Origin: Callorhinchus milii
Lineage: Eukaryota
Reading direction: 5' to 3'
Assembly: GCF_018977255.1 (NCBI RefSeq)
Contig: NW_024704755.1
Span: forward strand, 17,794,001 to 17,858,000
DNA length: 64,000 nucleotides
The notes beneath the pieces are model-generated. The model worked only from the letters and a program-made list of their open reading frames with translations. It was not told the origin of the DNA and did not search any database. Below are positions 1 to 64,000 of this stretch, piece by piece. Both the position numbers and the translations under genes were made by a program. Position 1 is the stretch's first letter, and every line of letters begins with the position of its first letter.

Positions 1-845
1 GACAGCACCAGACTCCAAGAGGACTTAGACAGACTGGTAAAATGGGCAGAAACGTGGCAGATGAGGTTTAATGTGGAGAAATGTGAAGTGCTGCATTTTG
101 GGAGGAAGAATGAGGAGAGGCAATATAAGCTGATGGGACAATCTTAAAGGGGGCAAATGAACAGAGAGATCTGGGGGTCCACATAAGCAAATCTCTGAAG
201 GTGGCAGGACAGGAAGACAAAGCTGTTNAAAAAGCAAACGGGATACTAGGTTTTATAAATAGGGGCATAGAATTCAATAGTCAGGAGGTTGTGTTGAGTA
301 TTTATAAAATGCTGTTAGGCCTCAGTTGGAGACTCAGTTCTGGGCACCGCACTTTAGGAAAGATGTTGGGGCATTGGAGAGGGCGCAAAGGAGGTTTCCC
401 AGGATGGTACCAGGAATGAAGGACCTTAGTGATGAGAAGAGGTTAGCGAAACTAGGATTATTCTCCCTGGAGCAGAGAAGATTAAGAGGGGATTTAATAG
501 AAGTTTTCAAGATCATGAGAGGATTTGATAGGTTGAACCGGGAAAAACTGTTTCCACTGGCGGGTGGGTCAGTAACCCGAGGACACTGATTTAAGATAGT
601 TAAAAGAAACAGAGGGCAGGTTAGGAATTTTTTTTTCACCTAGTGAGTCGTCAGATCTAGAATGCATTACCTGAAAGAGTAGTGGAAGGTGATTCAATAA
701 CAACTTTTAAGAGCGAAGTAGATGGGTATTTGGGGAGGACAGGATTGCAGGGCTATGGGGAGAAAGCGGGCCAGTGGGATTAAGTTGGGTTGCTCTTTTC
801 GGAGCCGGCGTAGACACAATGGGCCGAATGGACTCTTTCTGTGCT
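1..845 (+). mobile_element. CR1 LINE 3' fragment (RT C-terminal region and 3' UTR)
   Basis: Frame-broken translations QFWAPHFRKDVGALERAQRRF, LGLFSLEQRRLRGDLIE and LFPLAGGSVTRGH are typical of the CR1 ORF2 C-terminus. It ends near a ttctgtgctgtatgattct 3' end. Confidence 0.85.
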
Positions 846-1330
846 GTATGATTCTACGTATGCGGATGACACCCAACTCTATCTCGCCGCCTTCACTCTC
901 AACTCCAGGACTGTTGATGTCCTGGCTAATTGTCTGTCTGACATCAAGTCCTGGACGAGAGTCAACTTCCTCCAACTCAATGTTGGCAAGACAGAGGCCC
1001 CGCTGCTTGGCTCCTGGCAGCGCCTCCTCACCTCAGCCACTGACATTATTACTATTCATGGCTGCACTCTTCACCTCACAGAGCCAATATGAAACTTCAA
1101 TGTCCTTTTCAACTCTCAACTATCCTTCAAATCCCACATTCGTGCTATGACCAATTCCGCCTTTCCCCACCTGCTCAACATCGCCTGCCTCGGTCACTGC
1201 ATCTCACTGCAGACGACTGCCAAGACCCTGATCCACGCTTTCATCATGTCCAGGTTTGACTACACCAACTACCTGCTTCCTGGACTTCCCAACTCTTCTC
1301 TCCACAAGCTACAGATTATTCAGAAATACC
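846..1330 (+). mobile_element. Degraded L2 LINE RT fragment
   Basis: YADDTQLY...NFLQLNVGKTE and LIHAFIMSRFDY translations, homologous to the L2 copies at 12175 and 41840. Confidence 0.75.
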
Positions 1331-1882
1331 CAAATCTTACCCAAAGATATTGTAAAATACATTCTCACCCAAAAGCAATAACCACAAATGATTTCCAACA
1401 GCACCCATTCTACCAGGTGGTGCCCTGTATGCTATGACTGCCTATTGTGGGTAGCGTGCTGGCCTCGCAAGCGAGAGGGCCTGTGTTCGGTTCCCGGACA
1501 GAGCGAAATGTTAGGCAAGTTTCCTTACTCCTTACACGCCTCTGTTTATCTATCAGTAAGTAGGAATCTGGTTGTTAGTCGGTTGGCGAATCGCTTTCCT
1601 GGGGGTAATAATCCTTTTTAAAAAAAATAATAATTTGATCACTCAATTCAGGACTGTTTGTTGGAACACTGCTGTGTGCAATTGGCTGCCCACAAAATAC
1701 ACAATCACTACACTTAACAGTATATCCTGTGAAGCTCTTTGAAACGTCTTGAAGACATGATTAGGAGCTCTATCAAAATGCAAGGATTATTATCATTATA
1801 TTGTCTATTTACTTATGAACAGATCCAGGTAAATTGAATAGCTAATGGCATGTGGAGTCCTGTAATGGCATGTGGAGGCTTT

Positions 1883-2105
1883 GTGGAGTCCTGTAGCTCA
1901 GTGGTTAGAGCACTCGCTTTGCAAGTGAGAGACCTGAGTTCAATTCCAGGCAGAGGGCGAAACCTTGGGCAAGTTTCCTTACTCCACACAGAGCCTAATA
2001 ATAATCCCTCCAAAAAACCAAAAACAATAATTAAATTGGTCATTTTCAATCTACGACTGTTTGTGGGACATTGCTGTGCGCAATTGGCTGCCGCGTTCGC
2101 CCACA
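1883..2105 (+). mobile_element. tRNA-derived Deu-domain SINE, 3'-truncated
   Basis: Head gtggagtcctgtagctcagtggttagagc (A-box-like) and gagttcaattcc (B-box-like), then the central tgtttgtgggacattgctgtgcgcaattggctgcc domain. Confidence 0.8.
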
Positions 2106-2749
2106 AAGGATCCTTACATTCAAATCTCTTCTCTCCATAGATGCTGCCTGACCTGCTGAGTGTTCCCAGCGACTTCTGTTTTTATTTCTGATTTTCAGCA
2201 TCTGCAGTATTTTGCTATTTATAAAAAATAAAATGTGCAACTTTCATACTGAGTCAGGCACTGTTGTGAAAATACGCACCACAAGCCCAAGGTTCTTAAT
2301 CCAGTGTGGAAAACATCAATCTTGAACTATCATCAATGTATCATCAATCTTGAACACCTTCAAGGTCTGTCTAAGCACATTATGTTATAGCTGATTATCA
2401 AAACAATCCCTGATATAACTGTATCATCACATGTGATTCCCCAGACCTTCGAGTGATTACCTGCACTGCCCTATAACCTACCTCAACCTCCACTAACATA
2501 GAACACTTGAAAATAAACAGCACCCAGCACCACTTACACAATAAAACAGACCGACAAACATACAAGGCTGTGATTGACCCTCAGAGACCTGATACTAAAA
2601 TTCACATAAGCTATTTATATTAATTCAGTTCCTGACTTGTATTCTGATTTTAATTTTCCCCCCATTTCCCTTCTGGACGAGCCCACCTCACATTTTTTCC
2701 TGGATAACCTCCTTAGGCTACAGTTATACTCTACAATTATCTGATTAAG

Positions 2750-4470
2750 CAACAACAAGATTCCATTTATAGTGCGCCTTTCACGTCGGGAGGACGTCCC
2801 AAGGCACTGGACAGTTGGGTCGGGACCCGAGAAGGGGGGAAATGCGGGACAGTACACGAGCTGCAGAGTTCTGAATGACCTGCAGTGTGGAGGGAGGGCC
2901 GGGAAGGCCGACGAGGAGAGAGTTCCCATAGTCCGGCCTTGAGGTGACAAAGGCGTGGACCAGAGTTTCAGCCGCGTGACGTGAGCCAATCAGGAGGGCC
3001 TCAGTTTTGCGCATGTTGAGCTGAAGAAAGTTGTCTCTCGTCCAGGACTCGATGTCGGACAGACAGCTGTCAGGACATCGGGGGTCGTGGAGTTGAGGGT
3101 AGAGGAGGAAAGGTAGAGTTGGGTGTCATCCGCATACATGTGGGAGTGAACCCCATGTCTGCGGATGATGTCACCACAGGGGGAGCATATAGAGGGTGAA
3201 GAGGAGGGGACCGCGGACAGAGCCCTGAGGGACACCGCACGAGACAGTGCGGGGGGTGGAGGAAAACCCGTGTGTGGAAACAAAGTGAAGACGGTGGGAG
3301 AGGTACGACCTAAACCAGTGGAGTCCTGTAGCTCAGTGGTTAGAGCACTCGCTTTGCAAGCGAGAGACCCGAGTTCAATTCCAGGCAGAGGGCGAAACCT
3401 TGGGCAAGTTTCCTTACTCCACACAGAGCCTAATAATAATCCTCCAAAACCAAAAACAATAATAAATTGGTCATTTTCAATCCATGACTGTTTGTGGGAC
3501 ATTGCTGTGCGCAATTGGCTGCCGCGTTCGCCCACAAATATACAGTCAATTCACTTTACGGTGTGTTCTGTGAAGCGCTTTGGGACGTCCTCCCGACGTG
3601 AAAAGCGCTATATCAAATGCAAGGATTATTATTATTATTATTATTAACCACTGAAGGACAGGGCCTTGAAGGTTGAGGTGGGAGGACAAGCGGTGGAGTA
3701 GGATAGCCTGGTCGACCGTATCGAATGCGGCCGATAGGTCGAGGAGGACGAGGAGGCAGAGGGAGCCCTGGTCACAGATGGTCAGGATATCATTGGTGAC
3801 CTTGACCAGGGTGGTTTCTGTGCTATGGGCAGCACGGAAACCCGACTGAAGGGGTTTGAATAATGAATGGGTGGAGAGGAAAGAGCGCAGCTGGGAGGCC
3901 ACAACTCTTTCATGGACCTTGGACAGGAAGGGGAGGTTGGCGATGGGCCGGTAGCTTGATAGCTGCGACGCATCAAGGGAGGGTTTTTTCAGTATAGTAG
4001 TGATGGTGGCAGTTTTGAGGGGAATGGGAACAGAGCCAGAGGAGAGGGACAGGTTGATGATGTCAGTGATATGTGGGGCAAAGAGGTGGAGCTGAGAGAT
4101 AAGGAGTGGAGTGGGGATGGGGTCAAGGGAGCAGGTGGTGGGTTTCAGGGACAGGATGAGTTTGGTAACAGAGGGTGGGGAAACGGGTTCGAAGGTGTGT
4201 AGGGGAGGATGGGTAGGAGTCGGAGTGTGGGAGGGAAGGGGTGGGTGGATATTGGAGGGGAAGTGACCGTGGAGCGGATTCCCTTGATTTTGGATTCAAG
4301 GAAATCCAGCATCTCCTCGCAGTGAAGGTTGGAGGAGATGACCTGCGCGGGGTGGCGGGGGGGACGGAGGAGTCGGGATGTGGTAGAAAACAGAAGCCTG
4401 GGGTTGTTCTTCGCCTGGAGTAGAAGGACGACTTGGCCGAGGCTAGAGTGGAGCGGTAGGTTTTGAGGAG
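2750..4470 (-). mobile_element. L2 LINE copy with internal deletions, interrupted by a SINE
   Basis: Minus-strand translations [30 protein letters not shown] and [15 protein letters not shown]. The L2 3' tail is at ~2750-2810. Confidence 0.85.
3318..3646 (+). mobile_element. Full-length young tRNA(Ala-like)/Deu-domain/L2-tail SINE inserted in L2
   Basis: Anticodon-like stem ctcgc-tttgcaa-gcgag (TGC), Deu-type core, L2-like tail gcgctttgggacgtcctcccgacgtgaaaagcgc, and an (att)n end. Short aacca/acca duplication at the flanks. Confidence 0.9.
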
Positions 4471-4737
4471 GTACACTGATACACTGATATTTCTCTCCCT
4501 ACTTCCAGGGAGCCAGTGCGGCTGAGCCTCCAATCAGGCGCTCACTCCTACAGTACAGAGTCAGATGCCTACAATCCTGCATGTGTCAAATTGATTTAAA
4601 TCAAATCTATTTTATTACTAGTGACACAGATTCTTCACTCCATCAGTACTGAAGCAATCTCAATGCAAGTCAGCCAATTGTTACCACTGAGTACAGATCT
4701 GATCATTTCCCCACTATAGCCAGAAGCATCCCAGAAT

Positions 4738-5045
4738 GTGGAGTCCTGTAGCTCAGTGGTTAGAGCACTCGCCTCGCAAGCGAGTGACCTGGGTTCCATT
4801 CCTGGCAGGGCGAAACCTTGGGCAACTTCCCTTACTCCACACGTCTGATAATAATCCCTCAAGAAAAAATAATAATACAAAATTGGTCATTTCAATCCAC
4901 GACTGTTTGTGAGACGCTGCTGTGAGCAATTGGCTGCCACGTTTCACCCACAAATATAGTCAATTCACTTTACAGTATATTCTGTGAAGTGCTTTGAGAC
5001 GTCTAGAAGACGTGAAAAGTGCTATGTCAAATGCAAGGATTTTTT
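4738..5045 (+). mobile_element. SINE, same family, more diverged
   Basis: gtggagtcctgtagctcagtggttagagc head with matching core and tail. Confidence 0.8.
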
Positions 5046-5989
5046 AAATTATAAATCCCATGCAAGTTTCCAACCTCTTGCTGTTCCCACATTTGATGAA
5101 ACTCCGACACATTGCAGCCTCTTATCCTCCCACCTTCTCAGTGGAGTTTTACGGAATGTGCCAGGAATTCCCGGCAAAGCTGCACGATTCTGAGGTGGGA
5201 ATCATACACTGTTTTCTTATTGTTCAGTGAGTAAAACCAGCAGGCATAGTTTAGTGTCAGAGCCCTATTAAAGTTTGGGTTTACTAGTGTTTTTCACTCC
5301 TGCTATGATCACTTGTGTTTCTTGTTTTATCTCCCTTGGACATTGAGCAAAAACGTGGCAATAGCAAATCCCATAGCCTGGGCTGCAGGAAAAAAGGAGG
5401 GAAATAACAAGCAAACAAAAGGAAGCAAAATGATCAAAGCTCTCCCCCAGTTCTATTAACACCACATTTACACTGCACTGACTGCAGAATGGGTTCAATT
5501 TGTACGAGGTACAGCAGGTGCCACGATTCACTGGCTGCTCGACTCTGTCTGGGAAGGGGGAATCTCCCTATGTGCTTCTCAACCCCATGCACACAGCACA
5601 GCTCATTGGCCTCCCAGGCAAACTGCAACTTTTAATGCCTGAAAGAAGCTGACAAGACATTGTCTTCAAACTGATGCCAGAACTGGTATAGCAGCCAGCA
5701 GTTCGTTTCAACTTAACTTTTCCATACATTCAAATACTTCTTAACCTAAAGCAGAAGGTCTGGAGAGAACACATTTAACAGTTTTATCTATATCAAAAAT
5801 AGACAATATCAGCTTAGCCTCACCCCATTTTCTGACATAGAATCATAGAATTATACAGCACAAAAGGAGGCCGTTTGGCCCACTGTGTCCGTGCCGGCTC
5901 TTTGAAAGAGCTATCCAATTTAATCCCACTCTCCCGCTCTTTCCCCATAGTCCTGCAAATTTGTCCTCCCCAAATATCTATCTACTTCC

Positions 5990-6660
5990 CTATTTGCCAA
6001 CTAACTTTGGCTCATGTAGCTCCCTCCACTCGAGCCCCTCCAGTCTGGGTTCCACCCTGCCCACAGCACTGAGACAGCGCTCATCAGAGTCACGAATTAT
6101 ATCCTCTCTCTCTGTGACCAGAGCTCCCTCTGCCTCCTGGACCTCTTCACTTCCTGTGATCATGCCATCCTCCTCACCGCAGTGGGGCTGCACTTTCCTA
6201 TTTCGAGCCTGCAATGGGGTCAACTTTCACACTAGTATGGATGACACCCAAATCTACTTTTCCTCCTCTAACCACCAGTTCATCAATGTTCTGTCCACCT
6301 GCTTGGCAGACATCAAGGCCTGCAAAAGCGCTAACTTTCTGCAGCTGAAGGTGGAGAAGACAGAAGCCACCTTCCTTGGCTCCTGCCAATGTCCTCTCAC
6401 CCGCCTCTCCCTCAGGCTCGATGAACAGTTATCCTTCCTACCCACATCCGACCAGGACCGCTTACCTCCACCTCTATGACATTGCTTACCTCCGACCATA
6501 CTTGACCCAATGCAGTTGAAACCCTTTCACCATCTCCTACTTGCATCACTGAACTCCCCAGCTCATAAAATCTAATTAATTCATAACTTCACCAGTATCG
6601 TCACCCATAACAAACTCCACACCCATTTCACCCCAGGCTCCACTGGCTCTCTATTGCAGA
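5990..6660 (+). mobile_element. Old L2 fragment
   Basis: FHTSMDDTQIY...ANFLQLKVEKTE is a degenerate YADD region. Confidence 0.6.
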
Positions 6661-7239
6661 ACAACAAGAAGATTACATTTGTATAGCGCCTTTCACATCA
6701 GAAGGACGTACCAAGGCGCTGACACCCGGATTGATCTCAAGATGCTCACACTCAATGACAAATCAATTCATGTCCTCGTAACTCTCCACCCCTCTACCCT
6801 CACAGTATTTCTAGTGACTGTGTATTTGTAGGGATTGCGGCAGCAAATTTGCACACAGCAATGTTCGACTAACATTGAGTAACTAACATTAAACTGAATG
6901 ACCAATTTTTTTTTTTGGGGTGGGGGGGGAATTTTTCTCCAGGACATCGTGAGAAACTCCCTTCTCTTTACAAATAGTGCCATGCGATCTTTATCCTACC
7001 CCTCAACAAGCCAACGGAGCTTCAATTTAACGTCTCCTCTGAAGGATGGCGCCTCTGATAATGCCAGCATTCCCAGCGCTACATTAAAGTGTTAAACTGG
7101 ACTGTGAGTTCAAAGTCCCAACTTGGGTTTCAACCCACAATGTTCTGACTCAGAGTTTTTTTTTTAAAAACTAAATTGGGTTGGTATAATTTAATGGAAC
7201 AGAATAGGCAAGTTCTTTATTTTGGCAGTGATAGGAGCA

Positions 7240-7562
7240 TAACTTAACAATCCTTGCATTTTATATTGTACCTTATCACGTCTTCGAGACGTTTCAAAGC
7301 ACTTCACAGAATATGTTAAAGTGAATTGACTGTATATTTTGTAGGCGAAACCAACAGCCAATTGCACACAGTTGTGTCCCACAAACATTACCACTGGAAA
7401 AGCGATCCGACAATCAACTAACAACTGGGTTTCTACTTACTGGTAGGTAAACAGACGTGTGTGGAGTAAAGAAACTTGCCTAACGTTTCTTCCTGCCAGG
7501 AATCAAACCCAGGTCATTCGCTTGCGAGGCGAATACTCTAACCTCTGAGCTACAGGACTCCA
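7240..7562 (-). mobile_element. SINE, diverged copy
   Basis: Reverse complement of the head (ctgagctacaggactcc at ~7545-7561) and of the tail. Confidence 0.75.
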
Positions 7563-7999
7563 TGACTAGTCAGAGTGACCAATGCTTGTGCTCCAATGCT
7601 GACCTTTGCTCAATGCAGGGCCCTTGCAGTAATTCTCCTTCAATCTATATTTCTGAGCATTGGTATAACTTGGTCAGCTATACATGACAAGTCCTTTCCC
7701 CAACAACAACGGTACCATTTGATTTTTCCAAAATCGTAATGACCATTACCCCATTTTATAATGACAGATCATTATCACATTATAATAACAATGTGTAAAA
7801 CAAAGAGATATTAAAAATAAAGTCCAGATCTTGCAGTTACTGAGCCACCACATACTATCACAGACTAAATGAGTTGAGCATGTTAGGACAAATTCACAGT
7901 CCAGGCTGACACTGTGCGTGCAGTGCTGAACGGAGTGCTGCATTGTCACTGTCCTTCGGATCAATGTTAAAATCTGTGTGGATGGATAATAAAGATTCC

Positions 8000-8024
8000 N
8001 NNNNNNNNNNNNNNNNNNNNNNNN
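8000..8024. other. Assembly gap (25 N)
   Basis: Run of n bases. Confidence 1.
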
Positions 8025-9712
8025 TGTGTGGGGGAGGCTGTGTTGGGGGGCTGGTGTGTGGGGGGGTTGTTGGGGGCTGTAGTGTGTGGTGCTGTGTGTG
8101 TGGGGGGGCTGTGTGTGGTGTGGGGGCTGTGTGTGTGGGGGAGGCTGTGTTGGGGGGGCTGTGTGTGGGGGGTGTGGGCTGTAGTGTGTGGCTGGCTGTG
8201 TGTGTGGGGGGTGGGCAGGCGTGTGTGTGTGTGTGGGGGGGGCTGTGTGTGTGGGTGGCTGTGTGGGGCTGGGGGCTGTGTGGGGGGGTGGGGCGTGTGT
8301 GGGGGGTGGGGCTGTGTGTGTGTGGGGGGGTGGCTGTGGGGGGGGCTGTTGTGTGTGGGGGGGCTGTGTGGGCTGGGGCTGTGTGTGGGGGTGGCTGTGT
8401 GGGGGTGGGGGTGGCTGTGTGGGTGGGGTGCTGTGTGGGGTGGGGGGTCTGTGTGGGGGGGGCTGTGTGTGGGGGTGGGCTGTGTGTGTGGGTGCTTGGG
8501 TGTGGGGCTGTGTGGGTGTGGGGGGCTGTGTGTGTGGGAGGGGCTGTGTGTGTGGGGGCTGTTGTGTGTGGGGGGGCTGTGTGGGGGGGGCTGTTGTGTG
8601 GGGCTTGTGTGGGGGGGCTGTGTGTGTGGGGGGGCTGTGTGTGGGGGGGCTTGTGTGTGGGCGGGGGTCTGTGTGTGTGGGGGGCTGGTGTGTGGGTGTG
8701 GTGTGTGGGGGGGCTGTGTTGTGGGGGGCTGTGTGGGGCTGTGGTGTGGGGGGGGGCTGTGTGTGTGGGGAGGCTGTTGGGGGGGCTGTGTGTGTGGGGG
8801 GCTGTAGTGTGTGGCGCTGGCTGTGTGTGTGTGGGGGGAGGCTGTGTTGGGGGGGGCTGTGTGTGGGGGGGGTTGTGGGGGGCTGTGTTGGGGGGTGGGC
8901 AGGCTTGTGTGTGTGTGTGTGGGGGCTGTGTGTGTGTGGGGGGGTGGCTGTGTGGGGCTGGGGGGGCTGTGTGTGGGGGTGGGGGGCTGTGTGTGTGTGG
9001 CTTTTGGGGGGGGGTGGCTGTTGGGGGGGCTGTGTGTGTGGGGGGGTGGCTGTGTGGCTGGGGCTGTGTGTGGTGGGTGGGGGTGCTGTGTGGGGTGGGG
9101 TGGCTGTGTGGGTTGGGGGGCGTGTGGGGGCTTGTGTGGGGTGGGGGCTGTGTGTGTGGTGGGGCTGTGTGTGTGGGGGGTGGCTGGTGTGGTGGCTGTT
9201 GTCTTGTGTGTGGGGGCTGTGTGTGTGGGGGGCTGTGTGTGGGGGGGCTGTGTGTGGGGGGTGGGGGGCTGTTGGGGGTGGGGTGGCTGTGTGGGGCTGG
9301 GGGGCTGTGTGTGGGGGGGTGGGGCTGTGTGGTGGGGGTGGCTGTGTGGGTGGGGGGCGTGTGGGGGGTCTGTGTGGGGTGGGGGCTGTTGTGGGGTGGG
9401 GGGCTTGTGTGTGGGGGGTGGCTGTGTGGGGTGGCTTGTGGGTGGGGGCTGTGTGGGTGTGGGGGGCTGTGTGTGTGGGGGGCTGTGTGTGGGGGGGTCT
9501 GTGTGTGTGTGTGTGGGGCTGTGTGTGGGGGGGGGCTGTGTGGGGGGGGGCTGTGTGTGTGGGGGGGCGTGTGTGTGGGGGGGGCTGTGTTGTGGGGGGG
9601 GCTGTGGTGGGGGCTGTGTGTGGGGGGCTGTGTGTGGGGGGGCTGTGTGTGGGGGGAGGCTGTGTGTGTGTTGGGTTGGGGGGGGGCGTTTGTGTGTGAC
9701 TGTGTGTGTCTT
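8025..9712. repeat. G/T-rich low-complexity tandem repeat built from gggggctgtgtgt-like units
   Basis: About 1.7 kb made almost entirely of G and T with recurring ggct. The long G/V/C/W and P/H/T ORFs here come from the repeat. Confidence 0.95.
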
Positions 9713-10634
9713 ATCGCCCAGTGTCTGTGTAGCTGGAGTCACTGGAGGAGTGGGTACTCTGGGTTTGGAGGCATAACCATATAATTTAATGACGATTTAC
9801 GCTTTACCCCACTGAGTCTCTCTCTGTCTGAATGTTTTGGGCTGCCTGGATCTGCCTCACCCTGGCCCTGTGGGCAGTGTTTATGTTGTATTTATTTCCC
9901 TCCCCCAAATTTAGATCTGATGTAATTCCAATGGTTGATTCTGCAAAACTGTCAAAGATTCTGACAATTTGTCACCAGCATCTTGCATCATCTATGGCCC
10001 TCAACCCTGGAAATGCAGGGATTACAACCCAATTCAATCATCCTGTTTCCAGAATTCCCTAAATTGCTGCAACAAGACAAAATAATTAATACTCCTTAAT
10101 TTCGTGTATGGAACTCCACTTCAGAAATTTCAATAAATTCTGGGCAATAAGTGTGAAAGTCTTGCACTATTCAAAGGGTTAATTCCACCCCTACATCTCT
10201 TTCCTATCTTGGCATGAACTCCATTGTTTGTATTGACCCTTTGGGCATTGATTGTTATATTTGGGGCAAATAGCCTAAGGTTTAGGTGTGGATGTTCTTG
10301 TCTGCAGTGTCAGAATTAACACTGCTGCGTGCAGTTTACTTTGGATTTGTGGTTTTCCAAAGGCTTTGGGCATCTAATTTTAAAAGAAACTTAATAAGGA
10401 TTAGTGAACGGTTATTGGAATAATAGTGAGGGTGATTTGAAAGCAAGAACTTGACGTGCTTTACAAAAATGACTGTCAAGAAATTACTTGTTTTTTCATA
10501 GATAACTAACGCATTTGCACACAACAAGCCCACCCTCTGCCTCCATTCATGAAGTGAAATGAAGATTCGGTGTTCATATTTCTGCAGGATCAGGATCAGC
10601 TCCATTTGTTAATCATATAGCATTATAGGTGTTG

Positions 10635-10925
10635 TATTCTCCTTGGAGCAGAGAAGGTTAAGAGGGGACTTAATAGAAGTTTTCAAAATTATGAGGGGAT
10701 TCGATAGGGTGAACAGGAGAAACTATTCCCACTGGCGGGTGGGTCGGTAACCCGAGGGCACTGATTTAAAATAGTTGTTAAAAGAAACAGAGGGGAGGGG
10801 AGGAGAAATGTTTTCACACAGAAAGTTGTTGGGATCTGGAATCATTGCCTGAAAGGCTGGTGGAAGCTGATTCAATAATAACTTTTAAGAGAAGTAGATA
10901 AGGATAAGTTTGCAGGGCTATGGGG
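10635..10925 (+). mobile_element. CR1 3' fragment
   Basis: ttctccttggagcagagaagg...ttcccactggcgggtgggtcggtaacccgagggca matches 460-590. Confidence 0.8.
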
Positions 10926-11250
10926 AGAGAGTGGGGGAGTGGGGTTGATCAGGGCTACGGGGAGAGAGTGGGGGAGTGGGGTTGATCAGGGCTATGGGGA
11001 TAGAGCGGGGGAGTGGGGTTGATCAGGGCTATGGGGAAAGCGGGGGAGTGGGGTTGGTCAGGGCTATGGGCAGAGAGCGGGGGAGTGGGGTTGATCAGCG
11101 ATCTGGGGAGAGAGCGGGGGAGTGGGGTTGATCAGGGCTATGGGGAAAGCGGGGGAGTGGGGTTGGTCAGGGCTATGGGCAGAGAGCGGGGGAGTGGGGT
11201 TGATCAGCGATCTGGGCAGAGAGCGGGGGTGTGGGGTTGATCAGGGCTAT
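10915..11250 (+). repeat. Minisatellite of ~33 bp units expanded from the CR1 3' region
   Basis: Repeated gggctatggggagagagtgggggagtggggttgatca-like units running on directly from the CR1 fragment. Confidence 0.85.
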
Positions 11251-11344
11251 GGCGACAGTCTCACTAAACTAGATGGGAGAGTAAGCTCTGAGAATGATGC
11301 AAAAAGACTGCAATGGGATATAGATAGGCTATGGGAGTGGGCGA

Positions 11345-14300
11345 GGCTGAGGTAAGCTACTATCGGAGCGACAAAAAAAAGAAAACGTTTTTCAACAGCA
11401 GAACCAGGGACAAACATCGACAAACAAGGAACTGTCAGAAACTACAACACTGACGGCAAATGAAAACAAAGAAACAAAAACAAAAAATATATATATTGAA
11501 AACACTGTGAGAAGATGATGGCAAGTGAAATGCAAGGACTGTGACATGTGGGAGTTAATCGGGTAACTTCATCTGCAGTGAGTGTCTGCAACTCTGGAAG
11601 CTCCAGCTGAGAGGAGCTGAGCTGGAACCGAGTACAGACACTGCGCTCCATCAGGGACAGTGAGAGGTTCCTGGACAGTGTGATGGAGGAAACCATCACT
11701 CCCCTGAGGCTCGGGAGATGCTTGCATCTGGTTAATGGTCAAGGACAGGATGGTTTCATCAGACCTGCAGATAATGGGACCCCTGAGAGAGGGGTAATGG
11801 AGCCTTGGGCTTCAAACTTGTACAACGGATGTGAGGATTTGATGGACCAGACACCTCAGGAGGTGGTCACCCCACCCCACACACCGAGGGTTCAGACAGA
11901 AAATGACTGAGTGACTGTCCGGTATGGTAGGAACAGGGGCAGGCTGGGCAGAGTGCCCCCAATAGTGTAGCTCTCTCAAACCGGTACTCTGTACTGAATA
12001 TTGAGAGTGTTGATATCTCCAGGGAGGACAGTAAAAACCGAATGGTTGAATAGCGGGACATAGGTAATAGGAGCAATGTCATAGGGGATACAACAGTGAG
12101 AGGTATAGACAGACGTTTCTGTAACAGAAGACTGGAGTCAAGGATGGTATCCCTGGTGCAACAGTCTTAGACTGTTGTATCAAAATCTACCGCTCCACTC
12201 GAGCCTCGGCCAAGTCGTCCTTCTACTCCAGGATAATCCTGGAGGCGAAGAACAACCCCAGGCTACTGTTTTCCACCACAACCCGACTCCTCCGTCCCCC
12301 CGCCACCCCGCGCAGGTCATCTCCTCCAACCTTCACTGCGAGGAGATGCTGGATTTCCTTGAATCCAAGATCAAGGGAATCCGCTCCGCGGTCACTTCCC
12401 CTCCAACTTCCACCCACCACCCACCCCTTCCCTCCCACACTCCGACTCCTACCCATCCACCCCTACACACCTTCGTACCCGTTTCCCCACCCTCTGTCAC
12501 TGAACTCATCCTATCCCTGAAATCAACAACCTGCTCCCTTGACCCCATCCCCACTCCACTCCTTATCTCCCAGCTCCACTTTCTTGCCCCACATATCACT
12601 GACATCATCAACCTGTCCTTCTCCTCTGGCTCTGTCCCCATTCCTTTAAACACTGCCATCATCACGCCCACCCTGAAAAAATCCTCCCTTGATGCATCGC
12701 AGCTATCAAGCTACCGGCCCATCTCCAACCTCCCCTTTCTCTCCAAGGTCCTGGAAAGACTTGTCGCCTCCCAACTGCGCTCTTTCCTTTCCACCCATTC
12801 ACTTTTCGAACCCCTTCAGTCAGGTTTCCGTGCTGCCCATAGCACAGAAACTGCCCTGGTCAAGGTCACCAATGATATCCTGACCATCTGTGACCAGGGC
12901 TCCCTCTGCCTCCTCGTCCTCCTCGACCTATCGGCAGCATTCGATACGGTCGACCAGGCTATCCTACTCCACCGCTTGTCCTCCCACCTCAACCTTCAAG
13001 GCACTGTCCTTGAGTGGTTTAGGTCGTACCTTTCTCACCGTCTTCACTTTGTCTCGACGAATGGCTTCTCCTCCACCCCCCGCACTGTCTCATGTGGTGT
13101 CCCTCAGGGCTCTGTCCTCGGTCCCCTCCTCTTCACCCTCTATATGCTCCCCCCTTGGTGACATCATCCGCAGACATGGAGTTAACTTCCACATGTATGC
13201 GGATGACACCCAACTCTACCTTTCCTCCTCTACCCTCAACTCCACGACCACCGATGTCCTGACAGCTGTCTGTCCGACATCGAGTCCTGGACGAGAGACA
13301 ACTTTCTTCAGCTCAACGTGCGAAAAACCGAGGCCCTCCTGATTGGCTCACGTCAGCGCCTCCGCACCTCAGGCGCTGACACCATCAGCTCCGCACTCTC
13401 CACCTCTCAAAGCCATCAGGAACCTCGGGGTTTTGTTCGACCCTGAGCTGTCCTTTCTCCCTCACATCCGCACCACAACTGGCACCGCCTTCCATCACCT
13501 CCGGAACATCACCAGACTATGGCACTACCTCACCCCTCACGCGGCTGAAACCCTGGTTCACACCTTTGTCACCTCAAGGCTGGACTATGGGAACTCTCTC
13601 CTCGCCGGCCTTCCCGGCCCTCCCTCCACACTGCAGGTCATTCAGAACTCTGCAGCTCGTGTACTGTCCCGCACCAGGCTTCGGGACCACATCACTCCCA
13701 CCCTCGCTCGCCTCCACTGGCTCCCCATCCCCCAGAGGATTGATTTCAAGATCCTCATCCTCACCTACAAGGCCATTCACGGCCTCGCTCCCTCCTACCT
13801 CTCCAATCTACTATCCCCCTACCTACCTGCCCGTACCCTCCGTTCCTCTGGCTCCGGTCTGCTCCACGTCCCCCGCCCCAACCGCCCTACCATCGGTGGT
13901 CGGGCCTTCAGCCTCTCAGCCCCCAGGCTCTGGAACTCCATCCCCCAGTGCCTTCGCCTTGCTTCCTCCCTTTCCTCCTTCAAGGCCGGTCTCAAAACCT
14001 TTCTCTTTGACTGTGCCTTCAGCTCCCCTCTCGACTCTCTTCCCCCTCCTCGCTCCCTCCCTTCCCTCCCCTCACCCTGACCATTTCCCCGCTCCTCGCT
14101 CCCTCCCTTCCCTCCCCTCACCCTGACCATTTCCCCCCTCCTCGCTCCCTCCCTTCCCTCCCCTCACCCTGACCATTTCCCCCCTGCTCGGGTCATGACC
14201 CAACTGTGCAGCGCCTTGGAACGTCCTCCTGACGTGAAAGGCGCTTTATAAATGGAATCTTGTTGTTGTTGTTGTTGTTAGACATCACGGAACGGGTGGA

Positions 14301-17300
14301 TAAAATTCTTCAGGGGGAAGGGGAACATCCAGAAGTGGTGTTCCAGGTTGGGATCCATGATATTGGTAAAAAAAAGGGCTGAGATCCAAAATATCAAAAG
14401 CTGGGGAACAAACTAAAGAATAGAACATCCAAGGTGGTGATCTCTGGATTACTCCCTGTGCCTCGGGCAAATAACTACCATAATGGCAGGATCAAGCATA
14501 TGAATGCTTGGCTGGAGTAATGGTGCAGAAAAGAGGGCTTCAGATTTCTGGATCATTGGGACCAGTTCTGGGGCAGGTGGGACTTGTACCATATGGATGG
14601 GTTGCACCTAAACAGCGCTGGGGCGAATGTACTTGCAGACAGGATAACTAATGCTGTTGGAGAGGGTTTAAACTAGTTTTGAGGGGGGAAGGGAATGCAA
14701 AAAATGAAGAGCTAGAAAATAGAGAAATAAAATGGGGGAAGTGCAGAACAGGTCAAGTCGGTCTTGGAGTGCATGTGCCTAAATGCACGGAGTTTAGCAA
14801 ACAAGATTGGTGAGCTGCAGCTCAAGTGGTCACGGGGATACGATGTAGTAGCAGTAACAGAGACTTGGCTCAAACAAGGACAGGAATGGGAGCTGAATAT
14901 TCCTGGGGACAATGTATTCAGGAGGGATAGGGAAAGAAAAAAAGGAGGGGCTGTGGCAATGTTAATCAAGGATACGGTTATAGCCGTGGAAAGGGTCGAG
15001 GTGCTGGAGGGCCCCAAAACGGAATCTATCTGGTTAGAGTTAAGGAACAAAAAAGGAGCTGTTACGCTGGTCGGGGTAAACTATAGACCACCAAATAGTG
15101 GGAAGGAAATACATGAGTAGATCTGCAAGCAGATCACAGGTAGACACAAGGCCAATAGAGTCATGATAATGGGGGACTTTAATTATCCCAACATAGACTG
15201 GCAAAACAACAGCGCAAAGGGCAAGGAGGGGAAAGATTCCTAAAATGCCTACAGGACAACTTTCTTGATCAGTACGTTTCCAGCCCAACGAGGAAGGAAG
15301 CAGTGCTAGATCTAGTTCTGGGGAATGAAGTAGGGCAAGTGGAGCAGGTTTCAGTGGGAGAACATCTGGGCAATAGTGATCACAACATCATTAGATTCAG
15401 AGTGCATATGGAAAGGACAAGGAACCATCTAAGGTGAAGATACTCAACTGGAAGAGGGCAAATTTCAGTGAGTTAAAAAAGGACCTAGCCAAAGTGGACT
15501 GGAAAGAAAGATTGGCAGGTAAAACAACTAAAGAGCAGTGGGAAGTCTTCAAGGATGAGATAGCTCGGGGACAGAATAAATACATTCCCACAAAAGGGAA
15601 AAGTAGGGCTTCCAAACCTCCCTGGATGACGAAGGTAATTGTATCTAGAATGAAGCAGAAAAAGGAGGCGTATGACAAATGTCAAACCCAAGATACAGAA
15701 GACAACCAAATAGAATATAGGAAGTGCAGAAGAGGTTTGAAAAAGGAAATAAGAGGCGGCAAAAGATTATATGAAAAAAGGTTAGCGGGTAACATTGAAG
15801 GGAATTCTAAAATATTTTACAAACACATCAAGAAAAAAAGGTTAGTCAAAGGTAGGGTGGGGCTGATTAAGGACCAAGGGGGCAATCTTATTGTGGAGGC
15901 AGAGGCCATGGCTGATGTGCTGACTGAGGACTTTGCATCTGTCTTCACAAAAGAAGTGGATGCACCAAATGCCGCAGTATCGGAGGAGAGGGCAGAGGAA
16001 ATGGATAGGATAAGTATAAACAGAGAGGAAGTACTGAAAAGGTTGACTGGGCTGAAGGTGATAAGTCGCCCGGTCCGGACGGGATGCAGCCAAGGTTACC
16101 ATGGGAGGGACGGGTACAAATAGCGGAGGCTTTGGCCACAATTTTTCAATCTTCGTTGGACACAGGAGTGGTGCCCGAGGACTGGAGAGTGGCCAATGTG
16201 ACTCCCTATACAAAAAGGGGCAGAAGGACAAACCTGGGAACTCCAGGCCAGTCAGCCAAACATCAGGAGTGGGGAAACTCCTGGAGACTATAATCCGGGA
16301 CAGAATAAATCTTCACTTAGAAGAATATGGGTTAATTAGGGACAGCCGCACCGATTTGTTAAAGGCAGATCTTGTCTAACAAATGTCTAACGAATTTTTC
16401 GATGAGGTAACGGAGAGGGTGGATAAAGGTAGTCCAGTTGATGTAGTTTATATGGACTTTCAAAAGGCATTTGACAAAGTGCCACATGAAAGACTTGTAA
16501 GAAAGATAGAAGCCCATGGTATAAAAGGGACAGTGGCAGCGGATCCAGAACGGGCCGGGAGACAAGTAGGGTGGGACCGATTAAGGACCAAGAGGGAAAT
16601 CTTACTATGGAGGCAGAGGCCATGGCTGATGTGCTGAATAAGGACTTTGCATCTGTCTTCACAAAAGAAGTGGATGCACCAAATGCCGCAGTATCGGAGG
16701 AGAGGGCAGAGGAAATGGATAGAGTTGTGGTGAACGGCTGCTTTACTGACTGGAGGGAAGTGTACAGTGGTGTCCCCCAGGGATCGGTATTTGGACCACT
16801 GCTCTTCTTAATATACACAAATGATCTGGACTTGGGTATAGCAAGTACCATTTCCAAGTTTGCGGACGACACAAAGTTAGGGAGGGGGTAAACAGTGAGA
16901 AGGAGAGGAGCCGACTGCAGGAGGACACAGACAGAATGATAAAATGGGCGACACATGGCAAATGAGTTTCAATGTGGAGAAAAGCGAAGTAATGCATTTT
17001 GGTAGAAAGAATGAGAGGCGGCAATATAGGCGGTAATACAACCTTAAGGAGAGTGAAGGAACAGAGAGACCTGGGGGATCAGGTAAATGAATCCTTGCAG
17101 GTGGTAGGACAGGGAGATAACGCTGTCAAAAGGGCATATGGAATACTAGGTTTTATAAATAGTGGCATAGAGTACAAGAGTCAGGAGGTGATGATTAACC
17201 GATATAAAACACTGGTTAGGCCTCAGTTAGAATACTGCGCCCAGTTCTGGGCACCGCACTATAGGAAGGATGTTAAGGCATTGGAAAGGGTACAGAGGAG

Positions 17301-17775
17301 ATTTACGAGGATGGTACCAGGAATGAGGGGCCGTGATGATGAGGAAAGGCTGGAGAGGTTAGGATTATTCTCATTGGAGCAGAGAAGGTGACGAGGACCT
17401 AATAGAGCTCTTCAAAATCATGAGGGGATTTGATAGGTTAGAAAGGGAAAAACTGTTCCCACTGGTGGGTGCGTCGGTGACTCGAGGTCACAGATTCCAA
17501 ATAGTCTCTAAAAGAAGCCGAGGGGAGGGGAGAAGAAATTTTTTCACGCAGCGAGTTGTTGGAATCTGGAACGCATTGTCTGAAAGGGCGGTCGAGGCCG
17601 ATTCGATAACTACTTTTAAAAACGCGGTGGACGGGTATTTGAGGAGGACGGGTTTGCAGGTTATGGGGAAAGGGCCGGGGAGTGGGATTGACATTACATT
17701 GCTCTATTCAAAGAGCCGCACAGACTCGATGGGCCGAATGGCCTCTTTTTGTGCTGTACGATTCTATGATTCTAT
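11345..17775 (+). mobile_element. Near full-length decayed CR1 LINE (ORF1 with CxxC and SGNH-esterase motifs; ORF2 endonuclease and RT) carrying a nested L2
   Basis: KCKDCDMWEL...FICSEC near 11530; KVVISGLLPVP...DGLHLN at ~14430-14620; CLNARSLANK...TETW...YRPP at 14764-15120; [13 protein letters not shown]; [10 protein letters not shown]...FADD (16859-16870); ttctatgattctat tail at ~17762-17775. Contains an internal duplication at ~16545-16720. Confidence 0.85.
12178..14280 (+). mobile_element. 5'-truncated young L2 LINE inserted into CR1 ORF1
   Basis: RT motifs [37 protein letters not shown] and YADD (13196-13207, after a frameshift). Ends in a (gtt)n tail at ~14260-14280. Confidence 0.92.
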
Positions 17776-17789
17776 GTCTGCAGATGACA

Positions 17790-18515
17790 TCACTGAGAGT
17801 GAGCATGTAGATGAGGAAACCAAGGTGGCCAAAGATGGCGCCTTGGGCTACCCTACAGGTGATTGGGCGGGGGCGGGAGGAAACACCATTTGCCAAGATG
17901 TATTGTTGGTGGTTTGTTAAATAGGACTCGAACCATGCAAGTGCGGTCCCACTAAGGTGAATCAGGGAGTAGAGGCAGTGGAGGAGGATGGCGTGACATG
18001 GTGGAGAAGGTCCAAGAGAACAAGGAAGCAGATGGAGCCCTGGTCGCAGAGAGAGTGGAAGTAATTTGTTATTTGATGAGCGCTGTCTCTGTGCTGTGAG
18101 CAGGGCGACTGGAAGGGTTCAAGTAGGCAGTGGAGGGCAAGGTGTGAAAGAAGTTGATTTGCAACCATGCATTTCAAAACTTTGGCCAGGAAGGGCAGGT
18201 GAGATAGGTCTGAAGTTTGTGAAGTTGGAGGCATCAAGGGTAGGTTCTTTTAGGAGAGGACTGATGACAGCAGTTTTGATGGGGAGTGGGACAGAGCCTG
18301 AGGAGAGGGACTGGTTGTTTGTTTCAACAGTGGGCAGAGGAGGGGGAGTTAAGTCAACAGAAGATGGGTGGGGAGGAAATCGAGGCAGCACGGGGGTAAA
18401 GGAACATAGGGTGGGGGCCGTGCTAGTAGCCGCGTTGGAGGAGAGGTTGATGAAGGATGCATGGAGGGTAGCCAAGGGAGGAGACAGCCAGGCGGATGTT
18501 GTATCACCTCTGAGG
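17790..18515 (-). mobile_element. Old L2 RT fragment (mirrored at ~57000-57725)
   Basis: SLSSGSVPLPIKTAVISPLLKEPTLDASNFTNFRPIS translation. Confidence 0.7.
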
Positions 18516-18790
18516 CAGAAGGTTGTGGATTCAAGAACACATTCTGTTGACCAAAAATAAGTTTCAAAACCTTATCCAAACATATACACTGTAGCATTGC
18601 AGAATTGGTTTATTACTTGTACATCAATGCAGTTTGTTAATTAATAATACAGTAGTAAAACTCGCAGGAGTCTGATCCGGATAAATCATATAATGGCCTA
18701 ACTTATACATCCACGAAGTCGCATTGAATTTCCTATTAAATCCACTTTAATTTATCTGTGCTAGTCATATTAACAATCATATTAACAAGT

Positions 18791-18794
<4 letters not shown>

Positions 18795-18821
<27 letters not shown>
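18795..18821. repeat. (TA)n microsatellite (mirror at 56694-56720)
   Basis: Direct reading. Confidence 0.95.
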
Positions 18822-19228
18822 GGAGTCCTGTAGCTCAGTGGTTAGAGCACTCACTTTGCAAGTGAGAGACCTAGGTTTGATTTCTAGCAGGGCGAAACCT
18901 TGGGCAAGTTTCCTAACTCCACACACCTGATAATAAACCCTCAAAAAAACATAATAATTTGGTCATTTCAATCCACGACTGTTTGTGGGACACTGCTGTG
19001 CGCAATTGGCTGCCGCAGTTTGCCGACAAATATACAGTCAATTCACTTTACTTTGTAAACCATGCCATCGGCCAACCCCCTTCCCCTCCGCTCCCTTACC
19101 CCCCCATTTCAGCTCGGGTCTGAAATCTTGTTGTTGCTGTTGTTTACAGTCTATTCTGTGAAGCGCTTGGAGATGTCTAGAAGATGTGAAAAGCGCTATA
19201 TCAAATACAAGGATTATTATTATTATTA
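18821..19228 (+). mobile_element. SINE split by a short L2 3' fragment (mirror at ~56287-56694)
   Basis: SINE head and core to ~19050, an L2 3'-UTR-like piece to ~19145, then the SINE tail. Confidence 0.7.
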
Positions 19229-19647
19229 ATCGCACAACTCGTAACGCCTCTGCCACACTTGTTAATCCAGAATTTACCGGCTGCCAGGTCAAAACTTTGT
19301 TTCTCACATCTACCGCCCATGGAACACCACACATACGCGCCCCCTCCCCACTGCGTCCCGCGTCCCGGCTCTGGGCGCAGAATATCAATGTACAGCAGAC
19401 GAGGTTTTCAGCAGTCATGGCCTCAAGCAATGCCATCGTATATCGTTTTATGATTAAAAATCCCAACAAAGCAATCAAGGACTATTACATAATAATATAA
19501 TAATAATCGTGACATTTGATACTGTCTTATGTAAACTATATGATATATTTATTAAAAAAATTTCACCGAAGGAAAACTCTTACCTCAGGGTAGTTAATGG
19601 TAGGTTTGTAATTCTCCACTGAGACACACAAATACACACAGAGGAAA

Positions 19648-19868
19648 TGATAATAATAATAATAATAATCCTTGCATTTGATATAGCGCTTTTCGCCTCG
19701 GGAGGACGTCCCAAAGCGCTTTACAGAACACACTGTAAATTTAAAGTGGGTTGACTGTATATGTGTGGGCGAACGCGGCGGCCGATTGCGCACAGCAATG
19801 TCCCACAAACAGTCGCAGATTGAAAATGACCAATTTATTATTGTTTTTGGTTTTGGAGGGATTATTAT
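19648..19868 (-). mobile_element. 5'-truncated SINE (mirror at 55647-55867)
   Basis: Core and tail of the family in reverse orientation. Confidence 0.8.
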
Positions 19869-22099
19869 GGGCGCCACATGTACACCAAGGCGAGCACCGA
19901 GCACAGGCGTGTAACATTGTTTAGTCACAACTCGATAAGAGATTTCTGTTTAAACTTCTTGTTTGAGTAAACTTTGGAACTCGCTGTCATCTTATGCTTC
20001 AAATGAAAATATTAGTATATATTTTTGCTCCATAGTATCAAAAACATTTGCTTTGAATCCTTGTATTTAACTTGGTATTTAAATTGGTTTTGCTTTGCAT
20101 ATTGTCCCCGTAGGTGACGCTGTGGAAACTCACCCTGTTATTTAGACTGCGATTTGTATTTATATTCAGATCAGTTTACTTGCACATTGGTCTTTTGGAA
20201 ACTGTCATGAGCTCTCTGTTTGCCTAATGCAGCTGCCAATCACTATGTTGTCCCCTTTAACTGGTATCAGATCAGATATTCTTCACCTGAAGTTGTGAAG
20301 ATGTTCAGGCAAAATGAGAAACCCAGCAATTTCGTACCATTCAATATATTTAAAGACAATCGCAACTGCACGTTGACACCGCACTGCACATTGCCAATGC
20401 ACAGAAAGTGACCACAGATGCGTAATCTTTGAATCTCACTAAATCTCTGAACCCGCGACTGTGGGGTTTGCAAACCAACCACCGGCGCAGCACTGTGGGG
20501 AATGGGTTCAATTTACAAACTAGATTTTCGAAAAATACTGCGGGGAAGTCATTTGCCCCAAATCTCACACATTTACACGATAGCAGAACAATTTAATTCC
20601 CATTTGGCACCAGGAAATCTGGTTATACTTTCCCAGCAGCGGCCTGAAGATTATTTATGTCCGAATCAGTAGGAACCTCGGGAGCACAGGGGGAGCTGCG
20701 GGTGGCAATGAGCACAGCTCAGTCACACTCAATATGTGAGGCGCAGTGCGAGGAGCCCCGACCCTGAGAGGGTACCTGGTGGGCAAACAGCGCGGGGGGT
20801 GGGGGCACTGACAGGGAATACAGCAGTGCAGGGAATCGTTCAGTAACACGATGTGTATGTGCCCCGAGTGCCGCTGTGGCAATTTAACCCAAACACTCCC
20901 AATAGATCGAGAGGAAAATAGTCTCAAAGAAATAAACGAGAGGGGTTTGTGGGAGAGGGTTGAGAATGAGACTTCAGAAGCTTTTGGTTTCCTGAGTCCA
21001 GTTACCAACTCAGCACTCAAACACAGTCCCAGTTTCTGAGCTAACACACAACACGGGACATATGTGACATTTATAATGTCAGAGTTTACTATCAACATCA
21101 TCCTCACATGAACTCCACAACTAACAGAGCAGTATAGCGAGTGGGTCCATCCACACAGCAGCACACCAGGCGCTCCTCAGCCACACAGTTGGGAAGTGTG
21201 AGCTCCTATTGCCCATCGCTGCTGAGTTGGCTGTTTCTGGTCGGGATTTGGGGGGAGAAGAAAATGAGCCTCAGTTCCCGCTCTGGTCAGGTTTGAAATG
21301 TTTGAAATGTGCTTTCCACTTGGGAGAAAGTCTCCGAGGCGTCAGAGTGTGTTTGCTGTTTGTGGAGTGAGGGCGCGCTGTGGGCGAGGTGAAGGCAGAT
21401 CAATGTGGCAGCACATGGCTCCTGGTCACACACCAGCCATTGGCCTTGGGCCGGCGGCCAAGGCTTGGGAACCCTCCCGTCAATGGGGAACACGTTGTCT
21501 TCGCTCTAATTCATGTGAGTCTTTCCAACAATGTCAATGTGCAGCACACGAGGCGCCGTTACACACTGTCACAGCACAGCTTGAGATACCCATAGCCCAC
21601 TCCACACTGTAGCTGTGTTTGTGGCTGTAGCGGACGGTACCAGCGCTCAGTGTGGTGTGAGCTCTTACAGTAAGTGCTCCCATCAGTTCAGAAGAGTTAG
21701 ATTAGCGACTGACCACAGACATTGTGGTTGGATTTTCGAAGATTGAATAGGCACAACGAAAGTGCAAATTGACACCAACAGTTAGTCCAAAGATTCGGCA
21801 GGATTTCTCCCTATTTCAGGAAGCCTCATCTCTGCCTCTGTCTCTGAGCTGTCCATTCCCCAATTTTTATCCTGGGCACATCCAACAGGCCTGATCTGTC
21901 CCCACTGCAGCTCCCTGTCCTGTCCAGCCGGGCAGGTCCTTCCCACATCTCACTTCTCCGTATCTGCTGAAAGATAACCTCAGCAAATCATATCTTCTCA
22001 CACGGACATGTAATAAGACCACCATCGGTTATGGAATCATAGAATTATACAGCACAGAAGGATGCCATCCTCTTCTGATCATCCTCTCTGTGTAAAGGT

Positions 22100-22620
22100 C
22101 TATCCCATGTGCTGTTATACACAACTCTGCAGCTAGTATCCTCTCCCACACTGAGCTCCGTGACCCCATCATTCCCCATTCTCGCCCGGCTCCACTGGCT
22201 CCCCGTTCCCCAGAGGGTAGCGTTTAAGATTCTCATCCTCACCTCTAAAGCCTTCCACGGTCTTTCTCCTTCCAACCTCTGTGACCTACTAAACATTACT
22301 GACCTGTCTGCTCCCTCCGCTCGGTGGTCTCTGACCGGACCACCCCATCATCAGTGGTCAGGCCTTGAGACATTCTGCCCCTGCACTTTAACCCACCCAC
22401 CCTCTCCCTCCCTCCCTTACCTCCTTCAAAGTCCGTCTCAAGAGCTTCCTCTTCGACAGCACCTTCAGTCATCTTTCCACCCCCTTGCCCTCCACCGCAC
22501 TTGACTTCAACCCCCAGCTTGGACTGTCCAACGCTGTGGGACATCCTCGCAATGTGAAAGGCGCTGTATAACCGCAATGTGTTGTTGCGCTCTCATATGA
22601 AAGTAAGTTGTTGTTGTTGA
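22100..22620 (+). mobile_element. L2 3' fragment (mirror at ~52895-53415)
   Basis: LARLHWLPVPQRVAFKILILT translation and an L2-type tail. Confidence 0.75.
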
Positions 22621-22725
22621 AACTCAAGTGTCGGCACGTGATGCTGAACGTCATTGTCCGTTTCCAATTGCTCTGGTGCTAACTCCAATCCCTAATCTGC
22701 CCCCAGGTCCCTGACACAGCTCCCC

Positions 22726-22780
22726 ATGGCTGCCACATGTGTCCCTCACTGCCTGTTGCTGCTGGGGGCTATTCACACAG
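22726..22780 (+). CDS. Gene A exon: signal peptide [18 protein letters not shown]
   Basis: ccccATGg start, hydrophobic core, phase-1 donor ag|gtaatc. Confidence 0.8.
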
Positions 22781-25700
22781 GTAATCTGCTCATTCCTCAC
22801 TCACACCATTGCTGCTCATTTCTCCCCAGCCCTGTAGTCGGTGTTGAATGTCGCTCTCTGTTTCCCGCACGTGTTTGGTTGAGCTTATAGCAGTTGTTTG
22901 GTCTTTGGTCGCTTGTGTTGCACACACATGGTTTTCTGTTTTGGCAGCGGCTGGCGGGACCTCACTGACTGTGGGTCAAAACCCTCGGGTCGCCACAGTG
23001 AGCAGAGGCGGAGAAGTTACCATTTACTGCTTTTGGCCACTCTATAAAGATCAGAAACCAGCAAAGGTGGACTGGTGGCGAGAAGGAGAAAATCGTTCCC
23101 TGGAGGACGGCAGAGATGGAAGGATCCAGATTTATTTCCTAAACAGAGCAAGTTGTGCATTGCAGCTGTTCTCAGCCAGACTGCAGGACGCGGGAGTGTA
23201 CCGCTGCCGAGTGAGACACAGAAGCGGAGCGCAGGGCCCTGGCACACGGCTGCTGGTGTTCGGTGAGTAGCCGCAGTGACAGTCGAGGCGGCGGGTTAGG
23301 TTTTTTTCGGGTTTTAATAAAGTTATAATAAAATATATTTTGTATTTTGCAACTTTCACCCAAACAATGTTCTTATATTTGGTTACAATTGTCCGTTATA
23401 CATTTTGCTACATACAAACAATTATTATTGCGAAGTAAAATGGGACCAAATTCCCGTTTAAACACTATGGAAATGTTACAGAAATAAGTATGTTTCAATG
23501 GACACCAATCACACAGCTCATGCAATCCTCTAACATGAACTTTAAATGACTGAGAGCCTATCGCTGTGTGACCAGAGAGCCAGCTTCGGGTGGTGAGCCA
23601 GCTTTGTATGAGTCTCATCGTAAAAGAAAGAACTAATATAGTTTATATTGCTGGTTAATGTGAATAACTGTTCTGTCTGTCTTACACATCTTCTTTGTAA
23701 GGGGTTGGTTCCAAAATAATGAGAGCCCTGTTGTCGATTCATATTTAGATATGCTTAACATGTAAATACTTTATTGACTGTGACATATCATGAAGCAATA
23801 ACCATAAGCTTTTCTGAAGGCTTGTTCTCACCCTCAATTGTTTTATCAATTCAGTACGTGACCAACGTGGTTCACATTCAAACAGTAAGAGATGAAGACA
23901 ACGAGCATAGTTGTGGGTTTAGATAATTACTGGCCGGCAATACTCCAAATAAAATTGCTCTTTCGTGGCTGTTTGTGGAACATTGCTGGGGCGATTAGTT
24001 GCCACTTTCACCTACAAAACACAGTCACTGCACTTTAAAGTGAATCGTGTGAAGCACTTTGAGGCGTTCTCCCAATGCCAAAGATGCTTTATCAGATACA
24101 AGGATTACTATTTATTATAAATTATTTAGTTATAGATTCTCTATTATTGGAATGCAGTAAATAGAGGATATACTGTAGAATGCAGTGTTGCTCATACATT
24201 GACCAAACGAATGACCTATTTGGGGGGATTGTTGGCCAGGACACCAGAGAGAGAAACTCTCGTCTCATTTTGATGGGATCTTTAACATCCACCCGAAAGT
24301 CCGATAGGACCTTGGTTTAATGTCTCATCTGAAGGACAGTCCTCCGACCGTGTAGCACTCCCCCAGCGCTTCATTTGAGTGTCAGTTTAGACGATGTGAG
24401 TTCAAGACGTGGGGCTTGAACCCACAACCTTCAGAGGCGAGAGCGCTACCACTGGGCTAGGCTGACATGACGGACTTGGGTCCTGGACGGATGCCTTGGA
24501 ATCCTCACATTCCTCCAAAGTAAATCGAAGGAGTCGATTAGTATTAATGAATGTCTGAGAAAATAAAAATGTAATTTAGCCAGAAGTTAATGTTCATTGG
24601 TGTCGAGCTTTCATTAAAATTTCCAGTATTTGGTTGTTTTAATCTTAGAGGGAAGGGAAGTGTGTCAGCCTGTATCAGCAAACTGGTAGCACTGCTGTAT
24701 AATATTAATCCTTGCACTTGTTGTAGCACGTTTCATGACGGGAAGAAATCCCAAAGTGCTTCTCAGGGTATAATGATAACAATATTGCATTTGATATAGC
24801 TCCTGATCACGTCGTTGAGACGTCTCAACGCACTTCATTGTAAAGTGGGGTAACTTTGTGTTTTTTAGGCAAACGTGGCAGTCAGTTTGCACACAGCAAT
24901 GTCTCACAAACAGTACGAAGTGGGGGGCAATTTTTATGAAGTGATTGTTGTCCAGGACACCGGGAGAGATAAAGCACCCTCTCCTTTTCGAGTTGTGCCG
25001 CGGGATCGATCAGAGCATTAATGAGCGTCTGTAACAAACAGTCAGTGTCCAGGTTCCGCTCTGATCTTTCCTTTGGCGGTGATGAAGGAACACATGTCAA
25101 TGTTGCACGTGGCTTGTTCTCCCCCAATGTACTACTGTTCCCCGGGTTTGAATGTTGCATCTTGTAAATTCTGCACAAAGTGATGTTGAGAATTGCTGAT
25201 GAATATCTAACATTTTGAACATTTTTAATCGTATAAAATTGGACGGTAAATTGGCGACAGTTTAAAACAATGAAATCCAAGGTTCTTTATGTGGGCCATT
25301 CAATAAAAAACAAATAGGTAATTCTAAAATAATGTAAATCATTTATTAGGCCACAGGTATGTGTCCAGTTAGGAACTATGTCAGGGTATAGAGAAGTATA
25401 GGACAGACCAGGGAAGTAATGTTCAACTGGAACAGGAAGCTGAGAGAAGCTGTTCAGAACTCTTAAGGTGTTTGAGAAGTTAAATAGGGAGAAACTATTT
25501 CCACTGGTTATTTCTATTAATTCTTCCAAATGAACGCTGCCTCCCCCCACCCCTGCCCTCGGAAATCCATCCTGGAGTCCTCTGTTCTCCCTCGGTGCAC
25601 TGCATTTTGCCCAGCCGGGTGTCTGACACATGCAGAAACCCATAACTAAGCTTAAAAGTGTCCAAACCAAACGGAGAATTCCGTGCATCCCACCTACATA

Positions 25701-28700
25701 TGGAGATTTACACGTATTGGTGTCGAAAGCTCTCTCTCTCTTTGTGGGATGTAACCTGTTTACCAACTTGCAGTAGTATTTTGTCAGGTGTGGGCTGATT
25801 AAAGCCAATGTCGGAATCTTGATTGTGAGTTGCGATGCTGCTGGAGTCTAACCAGCTAAACCCACACAGCTCGCCATTGATATCACTGTCTGACAAGCTT
25901 TCCTGCTGCTTATCCAGCTAGAACCACCCTACCTACCCGTTAGGGCTTTGGCTGCAGCATTAACGGGCTGAGTGGGATAACTTCCTGCCCCCAGTGACTA
26001 TTTGGCCCTTCCAAGCCGTGCCAATGAGCCAGGCCGGGCTGTGCTGTCATCACCAATGCCCTGGAATACTGCAGACCCGCCTGGCTCAGGAACAGGACTA
26101 CAGCCCTCCACGGAGGTTTGGCTTGAATTTGACATTTCGCTGCCAAACATGTCACCTTGGAGCCAGTTCAGCCCCAGGAAGACCCCGCTTACCCCTGCTT
26201 CAGAACAGCCTATATCAATAGATATATTGTTGGATTTGTAAAATACAGTGTTTACTTTCCAGGGTGAACAGAGTATTTCCCTTTATCCGTTATTTAGGGC
26301 GGCAACAAATATACCAAGTACAAGAGGGTGAAGTTGCACAATAATAGTTGCAGATATTTACAGGGATTTACTGAGTGGATCTGAGCCCTGGGATGGGGAG
26401 GGGGGAGAACATGGGGCCTGATACTGATAAGCAATGCTGATATTTCAAGATGAAACATATAACATAATTTTAGGAGTTTTTCATTTAAAACGCACACATT
26501 GTGCAAACGTTTAAAGTATATTCAGGATTGAGGGTAACAATATCACCTGGTTTGCAGCAGTAACTAGTTCGATGTGATTATTAAATCACAGGAGGCTGGG
26601 TTTACTCTGCTTTTACAGAGTCAATCTTATCTAACTTTCAGGACTCGCATTATAAACTTGGGTTATATTTATATATTGCCACCTGTGTAAATGCAACATG
26701 TGTTTCTGTTTCTATCCCAAGTGCCCCCGACCCCCCTGGAGATGGTGGTCTCACGGTCCGGGAGCGGAGCTGCGGCTTCTCTGACCCTCGTGTGTAAAAC
26801 GGCGGCCTTTTACCCGGAGGATGTGAATATCACTTGGTGTAAAAATGGATCAGAAATTGTAAGTGGAACAAATACAAACAGGAACCTCGCGGGGCTGTAT
26901 GAAGCTTCCAGTTTATTGATCGAGACAGAGGCGGTGCAGAGCGGAGCTGTTTATACCTGTCACGTATCTCACCTGTCCCTCCCCACTGCCGCCAACATCA
27001 GCTACACTGTCCCTGGCACTGAGACAGGCAACTCCACAGGTAAGCTTACTGACTGTCACTGACAACACAGCTGACGGTGTAGATTGGAATGATATATTGA
27101 AACAAATCTGGCCCGATAGTTTCTGTAACTTAACATTTCATTTATACCAAACCCAAGCGCAGAGCATGACGCTAAATTGGTGACACAGTAAATCACATCA
27201 TTGCTCTTTGGCGGACACTGTGGAATATCTAGTTATGGTTCTCGCAAATTGAATGCAAAATATATAGTCAATGTATAAGCAAACACCAAGTCACTCACCA
27301 CCTGATCCTATTTAATCAGGAAAAGGGAAAATATTGGGAAAGTTGTTCTTATTTATTATAAGGTTACCAGCTCCTCAGACAAATATGTAAGTCAGGATGA
27401 CGTCTCACCGAGATGTGAAGAGCGCTGTATAAGTGTAGGCTGTTGGAGAGCTCAGGGCCAGTTTATAACTGGACCAAACGCAAAATACTGCAGATGCTAG
27501 AAATCTGAAATCTGAAAACAAAAGCAGAAGTCACCGGGAACACTCAGCACTCACCAGATCTGCTGAGTCTTCCCGGCGACTTCTATTTGTATATAACTAG
27601 ACCATGCGGGACTATGTGTGCCTGGGGAAGATGCGGGTCACAAGGGGACAAGGTTTATAGAATGTATTAGAGATAATTTTCTAGATCAATATGCTGAGGA
27701 GCCGACCAGGGAACAAGCCATATTAGACCTTGTTTTGTGTAATGAAACAGGGCTGATCAGCAAACTGGAACTTAAGGCTCCTCCAGGGCAAAGCAATCAT
27801 AATTTGATCGAATTTAGCGTTAAGTTAGAGAGGGAAGTAGTTAAGTCTGAAGCAAAAGTCTTCAATTTAAATCGAGCCAACTTTATTGGTATGAGAGAGG
27901 ATTTAGCCAGAATAAACTGGGAGACTAAACTTAAAGATTTGACGGTAGACCAGCAATGGCAGACATTCAAGGAGGTAGTGCAAAATTCCCAATGAGCACA
28001 TATTCCTTTGAGGAATAAAAATGCCACGGGAAAGGTGGTGCAGCCGTGGCTAACTGGAGCAGTTAGGGACAGTATCTAATCAAAAGAAAAAGCCTATAAA
28101 ACAGCGAAAATGAGTAGTAAACCCGAGGATTGGGAGAACTTTAGGGAACAACAGAGGAGGACCAAAAAATTGATCAAGAGGGAGAAAATAGATTACGAGG
28201 GCAAACTGGCAAAGAACATAAATACAGACTCCAACAAGAGTTTTTACAAATATATAAAGAGGAAAAGGCGAGCGAGGGTGAATGTGGGTCCATTACAGGC
28301 AGAGACCTGGAGGAATTATTATGGGGGACAAAGACATGGCAGAGTCATTAAACAAGTATTTTTCTCCAGTCTTCACTGTAGAAGACACTGGAAACATACC
28401 AAAACTAGAGGACCAAGAAGACAATGTTAGCGAGCAACTTAGGGAGATTAACGTTAGTAAAGAGATGGTTCTAGGTAAATTGTCGGCTCTTAAAACCGAT
28501 AAATCCCCTGGACCGGATGGCCTGCATCCGAAAGCTTTAAAGGAGGTGGCTACTGAGATAGTGGATGGCATGTCTATAATCTTTCAAAAGTCTGTGGATA
28601 CTGGAAAAGTTCCCATTGATTGGAAGATTGCAAACGTAACTCCACTATTTAAGAAGGATGGGAGAGAAAATAGGGAAAACTATAATAATAATCCTTGCAT

Positions 28701-31700
28701 TTGATATAGCGCTTTTCACGTCGGGAGGACGTCCCAAAGCGCTTCACAGAATAGACTGTAAAGTGAATTGACTGTATATTTGTGGGCGAACGCGGCAGCC
28801 AATTGCGCACAGCAATGTCCCACAAACAGTCGTAGCTTGAAAATGACCAATTTATTATTGTTTTTTTTTTGTTTTGGAGGGATTATTATTAGGCTCTGTG
28901 TGGAGTTAGGAAACTTGCCCAAGGTTTCGCCCTCTGCCTGGAAATGAACACAGGTCTCTCACTTGCAAAGCGAGTGCTCTAACCACTGAGCTACAGGACT
29001 ATAGACCAGTTAGTTTGACGTCAGTTGAAGGGAAAATTCTTGAGTCCTTAATAAAAGATGTAGTTATGGGATACCTGGAAGACCATAAAAAGATTAGGCA
29101 GAGTTAACATGGCTTTACAAAACGGAAGTCATGCTTGACTAACCTTTTAGAATTTTTTGAGGATGTATCCAGGAGGTTGGAAAAGGGGGAACCAGTAGAT
29201 GTGGTATATTTGGATTTTAGGAAGGCATTTGACAAGGTGCCACACAAGAGGCTGTTACTCAAGATCAAGGCCCATGGGATTAATGGGAAAATATTAACAT
29301 GGATAGAAGAGTGGCTATCGGGTAGAAAGCAGAGAGTAGTGATAAACGGATCATTCTCGAATTGGCAGGAGATGTGACTAGTGGAGTGCCACAAGGATCA
29401 GTGCTTGGGCCTCAGCTATTTACCATTTACATCAATGATCTGGACGAGGACATTGAATGTAATGTGTCTAAATTCGCGGATGATACTAAACTCGGTAGCA
29501 GAGTGAGCTCTCAGGATGATGCAAAAAGATTGCAACAGGATATAGATAGGCGCGGGGAGTGGGCAAGTAGGTGGCAGATGGAATTCAATGTTAGCAAGTG
29601 TGAAATTATTCACCTCGGCAGCAAGAATAAAAGAACAGATTATTTTCTGGAAGGGGAGAAGTTAGATAGTGTTGGTATTCAAAGGGATTTGGGTGTCCTT
29701 GTACACCAGTCCCAAAAAGTTAGTTTGCAGTGCAGCAGAACTAAGAAGGCGAACGGCATGTTAGCGTTCATTGCCAAAGGTTTAGAATATAAGAGTAGGG
29801 AAGTCTTGCTGCAACTGTATAGGGCTTTGGTGAGACCGCACCGAGAGTATTGTGTGCAGTTTTGGTTTCCTTATTTAAAAAAGGACATACTTGCCCTCGA
29901 GGGGGTGCAGCGTAGATTCACTCGGTTAGTGCCTGGGATGAGGGGACTGACCTATGAGGATAGGCTGAATAAACTGGGGCTGTATTCTCTATAGAGTACA
30001 GAAGAATTAGGGGGATCTTATTGAAACTTATAAGATTCTTAAAGGGCTGATAAAGTAGACACAGAGGGACTGTTTCCCCGGTGGGAGAATCTATAACCAG
30101 GAGTCAGTCTTAAAATGAAGGGTCAGCCTTTTAGAACAGAGTTGAGGAAACATTTCTTCACTCAGAGGGTAGTGAACTTATGGAATTCACTCCCCAGAAG
30201 GCTGTAGATTCTCAGTCCTTGAACATTTTCAAGGCTGAGACTGATAGATTCTTGAAAAATAGAGTGATTAGGGGATATGGGGAGAGGGCAGGTAATCAGA
30301 GTTAGGTCAGAAGATCAGCCATGATCTTATTGAATGGCGGAGCACAGGCACGAAGGGCCGAATGGCCGACTCCTGCTCCTAATTTTTATGTTCTTATGTT
30401 CTTATGTAGAAGGCCTTGCAGTGGGGGAGGAGATCAGCCAGAGCCTCGCTCCTCACTCATGTCCAAAGACACTGGTTCCTCTTCCAAGATGTGGTGCCCT
30501 CTGAGCCGCTCCCCCTGCAGGAGGGGCGCTATGTACAAAAGCAATTTAAGTGTTTAGATTTGGAGCTGAAATGGACTTCGATCTTAAGTTGTTATTCTCC
30601 CTGTAAATAGTTACTGGACTTTAGAGCATTTGCCCGTGAAAGTGTCCACACTGCAGGTGCTGTGACAAATGCCCGAGTTATTATTATAATAATAATAATA
30701 ATAATCCTCGCATTTGATATAGCGCTTTTCACGTCGGGAGGACGTCCCAAAGCGCTTCACAGAACACACTGTAAAGGGAATTGACTGTATATTTGTGGGC
30801 GAACGCAGCAGCCAATTGCGCACAGCAATGTCCCACAAACAGTCGTAGATTGAAAATGACCAATTTATTATTGTTTTTGGTTTTGGAGGGATTATTATTA
30901 GGCTCTGTGTGGAGTAAGGAAACTTGCCCAAGGTTTCGCCCTCTGCCTGGGATTGAACTCAGGTCTCTCACTTGCAAAGCGAGTGCTCTAACCACTGAGC
31001 TACAGGACTCCACAAAGTGTATAAGTGTTGATGTGTGTTGGGCGGGTTTCCCGCTGCTCAGCTCAGGCCGAGCTCCAAACCAGAATGTAGATGATGATTC
31101 TCTTTTTATTTTATTTGGGACGTCCTCCAGACGTGAAAGGCGCTCTATAAATGGAATCTTGTTGTTGTTGTATTTCCAAGTGAAAAATATTTATCGTGTC
31201 ATGTTGTTTGTATTTTTTTTCTTAACCAAGTTCTAAATGTTGTTACAGGGGCTAAGGTCAACATGTCTTATTTGAATATTCTAAGGGAAGAAACCCTGTC
31301 TGTGTTTAACCCCAGGAGACCCGGGTTGTCTCCCCCCAGGAGACCCGGGTTGTCTCCCCCCAGGAGACCCGGGTTGTCTCCCCCCAGGAGACCCGGGTTG
31401 TCTCCCCCAGGAGACCCGGGTTGTCTCCCCCCAGGAGACCCGGGTTGTCTCCCCCCAGGAGACCCGGGTTGTCTCCCCCCAGGAGACCCGGGTTGTCTCC
31501 CCCCAGGAGACCCGGGTTGTCTCCCCCCAGGAGACCCGGGTTGTCTCCCCCAGGAGACCCGGGTTGTCTCCCCCCAGGAGACCCGGGTTGTCTCCCCCCA
31601 GGAGACCCGGGTTGTCTCCCCCCAGGAGACCCGGGTTGTCTCCCCCCAGGAGACCCGGGTTGTCTCTCCCCAGGAGACCCGGGTTGTCTCCCCCCAGGAG

Positions 31701-34700
31701 ACCCGGGTTGTCTCCCCCCAGGAGACCCGGGTTGTCTCCCCCCAGGAGACCCGGGTTGTCTCTCCCCCCCATCCCCCACATCAGTGACGTCCTTTATCAA
31801 TGAAGCTCAGCGTAGCCTCAGCTTTCGGGGTCACCACCGTGAGACAGTCTACATCTTTGATAAATTGAATGGTTTTTGGTCTCTAAAAAATTATGACAGT
31901 TTCTAAATTCGTTCATTTTCCTAATCATAAAATCATGATAACAAAATCGGTATTGAAAGTTGATGTGCGGCTCAGAGCCCATTCCCATGTGCCGAGGGAC
32001 CGGGAAGGGCTGAAGGGCTGAGGTCCGCCCACAGATTACCTCATTGAGCGAACCGCGAGCGCTTATTCAACGTTATATACGGTTAAATATAAAGGGTTAT
32101 TGCCGTCACTCTGTGGATTGGTTGCGATTGGAGGGAGAAAGAAATTGTTGAACTGACCTTTACAGTATTTGAGAGCTCCGCTGCAGCTCCGAGGGATCCG
32201 CTGTGAGTTTGTGCTGTAATGTCGCGGTGCTGTTGTTGTTGTTGTTGAACCCGCAGTTGACTCCGACCTCAGATACGCTCTGATCTCAGGCGGTGCCGCT
32301 GTTTTGCTAATTGTACTGACGGTCATTTTTCTCATCTGTCGCAAAGGTAAGAAGCGAAATCATTTTTACAATTTAATGTTTATGATGCAATAAATGATAA
32401 ATCTCCAATGATACCGAGTCACAGCGACACCCGGACCCGAGTGGCTGTGAGGACTGGGTCTGGATCCCACCTGTTGTGTTCCCAGGGACTCGGGGCAACA
32501 ACACTGCGAAGTGAATAAGTTTCTCGGGGACTCCCACAGAGAAAGAATAACGTGTTACATCCTTCAGTTTTTATTAATATCCTGTCTGTCTAATGCTGAT
32601 TTAACCTCTTACAGAATCAAACGTATATGACAAATTGAAGTGTACATTTGAACGACAGTGTACAGAGTTGATTGAAGCCCATTATTAAATTAAATCATAA
32701 ATTAATATTTATATTATTAGCGACATGGTTGACATTTATATCCAATTACTATCCACTTCCCAAACAAGCTTGCTCCATATAGTGCATCCACCTCTAAAGT
32801 GAATAACTTTGAATCGTTTAGCTAACAGGTGCTTGACGAGTTCCCATTCAAAGTTATTTTGAAACCATTGTAATGATAATAATTATAATAATATTAATTA
32901 TCCTTGCATTTGATATAGCGCTTTTCACGTCTTGTAGGTGACGATTCTACCTGACATGCCACACACCTAACCTCCTCTCCTCTTTTCCTAATTCCCTCTT
33001 TTTGTCCAACATTTGAAGAAGATGACACTTATTCTGGAATTGTGTGCACACTAGAAAAATAATTACATTTCCTGGAGCATTTATAATCTTACATAACTGC
33101 ATCACATCTCCCGGTCTCTGATCAGGAGAGAAAAGCCATAGAATAACCGGTCTCACCTTGAACCATAGCCACACCAGCCGCCCTCTGCTGCAGTGCCTCA
33201 CACACCACTTTCCAGATATATTTTTTACTTTGTTCTTAAGAAAACTATTATTTCACATTTCACGATAACTTGGAACATTCTTTAAATAATTGTTTCTACC
33301 AGGCGCAGAGAAAAAGGAAACAAAAACAATTCAATCCGAGGTTAGTGTAATTTATACATTCAAAATGCCAACAGTAGATAGTTAACTCGGAGTGTCCTGA
33401 CACTGACATAATAACTCTCACATTTCCTATAGTGCTTAAATACGTCGCCTCAAGCTTCACACATTTTTCTGTAAAATTTTTCTGTCATCAGCGGTGCCCT
33501 GCCGATCTGCCCAGCTCAGTAACCTGACTGGAGACCGTCACAGAGAGAACTTAACTCTGACCTTCTTTTGCCAATCCCACCACATTGGAGCCATTTTGTC
33601 GAGAGCAGCTTCATTTCTCAGTAACCCATTGTTTGTCATCTATTTCAATAACAACAACTTGCATTTATACAATGCCCTTCTCGCAGGATAGCGTCTCAGA
33701 GCACTTCAGTTGTAAACAGTGTCTCATGTTAGATTCACAAGATGTACTTTAATAGTGAACACTGAATGTGAAATATGTTTGTTTTAAATGGTATTGAATC
33801 ATATAGGACAATAATATTAGTGTAATAATAATCCTTGCATTTGATATAGCACCTTATCACGTTGCTGAGACATCTCAAAGCACGTCACAAGATTTGGTCA
33901 TACTCCCATCCCCCTCCCCTTCCCCTCTAACTCTTTTGAATCCATACTTCAGTTTGGGTGCAGCCCTTTAACTGTCCAGCACTTTGGGACGTTCTTCCGA
34001 TGTGAAAGGCGCAGTATAAATGTAATTTGTTATTCTTGTTGGTACACTATAAAGTTGATTGACTGTATTTTCTGGGCAAAATGCGGCAGTCAGTTGTGCA
34101 CAGCAATGTCCCACAAACATGCAATGACTGACCAATTTTATTTGGGAGATTGTTGGCCAGGATATTGGACATCTTTTCAAATAGTGCCATGGGATCTTTA
34201 ATATCTACCTAAACAGACAGTTTAATGTCTGGGTTTAATGTCTCATCTGAAGGATGATACCTCCAATAATGCAACATGCCCCATCACTGCACTGGAGTGA
34301 CAGACTACTGTGATTCCAAGTCCCAATGTGGAGTTTGAACCCTCAACTTTATGACTCAGATGCCAGAGTGCCAACACTGTAGAGGCTATTTTGTTTGGAG
34401 AAATTAATAACCTAACAATATCAACAGAACTTTATATGCTTGGACACTATGTTTCTCATTTTATAAAACTGTTTTCAATTTGTTTCGTTTTTGTGCAAAT
34501 CCATGGCCCTTCAGATCATACAAGGAGCAGCTAACGGGAGCCTCTCTTATGAAACTCTAAATTTCACTGGATCCCACAAAAATAGAAAAGTGAGACGTGA
34601 GAAGGAAAGTACAATATACAGCAAGGTACAGGTAAGGTAAAACAGAGTTCTCTGAAACTTAACTCGTGCCATTGCAATAAATGGCTATTTGTTATTCAGG

Positions 34701-36597
34701 TAACGTTTTTCATTTGTATGTAATTAACTCTACTTTATAATATTTAATAACTGAACATATAACAATCCTTGCATTTGATACAGCGCCTTATCACATCTTC
34801 GAGACGTCTCAAAGCTCTTCACAGGATATACTGTAAAGTGAATTGACTGAATATTTTGTGGCCGAATCATGGCATCCAATTGCACACAGCAGCGTCCCAC
34901 AAACAGTTGTGGATTGAGTGACCAAATTATTATTATTATTTTTTGGAGGGATTATCACCCCCGGAAAAGTGATCCACCAATGGACTAACAACCAGGTTCC
35001 TACTTACTGCTAGTTAATCATAGGCTTGTGAAGTAAGCAAATGCATTTAAAGTTTTGCCCTGTCCGGGAATTAAACGCGGGTCCTCTCGTTTGTGAGGTG
35101 AGCACTCTATAGGCTCCATATTACTAACTAAGCTCTCCAGAGTTCAGGATTTCAGGCATATTGCCTGGTCTTTGTTGCGATAGCTGACTCTGCAGGCAGT
35201 TAGGGAGTGGCAAAGGAGACTATTGCTGTCCTGATCCCAACTACTTATAATTTGGTTTAAGTGGACATTGAGTGAAATCAGCTTCAGGAGCTTTTATTAA
35301 CAACAGACGTGAAGTACAGGTGATTATTCAGTTATTTAGAGCATTGGCCTCAGTTGAAGTGTTTTCACTTTGGACACCAAATTTTGGGAATAATATATTA
35401 ATTAGCCTTGGTGGATGTTTCAGTGTCTGTTTATTAGACTGGTTTTAAAGATTTAGCTTTGGTGGGAAGTCATGGATTATGCTCCTTAGAACAAAGGAGG
35501 TTAATTTTTGTTGCTGCTGTTGTTGCCCAGGGTGTTAAGATGGCCCAATCATGAGTATAAATTTCCTGTATAAAGTGTATAACTTTGGAAATGTTGTATT
35601 ACGGTATGAGTGAAGTGAAAGTGCGGAAAGAGTTAAAACAAGGGAATGTCACAAGGTCACAGAGACGGGCCGAGTCAGCAGGGATGAGCAGTCAGATGGC
35701 ACCAGTAGGAATAAACACATCAATGATCGAAACAGTAAAAGAGGAAGAACACACTAAACTAATCAGTCCTAAAAGCTATTTGTGGACATCTCAAGGTCCG
35801 CAGAGATCACGGGATAAAGGAGAGCTAGGCACCGGAGATTAAGGAAGACGACTGAGGGAACAAGCAGTTCCGGATAATAAAGAATGGAATGTTTGAGAAC
35901 CACGGTCAAGATAAGAATAAAGACTTGACTCTGAGTCAGAAGGTTTTGTGTTTAAATCTTGCATCGGGACTTCGATTTACACAGGTTAAACTGATGCTCC
36001 AATGCAGTGCTGGGGTGTGTTGCATTATTAGAGATACTGACCTTCAGATGAGCTGTTAAATCGAGGTCCTGTCTGCCTGTTTGGGTGAATGTTAAAGATG
36101 AGAAGAGAGTTTCTCTCTCTCGGTGTCCTGGCCAACAATCCCCCCAAATATTTGTAGGACGCTGCTATGCGCAAGTGGACTGTTGTGTTCGCCTACAAAT
36201 TCAGTCACTCCATTTCACGAATATGCTGTGAAGCGCTTTGAGACGGCCTCCCTATATAATTAACTGCTAAACCAAATGCAATGAGTGTTTCTTATTGGTA
36301 TGGATCACCTGGAGAAACTCCCTTTTTTTAATAGTGCCATTTGATATTTAACATCCGGTGGACAAGCATTTTAACCATTCCCTCTTCTCCCCTTCGCAGA
36401 CCCAGGGAGCAGCGGCTGAGATCACACTGACTTACACGGCTCTGAATTTGACCAACTCCCAGAAAACTGCCAAATTTAAAGATGAAAAATGTACACAGTA
36501 CGCTGAGGTAAAGACGAGGAACCAAAGAGATAAAGAAGAGAACATTGGAACAGAATCTAGACATGTATCCGGGAAAGATCATCACGGCTGTGTGTGA
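22726..36597 (+). CDS. Gene A: spliced non-rearranging VJ-C1-TM Ig-superfamily receptor with 2 ITIM + 2 ITSM (SIRP-like / antigen-receptor-like), ~376-385 aa
   Basis: Exons 22726-22780, 22948-23262, 26722-27039, 32257-32346, 33303-33340, (33492-33518), 34515-34631 and 36400-36597. All are GT-AG, phases are compatible (1,1,1,1,0,0,0), and the frame is open to TGA. Confidence 0.85.
22948..23262 (+). CDS. Gene A exon: V-set domain with joined J-like G strand
   Basis: Acceptor ttttctgttttggcag; VTIYC...KVDWWR...DAGVYRC...[10 protein letters not shown]; donor g|gtgagt. Confidence 0.93.
26722..27039 (+). CDS. Gene A exon: C1-set Ig domain
   Basis: Acceptor tttctatcccaag; [19 protein letters not shown]...YEASSLL...[10 protein letters not shown]; donor g|gtaagc. 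Confidence 0.93.
27600..30406 (+). mobile_element. Decayed CR1 ORF2 (endonuclease C-terminal part, RT) in gene A intron
   Basis: [35 protein letters not shown] (29473-29484) and a (ttcttatg)n tail at ~30385-30406. Confidence 0.9.
28683..29000 (-). mobile_element. Young SINE inserted in the CR1 NYRP motif
   Basis: Full reverse SINE. Flanks gaaaactata / tatagaccag rejoin to ENYRP with a short duplication. Confidence 0.88.
30678..31013 (-). mobile_element. Full-length young SINE
   Basis: Reverse complement nearly identical to 3318-3646 and 60163-60488. Confidence 0.9.
31311..31770. repeat. Minisatellite, 19 copies of the ~24 bp unit aggagacccgggttgtctcccccc
   Basis: Counted by hand; units vary mainly in C-run length. 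Confidence 0.95.
32257..32346 (+). CDS. Gene A exon: transmembrane [30 protein letters not shown]
   Basis: Acceptor ...gaacccgcag, 90 nt, phase 1-1, donor g|gtaaga; uncharged hydrophobic stretch followed by RK. Confidence 0.88.
33303..33340 (+). CDS. Gene A exon: cytoplasmic 1 ([13 protein letters not shown])
   Basis: ttgtttctaccag acceptor and gag|gttagt donor; converts phase 1 to phase 0, as the ITIM exons require. Confidence 0.7.
33492..33518 (+). CDS. Gene A candidate 27-nt micro-exon (RCPADLPSS)
   Basis: tttttctgtcatcag acceptor and ca|gtaacc donor, phase 0-0. Same size and position as the gene B micro-exon. Confidence 0.45.
34515..34631 (+). CDS. Gene A exon: ITIM (LSYETL) and ITSM (TIYSKV)
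   Basis: ggcccttcag acceptor, cag|gtaagg donor, 39 codons [39 protein letters not shown]. Confidence 0.85.
35890..36245 (+). mobile_element. Older Deu-domain SINE family with a different head (other copies at ~6660-7140, ~23960-24470, ~33820-34380, ~51045-51555)
   Basis: ctgagtcagaagg...ccttcagatgag...gttaaagat...gtgtcctggccaacaatcccc followed by the Deu-type core and L2-like tail. Confidence 0.6.
36400..36597 (+). CDS. Gene A terminal coding exon: ITIM (LTYTAL) and ITSM (TQYAEV)
   Basis: cctcttctccccttcgcag acceptor; [17 protein letters not shown]...CTQYAEVK...HGCV*. Confidence 0.87.
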   Translation, partial: TQGAAAEITLTYTALNLTNSQKTAKFKDEKCTQYAEVKTRNQRDKEENIGTESRHVSGKDHHGCV

Positions 36598-37034
36598 ACT
36601 GTACACCAATCTTTGCTATAATCACTCCAAAGAGCTGTTCATTGTTAAATCACACTCTGTGATTATGGACTTGTGGAGATATCATTTCACATCAAAGTTA
36701 AAATAGAGAATACATTTTGATTCTGTCATCAATCTGCGCTGATAACAATCAATATCTTTTTAGCAACACCAAATGACAAAAGGCATTTAAAGTTACTGTT
36801 AGAATTTCCCTTTTTTACCAAGTAATTAGAGCTTCTGTGCAATAACCTGTCGTGTCGCTGTATAACCAATCGCTATTAAGGAAGTGAGGGCATGAGGCGA
36901 AATCCGCTGATTTTTATAAACACAATATTTTTTNCAAATGTCAAGGCTGTTACTTACCAAATATCTTCTAGCCCTGTGAGGCTAAGAAGGAAGTAGATTG
37001 TGTGATTATCCTTTTTTTGAATCCAGCATATAAT

Positions 37035-37040
37035 AATAAA
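37035..37040 (+). terminator. Candidate polyadenylation signal for gene A
   Basis: AATAAA about 440 nt after the stop codon; unverified. Confidence 0.3.
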
Positions 37041-39030
37041 CCGTGCATTTGTAGTCTCAGATTCTCGATGGTGGATGAATGAGATCATATGGGCTGAAGG
37101 GTCTTCTTCATTCTTGTGATCTTATGTACACATTAATTGCCCTCCTCTGTCATTTTTGAAATGTCTATAATTAGAGGCTGTACGATACAGAAAGATGTAC
37201 AGGGATTATGATATCTCACACCCGAAGGGTAAAGCATGAGGAAAGGTTCTTCTATTGTTCGCGATCGAGTTGCTGAAAGCTGCTAACCCAGGTCGGGCTC
37301 AGGGTTTGACCCCACCCCGGCTTCCTGGTGTCTCAGTGTATATTATACGGTCAGAATCATTCCGAATCGCTTCTTGCCCCGGTGATATCAACAAGAAAAA
37401 CTTTCATTTCTATGGCGCCCTTCATGCGGGGCAACATCTCGGAGCGTTTAGCAATAGTGTGGGTTGAGCTGGGGGAAAGGGGAGCTGACAACAGGCACGG
37501 TGGAGAAGGGAAGTCTTATAATTCATTTTAATTCCAAGAAACACTGATGCAAAGATTATATTTAAATCCAGTTCCGTCAAATTCTGGATACGATTAGAAT
37601 CCCCAATTTCCTTTAAAAATTTTAACAGGGTAATAAGACTCGGAAGCAGACTATTCTGCCTAATCTGTCAGTCAATTTCAACAATTCCAAACGTATGGAT
37701 AAACATGGGTAAATGATTACATTATTACATTTTGTTGCATTTTTCTCTACACAATCTAAAAACATTTACCAAATATTAACAATGCCTCATCCCATGAAAC
37801 AGATAAACAGATATCATGTACAAATGTAAACCTGTTATGATAAAATATTGACAGCTAATTGACATGTACAGTTAAACAGTAAAGTAAAGCCACCAAGCAG
37901 TACTTTATGAATTTACTTTGTTACCCCTTACTATTGTACATTCTGTCCTACATCCAACAATATTTTATTTAAATCAATACAAACAAAAATATCCACGATG
38001 TTCAATTTTGGAAGGTTGACGAACCTCAATACAAAATACATGTGCTGTCCTTGTGTTCTTGGCAAATCAGTTCTCTGAGGCTCTGGACACTGAATATCTG
38101 AACAACAACAACAAATTGTTTGTGTAGCGCCTTTCACGTCAGGAGGACACATGAATTACATGAATTACATGAATGTCTGAATTACAGCTTTGCTGAACCT
38201 CACTGACGGTAAAAAATAAATGGAGTAAATGAACTCAGGAGCAGCTTCGGTCAACCACTGCATCCAACAGTGTGGAAACCGCTCAGCACTGACCTGAGAG
38301 TCTTCAGCTCCTCCACCAGCAAAGCCCATTCCCAGTGACAGTCACACCCTCCAGTGTGCACACACCCTGTCTAACCAGGACATGTGCAGCTGCACAAACC
38401 AAGACATTAGAGACCCTAAAGTTCACGTCCATGTGCTGCTGAAATGAAACCAACTACAGTTACACAACATACACGTGTCCTGGACTCAGGACATTCACAA
38501 TCGCGGTGACCCTCTCTGTACCTGTAAGGCACTGCACCATTTATCTCTTCATGTCCGATCAGGAGCGGATCATCCCCTCCACCACCTGTGACAGGTATTG
38601 TTTTCAAATGAAAGTTTTTTCATTGGTCACCAAGTGAAGGGATTGAAAGGATCTGTCCTCTGAGTGATCTAAACTGTTCTTAATATAGTTACCAAGTAAA
38701 TCATGAAACAATTTCAAACCTATGGATCAACATGTGCATAAACAAGTAAGGTATTACATTATATTGCAATTCTTTCCACACATGTGCATTGTTAATCTTT
38801 CCCAACTATAATCCACAATTTGTTCCAATTGGAAAAAAAAAGAAAAAAATAACTAAAACATTAGTTGTATAATATAATAAGATGCATTGTTTTATCAAGG
38901 TTACAGAAACTACAAACATATCTGTACACTGAGTGTTCGTCACTGAACTTCTGCCTCTGTTTACATCACATCAGCATCTGGCCTCTGTTTGTCCCTATTC
39001 GGTGGTCTCTTCCATCCCTTTGGGTTTCCA

Positions 39031-39099
39031 CTATTTTTTTGAATGAGGCAGATTCAGAACAGCGTAATTTAACCTGTTCTCATCTGTTCCCGTCTGCAC
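39031..39099 (-). CDS. Gene B terminal coding exon VQTGTDENRLNYAVLNLPHSKK* (ITIM LNYAVL)
   Basis: cattgttttccag acceptor; aligns with the gene A ITIM exons. Confidence 0.75.
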   Translation of the reverse strand: MQTGTDENRLNYAVLNLPHSKK

Positions 39100-42000
39100 C
39101 TGGAAAACAATGTCACAGTTACCCCCAATAATCTGTAAAGCGGCAAAACCAATGGATTAAAGTGAGTATTGAAGCTTAAGATTAATATGAAGTATTTAAC
39201 ATTGGTAAAAATAAGTTAACTCCCCCTCACACAAACACACGTCTGTTCTTTCCCCGCTGTACAACAACGACATTCATTGTTGCTATTGGAATCCCACTTT
39301 GATATCTCAAAACTTTCCCCGGTCTCCCCAGTTCCACAAATTACACAGTCCAGTTCACCCCAAACTCTGCCACCCGCATTCTCACCCCCAGCAAACTTGG
39401 CACTCCCATCATCCCAATCCTGACCAGGCTCCACTGGCTCTCTGCTTCCGAAAGGGTCAATCTCACCAACTCACCCTCACATACAAATACCCTCACACCA
39501 AACACCTCCTGATCCCTCCCGATGTACCCGACCCAAAATCAACTCTTGGGTTTGAAAATCACGTCAATCTACATTGGGACAAGCAGTGATAACAAAGGCT
39601 GAAAGACAGACTTGGTAAAGGAGAAGGAATCCTCCAGCCCTCATTGTTCGTTCCTCCGGGTCTGGCCTCCTCCTCGTCCCCCGAGTCCTCCGCTCCACCC
39701 TCAGTGGCTGTGCCTTCAGCCACTATGCCCCGAGGCTCTGGAACTCCCTTCCTCACTCCTTTCACCTCACCCCCTCTCTTCCCACTTTCAGGTCTCAGCT
39801 AAAGACCTTTCTCTTCGACCGCACCTTTGGTCACCTTCCTTCCCCCCACCCCCCCCTGGCTCCTCCCCCCCACCCCCCCTGGCTCCTCCCCCCACCCCCC
39901 TGGCTCCTCCCCCCCACCCCCCCTGGCTCCTCCCCCCCACCCCCCTGGCTCCTCCCCCCCACCCCCCTGGCTCCTCCCCCCACCCCCCTGGCTCCTCCCC
40001 CCCACCCCCCCGGCTCCTCCCCCCACCCCCCGGCTCCTCCCCCCCACCCCCCCCGGCTCCTCCCCCCCGGCTCCTCCCCCCCCCCCGCTCCTCCCCCCCA
40101 CTAACCCCCCCCCGGCTCCTCCCCCCCCGGCTCCTCCCCCCACTACCCCCCGGCTCCTCCCCCCCGGCTCCTCCCCCCACCCCCCCCGGCTCCTCCCCCC
40201 ACCCCCCCCCGGCTCCTCCCCCTGGCTCCTCCCCCCGGCTCCTCCCCCGCCGGCTCCTCCCCCCCACCCCCCCGGCTCCTCCCCCCGGCTCCTCCCCCCC
40301 ACCCCCCCCCCCGGCTCCTCCCCCCCCCGCTCCCCCCCCCACTACGCCCCCCGGCTCCTCCCCCCCCGGCTCCTCCCCCCACCCCCCGGCTCCTCCCCCC
40401 ACCCCCCCCCGGCTCCTCCCCCCGGCTCCTCCCCCCGGGCTCCTCCCCCCGGCTCCTCCCCCCGGCTCCTCCCCCTCCGGCTCCTCCCCCCCACGGCTCC
40501 TCCCCCGGCTCCTCCCCCTGCCCCTGGCTCCTCCCCCTGCCCCTGGCTCCTCCCCCTACCCCTGGCTCCTCCCCCCCACTAACCCCCCCCGGCTCCTCCC
40601 CCCCGGCTCCTCCCCCCCACTACCCCCCGGCTCCTCCCCCCCCCGCTCCTCCCCCCCACTACCCCCCCCCCGGCTCCTCCCCCCCGGCTCCTCCCCCCAC
40701 CCCCCCCGGCTCCTCCCCCCACCCCCCCCGGCTCCTCCCCCCCCGGCTCCTCCCCCCCGGCTCCTCCCCCCACCCCCCCGGCTCCTCCCCCCCCGGCTCC
40801 TCCCCCCACCCCCCCCCCCCGGCTCCTCCCCCCCCCGCTCCCCCCCACTACGCCCCCCCGGCTCCTCCCCCCCGGCTCCTCCCCCCACCCCCCCGGCTCC
40901 TCCCCCACCCCCCCGGCTCCTCCCCCGGCTCCTCCCCCCGGCTCCTCCCCCCGGGCTCCTCCCCCCGGGCTCCTCCTCCCGGCTCCTCCCCCCGGCTCCT
41001 CCCCCTCCGGCTCCTCCCCCCACGGCTCCTCCCCCGGCTCCTCCCCTCCCCCGGCTCCTCCCCCTGCCCCTGGCTCCTCCCCCTGCCCCTGGCTCCTCCC
41101 CCTACCCCTGGCTCCTCCCCCTACCCCTGGCTCGGCCCCGGGATCCGTTACTGTGAAGCTCTGAGACACAATCCGGCGTGGGGGGAGCTGTATAAATCCA
41201 AGTTGTTGTTGTTGTTAGGAATGCTGTTTCAAGGTTTATCTACTCAGGAACATTAAATTCCAGGTTCACTTGGCAGCTCAAGAAAAACTCTTCCTCTGGG
41301 ATATACAGAGCAGGACATTTAATCATGGAATCAGAATTATACAGCACAGAACGAGGCCATTTGGCCCATCTGTCTGTGCCGCTCCCTGAAAAGAGCTTCC
41401 AAATCAATCTCACTCACTGCGCTCTCCCCATAGCCCTGATCAACCCCACTCCCCCACTCTCTCCCCACAACCCCACTCCCCCACTCTCTCCCCACAACCC
41501 CACTCCCCACTCTCTCCCCACAACCCCACTCCCCCACTCTCTCCCCACAACCCCACTCCCCCACTCTCTCCCCACAACCCCACTCCCCCACTCTCTCCCC
41601 ACAACCCCACTCCCCCACTCTCTCCCCACAACCCCACTCCCCCACTCTCTCCCACAACCCCACTCCCCCACTCTCTCCCCACAACCCCACTCACCCACTC
41701 TCTCCCCACAACCCCACTCCCCAGCTCCCCAGAGTCGGGGAGCGGCGGCAGGACAGCGCGGGGAGGAGCCTGGGCCTACTGACCCAGGTACTTAAACTCG
41801 ACGCCGGAGCGAGTTCAGCCCCGGGGGGCGGAGCGGGGGAACCGCTGACGTCATAGATTAGTTTTCAGGTACGTGTGCGCGCAACAAAAAATCAGAGCCC
41901 ACTATGGTCCTGTTGGGTTCGCTGCCCCAATCTACGGGATAATGCCATCCACCTGACCGCTCGCTCCCGGTCCCCGCGTGCGCACTATGGCTGCCGCTTT

Positions 42001-45000
42001 GACCCGAGCCCCCTCACCCCCTCCCTCCCGCCCCCCTCCTCTCTCCCCCAAACCCTCCCCCCTCTGCATCTCTCCCGCTCTCTCCTCCTCTCTCTCCGTC
42101 CCTCTCGTCTTCTATCCCCACTTGACCCTCCCACAACCTCCCTCTGCTCCAGTCTGGGAATCCTCCGCCGGGCTCACCGCGGCACTCGGCATTGGCTGTC
42201 CAGCAGCAGCCACACCGACTGCCCCATTCCCCACCACACTCGCCACCCACCCCGGACACAGACCCGGGGAGTCAACCTCTCCTCCCTCATCCCTGCCTCA
42301 CAACCTGGACCCCCCTCCCCTCCCACACACCCTTCTGTCAACCGCTCCCTCCACATCGGACTGCAAAATGTCCGCTCCCTCTGCAACAAGGCCCTGGTCA
42401 TCAACGATCTCATCCTTGATGAGAACGTTGATATCATGGCCTTAACAGAAACCTGGCTCACCCCAGGCGACACCTTCCCCCTCACGGAGGCCACACCACC
42501 CGGCTACACCTCCCACCACATCCCCCGCCCCAACCGCCGTGGCGGTGGTGTTGCCCTTATCTCAAGGACACCACTTGCCCTATCCCCCTACTCCTCTGGC
42601 TCTTTCCCCTCCTTTGAGCACCTCACCCTCTCCCACCCCTCATTCCTCTCCCTTAAAATCCTCCTCCTCTACCGGCCCCCTAAAACCTCTCCCACCTTCA
42701 TCTCTGACATTTCAACACTCCTCACATCTCTTTGCCTCTGCTCCGATCGCCTCATCATCCTGGGCGACTTTAACCTACACTTCACACCCTCCTGCTCCAT
42801 CTCCACAGACTTCTCTTCCCTGCTCTCCTCACTCAACCTCTCCCTACACATAAACTCCCCCACTCACAGTCACGGCCACCCACTCGATTTGGTGATCACC
42901 CGGGGCCTCAGTGTCTCGGATGTCACTATTACCGACAAGGCCATCTCTGACCACTACTTCATCTCCTTCACCACCTCCACCCCCCTCCCCACCTCCACCA
43001 GACCCACCACCATCTTCTACCGCCCTTGGAAGAAGTTACCCCCACAATCCCTAACCGATGCCTTGGAGTCCTCTGAACTCCTCTCCCTCTGGCCTTCAAC
43101 CCTCACCGACCCCTCTTCTCCTCTCTCCCTCCTCCACAATACCCTCTCCTCCACACTCGATACTCTTGCCCCCATCACTTCCCGCACTGTCTCCTACTCC
43201 CGCTCCTCCCCCTGGTACACCACCCACCTCCGCTCACTGAAAAGCCAGGTGCGGGCTGCTGAACGCACCTGTGTCAAATCTGGCCTAACGGTCCACCGAC
43301 AAATCTGGCTGGACCTCCTCAAAATTTACCGCTCCACTCTAGCCTCGGCCAAGTCGTCCTTCTACTCCAGGATAATCCTGGAGGCGAAGAACAACCCCAG
43401 GCTACTGTTTTCCACCACAACCCGACTCCTCCGTCCCCCCCGCCACCCCGCGCAGGTCATCTCCTCCAACCTTCACTGCGAGGAGATGCTGGATTTCCTT
43501 GAATCCAAGATCAAGGGAATCCGCTCCGCGGTCACTTCCCCTCCAACTTCCACCAACCCCCCACCCCCTCACTCCCACACTCCGACTCCTACCCATCCTC
43601 CCCTACACACCTTCGTACCCGTTTCCCCACCCTCTGTCACCAAACTCATCCTATCCCTAAAACCAACCACCTGCTCCCTTGACCCCATCCCCACTCCACT
43701 CCTTATCTCCCAGCTCCACTTTCTTGCCCCACATATCACCGACATCATCAACCTGTCCCTCTCCTCTGGCTCTGTCCCCATTCCCTTAAAAACTGCCACC
43801 ATCACGCCCACCCTGAAAAAACCCTCCCTTGATGCGTCGCAGCTATCAAGCTACCGGCCCATCTCCAACCTCCCCTTTCTCTCCAAGGTCCTGGAAAGAG
43901 TTGTCGCCTCCCAACTGCGCTCTTTCCTTTCCACCCATTCACTTTTCGAACCCCTTCAGTCAGGTTTCCGTGCTGCCCATAGCACAGAAACTGCCCTGGT
44001 CAAGGTCACCAATGATATCCTGACCATCTGTGACCAGGGCTCCCTCTGCCTCCTCGTCCTCCTCGACCTATCGGCAGCATTCGATACGGTCGACCACGCT
44101 ATCCTACTCCACCGCTTGTCCTCCCACCTCAACCTTCAAGGCACTGTCCTTGAATGGTTTAGGTCATACCTTTCTCACCGTCTTCACTTTGTCTCAACGA
44201 ATGGCTTCTCCTCCACCCCCCGCACTGTCTCATGTGTCTCAACTCCACGACCACCGATGTCCTGACAGCTGTCTGTCCGACATCGAGTCCTGGACAAGAG
44301 ACAACTTTCTTCAGCTCAACGTGCGAAAAACCGAGGCCCTCCTGATTGGCTCACGTCAGCGCCTCTGCACCTCAGGCGCCGACACCATCAGCTCCAAGGC
44401 TGCACTCTCCACCTCTCAAAGCCAGTCAGGAACCTCGGGGTTCTGTTCGACCCTGAGCTGTCCTTTCTCCCTCACATCCGCACCACAACTGGCACCGCCT
44501 TCCATCACCTCCGGAACATCGCCAGACTACGCCATTACCTCACCCCTCACGCTGCTGAAACCCTGGTTCACGCCTTTGTCACCTCAAGGCTGGACTACGG
44601 GAACTCTCTCCTCGTCGGCCTTCCCGGCACCTCCCTCCACACTGCAAGTCATTCAGAACTCTGCAGCTCGTGTACTGTCCCGCACCAGGCCTCGCGCCCA
44701 CATCACTCCCACCCTCGCCCTCGCTCGCCTCCACTGGCTCCCCATCCCCCAGAGGATTGATTTCAAGATCCTCATCCTCACCTAAAAGACCATTCACGGC
44801 CTCGCTCCCTCCTACCTCTCCAACCTACTATCCCCCTATCTACCTGCCCGTTCCTCTGGCTCCGGTCTGCTCCACGTCCCCCGCCCCAACCGCCCTACCA
44901 TCGGTGGTCGGGCCTTCAGCCTCTCAGCCCCGAGGCTCTGGAACTCTATCCCCCAGTGCCTTCGCCGCTTCCTCCCTTTCCTCCTTCAAGGCCGGTCTCA

Positions 45001-48000
45001 AAACCTTTCTCTTTGACCGAGCCTTCAGCTCCCCTCTCGACTCTCTACCCCCTCCTCGCTCCCTCCCTTCCCTCCCCTCACCCTGACCTTTCCCCCCCTC
45101 CTTGCTCTCTCTCTTCCCTCCCCTCACCCTGACCATTTCCCCCCTCCTCGCTCCCTCCCTTCCCTCCCCTCACCCTAACCATTTCCCCCTGCTCATGACC
45201 CAACTGTGCAGCGCCTTGGGACGTCCTCCTGACGTGAAAGGCGCTTTATAAATGGAATCTTGTTGTTGTTGTTGTTGTTGATCAACCCCACTCCCCCGCG
45301 CTCTCCCCATAGCCCTGATCAACCCCACTCCCCCACTCTCTCCCCATAGCCCTGATCAACCCCACTTCCCACTCTCTTAAGGAATTATTATCCCCGGAAT
45401 AGCGTCCAGCAATCGACTAACAACCTGGTTCCTACTTACTGCTTGGTAAACATAGGTGCGTGGAGTAAGGAAACTTGCCCTGTGTTTCTCCCTGCCGGGA
45501 TTCGAATCCAGGTCTCTCGCAGCCTGAGGGGTGAGGCAGTGGTGGACTCTGGCAATATTGCGGAGATGGTGGTAGGCAGTGCCGGTCATGGCGCGGATGT
45601 GGGGGAGAAAGGACAGTTCGGGGTCGAACAAGACACCCGGGTTCCTGACTGCCTTGGTGAGGTTGAATATGCAGTTGTGGAGGCTAATACTGCCAGCTCC
45701 TGAGGCCATCCATAGCCTTGCCCCCTCCTACCTCTCTGACCTGTTGACTCCCTACCAACTGCCCACTCCCTCCATTCATCGGGCTCTGACCTGCTCCATG
45801 TCTCCCGCCCGACCCCCACCTACCATCGGTGGCCGGGCTTTCAGCCTCTCTGCCCCCATACTCTGGAACTCCATCCCACCGTCTCTTCACCTCGCTTCCT
45901 CCCTCACCTCCTTCAAGGCCGGTCTCAAGACCCTTCTCTTTGACCATGTCCTTGGTCTCCCTCCCACCTCTCTGCCTTCCCTCAAGATGTAGAATTAAAA
46001 AAAGGACCCAATTTTTAAAAAACATGGAAATGTGATAACAGAATGGAACCACTTGAGATAAAGGCTGATGCTCCAACCAGAGCTAAGGTAGCACTGCATT
46101 GTGGAGTTGATGTTCCTTGGATGAAACTTTCATCTTTTGCACCTGTTCAGGCAGATATTAAAGATCCCATGGCAATTTTTGAAAACTGGTGTCCTGTCTA
46201 ACAATTCCCAAATAGGATTGGTTATTCATGTCATGGCTATCTTTGGGACATTGCTGTATTCAAATTGACTACCACATTCGCCTGCAAAATACACAGTTGC
46301 CACACTTTACAGTAAATTCTGTGAAGCACTTTGTGATGCCCTCCTGATGTGACAGGTGTTATCTCAAATGCAAATATTATTATGTGAAAGTTAATCCCAT
46401 GTTTACAGGGTTTACTAACTAAGCCAATTACCATATATTCCATCCCATCATAATCCAACTTCAACAATGGAGTTAAATAGATTTATACATATCAAACTGT
46501 TCTCATTTTACAATCAAATAATGTGTCTGTTAAATTGTGCAGTACGATAAAGCGTATACCTGCTGTTCGCCCTGAATATTCCCTTCGGTAGCTGCAGAGA
46601 AGCACAGCAATAAATAGTCAGAATGTTCCTGGGAACTATTCTCTCTTTGACCAGGTCAACAATTACAGTGTAATGACATTCCAAATCCCAAGTATCTCAC
46701 TTGTAATTGAATAGAAATCTGAAATGTTATTTTGAAACACATTCATTATAGCTTACACCCACCATAGCATCAAGGTTTTTTATATGAGTCCAGCGTCCTG
46801 ACCTCAACACCCTTCTTGGAAAAACTATTAATTCCAGTCGTTAATTCCCCTCTGGCTAAAAGGAGAACTTCTTGCTGTTGGTCACATAATTGCCTTTTGC
46901 AACACTAAACCTGTGTTATCTTGTTCCACTGTCCTGTTGCATCCCCTGGGTCCCGACCCAACTGTCAAGCGCCTTGGGACGTCCTCCCGACGTGAAAGGC
47001 ACTCTATAAATGCAATCTTGTTGTTGTTGTTGTTGATACCATGTGGCATCAGATTGTGAAGGAATCTGTTAAGATACTTTTGGAAGCCCCCACTTGCTAC
47101 GTTATGTGACTTCCCTCAATCAATTTGGTCAGTCATTTCATCCCCATTTATTTACATATAAATAAGATATGAGTTATTCAAAGGTGTAGATTTACACTAA
47201 CAAACCACAAATTGTATATTATTCAGTTATTCTCAGTTGGTTACTTAAAGAATGTTAGGTAATTTATGAATACTGAAACTGGATCAGGTCTGCCAACAAT
47301 CATGTAATCAAATTGTTAAGCAAACTAGCTTCAAAATGATGGAAATGAGGAACCTCAATATTGTGAACATTTTAGACTTAAAAACCAGTACCAGAATATA
47401 AACTTTTTAAATGAAGGTTCTATTACAAATACGGGTAAATTTCACCTTTTGATTGTTTTACTTTAACACATAACATGATGATAATTATCCCCAGTGAATT
47501 GATCAGTCCCACAACCGAACAGATGAGCACTAAGTGATCTGCAAAATTATCACAAATAAAGGTTCACTGTCCATTTACACACAATATGACACAGTGACTG
47601 TGACTTAAGTTTAAAATTCAGAGAATAAGATGTAGTCAGGCATCAAATAATATAATGACTATGTATATGTGTGTGTATTCTGTATATGGGTGCGTATATT
47701 TGTTCGCGTGTTGTGTGTGTTGGTTGTGTGTATGTGTCTACTTTGTATTGTATTTGTATTGGATATATGGGTTAGAAGGTATCCATTTGTGTACTATGTG
47801 TTGGTTCTGTTGTGTATATAAGTGCTCTGTGTGTTGTGTTTGAATGTGTGTTTGTGTGTATTGGTTGTGTGTTGTGTATCAGCTTCTCGGTAACATGACA
47901 ATATCAGACAGAATTTAAAGATTGTCACAAGTGAATATAAGAGGGAAGTCCCTCCAATGTAAATGGAAATGAAACATTGACTAGTAGAGTATACACTTTG

Positions 48001-51000
48001 AAAATCCCCAAACTAAGCTCCGAGGATAAAGGTTCCTTTTCAGCCAAGGATCCGACATGATCATCAGCTGTAATTCTACTAACAATTGATAACAATAATC
48101 TTGGCATTTGATACATTATGGTACATTTACAGCTCTTTCAAGATTTTTAAAAAAATGAACAAGAATACATTTTCAAACAATGTTCCAAATGACTAATTCT
48201 AATGGGATAAAGCATACTTTGAAGAATTATAACATTGCACTATGTGTTATATTATTATTACACATGTTTAATCTCATCTTTATAATCTTCATCATTTTCT
48301 ATTCCATCGAATTTAACATAATTGTTAAATTCTTATTTTTAACTTATGTTTGCTAACTTATTAATAATAAGCTAACTTATTTTTAGCTTATGTTTGGTGT
48401 AAATGAAACCAAAGTTACAATAGCTACCAGGCCATATTTGTTTAATATATCATCCGTCCTCAAAGCTGTGTCCGCAGTTATCTTACCTGTCTCAGTGCCA
48501 GGGACAGTGTAGCTGATGTTGGCGGCAGTGGGGAGGGACAGGTGAGATACGTGACAGGTATAAACAGCTCCGCTCTGCACCGCCTCTGTCTCGATCAATA
48601 AACTGGAAGCTTCATACAGCCCCGCGAGGTTCCTGTTTGTATTTGTTCCACTTACAATTTCTGATCCATTTTTACACCAAGTGATATTCACATCCTCCGG
48701 GTAAAAGGCCGCCGTTTTACACACGAGGGTCAGAGAAGCCGCAGCTCCGCTCCCGGACCGTGAGACCACCATCTCCAGGGGGGTCGGGGGCACTTGGGAT
48801 AGAAACAGAAACACATGTTGCATTTACACAGGTGGCAATATATAAATATAACCCAAGTTTATAATGCGAGTCCTGAAAGTTAGATAAGATTGACTCTGTA
48901 AAAGCAGAGTAAACCCAGCCTCCTGTGATTTAATAATCACATCGAACTAGTTACTGCTGCAAACCAGGTGATATTGTTACCCTCAATCCTGAATATACTT
49001 TAAACGTTTGCACAATGTGTGCGTTTTAAATGAAAAACTCCTAAAATTATGTTATATGTTTCATCTTGAAATATCAGCATTGCTTATCAGTATCAGGCCC
49101 CATGTTCTCCCCCCTCCCCATCCCAGGGCTCAGATCCACTCAGTAAATCCCTGTAAATATCTGCAACTATTATTGTGCAACTTCACCCTCTTGTACTTGG
49201 TATATTTGTTGCCGCCCTAAATAACGGATAAAGGGAAATACTCTGTTCACCCTGGAAAGTAAACACTGTATTTTACAAATCCAACAATATATCTATTGAT
49301 ATAGGCTGTTCTGAAGCAGGGGTAAGCGGGGTCTTCCTGGGGCTGAACTGGCTCCAAGGTGACATGTTTGGCAGCGAAATGTCAAATTCAAGCCAAACCT
49401 CCGTGGAGGGCTGTAGTCCTGTTCCTGAGCCAGGCGGGTCTGCAGTATTCCAGGGCATTGGTGATGACAGCACAGCCCGGCCTGGCTCATTGGCACGGCT
49501 TGGAAGGGCCAAATAGTCACTGGGGGCAGGAAGTTATCCCACTCAGCCCGTTAATGCTGCAGCCAAAGCCCTAACGGGTAGGTAGGGTGGTTCTAGCTGG
49601 ATAAGCAGCAGGAAAGCTTGTCAGACAGTGATATCAATGGCGAGCTGTGTGGGTTTAGCTGGTTAGACTCCAGCAGCATCGCAACTCACAATCAAGATTC
49701 CGACATTGGCTTTAATCAGCCCACACCTGACAAAATACTACTGCAAGTTGGTAAACAGGTTACATCCCACAAAGAGAGAGAGAGCTTTCGACACCAATAC
49801 GTGTAAATCTCCATATGTAGGTGGGATGCACGGAATTCTCCGTTTGGTTTGGACACTTTTAAGCTTAGTTATGGGTTTCTGCATGTGTCAGACACCCGGC
49901 TGGGCAAAATGCAGTGCACCGAGGGAGAACAGAGGACTCCAGGATGGATTTCCGAGGGCAGGGGTGGGGGGAGGCAGCGTTCATTTGGAAGAATTAATAG
50001 AAATAACCAGTGGAAATAGTTTCTCCCTATTTAACTTCTCAAACACCTTAAGAGTTCTGAACAGCTTCTCTCAGCTTCCTGTTCCAGTTGAACATTACTT
50101 CCCTGGTCTGTCCTATACTTCTCTATACCCTGACATAGTTCCTAACTGGACACATACCTGTGGCCTAATAAATGATTTACATTATTTTAGAATTACCTAT
50201 TTGTTTTTTATTGAATGGCCCACATAAAGAACCTTGGATTTCATTGTTTTAAACTGTCGCCAATTTACCGTCCAATTTTATACGATTAAAAATGTTCAAA
50301 ATGTTAGATATTCATCAGCAATTCTCAACATCACTTTGTGCAGAATTTACAAGATGCAACATTCAAACCCGGGGAACAGTAGTACATTGGGGGGAGAACA
50401 AGCCACGTGCAACATTGACATGTGTTCCTTCATCACCGCCAAAGGAAAGATCAGAGCGGAACCTGGACACTGACTGTTTGTTACAGACGCTCATTAATGC
50501 TCTGATCGATCCCGCGGCACAACTCGAAAAGGAGAGGGTGTTTTATCTCTCCCGGTGTCCTGGACAACAATCACTTCATAAAAATTGCCCCCCACTTCGT
50601 ACTGTTTGTGAGACATTGCTGTGTGCAAACTGACTGCCACGTTTGCCTAAAAAACACAAAGTTACCCCACTTTACAATGAAGTGCGTTGAGACGTCTCAA
50701 CGACGTGATCAGGAGCTATATCAAATGCAATATTGTTATCATTATACCCTGAGAAGCACTTTGGGATTTCTTCCCGTCATGAAACGTGCTACAACAAGTG
50801 CAAGGATTAATATTATACAGCAGTGCTACCAGTTTGCTGATACAGGCTGACACACTTCCCTTCCCTCTAAGATTAAAACAACCAAATACTGGAAATTTTA
50901 ATGAAAGCTCGACACCAATGAACATTAACTTCTGGCTAAATTACATTTTTATTTTCTCAGACATTCATTAATACTAATCGACTCCTTCGATTTACTTTGG

Positions 51001-52789
51001 AGGAATGTGAGGATTCCAAGGCATCCGTCCAGGACCCAAGTCCGTCATGTCAGCCTAGCCCAGTGGTAGCGCTCTCGCCTCTGAAGGTTGTGGGTTCAAG
51101 CCCCACGTCTTGAACTCACATCGTCTAAACTGACACTCAAATGAAGCGCTGGGGGAGTGCTACACGGTCGGAGGACTGTCCTTCAGATGAGACATTAAAC
51201 CAAGGTCCTATCGGACTTTCGGGTGGATGTTAAAGATCCCATCAAAATGAGACGAGAGTTTCTCTCTCTGGTGTCCTGGCCAACAATCCCCCCAAATAGG
51301 TCATTCGTTTGGTCAATGTATGAGCAACACTGCATTCTACAGTATATCCTCTATTTACTGCATTCCAATAATAGAGAATCTATAACTAAATAATTTATAA
51401 TAAATAGTAATCCTTGTATCTGATAAAGCATCTTTGGCATTGGGAGAACGCCTCAAAGTGCTTCACACGATTCACTTTAAAGTGCAGTGACTGTGTTTTG
51501 TAGGTGAAAGTGGCAACTAATCGCCCCAGCAATGTTCCACAAACAGCCACGAAAGAGCAATTTTATTTGGAGTATTGCCGGCCAGTAATTATCTAAACCC
51601 ACAACTATGCTCGTTGTCTTCATCTCTTACTGTTTGAATGTGAACCACGTTGGTCACGTACTGAATTGATAAAACAATTGAGGGTGAGAACAAGCCTTCA
51701 GAAAAGCTTATGGTTATTGCTTCATGATATGTCACAGTCAATAAAGTATTTACATGTTAAGCATATCTAAATATGAATCGACAACAGGGCTCTCATTATT
51801 TTGGAACCAACCCCTTACAAAGAAGATGTGTAAGACAGACAGAACAGTTATTCACATTAACCAGCAATATAAACTATATTAGTTCTTTCTTTTACGATGA
51901 GACTCATACAAAGCTGGCTCACCACCCGAAGCTGGCTCTCTGGTCACACAGCGATAGGCTCTCAGTCATTTAAAGTTCATGTTAGAGGATTGCATGAGCT
52001 GTGTGATTGGTGTCCATTGAAACATACTTATTTCTGTAACATTTCCATAGTGTTTAAACGGGAATTTGGTCCCATTTTACTTCGCAATAATAATTGTTTG
52101 TATGTAGCAAAATGTATAACGGACAATTGTAACCAAATATAAGAACATTGTTTGGGTGAAAGTTGCAAAATACAAAATATATTTTATTATAACTTTATTA
52201 AAACCCGAAAAAAACCTAACCCGCCGCCTCGACTGTCACTGCGGCTACTCACCGAACACCAGCAGCCGTGTGCCAGGGCCCTGCGCTCCGCTTCTGTGTC
52301 TCACTCGGCAGCGGTACACTCCCGCGTCCTGCAGTCTGGCTGAGAACAGCTGCAATGCACAACTTGCTCTGTTTAGGAAATAAATCTGGATCCTTCCATC
52401 TCTGCCGTCCTCCAGGGAACGATTTTCTCCTTCTCGCCACCAGTCCACCTTTGCTGGTTTCTGATCTTTATAGAGTGGCCAAAAGCAGTAAATGGTAACT
52501 TCTCCGCCTCTGCTCACTGTGGCGACCCGAGGGTTTTGACCCACAGTCAGTGAGGTCCCGCCAGCCGTTGCCAAAACAGAAAACCATGTGTGTGCAACAC
52601 AAGCGACCAAAGACCAAACAACTGCTATAAGCTCAACCAAACACGTGCGGGAAACAGAGAGCGACATTCAACACCGACTACAGGGCTGGGGAGAAATGAG
52701 CAGCAATGGTGTGAGTGAGGAATGAGCAGATTACCTGTGTGAATAGCCCCCAGCAGCAACAGGCAGTGAGGGACACATGTGGCAGCCAT
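39031..52789 (-). CDS. Gene B: paralogous VJ-C1-TM receptor with a different TM and tail; V-exon acceptor mutated (possible pseudogene or V-less isoform)
   Basis: Exons (-) 52789-52735, 52567-52253, 48792-48487, 47538-47446, 46591-46560, 46458-46432 and 39099-39031. Phases 1,1,1,1,0,0; ~298 aa if the V exon is included. Confidence 0.75.
39280..39835 (+). mobile_element. Old L2 3' fragments
   Basis: RILT...PILTRLHWL-like text and a gccttcagccactatgccccgaggctctggaactcc segment. Confidence 0.55.
39835..41135. repeat. C-rich minisatellite built from ggctcctccccc(c/a) units
   Basis: About 1.3 kb of a degenerate 11-20 bp unit. The Pro- and Gly-rich ORFs here are artefacts of the repeat. Confidence 0.92.
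41325..41720 (-). repeat. CR1 3' end with an expanded ~24 bp minisatellite (accccactcccccactctctccccaca); resumes at 45281-45375
   Basis: Reverse CR1 terminus (aatcagaattatacagcacagaacgaggcc), then the tandem unit related to 10915-11250. Confidence 0.85.
41720..45280 (+). mobile_element. Near full-length young L2 LINE: intact APE endonuclease, RT with ~137 bp deletion, 3' UTR and (gtt)n tail
   Basis: Open frame 41875-44265 with LQNVRSL, ALTETW, GGGVAL, LYRPP, ILGDFN, LDLVI, SDH, then RT motifs. The GVPQG..YADD segment is missing at 44236/44237. Confidence 0.93.
45520..45990. mobile_element. L2 fragments in mixed orientation
   Basis: VLFDPELSFLPHIR (-) and AIHSLAPSYLSDLL...FKAGLKT (+). Confidence 0.65.
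46432..46458 (-). CDS. Gene B 27-nt micro-exon LDYDGMEYM
   Basis: ctccattgttgaag acceptor and atg|gtaatt donor, phase 0-0. Confidence 0.6.
46560..46591 (-). CDS. Gene B cytoplasmic exon 1 (ATEGNIQGEQQ)
   Basis: tgtgcttctctgcag acceptor and cag|gtatac donor, phase 1-0. Confidence 0.7.
47446..47538 (-). CDS. Gene B transmembrane exon DHLVLICSVVGLINSLGIIIIMLCVKVKQSK
   Basis: ataattttgcag acceptor and g|gtgaaa donor, 93 nt, phase 1-1; hydrophobic helix followed by basic residues. Confidence 0.82.
47655..47880. repeat. Degenerate (GT/AT)n low-complexity tract
   Basis: Direct reading. Confidence 0.7.
48487..48792 (-). CDS. Gene B C1-set exon (identical to gene A but 12 nt shorter)
   Basis: Same translation up to PGTET, then donor g|gtaaga. 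Confidence 0.9.
52253..52567 (-). CDS. Gene B VJ exon with non-canonical (AA) acceptor
   Basis: Coding sequence matches gene A; the preceding intron ends ttttggcaa instead of ttttggcag. Confidence 0.75.
52735..52789 (-). CDS. Gene B signal-peptide exon
   Basis: Mirror of 22726-22780. Confidence 0.78.
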
Positions 52790-55700
52790 GGGGAGCTGTG
52801 TCAGGGACCTGGGGGCAGATTAGGGATTGGAGTTAGCACCAGAGCAATTGGAAACGGACAATGACGTTCAGCATCACGTGCCGACACTTGAGTTTCAACA
52901 ACAACAACTTACTTTCATATGAGAGCGCAACAACACATTGCGGTTATACAGCGCCTTTCACATTGCGAGGATGTCCCACAGCGTTGGACAGTCCAAGCTG
53001 GGGGTTGAAGTCAAGTGCGGTGGAGGGCAAGGGGGTGGAAAGATGACTGAAGGTGCTGTCGAAGAGGAAGCTCTTGAGACGGACTTTGAAGGAGGTAAGG
53101 GAGGGAGGGAGAGGGTGGGTGGGTTAAAGTGCAGGGGCAGAATGTCTCAAGGCCTGACCACTGATGATGGGGTGGTCCGGTCAGAGACCACCGAGCGGAG
53201 GGAGCAGACAGGTCAGTAATGTTTAGTAGGTCACAGAGGTTGGAAGGAGAAAGACCGTGGAAGGCTTTAGAGGTGAGGATGAGAATCTTAAACGCTACCC
53301 TCTGGGGAACGGGGAGCCAGTGGAGCCGGGCGAGAATGGGGAATGATGGGGTCACGGAGCTCAGTGTGGGAGAGGATACTAGCTGCAGAGTTGTGTATAA
53401 CAGCACATGGGATAGACCTTTACACAGAGAGGATGATCAGAAGAGGATGGCATCCTTCTGTGCTGTATAATTCTATGATTCCATAACCGATGGTGGTCTT
53501 ATTACATGTCCGTGTGAGAAGATATGATTTGCTGAGGTTATCTTTCAGCAGATACGGAGAAGTGAGATGTGGGAAGGACCTGCCCGGCTGGACAGGACAG
53601 GGAGCTGCAGTGGGGACAGATCAGGCCTGTTGGATGTGCCCAGGATAAAAATTGGGGAATGGACAGCTCAGAGACAGAGGCAGAGATGAGGCTTCCTGAA
53701 ATAGGGAGAAATCCTGCCGAATCTTTGGACTAACTGTTGGTGTCAATTTGCACTTTCGTTGTGCCTATTCAATCTTCGAAAATCCAACCACAATGTCTGT
53801 GGTCAGTCGCTAATCTAACTCTTCTGAACTGATGGGAGCACTTACTGTAAGAGCTCACACCACACTGAGCGCTGGTACCGTCCGCTACAGCCACAAACAC
53901 AGCTACAGTGTGGAGTGGGCTATGGGTATCTCAAGCTGTGCTGTGACAGTGTGTAACGGCGCCTCGTGTGCTGCACATTGACATTGTTGGAAAGACTCAC
54001 ATGAATTAGAGCGAAGACAACGTGTTCCCCATTGACGGGAGGGTTCCCAAGCCTTGGCCGCCGGCCCAAGGCCAATGGCTGGTGTGTGACCAGGAGCCAT
54101 GTGCTGCCACATTGATCTGCCTTCACCTCGCCCACAGCGCGCCCTCACTCCACAAACAGCAAACACACTCTGACGCCTCGGAGACTTTCTCCCAAGTGGA
54201 AAGCACATTTCAAACATTTCAAACCTGACCAGAGCGGGAACTGAGGCTCATTTTCTTCTCCCCCCAAATCCCGACCAGAAACAGCCAACTCAGCAGCGAT
54301 GGGCAATAGGAGCTCACACTTCCCAACTGTGTGGCTGAGGAGCGCCTGGTGTGCTGCTGTGTGGATGGACCCACTCGCTATACTGCTCTGTTAGTTGTGG
54401 AGTTCATGTGAGGATGATGTTGATAGTAAACTCTGACATTATAAATGTCACATATGTCCCGTGTTGTGTGTTAGCTCAGAAACTGGGACTGTGTTTGAGT
54501 GCTGAGTTGGTAACTGGACTCAGGAAACCAAAAGCTTCTGAAGTCTCATTCTCAACCCTCTCCCACAAACCCCTCTCGTTTATTTCTTTGAGACTATTTT
54601 CCTCTCGATCTATTGGGAGTGTTTGGGTTAAATTGCCACAGCGGCACTCGGGGCACATACACATCGTGTTACTGAACGATTCCCTGCACTGCTGTATTCC
54701 CTGTCAGTGCCCCCACCCCCCGCGCTGTTTGCCCACCAGGTACCCTCTCAGGGTCGGGGCTCCTCGCACTGCGCCTCACATATTGAGTGTGACTGAGCTG
54801 TGCTCATTGCCACCCGCAGCTCCCCCTGTGCTCCCGAGGTTCCTACTGATTCGGACATAAATAATCTTCAGGCCGCTGCTGGGAAAGTATAACCAGATTT
54901 CCTGGTGCCAAATGGGAATTAAATTGTTCTGCTATCGTGTAAATGTGTGAGATTTGGGGCAAATGACTTCCCCGCAGTATTTTTCGAAAATCTAGTTTGT
55001 AAATTGAACCCATTCCCCACAGTGCTGCGCCGGTGGTTGGTTTGCAAACCCCACAGTCGCGGGTTCAGAGATTTAGTGAGATTCAAAGATTACGCATCTG
55101 TGGTCACTTTCTGTGCATTGGCAATGTGCAGTGCGGTGTCAACGTGCAGTTGCGATTGTCTTTAAATATATTGAATGGTACGAAATTGCTGGGTTTCTCA
55201 TTTTGCCTGAACATCTTCACAACTTCAGGTGAAGAATATCTGATCTGATACCAGTTAAAGGGGACAACATAGTGATTGGCAGCTGCATTAGGCAAACAGA
55301 GAGCTCATGACAGTTTCCAAAAGACCAATGTGCAAGTAAACTGATCTGAATATAAATACAAATCGCAGTCTAAATAACAGGGTGAGTTTCCACAGCGTCA
55401 CCTACGGGGACAATATGCAAAGCAAAACCAATTTAAATACCAAGTTAAATACAAGGATTCAAAGCAAATGTTTTTGATACTATGGAGCAAAAATATATAC
55501 TAATATTTTCATTTGAAGCATAAGATGACAGCGAGTTCCAAAGTTTACTCAAACAAGAAGTTTAAACAGAAATCTCTTATCGAGTTGTGACTAAACAATG
55601 TTACACGCCTGTGCTCGGTGCTCGCCTTGGTGTACATGTGGCGCCCATAATAATCCCTCCAAAACCAAAAACAATAATAAATTGGTCATTTTCAATCTGC

Positions 55701-56693
55701 GACTGTTTGTGGGACATTGCTGTGCGCAATCGGCCGCCGCGTTCGCCCACACATATACAGTCAACCCACTTTAAATTTACAGTGTGTTCTGTAAAGCGCT
55801 TTGGGACGTCCTCCCGAGGCGAAAAGCGCTATATCAAATGCAAGGATTATTATTATTATTATTATCATTTCCTCTGTGTGTATTTGTGTGTCTCAGTGGA
55901 GAATTACAAACCTACCATTAACTACCCTGAGGTAAGAGTTTTCCTTCGGTGAAATTTTTTTAATAAATATATCATATAGTTTACATAAGACAGTATCAAA
56001 TGTCACGATTATTATTATATTATTATGTAATAGTCCTTGATTGCTTTGTTGGGATTTTTAATCATAAAACGATATACGATGGCATTGCTTGAGGCCATGA
56101 CTGCTGAAAACCTCGTCTGCTGTACATTGATATTCTGCGCCCAGAGCCGGGACGCGGGACGCAGTGGGGAGGGGGCGCGTATGTGTGGTGTTCCATGGGC
56201 GGTAGATGTGAGAAACAAAGTTTTGACCTGGCAGCCGGTAAATTCTGGATTAACAAGTGTGGCAGAGGCGTTACGAGTTGTGCGATTAATAATAATAATA
56301 ATCCTTGTATTTGATATAGCGCTTTTCACATCTTCTAGACATCTCCAAGCGCTTCACAGAATAGACTGTAAACAACAGCAACAACAAGATTTCAGACCCG
56401 AGCTGAAATGGGGGGGTAAGGGAGCGGAGGGGAAGGGGGTTGGCCGATGGCATGGTTTACAAAGTAAAGTGAATTGACTGTATATTTGTCGGCAAACTGC
56501 GGCAGCCAATTGCGCACAGCAGTGTCCCACAAACAGTCGTGGATTGAAATGACCAAATTATTATGTTTTTTTGAGGGTTTATTATCAGGTGTGTGGAGTT
56601 AGGAAACTTGCCCAAGGTTTCGCCCTGCTAGAAATCAAACCTAGGTCTCTCACTTGCAAAGTGAGTGCTCTAACCACTGAGCTACAGGACTCC

Positions 56694-56724
<31 letters not shown>

Positions 56725-58244
56725 ACTTGTTAATATGATTGTTAATATGACTAGCACAGATAAATTAAAGTGGATTTAATAGGAAATTCAATGCGACTTC
56801 GTGGATGTATAAGTTAGGCCATTATATGATTTATCCGGATCAGACTCCTGCGAGTTTTACTACTGTATTATTAATTAACAAACTGCATTGATGTACAAGT
56901 AATAAACCAATTCTGCAATGCTACAGTGTATATGTTTGGATAAGGTTTTGAAACTTATTTTTGGTCAACAGAATGTGTTCTTGAATCCACAACCTTCTGC
57001 CTCAGAGGTGATACAACATCCGCCTGGCTGTCTCCTCCCTTGGCTACCCTCCATGCATCCTTCATCAACCTCTCCTCCAACGCGGCTACTAGCACGGCCC
57101 CCACCCTATGTTCCTTTACCCCCGTGCTGCCTCGATTTCCTCCCCACCCATCTTCTGTTGACTTAACTCCCCCTCCTCTGCCCACTGTTGAAACAAACAA
57201 CCAGTCCCTCTCCTCAGGCTCTGTCCCACTCCCCATCAAAACTGCTGTCATCAGTCCTCTCCTAAAAGAACCTACCCTTGATGCCTCCAACTTCACAAAC
57301 TTCAGACCTATCTCACCTGCCCTTCCTGGCCAAAGTTTTGAAATGCATGGTTGCAAATCAACTTCTTTCACACCTTGCCCTCCACTGCCTACTTGAACCC
57401 TTCCAGTCGCCCTGCTCACAGCACAGAGACAGCGCTCATCAAATAACAAATTACTTCCACTCTCTCTGCGACCAGGGCTCCATCTGCTTCCTTGTTCTCT
57501 TGGACCTTCTCCACCATGTCACGCCATCCTCCTCCACTGCCTCTACTCCCTGATTCACCTTAGTGGGACCGCACTTGCATGGTTCGAGTCCTATTTAACA
57601 AACCACCAACAATACATCTTGGCAAATGGTGTTTCCTCCCGCCCCCGCCCAATCACCTGTAGGGTAGCCCAAGGCGCCATCTTTGGCCACCTTGGTTTCC
57701 TCATCTACATGCTCACTCTCAGTGATGTCATCTGCAGACATAGAATCATAGAATCGTACAGCACAAAAAGAGGCCATTCGGCCCATCAAGTCTGTGCGGC
57801 TCTTTGAATAGAGCAATGTAATGTCAATCCCACTCCCCGGCCCTTTCCCCATAACCTGCAAACCCGTCCTCCTCAAATACCCGTCCACCGCGTTTTTAAA
57901 AGTAGTTATCGAATCGGCCTCGACCGCCCTTTCAGACAATGCGTTCCAGATTCCAACAACTCGCTGCGTGAAAAAATTTCTTCTCCCCTCCCCTCGGCTT
58001 CTTTTAGAGACTATTTGGAATCTGTGACCTCGAGTCACCGACGCACCCACCAGTGGGAACAGTTTTTCCCTTTCTAACCTATCAAATCCTCTCATGATTT
58101 TGAAGAGCTCTATTAGGTCCTCGTCACCTTCTCTGCTCCAATGAGAATAATCCTAACCTCTCCAGCCTTTCCTCATCATCACGGCCCCTCATTCCTGGTA
58201 CCATCCTCGTAAATCCCCTCTGTACCCTTTTCAATGCCTTAACA

Positions 58245-59136
58245 GTGGTCCTTATACCGATCCCTGGGGAATGCCACTGTACACTTCTCTCCAGTCAGAA
58301 AAGCAGCCGTTCACCACAACTCTCTGCTTTCTGGCCTGGAGTTCCCAGGTTTGTCCTTCTGCCCCGTTTTGTACAAGGAGTCACATTGGCCACTCTCCAG
58401 TCCTCGAGCACCACTCCTGTGTCCAACGAAGATTGAAAAATTGTGGCCAAAGCCTCTGCTATTTGTACCCGTCCCTCCCCTGGTAACCTTGGCTGCATCC
58501 CGTCCGGACCGGGCGACTTATCACCTTCAGCCCAGTCAACCTTTTCAGTACTTCCTCTCTGTTTATACTTATCCTATCCATTTCCTCTGCCCTCTCCTCC
58601 GATACTGCGGCATTTGGTGCATCCACTTCTTTTGTGAAGACAGATGCAAAGTCCTCATTCAGCACATCAGCCATGGCCTCTGCCTCCACAATAAGATTGC
58701 CCCCTTGGTCCTTAATCAGCCCCACCCTACCTTTGACTAACCTTTTTTTCTTGATATGTTTGTAAAATATTTTAGAATTCCCTTTAATGTTACCCGCTAA
58801 CCTTTTTTCATATAATCTTTTAACGCCTCTTATTTCCTTTTTCAAACCTGTTCTGCACTTCCTATATTCTATTTGGTTGTCTTCTGTATCTTGGGTTTGA
58901 CATTTGTCATACGCCTCCTTTTTCTGCTTCATTCTAGATACAATTACCTTCGTCATCCGGGGAGGTTTGGAAGCCATACTTTTCCCTTTTGTGGGAATGT
59001 ATTTATTCTGTCCCCGAGCTCTCTCATCCTTGAAGACTTCTTACTGCTCTTTAGTTTACCTGCCAATCTTTCTTTCCAGTCCACCTTGACTAGGCCCATT
59101 TTAACTCACTGAAATTAGCCCTCTTCCAGTTGAGTA
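58245..59136 (-). mobile_element. CR1 ORF2 pieces homologous to ~15440-16250 and ~16720-16800
   Basis: Near-identical translations (KQKKEAYDKCQTQDTEDNQIEY) with substitutions and deletions. Confidence 0.85.
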
Positions 59137-61150
59137 TCAACAACAACAACAACATTTCATTTATAGAGCACCTTTCACGTCGGGAGGACGTCCCAAAGCG
59201 TTGAACAGGGGGGAAATGGTCAGGGTGAGGGGAGGAAAGGGAGGGAGCGAGGAGGGGGGAAATTGTCAGGGTGAGGGGAGGGAAGGGAGGGGGCGAGGAG
59301 GGGGTGGAGAGTTGAGAGGGGAGCTGAAGGCACGGTCAAAGAGAAAGGTCTTGAGACCGGCCTTGAAGGAGGAAAGGGAGGAGGTGGCGAAAGCACTGGG
59401 GGATGGAGTTCCAGAGCCTCGGGGCTGAGAGGCTGAAGGCCACCGATGGTAGGGCCGTTGGGGCGGGGGATGTGGATCAGACCAGAGCCAGAGGAACGAA
59501 GGGTTCGGGCAGGTAAGTAGGGGGATAGTAGGTTGGAGAGGTAGGAGGGAGCGAGGCCGTGAATGGCCTTGTAGGTGAGGATGAGGATCTTGAATTCGAT
59601 CCTCTGGGGGATGGGGAGCCAGTGGAGTCGAGCGAGGGTGGGAGTGATGTGGTCGTGAAGCCTGGTGCGGGACAGTACACGAGCTGCAGAGTTCTGAGTG
59701 ACCTACAGCTTGTGGAGGGAGATGCCGGGAAGGCCGGCGAGGAGAGAATTCCTTTAGTCCAGCCTCGAGGTGATAAAGACGTGGACCAGAGTTTCAGCAG
59801 AGTGTGGGCTGAGGTAGTGCTGTAGTCTGGCGATGTTCCGGAGGTGATGGAAGGTGGTGCCAGTTGTGGCGCGGATGTGAGGAAGAAAGGACAGCTCAGG
59901 GTCGAACGTGGCAGACAGTCGAATGGGCAGACACATGGCAAGTGGGAGAGGTACGACCTAAACCACCCAAGGACAGGGCCTTGAAGGTTGAGGTGGGAGG
60001 ACAAGCGGTGGAGGAGGATAGCGTGGTCGACCATATCAAATGCTGCCGATAGGTCGAGGAGAACGAGGAGGCAGAGGGATCCCTGGTCCCTTATGGTCAG
60101 GATGTCATTGGTGACCTTGACGAGGGCGGTTTCTGTGCTATGGGCAGCACGGAAACCCGACTGAATAATAATAATAATAATCCTCGCATTTGATATAGCG
60201 CTTTTCATGTCGGGAGGACATCCCAAAGCGCTTCACAGAACACACTGTAAAGTGAATTGACTGTATATTTGTGGGCGAACGCGGCAGCCAATTGCGCACA
60301 ACAATGTCCCACAAACAGTCGTAGATTGAAAATGACCAATTTATTATTGTTTTTGGTTTTGGAGGGATTATTATTAGGCTCTGTGTGGAGTAAGGAAACT
60401 TGCCCAAGGTTTCGCCCTCTGCCTGGAATTGAACTCAGGTCTCTCACTTGCAAAGCGAGTGCTCTAACCACTGAGCTACAGGACTCCACGAAGGGGTTCG
60501 AATAATGAATGAGTGGAGAGGAAAGAGTGCAGCTGGGAGGCGACAACTCTTTCAAGGACCTTGGACAGGAAGGGGAGGTTGGAGATGGGCCGGAGATTGA
60601 TAGCTGCGACGCATCAAGGGAGTGATGGTGGCAGTTTTGAGGGGAATGGGAACAGAGCCAGAGGAGAGGGACAGGTTGATGATGTCTGTGATATGTGGGG
60701 CAAGGAGGTGGAGCTGGGAGATAAGGAGTGGAGTGGGGCTGGCGTCCAGGGAGCAGGTGGTGGGCTTCAGGGACAGGATGATTTGGTGACAGAGGGTGGG
60801 GAAATGGGTACAAAGGTGTGCAGGGGAGGATGGGTAGGAGTCGGAGTGTGGGAGGGAGGGGGTGGGGGGTGGGTGGAAGTTGGAGGGGCAGTGACCGCGG
60901 AGCGGATTCCCTTGATTTGGGATTCAAGGAAATCCAGCATCTCCTCGCAGTGAAGGTTGGAGGAGATGACCTGCGCGGGGTGGCGGGGGGGACGGAGGAG
61001 TCGGGACGTGGTAGAAAACAGAAGCCTGGGGTTGTTCTTCGCCTCCAGGATTATCCTGGAGTAGAAGGACGACTTGGCCGAGGCTAGAGTGGAGCGGTAG
61101 GTTTTGAGGAGGTCCAGCCAGATTTGTCGGTGGACCGTTAGGCCAGATTT
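59137..61150 (-). mobile_element. Young L2 copy with deletions and a SINE insertion
   Basis: (aac)n tail at ~59137-59155; reverse homology to 12178-14280 and 43270-45280. Confidence 0.88.
60163..60488 (-). mobile_element. Full-length young SINE inside L2
   Basis: Splits the L2 sequence ccgactgaa|ggggttcgaa. Confidence 0.9.
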
Positions 61151-61164
61151 GAGGCAGGTGAGTA

Positions 61165-61437
61165 CACTTGATTTGGATACACTCGCTGCAGATGAAGTTG
61201 CCCGGGCTCAGGGCCCTCATTAACTCCCACATGTCACAGTCCTTGCATTTCACTTGCCATCATCTTCTCACACAGTGTTTTCAATATATATATTTTTTCT
61301 TTTTGTTTTTTTGTTTTAATTTGCCGTCAGTGTTGTAGTTTCTGACAGTTCCTTGTTTGTCGATGTTTGTCCCTGGTTCTGCTGTTGAAAAACTTTTTCT
61401 TTTTTTTGTCGCTCTGACAGTAGCTTACCTCAGCCTC
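61165..61437 (-). mobile_element. CR1 5' end / start of ORF1, homologous to 11345-11590
   Basis: MKCKDCDMWELMRALSPGNFICSEC; the reverse complement matches 11345-11590. Confidence 0.8.
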
Positions 61438-61489
61438 CGCTCTGTCCTGATTCCTTTCCCCGCCTTGGGACATCCTCCCGACATGAAAG

Positions 61490-62990
61490 GAGCTTTACAT
61501 AGGGACAACTTTCACATATATGCAGATGACACCCAAATCTACCTCTACTCCTCCAGCTGTGACTCCCAGTCTGCTGATGTCATGTCAGCTTGTTTGACAG
61601 ACATCAAGACTTGGATGAGCACAAATTTCCTGCAGTTGAATATTAGTAAGACGGAAGCCATATTCTTCTCTCCTGTGGATGTGAACTCCTTAGCCTCCCG
61701 GGGACTCTCCCTCAGACTCACCCAACCTGTGCACAATTTAGGCGTCAGGTTCAGTTTCCAGCTTTCTTTTCTACTCCACATCTGGTCCCTGATCAGGGCC
61801 ACATTTTTCCACTTTTGTAACATTGCCTGCCTTTATCCGTACCACACAACTAATGCAGTCAAAATCCTCATCCACGCGTTCATCACTTCATTGGACTATT
61901 CCAGGCCCTCATCATTGGTCTCCCCAGCTCCACCATACACAAAATCCAATTAATCCCAAATTCCATTGACAAGATACTCACCCGCACAAAACTCCATACC
62001 CCCATCACGCTAGTCCTTGCCAAGCTCCACTGGCTCCCTATTACTGAATGGATTGATTTCAAGATCCTCTCACTGATTTTCAAATCCCTTCATTGCCCTT
62101 GTAACTCCCATCTATCCAATTCGCTTACCCTCTACTCCACCACCTGCTGCCTCCATTCGGCTAATTCCAGCCTCCTGTTTGTCCCTCATCCCCTTTGCTC
62201 CACCGTCAGTGGCCATGCCTTCAGCCGCTAGGCCCTGAAACTCTGGAACTCTCTACCTCAATCCCTCCACCTTGCTCCCCTTTCACTTTCAAATCCCGCC
62301 AAAAGACCTTCCTTTTTGATTGTGCTTATGGTCACTCCCTTTCCCCCTGGTTCCATGTCAGACTCCTCCCCTGTCAAGCGCTACCAACTGAACCAGGTAC
62401 AACATAGGCTGAGTTTCTGGGTGTGTCAGACTCTGGGTGACCAATTATATGTCACTTACATAATAACACGTTGAACCAGGGATTCTCATGTGAAACTTTA
62501 ATATATATTAAATGACCCCATCTCCCCCATTCTCGCCCGACTCCATTGGCTCCATTGCCTCTTCAGAGGATCCAGTTAAAGATCCTAGTCCTCACCTACA
62601 AAGTCCTCCATGGCCTCGCCCCACCCTATCTCTGTCACCTCCTAGGCCACTACCAACCCGCCTGCTCCCTCCGCTCAGCCGTCTCTGGCCTGCTCCACGT
62701 CCCACGACCCACTCGCCCCATCACTGGCGTGAGAGCCTTCAGCCACTCTGCCCCCAACCTCTGGAATTCCATCCCTCAATCACTCCGCCACGACCCCTCC
62801 TTAGCCTCCTCCAAGTCCCGCCTCAAAACCCTCCTCTTCAACCATGCCATTGGCCATGCCCCTTCCCCCCCCTCCCTTCTCCCTCCTTGACCCCAGCTCG
62901 GGTCTGAAATGCTGTACACTATCCAGCGCCTTGGGACGTCCTCCCGACATGAAAGACGCTATACAAATGTAATCTTGTTGTTGTTATGTT
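61490..62990 (+). mobile_element. Old L2 3' fragments (two)
   Basis: FHIYADDTQIY...NFLQLNISKTE; LHGLAPPYL...LWNSIP; L2 tail at ~62925-62985. Confidence 0.75.
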
Positions 62991-63888
62991 TTCCTAGATT
63001 GATAGGTAATTTCAAATAGGATTCCGGACTAGCTCCAGGTGACTACTTTGGCATTTGTCACAGCAACAGTAGGCCATGGGACAATGTTTCAACAGGTGAA
63101 AATGTTACCAATTTGATGGCACCGGTATTGTTGCGAACCATAAAAAATTAATTAGCTGTATTATCATGTTACTGTGAAAAAAATGCACCGGACCCTCCAT
63201 CTTGAACACTGGGCCAACTGGTGGGACATGTTGGTGGGTGACACCTTTCACTTACCTCTTCATCCTCCACTTATCGTCTCCACAATACCCCTTCAACTTC
63301 CTCTGCCCCAACCCTGCAAAAACATATTTTTTTCTTCCTCATTTGTCATTAAGTTCATCTCTCAAATGAAGCCAACCATCTCCTCCCTTGAACTTCTACC
63401 ACCTCTTTTGGGCCATACCAACCGATATCCTCAACCTCTTTTCCTCCTCAATTTTTCTCCTCCCTAAAACAAATCCACTTTTCACCTACTCAAACTATCG
63501 TTCTATTTCTAACTTATTCTCTCTTTAGATACTGTAGCGTTTTGTCAACCGTGTAACTAGGCTTTCACCTCTCCCTTTGACACCCTAAATCCTCTAAAAT
63601 ACCCACAGCATGTAGACACCCCTGATCATTAATTGGCAAGTCAGCGATCGGCGGGGGCCTCGGGAAACCTAAACCAAGGGGGAGACGCGAGCAGCGAGGC
63701 TTGAAGGTTTTGGTTGCCGAAAGCCGGGCGAGGTTGGCCGTGGGAGGGCACTGTCAGGGGGAGAAATTTCAAACCCCCGCCTGTATAACGAATGCGAGGA
63801 ACCGCCGAGGCCACGGGTGAGCGAACGAGCGGTGGTGAAGGTTCGGCTGCTCCAGTCGCGGAGATGCCATTTCCTGTAGCTCCATTTT

Positions 63889-64000
63889 GTGGAGTCCTGT
63901 AGCTCAGTGGTTAGAGCATTCGCCTCGCAAGCAACAGACCTGGGTTTGATTCCCAAACCCTTGGGCAAGTTTCCTTACTTCACACCCTGATAATAATCAC
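63889..64000 (+). mobile_element. SINE 5' part, runs off the window
   Basis: gtggagtcctgtagctcagtggttagagc head. Confidence 0.8.

Follow-up and report, generated by a model that had tools for sequence, protein, structure and literature searches.

The elephant shark (Callorhinchus milii) locus comprises two convergent immune-receptor genes, A and B, which have identical ectodomain exons and diverged 3′ exons. The best explanation of the whole locus, which we consider probable, is a pair of old convergent paralogues with recent gene conversion of their 5′ halves, where gene A is of inhibitory type and gene B is truncated, decoy-type, or decaying. The window (the whole stretch of 64,000 nucleotides that was analysed) is from scaffold MU249845.1. 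The species bears out the cartilaginous-fish host that the preliminary description had considered probable. Both genes are already present in RefSeq as "signal-regulatory protein beta-1-like", and automatically named entries for several isoforms of both exist in RefSeq, UniProt, and Ensembl. The preliminary description of this DNA did not recognise a described locus, which holds for the literature, where a search found no paper on the gene pair or on the receptor family, and does not hold for the databases.

Arm 1 (17271-27031, plus strand) comprises the 5′ half of gene A, and arm 2 (48483-58244, minus strand) comprises the 5′ half of gene B. Each arm contains an upstream region, a 5′ exon, the leader, a single-exon VJ-type V domain, C1, and the introns between them. 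Positions 17271-27028 of arm 1 and 58244-48486 of arm 2 are 99.93% identical over 9,759 bp. The differences in this tract of about 9.76 kb are seven substitutions and one indel, and five of the eight lie less than 460 bp from an arm edge. The leader, V, and C1 protein sequences of A and B are identical. The preliminary description had proposed an inverted repeat of ~9.75 kb and, in its near-identical arms, convergent genes with a common upstream region, leader, V, and C1; both are confirmed. Identity falls sharply at the arm edges. On the outer side it drops from 99.93% to a mean of 92.5% in an older, diverged collinear homology (11343-17270, plus strand, pairing with 61437-58245), of which 2.7 kb can be aligned, though indels are numerous. 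Exactly at the edge of arm 1, the A side has a 469-bp LINE piece (16802-17270) that the B side lacks. On the inner side the identity stops at the gene B C1 donor, and homology continues at 80% over about 130 bp, after which there is none. The homologous 3′ exons of the two genes (TM, cyt0, and cyt1) have about 60% DNA identity, so that divergence within the same genes is discordant with that of the identical 5′ exons.

The 60% identical 3′ exons, the 92.5% flanks, and the sharp edges argue for recent gene conversion between old paralogues, and the identity steps together with the discordant 3′ exons make conversion the best account of the arm identity, in line with the earlier proposal. The locus would consist of two old, convergent paralogues of a clustered cartilaginous-fish receptor family. 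Interlocus gene conversion between the inverted copies, a recent and non-reciprocal exchange, would have replaced about 9.76 kb of one gene with sequence of the other. The replaced tract would begin in a LINE fragment, 5.4 kb upstream of the leader, and extend as far as the C1 donor site. The tract may have ended at breaks in homology, namely the 469-bp indel outside and the lost similarity inside. We infer the direction and mechanism of the conversion. The introns and the 5 kb upstream are equally covered by the tract, and there is thus no sign of selection on the ectodomain specifically.

It is unlikely that the arms arose by a recent inverted partial duplication that set a copied 5′ half of gene A beside an older 3′ half. 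The length of the tract (9.76 kb), the uniform inclusion of non-coding DNA, and the start within a LINE are consistent with such a duplication. However, diverged collinear homology extends past the outer edge at 92.5% and past the inner edge at 80%, and gene B retains its own TM, cyt0, and cyt1 homologues. This indicates that full paralogues predate the event, which is the signature of conversion. It is very improbable that one real arm was falsely doubled in the long-read assembly. Near-identical 10-kb repeats are prone to misassembly, and the records V9KKI2 and XP_007909686, which join the distal 5′ exon of gene B to the 3′ end of gene A, point to an earlier mix-up of the copies. In contrast, the eight sites that differ between the arms are clustered near the edges, the flanks on either side of each arm are diverged and particular to that arm, and the spacer has two distinct homologous sets of 3′ exons that point towards each other. 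The gene models of an older independent assembly also carry both A-specific and B-specific C1 3′ junctions, which are present in database isoforms.

The RefSeq coding sequence of gene A starts at 21513-21514 (plus strand, as for all gene A exons) with an ATG codon split after AT at the end of the 5′ exon. The counterpart of this split-start exon in gene B is at 54002. The leader exon (22707-22780) has an ATG at 22726 and a phase-1 donor, and matches P0001, P0013, and P0015. The V-set exon (22948-23262) ends with the J-like motif GPGTRLLVF in the same exon and is thus a non-rearranging VJ. It is followed by the C1-set exon (26722-27039). Pfam matches the ectodomain to V-set (E=4.5e-8) and C1-set (E=1.8e-12), and these matches, with the J-like motif, bear out an antigen-receptor-like VJ-C1 ectodomain. 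The TM exon (32257-32346) is uncharged and runs from phase 1 to 1, and the 38-nt cyt0 exon (33303-33340) from phase 1 to 0. The tail exon cyt1 (34515-34631) has a canonical CAG acceptor in phase 0 and contains LSYETL and TIYSKV, while the terminal exon cyt2 (36400-36597) contains LTYTAL and TQYAEV, followed by a stop. All splice sites of gene A are canonical GT-AG with consistent phases. The four-tyrosine ITIM/ITSM-type tail is located as previously claimed and is conserved in rays, sharks, and paralogues. Each of its four motifs has an aligned counterpart in ray proteins and in the same-scaffold paralogue P0040, and the tail of a Mobula gene has the same layout (TM, a short phase 1 to 0 exon, a Y1+Y2 exon, and a Y3+Y4 exon). 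The exon layout and motifs as a whole match those of ray, shark, and same-scaffold paralogues.

Gene A would be an inhibitory-type receptor with V, C1, TM, and the LSYETL, TIYSKV, LTYTAL, and TQYAEV motifs, and its phosphorylated tail would recruit SH2 phosphatases. Secreted and short-tailed forms are also expected. Read-through of the C1 donor gives the secreted form V9KKI2, a UniProt entry that appears to be cDNA-derived. In RefSeq isoform X1 the cyt0 donor is read through to a stop at 33385, and in X2 cyt0 is skipped and the frame is shifted to DHTRSS and a stop. Both end early, and the four-tyrosine full-length form was not found among the RefSeq isoforms of gene A. The inclusion or skipping of the 38-nt exon would thus determine whether the ITIM frame is read, and this exon is predicted to be a compact switch by which a single gene yields either a receptor with ITIMs or one without a tail. 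We infer the expression of the full-length A and B chains, as well as their signalling.

Gene B (minus strand throughout) has a distal first coding exon outside the arm (63256-63263), with ATGAAGAG followed by GT and reading MK+R. A counterpart of this exon was not found on the A side of the window. The leader exon (52735-52808) is identical to that of gene A. The V exon (52253-52567) has AA instead of AG at its acceptor (52569-52568), and gene B may be non-functional because of it. The C1 exon (48487-48792) uses a donor 12 nt before that of gene A, hence lacks GNST. The predicted TM exon (47446-47538) reads DHLVLICSVVGLINSLGIIIIMLCVKVKQSK, runs from phase 1 to 1, and has a membrane span with no K/R. 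With it, both of the unlike TM exons that had been described in the ~21 kb spacer are located. The cyt0 exon (46560-46591) reads ATEGNIQGEQQ, phase 1 to 0. The relic ITIM exon (39031-39099) reads VQTGTDENRLNYAVLNLPHSKK followed by a stop, and is homologous to Y1 of gene A and of ray genes. This LNYAVL exon is a shortened homologue of the first ITIM of gene A, in that it aligns to Y1 and then stops. It lies beyond a 7.4-kb intron that contains a LINE with an endonuclease and reverse transcriptase ORF (41857-44782, plus strand), flanked by C-rich microsatellite arrays (39852-41133 and 41441-41722). The single RefSeq model of gene B is a soluble protein that skips the TM exon, reads through the cyt0 donor, and finishes with VYALSYCTI and a stop ending at 46530. 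The TM exon and the LNYAVL exon are absent from every database model.

All six tail motifs that were quoted for the two genes are present where they were placed. The YDGM exon of gene B is spurious and was rejected, since it is unannotated, abuts a repeat, and has no homologue, no phase-compatible acceptor, and no phase-1/phase-0 compatible junction.

The ectodomain of gene B, the same as that of gene A, would either be soluble or be anchored by an uncharged TM unlike that of gene A and followed by no more than one ITIM. Rather than an activating receptor, gene B would thus be a decaying copy or a partner of truncated or decoy type. The preliminary description proposed different signalling by the two partners in the sense of SIGLEC5/14, which is not borne out, as gene B has no basic TM residue, ITAM, or usable YxxM exon. 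A and B have the near-identical ectodomains by which paired receptors are recognised. Opposite signalling potential (ITIM versus charged TM or ITAM adaptor) was not found in the pair. The uncharged TM, the lone relic ITIM, and the soluble RefSeq model of gene B indicate that A and B are not an inhibitory/activating pair. An activating role of gene B, with signals passed on through an adaptor or by YDGM via p85, is most improbable. Identical ectodomains on unlike TM and tail exons, and a polar Asn within the gene B TM, would fit such a role; against it, K/R is lacking in the TM of gene B and of every family member inspected, the YDGM frame fails, and the sole conserved tyrosine motif of gene B is an ITIM. 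A more plausible alternative, although still a minority reading, is that gene B is decaying or already a pseudogene, its 5′ half kept fresh by conversion from gene A as the sole working inhibitory gene. The AA acceptor, the 7.4-kb intron full of LINE and satellite arrays, the RefSeq model without a TM exon and with an intron read-through, and a tail that ends after one ITIM, apparently from a frame difference in an A-run, are in line with decay. In contrast, RefSeq holds a B-specific splice from C1 to the exon at 46591, and open frames, canonical sites, and compatible phases are reported for all gene B exons. The AA site could also be bypassed via an in-frame upstream acceptor or an in-frame ATG matching 22848 of gene A, and ray members of the family are often soluble or short-tailed.

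Members of the family combine a single C1 domain with a V domain of non-rearranging VJ type, and their TM segment leads into a tail where ITIM/ITSM-like tyrosine motifs are repeated. A homologue search in chondrichthyans found ray and shark relatives with the exon layout and motifs of gene A. The family is limited to Chondrichthyes in the searches, and the J-like motif is conserved across it. In chimaera, shark, and ray genomes alike, its genes lie clustered on a single chromosome. RefSeq names of the members are inconsistent, and several are NCR3LG1-like or PD-L1-like. A tail-profile search of 1.84 billion proteins gave 23 matches; those inspected were all chondrichthyan, and no bony-vertebrate SIRPα was among them. 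The best match of the ectodomain profile in the PDB is UrIg2 (9dmx, 9e-25), and Ig chains and UrIg2 outscore SIRPα (2wng, 8e-20). Among the top PDB profile matches that span V and C1 together, no classical receptor other than SIRPα appears.

The SIRPα tail contains four cytoplasmic tyrosines as two ITIM-type pairs, and the SIRP ectodomain comprises V and two C1-set domains. SIRPβ is an activating member with a basic TM residue and DAP12 coupling. Like SIRPα and SIRPβ, the family has a non-rearranging V with a J-like GxGTxLxV in one exon, C1-set sequence after it, and a type I TM. The four-tyrosine ITIM-type tail of gene A resembles that of SIRPα at the motif level only. Short-tailed relatives occur in both, and the RefSeq naming is SIRP-like. 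In contrast to the two C1-set domains of SIRP, A, B, and all relatives inspected have one C1 exon between V and TM. Unlike SIRPβ, the TM of gene B and of any short-tailed relative lacks K/R, and no partner with a basic TM was found. The family architecture therefore resembles that of SIRPα, while sequence homology to it was not demonstrable in profile searches.

In SIGLEC5/14 and SIGLEC11/16, neighbouring paralogues are homogenised in the 5′ region and the ligand-binding exons but differ in their TM and tail exons. These pairs have sialic-acid-binding V and C2 domains and a DAP12-coupled activating partner. The elephant-shark pair is similar in its homogenised 5′ and ligand-binding exons with differing TM and tail. 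It differs in having VJ-C1 domains, partners that are both ITIM-type or tail-less, and an inverted and unusually long tract (9.76 kb). The V and C ectodomain is shared with B7H6 (NCR3LG1) and PD-L1-type ligands, and fold matches of the family include PD-L1 and butyrophilin. B7H6 was absent from the best 60 ectodomain profile matches. B7 ligands are not known to have the J-like GxGTxLxVF motif or a multi-ITIM tail.

UrIg and UrIg2 are non-rearranging VJ-C1 genes reported from elasmobranchs only, and gene conversion is reported for UrIg2 (PMC12227049). They are mainly liver-made proteins, secreted or located in the ECM, with three to nine C domains and no TM or ITIM tail (PMC12227049). They resemble the family of A and B in the single-exon VJ followed by C1 and in their occurrence in cartilaginous fish. 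In contrast, the family of A and B combines a single C1 with a TM and ITIMs, and includes a holocephalan member. NITRs, a multigene family arranged in clusters, are type I receptors with a non-rearranging V(J) and occur in inhibitory and other forms (PMC7916673). They are known from ray-finned fishes, and none have been reported in cartilaginous fishes. Clustering, non-rearranging V(J) type I receptors, and inhibitory forms are common to both families. NITRs have one or two V/I-type domains, whereas the family of A and B has a C1 domain.

In mammals, neighbouring immune-receptor paralogues are well known to have their ligand-binding exons homogenised. The elephant-shark pair is a clean and very recent case from a chimaera, with the same process working at the base of jawed vertebrates. 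It also brings to notice a sizeable VJ-C1-ITIM family of cartilaginous fish only, which so far has only inconsistent automatic names. This family bears on the origins of SIRP-type receptors and on non-rearranging VJ-C1 survivors from before the RAG transposon invasion. It is a doubtful proposition that the family is a cartilaginous-fish sister lineage of SIRP, or a membrane-bound, ITIM-signalling relic of a pre-RAG VJ-C1 lineage related to UrIg/UrIg2. If either were true, the pair would represent live concerted evolution of the ligand-binding face of such a receptor. As a pre-RAG relic, the lineage would have been retained in both holocephalans and elasmobranchs.

The two convergent genes appear, from their sequence, to be an inhibitory-type receptor gene (gene A, forward strand) and an old paralogue whose predicted product is truncated or soluble (gene B, reverse strand). 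The large inverted repeat of the preliminary description is present, with arm 1 at 17271-27028 (gene A side) and arm 2 at 58244-48486 (gene B side), and the arms are 99.93% identical across 9,759 bp. Compared base by base, they differ by seven substitutions and a one-base indel. Four of these eight differences are in the outer 460 bp and another is 3 bp from the inner edge, which leaves just three in the central 9.3 kb. Both arms are free of N; the window has one run of 25 N (8000-8024) and otherwise just two isolated Ns. Microsatellite-like G/T-rich and C-rich arrays occur at 8025-9685 (1.6 kb, adjoining the assembly gap) and at 39852-41133 and 41441-41722 (1.3 kb and 0.3 kb, within a gene B intron).

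Each arm carries three coding exons, for the leader, V and C1 regions. In gene A, the leader exon (22707-22780, +) has its ATG at 22726 and a phase-1 GT donor, the V exon (22948-23262, +; Pfam V-set, 4.5e-8) ends in J-like motif residues and thus includes the J-like motif, and the C1 exon (26722-27039, +) matches the Pfam C1-set at 1.8e-12. The near-identity of the arms stops at the C1 donor, which is GTAAGC in gene A, 12 nt downstream of the GTAAGA of gene B. One of the eight arm differences turns the V-exon acceptor of gene B from AG to AA (G at 22947 in A, A at 52568 in B). Upstream of this exon are an in-frame cryptic acceptor, ATAG/CA, about 57 nt away (equivalent to ~22889 in A), and an ATG that is also in frame (equivalent to 22848 in A). 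Either could, on sequence grounds, rescue the AA acceptor; equally possibly, gene B may be losing function.

The 3′ half of gene A comprises an uncharged TM exon (32257-32346, +) and three cytoplasmic-tail exons. The first, cyt0 (33303-33340, +), has 38 nt and runs from phase 1 to 0; cyt1 (34515-34631, +) contains LSYETL and TIYSKV, and cyt2 (36400-36597, +) contains LTYTAL, TQYAEV and the stop. With cyt0 included, all junctions are canonical GT-AG and in phase, the predicted cyt0/cyt1 junction joins CAATCCGAG to ATCATACAAGG, and the product has 376 aa. In RefSeq isoform X1 the cyt0 donor goes unused and an early stop follows, and isoform X2 skips cyt0, which shifts the cyt1 frame to a six-residue tail, DHTRSS and a stop. 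Since both models end early, we infer the full four-tyrosine ITIM isoform from three lines of evidence. The layout is the same in a Mobula hypostoma RefSeq gene (P0003), with TM, a 44-nt exon of phase 1 to 0, Y1+Y2, and Y3+Y4. The four motifs match those of ray proteins one-to-one in the alignment. Two further proteins align collinearly with the predicted chain across the whole set of four motifs, namely the paralogue XP_007902825 of the same scaffold (36% identity) and one from Heptranchias (44% identity). Inclusion or omission of the 38-nt cyt0, whose ray equivalent has 44 nt, would act as a frame switch between the four-tyrosine ITIM tail and the DHTRSS tail, so that gene A could make both inhibitory and tail-less receptors. 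A secreted V-C1 form is given by read-through of the C1 donor in the UniProt entry V9KKI2 and two Ensembl models. Direct joining of TM to cyt1 through a weak ACAAG/GA acceptor was considered and dropped, as cyt0 permits a canonical CAG acceptor. The cyt1 (34515-34631) and cyt2 (36400-36597) exons are mutual internal repeats, each with an ITIM followed by TxYxxV; MAFFT placed cyt2 on the Y1/Y2 block, and shark paralogues have up to six or more of these modules. The intron between C1 and TM contains 19 copies of a 24-bp unit in a highly regular tandem array (31310-31768).

In gene B, the predicted TM exon (47538-47446, -; DHLVLICSVVGLINSLGIIIIMLCVKVKQSK, phase 1-to-1) encodes a membrane span without K or R, is similar to the family TM exon, and would follow C1 at a junction of GAGACAG with ATCACTTAG. 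A cyt0 counterpart (46591-46560, -; ATEGNIQGEQQ, phase 1 to 0) and a relic exon (39099-39031, -) were also found, the latter reading VQTGTDENRLNYAVLNLPHSKK and then a stop and aligning with the first tyrosine motif of gene A and the rays. Joined together, the candidate exons predict a 289-aa protein whose sole ITIM is LNYAVL. The sole RefSeq model for gene B leaves out the TM exon and continues past the cyt0 donor without splicing, ending in ATEGNIQGEQQVYALSYCTI and a stop, which gives a soluble protein. A classical inhibitory/activating pair is therefore not borne out, as gene B has a predicted TM without K or R and at most one ITIM, or is soluble. The anatomy proposed in the preliminary description, with its arms, shared exons and VJ-C1 domains, largely stood, and the YDGM exon assigned to gene B was rejected. 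In neither usable phase does this frame (~46452) have an acceptor; it adjoins a dispersed repeat, and has neither a place in any model nor a homologue. The 7.4-kb intron before the relic exon is occupied by a LINE and satellite arrays. The LINE (41857-44782, +), antisense within the gene, has an 802-aa open frame with endonuclease and reverse transcriptase domains. Fragments 92-95% alike at 3646-4256, 12417-13019 and 59942-61166 suggest that it was active fairly recently.

The homologous 3′ exons of the two genes are only ~60% identical at the DNA level, which indicates that A and B are old paralogues. Past the C1 donor, their introns are ~80% alike over 130 bp, after which no similarity remains. 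Beyond the outer edges of the arms, homology stays collinear over ~6 kb; 2.7 kb of this aligned, with an average identity of 92.5% and numerous indels. At the outer edge, the older homology passes directly into the arm on the B side, and on the A side an extra 469-bp LINE piece lies exactly at the arm boundary. A 99.93% block thus stands between flanks at 92.5% and at most 80%. This identity step, the ends at homology interruptions and the edge-clustered differences form the footprint expected of gene conversion, and point to a recent interlocus event between inverted paralogues, in which the front half of one paralogue would have been overwritten.

A recent partial duplication would also make an identical block, and is less likely because the tract has diverged homologues on either side. 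An assembly artefact behind the duplicated arm is unlikely, since the arms differ from each other, each has its own flanks, and the models of an older, independent assembly include C1 3′ junctions of the A type as well as the B type. Exons, introns and 5 kb of upstream DNA are equally part of the tract, which so gives no sign of selection on the ectodomain specifically. The homogenised pair is a fresh instance of a known phenomenon; as a lead, the broader VJ-C1-ITIM family of cartilaginous fishes is of greater interest.

The window corresponds to 17,794,001-17,858,000 of MU249845.1 (GCA_018977255.1). RefSeq CDS ranges of 21513-34534 (+) for gene A and 63263-46530 (-) for gene B show that both genes are already annotated, under automatic names. 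A protein search found a 272-aa Callorhinchus milii RefSeq entry, 'signal-regulatory protein beta-1-like isoform X2', that matches the gene A exons with 100% identity. The models comprise XP_042196457 and XP_042196458 (gene A isoforms X1 and X2; 293 and 272 aa), XP_042196369 (gene B; 254 aa), the older RefSeq model XP_007909686 (295 aa), Ensembl-derived entries of 240-264 aa from an earlier assembly, and V9KKI2, a 245-aa 'Tapasin-related protein-like' entry that appears to us to be cDNA-derived. Gene B has a distal first coding exon, 'MK' (63256-63263, -), outside the arm, with no A-side counterpart within the window. V9KKI2 and XP_007909686 begin with 'MKR' like this exon, yet have the A-specific 3′ end. 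The mixture could come from a chimeric reconstruction, of transcript or assembly, that spans the identical stretch; another possibility is that the exon has an A-side copy beyond the window or within the 8000-8024 gap. The preliminary description did not recognise this as a described locus. A literature search whose coverage excluded the PRARP (Fu et al. 2019) and 2023 UrIg papers found no published account of the family or the locus; both genes are in RefSeq.

The ectodomain is assigned by profile to the antigen-receptor-like VJ-C1 class, as proposed earlier, and the best PDB matches of the family profile are UrIg2 (9e-25), antibody chains and SIRPα (8e-20, V and C1 jointly). Per-domain PDB sequence searches were non-specific, with V matching titin, NCAM and PD-L1, and C1 matching Ig Cμ. 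An AlphaFold model (pLDDT 70) searched with Foldseek found generic V-C chains (TCRβ, Ig light chains, PD-L1, butyrophilin) without discrimination. UrIg/UrIg2 membership, considered for the top PDB match, was ruled out on architecture. SIRPα and gene A are alike on paper, with VJ, C1 and four ITIM-type tyrosines. However, the SIRP family has two C1 domains and the present family one, a basic-TM partner is absent here and no tail homology was detected; SIRP membership is thus not established. NITRs have another domain type and belong to another taxon, and PRARP reportedly has a single V domain.

The family profile search recovered cartilaginous-fish proteins only (Callorhinchus, Mobula, Hemitrygon, Hypanus, Pristis and Heterodontus), with inconsistent RefSeq names: SIRPα-like, NCR3LG1-like, PD-L1-like, Igλ-like, MHC-IIα-like, TCRβ-like and tapasin-related. 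Word-indexed protein searches for bony-vertebrate relatives gave only weak Kirrel or DSCAM-type Ig matches. A tail-only profile, built from ray tails and the gene A cyt1 exon, had 23 matches in an exhaustive HMMER search of 1.84 billion proteins, which recovered no bony-vertebrate SIRPα; every match inspected was a V-C1-TM protein of a cartilaginous fish, with several tyrosine motifs. The family also forms clusters in Heptranchias and in Heterodontus, and sharks and rays carry several paralogues on one chromosome. In C. milii, at least four further paralogues lie ~2 Mb from the pair, at 15.2-15.8 Mb of MU249845.1, in a dense cluster with C1-set neighbours.

What the first reader, a model, noticed from the sequence alone, without database searches (positions are those of the whole stretch)
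22726..36597. Non-rearranging, antigen-receptor-like VJ-C1 receptor with a SIRPalpha-style four-tyrosine tail
Seen: one exon encodes V plus a J-like G-x-G-T-x-L-x-V strand with no intervening RSS. The next exon is a true C1-set domain (C..FYP..I.W..Y.C.V.H), then an uncharged TM and ITIM-ITSM-ITIM-ITSM. Known: C1-set domains are largely limited to Ig, TCR, MHC, B2M, tapasin, SIRP and a few B7-family proteins. Germline VJ-C1 genes (PRARP/VJC1 type) are discussed as relics of the pre-RAG receptor. SIRPalpha has V(J)+C1 domains and the same tyrosine pattern, but with two C1 domains. Inferred: an inhibitory receptor relevant to antigen-receptor and SIRP origins.
Basis: partly seen in the sequence, partly recalled or inferred. 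Interest (0 to 1): 0.8.

Follow-up and report, generated by a model that had tools for sequence, protein, structure and literature searches.

The report
SIRP-like VJ-C1 inhibitory receptor gene
This elephant-shark gene encodes a non-rearranging immune receptor with one variable and one constant domain and the same four-tyrosine "off-switch" tail as mammalian SIRPα, and it belongs to a large receptor family of sharks, rays and chimaeras that databases name inconsistently and that I found described in no paper.

Summary
The window comes from Callorhinchus milii. On the + strand at 22726-36597 lies an intact gene with canonical splice sites. The tail reads ITIM-ITSM-ITIM-ITSM (Y284, Y307, Y323, Y345).

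A shark gene (Heptranchias) and a ray gene (Mobula) group with it as orthologues. The Heptranchias gene and a ray paralogue show the same exon plan and phases.

The gene belongs to a multigene family in which all 19 named representatives looked up were chondrichthyan. Long-tailed members have uncharged TMs; many short-tailed members carry R, K or D in the TM. This is a paired-receptor family. NCBI names its members inconsistently (SIRPα-like, tapasin-related, B7-H6-like, Igλ-like).

The tail aligns in register with mammalian SIRPα (tail-only hhalign E 2e-8; shuffles and other ITIM tails score far lower). The V and C1 domains are not specifically SIRP-like.

Most likely it is a SHP-1/SHP-2-recruiting inhibitory receptor. 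SIRP-family membership is plausible but unproven, because synteny was not tested. The 376-aa tail-bearing isoform is not in the databases searched. A near-identical inverted copy of the 5' half lies at 48483-58244.

The parts
22726..22780 (+). Exon 1: start codon and split leader ([18 protein letters not shown]), ends in phase 1
   Evidence: Donor CAG|gtaatc. The sequence is identical to NCBI and UniProt proteins P0001 and P0013-P0017. NCBI models add 7-9 residues from an upstream exon through an acceptor at about 22706.
22948..23262 (+). Exon 2: V-set domain with germline-joined J-like G strand (GPGTRLLVF); Cys46, Trp61, DAGVYRC105
   Evidence: 315 nt, phase 1 to 1, acceptor ggcag|, donor TTCG|gtgagt. 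Pfam V-set 34.6 bits against a cut-off of 26. No RSS nearby.
26722..27039 (+). Exon 3: C1-set domain ([17 protein letters not shown] ... VYTCHVSH)
   Evidence: 318 nt, phase 1 to 1. Pfam C1-set E 1.2e-14. PDB hits are Ig, UrIg2, SIRP and MHC C1 domains. The AF2 Ig domains have block-mean pLDDT of about 71-93, and the best Foldseek matches are Ig light chains and a TCR chain.
32257..32346 (+). Exon 4: stalk and uncharged transmembrane helix ([30 protein letters not shown])
   Evidence: 90 nt, phase 1 to 1, cgcag| and AAAG|gtaaga. Present in P0001 and P0013. AF2 predicts a helix at 230-260.
33303..33340 (+).
   Evidence: accag| and GAG|gttagt. NCBI isoform X1 (P0013) enters this exon and reads through its donor. 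Equivalent exons exist in Mobula (L001 24981-25022) and Heptranchias (L002 17082-17114), with the same phases in Mobula.
34515..34631 (+). Exon 6: first ITIM-ITSM cassette (LSY284ETL ... TIY307SKV), phase 0 to 0
   Evidence: ttcag| and CAG|gtaagg. The acceptor is used by NCBI isoform X2, whose frameshifted end DHTRSS* is the +1 reading of this exon. It aligns with Mobula exon L001 27011-27121.
36400..36597 (+). Exon 7: second ITIM-ITSM cassette (LTY323TAL ... TQY345AEV) and stop codon
   Evidence: cgcag| acceptor, TGA at 36595-36597. It is an internal repeat of exon 6 (42% identity). It aligns with ray and shark tails and with SIRPα Y470/Y496.
17271..27031 (.). Left arm of a 9.76-kb inverted repeat carrying the 5' flank, leader, VJ and C1 exons of the gene
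   Evidence: The arms differ at 7 substitutions and one 1-nt indel. Identity ends 8 nt before the exon 3 donor.
48483..58244 (.). Right arm of the inverted repeat: a second copy of leader (52789-52735), VJ (52567-52253) and C1 (48792-48487) on the minus strand
   Evidence: It corresponds to NCBI XP_042196369 (P0012) and UniProt A0A4W3GFD2 (P0002), whose C-termini read into copy-specific sequence.

Best explanation
This is an intact Callorhinchus milii gene for a type I membrane receptor. It has a non-rearranging VJ domain, one C1-set domain, an uncharged TM and a cytoplasmic tail built from two tandem exon cassettes, each encoding an ITIM followed about 22 residues later by an ITSM.

Shown:
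- The exon structure.
- The domain types.
- A well-supported clade with a shark gene and a ray gene (orthologues by inference); the same exon plan in the shark gene and in a ray paralogue.
- Membership of a large multigene family found here only in chondrichthyans. Long-tailed members have uncharged TMs. Many short-tailed members carry R, K or D in the TM.
- A specific, in-register similarity of the tail to mammalian SIRPα.

Inferred mechanism:
- The VJ face binds an unknown ligand on another cell.
- Src-family kinases phosphorylate Y284/Y307 and Y323/Y345.
- Each ITIM-ITSM pair docks the tandem SH2 domains of SHP-1 or SHP-2, which damp activation of the carrying leukocyte, as for SIRPα.
- The charged-TM relatives presumably couple to ITAM adaptors.
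- Alternative processing of this gene adds a secreted V-C1 form (intron 3 read-through, cDNA-derived entry V9KKI2) and tail-less membrane forms (NCBI X1 and X2). These could act as decoys or non-signalling competitors.
For: - Gene model and phases.
- Species and annotated isoforms.
- Pfam C1-set and V-set.
- PDB, AF2 and Foldseek show an Ig-light-chain-like V-C1 fold.
- No RSS.
- Same exon plan in Mobula (with matching phases) and Heptranchias.
- Family size and taxa: at least 170 representatives with E below 1e-30, and 19 of 19 named ones are chondrichthyan.
- Clade with Heptranchias P0056 (53% identity) and Mobula P0159, SH-aLRT 98.
- Paired long-tail and charged-TM members.
- Tail against SIRPα: full-length hhalign E 3e-27 with all four tyrosines aligned. 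Tail-only score 50, E 2e-8. Shuffles 10.1 ± 2.0 with maximum 16.6, reversed tail 8.8. Other ITIM tails 15-26.
- Tyrosine spacing is 23/16/22 here and 24/17/26 in human SIRPα.
- SIRPα signalling mechanism: PMC12975943.
Against: - No annotated transcript or protein of this gene includes exons 6 and 7 in frame. The 376-aa product is absent from a 15-billion-protein collection.
- No expression, phosphorylation or ligand data exist.
- The V and C1 domains show no specific affinity for SIRP.
- ITIM-ITSM pairs are constrained by SH2 binding, so some of the tail similarity could be convergent.
Only the SIRPα tail was verified, against P0193.
Confidence: 0.7

Rival explanations
1. It is simply the chimaera's SIRPα: a direct member (co-orthologue) of the SIRP gene lineage of bony vertebrates that has one C1 domain instead of two. 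In that case it would be an already known kind of gene in a new species.
For: - The tail aligns in register with SIRPα far better than the controls do.
- The V-C1-TM-tail order matches, and the family has the paired activating/inhibitory pattern seen in SIRPα and SIRPβ.
- NCBI most often names family members SIRPα-like or SIRPβ1-like.
- C1 number varies within the family: P0055 has two.
Against: - The V domain scores higher against PD-L1 V, NKp30, PD-1 and VH than against SIRPα D1.
- The C1 domain scores higher against MHC II β2, Cλ and TCR Cβ than against SIRPα D2 or D3 (references partly from memory; with PDB sequences agree).
- In the quick tree human SIRPα D1-D2 was the designated outgroup and lies on a very long branch.
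- Synteny with the SIRP locus was not tested.
- No bony-vertebrate protein appeared among the best 150 representatives.
Confidence: 0.25
2. The family is an independent VJ-C1 lineage. It could be related to MHC-linked NKp30/B7-type V domains, or be a relic of the pre-RAG receptor. On this reading its SIRPα-like tail arose by convergence or by exon shuffling of an ITIM-ITSM cassette.
For: - The ectodomain has no specific SIRP affinity, and the V domain scores best against PD-L1 V and NKp30.
- The tail is modular. It is built of duplicated phase-0 exons, each carrying one ITIM-ITSM pair, and their number varies between genes. This makes shuffling and duplication easy.
Against: - The whole 80-103-residue tail aligns, including the spacers and the order of four motifs, not only the YxxL cores.
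- A single-cassette tail (CD33) reaches only score 26.
- The C domain is a true C1 and not a B7-type C: Pfam C2-set_2 E 0.0036, below its cut-off, and PD-L1 C scores 25.
Confidence: 0.25
3. The tail exons are not used by this gene. They would be decaying or orphan exons, and the gene would make only the secreted and short-tailed products that are annotated.
For: - All seven database proteins of this gene cluster lack the tail, and the 376-aa sequence is not on record.
- Intron 3 has taken up a LINE-like element and a 24-bp tandem array.
Against: - Exons 5-7 are open, with strong GT-AG sites and matching phases.
- Isoform X2 splices onto the exon 6 acceptor, and X1 enters exon 5.
- All four motifs are intact and aligned with those of the Heptranchias and Mobula relatives after roughly 400 My (divergence time from general knowledge).
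- Automatic pipelines also miss TM and tail exons in related shark genes, as reported for UrIg2 (PMC12227049).
Confidence: 0.12
4. The locus is an assembly artefact or a pseudogene pair produced by a false inverted duplication.
For: Two arms of 9.76 kb are 99.9% identical. Copy 2 has lost the canonical AG acceptor of its V exon.
Against: - The arms differ at 7 sites plus an indel and continue into different unique sequence, each with its own TM-type exon.
- Proteins read into each copy-specific junction: V9KKI2 (P0015) for copy 1, and A0A4W3GFD2 (P0002) and XP_042196369 (P0012) for copy 2.
- Copy 1, the gene in question, is intact throughout.
Confidence: 0.05

Closest known systems
SIRPα / SIRP paired-receptor family (mammals, birds)
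   Same: - Non-rearranging V domain with a J-like strand, followed by C1-set domain(s), a TM and a tail with four tyrosines ordered ITIM-ITSM-ITIM-ITSM.
- Similar tyrosine spacing: 23/16/22 here against 24/17/26.
- The tail aligns in register (hhalign E 2e-8).
- The family contains short-tailed members with a basic TM residue, like SIRPβ.
   Different: - One C1 domain instead of two.
- The V and C1 domains are not specifically closer to SIRP than to other V and C1 families.
- Ligand unknown, and CD47 binding untested.
- Synteny untested.
- At least six old lineages predate the chimaera/elasmobranch split.
UrIg and UrIg2 (non-rearranging VJ-C1 genes of elasmobranchs; PMC12227049, PMC10751288)
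   Same: - Split leader, a single VJ exon without RSS and C1-type constant domains.
- Cartilaginous-fish genes that automatic annotation mislabels as Ig light chain and the like.
   Different: - UrIg2 has 9-11 C domains in the sharks described and forms disulfide-linked, Fc-like dimers. The gene here has one C1, no stalk cysteine and an ITIM/ITSM tail.
- The PDB match to UrIg2 (9dmx) is only at the generic C1 level, about 20-22 bits per domain.
Ig light chains / TCR chains
   Same: Two-domain VJ-C1 ectodomain. The best Foldseek matches are light chains and a TCR chain (E about 2e-14, 20-23% identity).
   Different: V and J are joined in the germline with no RSS. The protein has its own TM and a signalling tail, not CD3 or CD79 dependence.
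NKp30 (NCR3) and B7 family (PD-L1, B7-H6)
   Same: The V domain gives its best profile scores to PD-L1 V and NKp30. PD-L1 is the best V-set family in the PDB search. NKp30 also has a germline VJ exon.
   Different: NKp30 has no C domain and signals through a charged TM. B7-type V domains lack the J motif, and their C domain is not C1-set in the way this one is (PD-L1 C scores 25; Pfam C2-set_2 is below its cut-off).
PRARP (chicken and other non-mammals) and NITR (teleosts)
   Same: Non-rearranging receptors with joined VJ domains, discussed as relics of an antigen-receptor precursor (PMC10751288, PMC11599192). Some carry ITIMs (from my own knowledge).
   Different: From memory only, since the PRARP paper was not readable here: PRARP ectodomains are built of V domains, and NITRs pair V with an I/C2-type domain. 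Neither has the V + C1 + SIRPα-type tail seen here. No PRARP or NITR sequence was compared.

Membership tests
SIRP family (SIRPα type) | N-terminal V-set domain with a germline-joined J-like G strand, encoded by one exon | tested here: met
   Exon 22948-23262 encodes V plus GPGTRLLVF. Pfam V-set is above its cut-off. No RSS.
SIRP family (SIRPα type) | Membrane-proximal C1-set domain(s) | tested here: met
   Pfam C1-set E 1.2e-14. FYP, 13 residues from Cys to Trp, and xVxH, as defined in PMC2785349. PDB C1 hits.
SIRP family (SIRPα type) | Three-domain ectodomain V-C1-C1 | tested here: not met
   There is only one C1 exon. No further Ig-like open frame lies between 27040 and 32256. The Heptranchias and Mobula relatives also have one. 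Family member P0055 has two.
SIRP family (SIRPα type) | Cytoplasmic tail with four tyrosines (two ITIM/ITSM pairs) homologous to SIRPα | tested here: met
   Tail-only hhalign score 50, E 2e-8, all four Tyr in register. Shuffles reach at most 16.6.
SIRP family (SIRPα type) | Ectodomain sequence closer to SIRP than to other V/C1 families | tested here: not met
   V: SIRPα D1 44 against PD-L1 V 69 and NKp30 58. C1: SIRPα D3 63 and D2 56 against DRβ2 78, Cλ 70 and Cβ 70. SIRP is not among the best 60 PDB V hits.
SIRP family (SIRPα type) | Paired activating relatives with a basic TM residue and a short tail | tested here: met
   Family members such as P0020 (K), P0023, P0042, P0071, P0075 and P0142 (R) have short tails and a charged TM. 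Coupling to an adaptor is inferred.
SIRP family (SIRPα type) | Conserved synteny with the tetrapod SIRP locus | not tested
   Only ±10 kb around relatives could be fetched, and the neighbours there were other family members or absent. The window holds no other recognisable gene.
SIRP family (SIRPα type) | Binds CD47 | not testable with these tools
   Needs a binding assay.
Rearranging antigen receptors (Ig/TCR) | V gene segment ending in an RSS, with separate J (and D) segments | tested here: not met
   V and J are contiguous in one exon. RSS-like matches are at chance level and not at the exon.
UrIg / UrIg2 | VJ followed by several C1-type domains, with specific sequence kinship to UrIg | tested here: not met
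   There is a single C1. The UrIg2 structure 9dmx matches only at about 20-22 bits per domain, like any C1. Architecture as described in PMC12227049.
B7 family (PD-L1, B7-H6) | V domain without a J motif plus a B7-type (CD80-like) C domain | tested here: not met
   The J motif is present. Pfam C2-set_2 gives E 0.0036 and 17.7 bits, below its cut-off of 21, against C1-set at 54.8 bits. PD-L1 C scores 25.
Tapasin / TAPBPR (a name given by UniProt and NCBI to some members) | Large N-terminal tapasin-specific domain ahead of the Ig domains | tested here: not met
   The 376-aa protein is leader + V + C1 + TM + tail, and Pfam finds only Ig-type domains.

The most novel reading that the evidence does not exclude
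This family would be the cartilaginous-fish representative of the ancestral germline VJ-C1 receptor lineage from which the SIRPs descend. On this reading a two-domain, light-chain-like VJ-C1 ectodomain coupled to an ITIM/ITSM tail already existed in the gnathostome ancestor. It would have existed as a paired inhibitory/activating family on innate cells, alongside or before the RAG-invaded antigen receptors. That would make these genes the best living model of the pre-rearrangement receptor proposed by Hatherley et al. 2009.
Probability: 0.12. Interest if true: 0.85.

Novelty: new variant of a known kind. Interest (0 to 1): 0.55.

Why it matters
C1-set domains are almost confined to antigen receptors, MHC, β2m, tapasin and SIRPs. 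Germline VJ-C1 genes are the main material for reconstructing how Ig and TCR arose. Hatherley et al. [quoted passage not shown]

A conserved, multi-lineage VJ-C1 family with a SIRPα-type tail in chimaeras, sharks and rays would place a SIRP-like paired-receptor system at the base of jawed vertebrates. It offers concrete genes for testing:
- SHP recruitment;
- ligand identity, including CD47;
- linkage to MHC paralogous regions.

On the practical side, current annotation mislabels the family and misses the inhibitory isoform of this gene.

Tried and rejected
- A 6-exon model that used a weak AAG acceptor at 34523-34524 to keep the frame. I dropped it once the Mobula gene revealed the small exon and the strong 34515 acceptor fitted.
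- Sequence search of the PDB with the whole protein, the V domain and the C1 domain, and Foldseek of the AF2 model. These confirm the domain types but cannot tell SIRP from Ig, TCR or MHC. All C1 domains score about 20-25 bits, and Foldseek saturates with Fabs.
- The word-seeded homology search reached only chondrichthyan relatives.
- The tail-only search from human SIRPα listed only the best 120 hits, all mammalian SIRPα or unnamed. It verified the reference sequence but gave no non-mammalian SIRPs.
- Literature. No paper in the held library describes this family. The UrIg (PMC10530332) and B7H6/NKp30 (PMC3709836) papers were not held. The supplements of PMC10751288 do not mention these genes.
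- Synteny. Four relatives were fetched with 10-kb flanks. They showed only family members or nothing.
- I did not fetch the window's own locus from the public assembly, so as not to read masked letters.
- A proper V and C1 phylogeny against TCR, IgL, NKp30, NITR, PRARP and B7-H6 could not be built from verified sequences. These are a lead only.
Full report
**Source and identity.** The window comes from the elephant shark, Callorhinchus milii. A spliced translation of the region is 100% identical over its shared part to NCBI XP_042196458 ("signal-regulatory protein beta-1-like isoform X2") and to related entries on an 18.1-Mb scaffold.

**Gene model.** All exons lie on the + strand.
- A split leader at 22726-22780 ends in phase 1.
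- The V exon at 22948-23262 runs uninterrupted into a J-like strand ([12 protein letters not shown]).
- The C1 exon is 26722-27039 and the TM exon is 32257-32346.
- Two tail exons follow at 34515-34631 and 36400-36597.

Joining the TM exon directly to the strong acceptor at 34515 shifts the frame and ends in DHTRSS*. That is exactly NCBI isoform X2. Mapping the Mobula hypostoma relative P0003 onto its locus showed a small phase 1-to-0 exon between the TM exon and the first tail exon. The window has the same exon at 33303-33340, with accag| and GAG|gttagt sites. NCBI isoform X1 enters it and reads through its donor.

The resulting model has 7 exons, all with GT-AG sites, phases 1,1,1,1,0,0, and encodes 376 aa. 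This exact protein is not in the 15-billion-sequence collection. The cDNA-derived UniProt entry V9KKI2 reads through the exon 3 donor and would be a secreted V-C1 form.

**Domains.**
- Pfam gives C1-set E 1.2e-14 (54.8 bits, cut-off 21) and V-set 34.6 bits (cut-off 26). CD80-like C2-set_2 stays below its cut-off.
- The C1 domain meets the criteria of Hatherley et al. (PMC2785349): FYP at the BC loop, exactly 13 residues between Cys148 and Trp162, and C-H-V-S-H after the F-strand cysteine.
- AlphaFold2 with a 20-sequence family alignment gives confident Ig domains (block-mean pLDDT about 71-93) and a TM helix at 230-260.
- The best Foldseek matches are Ig light chains and a TCR chain (E about 2e-14, 20-23% identity).
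- RSS-like sites occur in the window only at chance frequency, and none lies at the V exon.
- The TM ([22 protein letters not shown]) is uncharged.
- The tail reads LSY284ETL, TIY307SKV, LTY323TAL, TQY345AEV, i.e. ITIM, ITSM, ITIM, ITSM.

**The family.** A profile of the chimaera protein and ray relatives was searched with HMMER against 1.84 billion representatives. It found 170 proteins with E below 1e-30. Apart from giant multi-Ig proteins, the best 150 are 170-500-aa V-C1 proteins. All 19 representatives whose names I looked up are chondrichthyan. The genera are Callorhinchus, Heptranchias, Heterodontus, Hemiscyllium, Chiloscyllium, Stegostoma, Scyliorhinus, Carcharodon, Mustelus, Mobula, Hemitrygon and Amblyraja. 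The word-seeded search added Pristis and Hypanus.

NCBI's automatic names are inconsistent. They include SIRPα-like, SIRPβ1-like, tapasin-related, B7-H6-like, Igλ-like, TCRβ-like, PD-L1-like and MHC class II-like. This fits a family with no characterised close relative.

Members fall into two kinds. Some have long tails with 3-6 tyrosine motifs and uncharged TMs. Others have short tails, many with R, K or D inside the TM. This is the pattern of paired inhibitory and activating receptors.

In a quick maximum-likelihood tree the window gene groups with Heptranchias P0056 (53% identity) and Mobula P0159 (SH-aLRT 98). I read this as an orthologue group older than the chimaera/elasmobranch split. 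The Heptranchias gene has the same plan plus a third tail exon. Its tail exons are phase 0-0 repeats, each starting with TK and each carrying tyrosine motifs: an ITIM-type and an ITSM-type motif in the first two, one tyrosine in the last. In the window, exon 7 is likewise a diverged repeat of exon 6. Other C. milii paralogues lie on the same scaffold at about 15.37 and 15.63-15.66 Mb.

**Relation to SIRPα.** A database search then returned a 504-aa protein (P0193) identical over the tail. The 11 ectodomain differences look like the known allelic variants.

Profile-profile comparison of 17 long-tailed family members with 12 mammalian SIRPα sequences gave probability 99.7% and E 3e-27 over 331 columns. 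All four tyrosines aligned: Y284 with Y429, Y307 with Y453, Y323 with Y470, and Y345 with Y496. Any two V-C1 proteins would score well over the Ig domains, so I repeated the comparison with the tails alone.
- Family tail profile against the SIRPα tail: score 50, E 2e-8, 80-103 aligned columns.
- 150 shuffles of the SIRPα tail: 10.1 ± 2.0, maximum 16.6. The reversed tail scored 8.8.
- Tyrosine spacing: 23/16/22 here and 24/17/26 in human SIRPα.

The ectodomain tells a different story.
- The family V profile scores PD-L1 V 69, NKp30 58, PD-1 47, VH 46 and SIRPα D1 44.
- The C1 profile scores MHC II β2 78, Cλ 70, TCR Cβ 70, SIRPα D3 63 and SIRPα D2 56. PD-L1 C reaches only 25.

These figures are, where the non-SIRP references came from memory. 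The PDB searches with deposited sequences agree: PD-L1 is the best V-set family, and all C1 domains score about 20-25 bits. The tail is therefore specifically SIRPα-like. The ectodomain is a generic VJ-C1 without demonstrable SIRP kinship.

**Most likely function.** The gene most likely encodes an inhibitory receptor that works like SIRPα (mechanism as reviewed in PMC12975943). On this reading, ligand engagement by the VJ domain leads to Src-family phosphorylation of the two ITIM-ITSM pairs. These dock the tandem SH2 domains of SHP-1 or SHP-2 and damp activation. Charged-TM relatives would provide the activating counterpart. Secreted and tail-less isoforms of this gene would act as decoys. The architecture, conservation and tail similarity are shown. 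Phosphorylation, SHP binding, cell type and ligand are inferred.

Whether the family is a true member of the SIRP lineage remains open. The tail, the domain order and the paired-receptor pattern fit. The three-domain ectodomain and a specific ectodomain affinity are not met. Synteny could not be tested, because only 10-kb flanks of relatives were available. I found no paper describing the family. The nearest literature concerns UrIg and UrIg2, which differ in having many C domains and no ITIM tail (PMC12227049, PMC10751288).

**Surroundings.** The gene's 5' half lies in the left arm (17271-27031) of an inverted repeat. The right arm (48483-58244) carries a second leader-VJ-C1 copy on the minus strand. 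The arms differ at only 7 substitutions and one indel. Two of the substitutions affect splice sites.
- The AG acceptor of the V exon (22947 G) is AA in copy 2 (52568).
- A C-to-T change (27029 against 48485) gives copy 2 a GT donor 12 nt upstream of copy 1's donor.

Beyond the arms the copies diverge. Copy 2 has its own candidate exons with correct phases: a TM exon (47538-47446), a small exon (46591-46560) and a terminal exon encoding a single ITIM, LNYAVL (39099-39031). NCBI's model for copy 2 (P0012) instead skips the TM exon. Proteins that read into each copy-specific junction argue that both copies are real.

**Verdict.** The gene is a new variant of a known kind: a SIRP-type non-rearranging VJ-C1 receptor. 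It is one member of a sizeable, mis-annotated family found here only in chondrichthyans, and not a unique relic.

Noticed in passing
window 17271-27031 and 48483-58244: A 9.76-kb inverted repeat with a 21.4-kb unique spacer. The arms are 99.9% identical (7 substitutions and a 1-nt indel). It places two tail-to-tail genes with almost identical promoter, leader, VJ and C1 parts but different 3' halves. This suggests recent duplication or arm-to-arm gene conversion.
   Followed up: partly
window 52568 (copy 2) versus 22947 (copy 1); 48485 versus 27029: Copy 2 has AA instead of the AG acceptor of its V exon, so it cannot splice leader to V canonically. A C-to-T change gives it a new GT donor 12 nt upstream of copy 1's C1 donor. 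NCBI protein P0012 nevertheless shows the canonical leader-V junction.
   Followed up: partly
window minus strand 47538-47446, 46591-46560, 39099-39031: Candidate downstream exons of copy 2, with canonical splice sites and matching phases. They are a ray-like uncharged TM exon (DHLVLICSVVGLINSLGIIIIMLCVKVKQSK), a 32-nt small exon and a terminal exon with a single ITIM (VQTGTDENRLNYAVLNLPHSKK*). Together they would give a 289-aa one-ITIM receptor with nearly the same ectodomain as gene 1 (identical V and C1, stalk 4 residues shorter). This is hypothetical.
   Followed up: partly
window 22848-22947 (and 52667-52568 on the minus strand): Intron 1 holds an ATG in frame with the V exon. It encodes a hydrophobic stretch ([36 protein letters not shown]) and could serve as an unspliced alternative leader. 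This is of interest for copy 2, which lacks the acceptor.
   Followed up: no
window 27597-30300: Long open frames in intron 3 with LINE-type reverse-transcriptase motifs (for example [13 protein letters not shown] and FADDTKL). I take this to be a retrotransposon insertion; the identification rests on my reading of the motifs. Similar elements and SINE-like units ([20 protein letters not shown]) recur across the window.
   Followed up: no
window 31310-31768: A tandem array of a 24-bp unit (CCCCAGGAGACCCGGGTTGTCTCC), 19 copies, 98% matches, in intron 3. It is open in several frames on both strands.
   Followed up: no
window 8025-9670 and 39852-41064; 10913-11252 and 41441-41723: G-rich (+ strand) and C-rich (+ strand) degenerate microsatellite arrays of about 13-17 bp, with extreme GC skew. 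There are also 27-37-bp repeat arrays that look like reverse complements of each other on the two sides of the locus. The 25-N run at 8000-8024 abuts the first array.
   Followed up: no
relatives P0020, P0023, P0025, P0042, P0071, P0075, P0142; P0055 and P0099: Family members with R, K or D in the TM and short tails are putative activating partners. One skate member has a tandemly duplicated C1 domain (V-C1-C1). One model has a duplicated TM-tail block, which is probably a model or assembly artefact.
   Followed up: partly
L002 16254-18757 (Heptranchias perlo orthologue): The tail is built from three successive phase-0 exons, each starting with ACCAAA (TK) and carrying tyrosine motifs (an ITIM-type plus an ITSM-type in the first two, one tyrosine in the last). 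Cassette-exon duplication explains why family members have 4, 5 or 6 tyrosines.
   Followed up: yes
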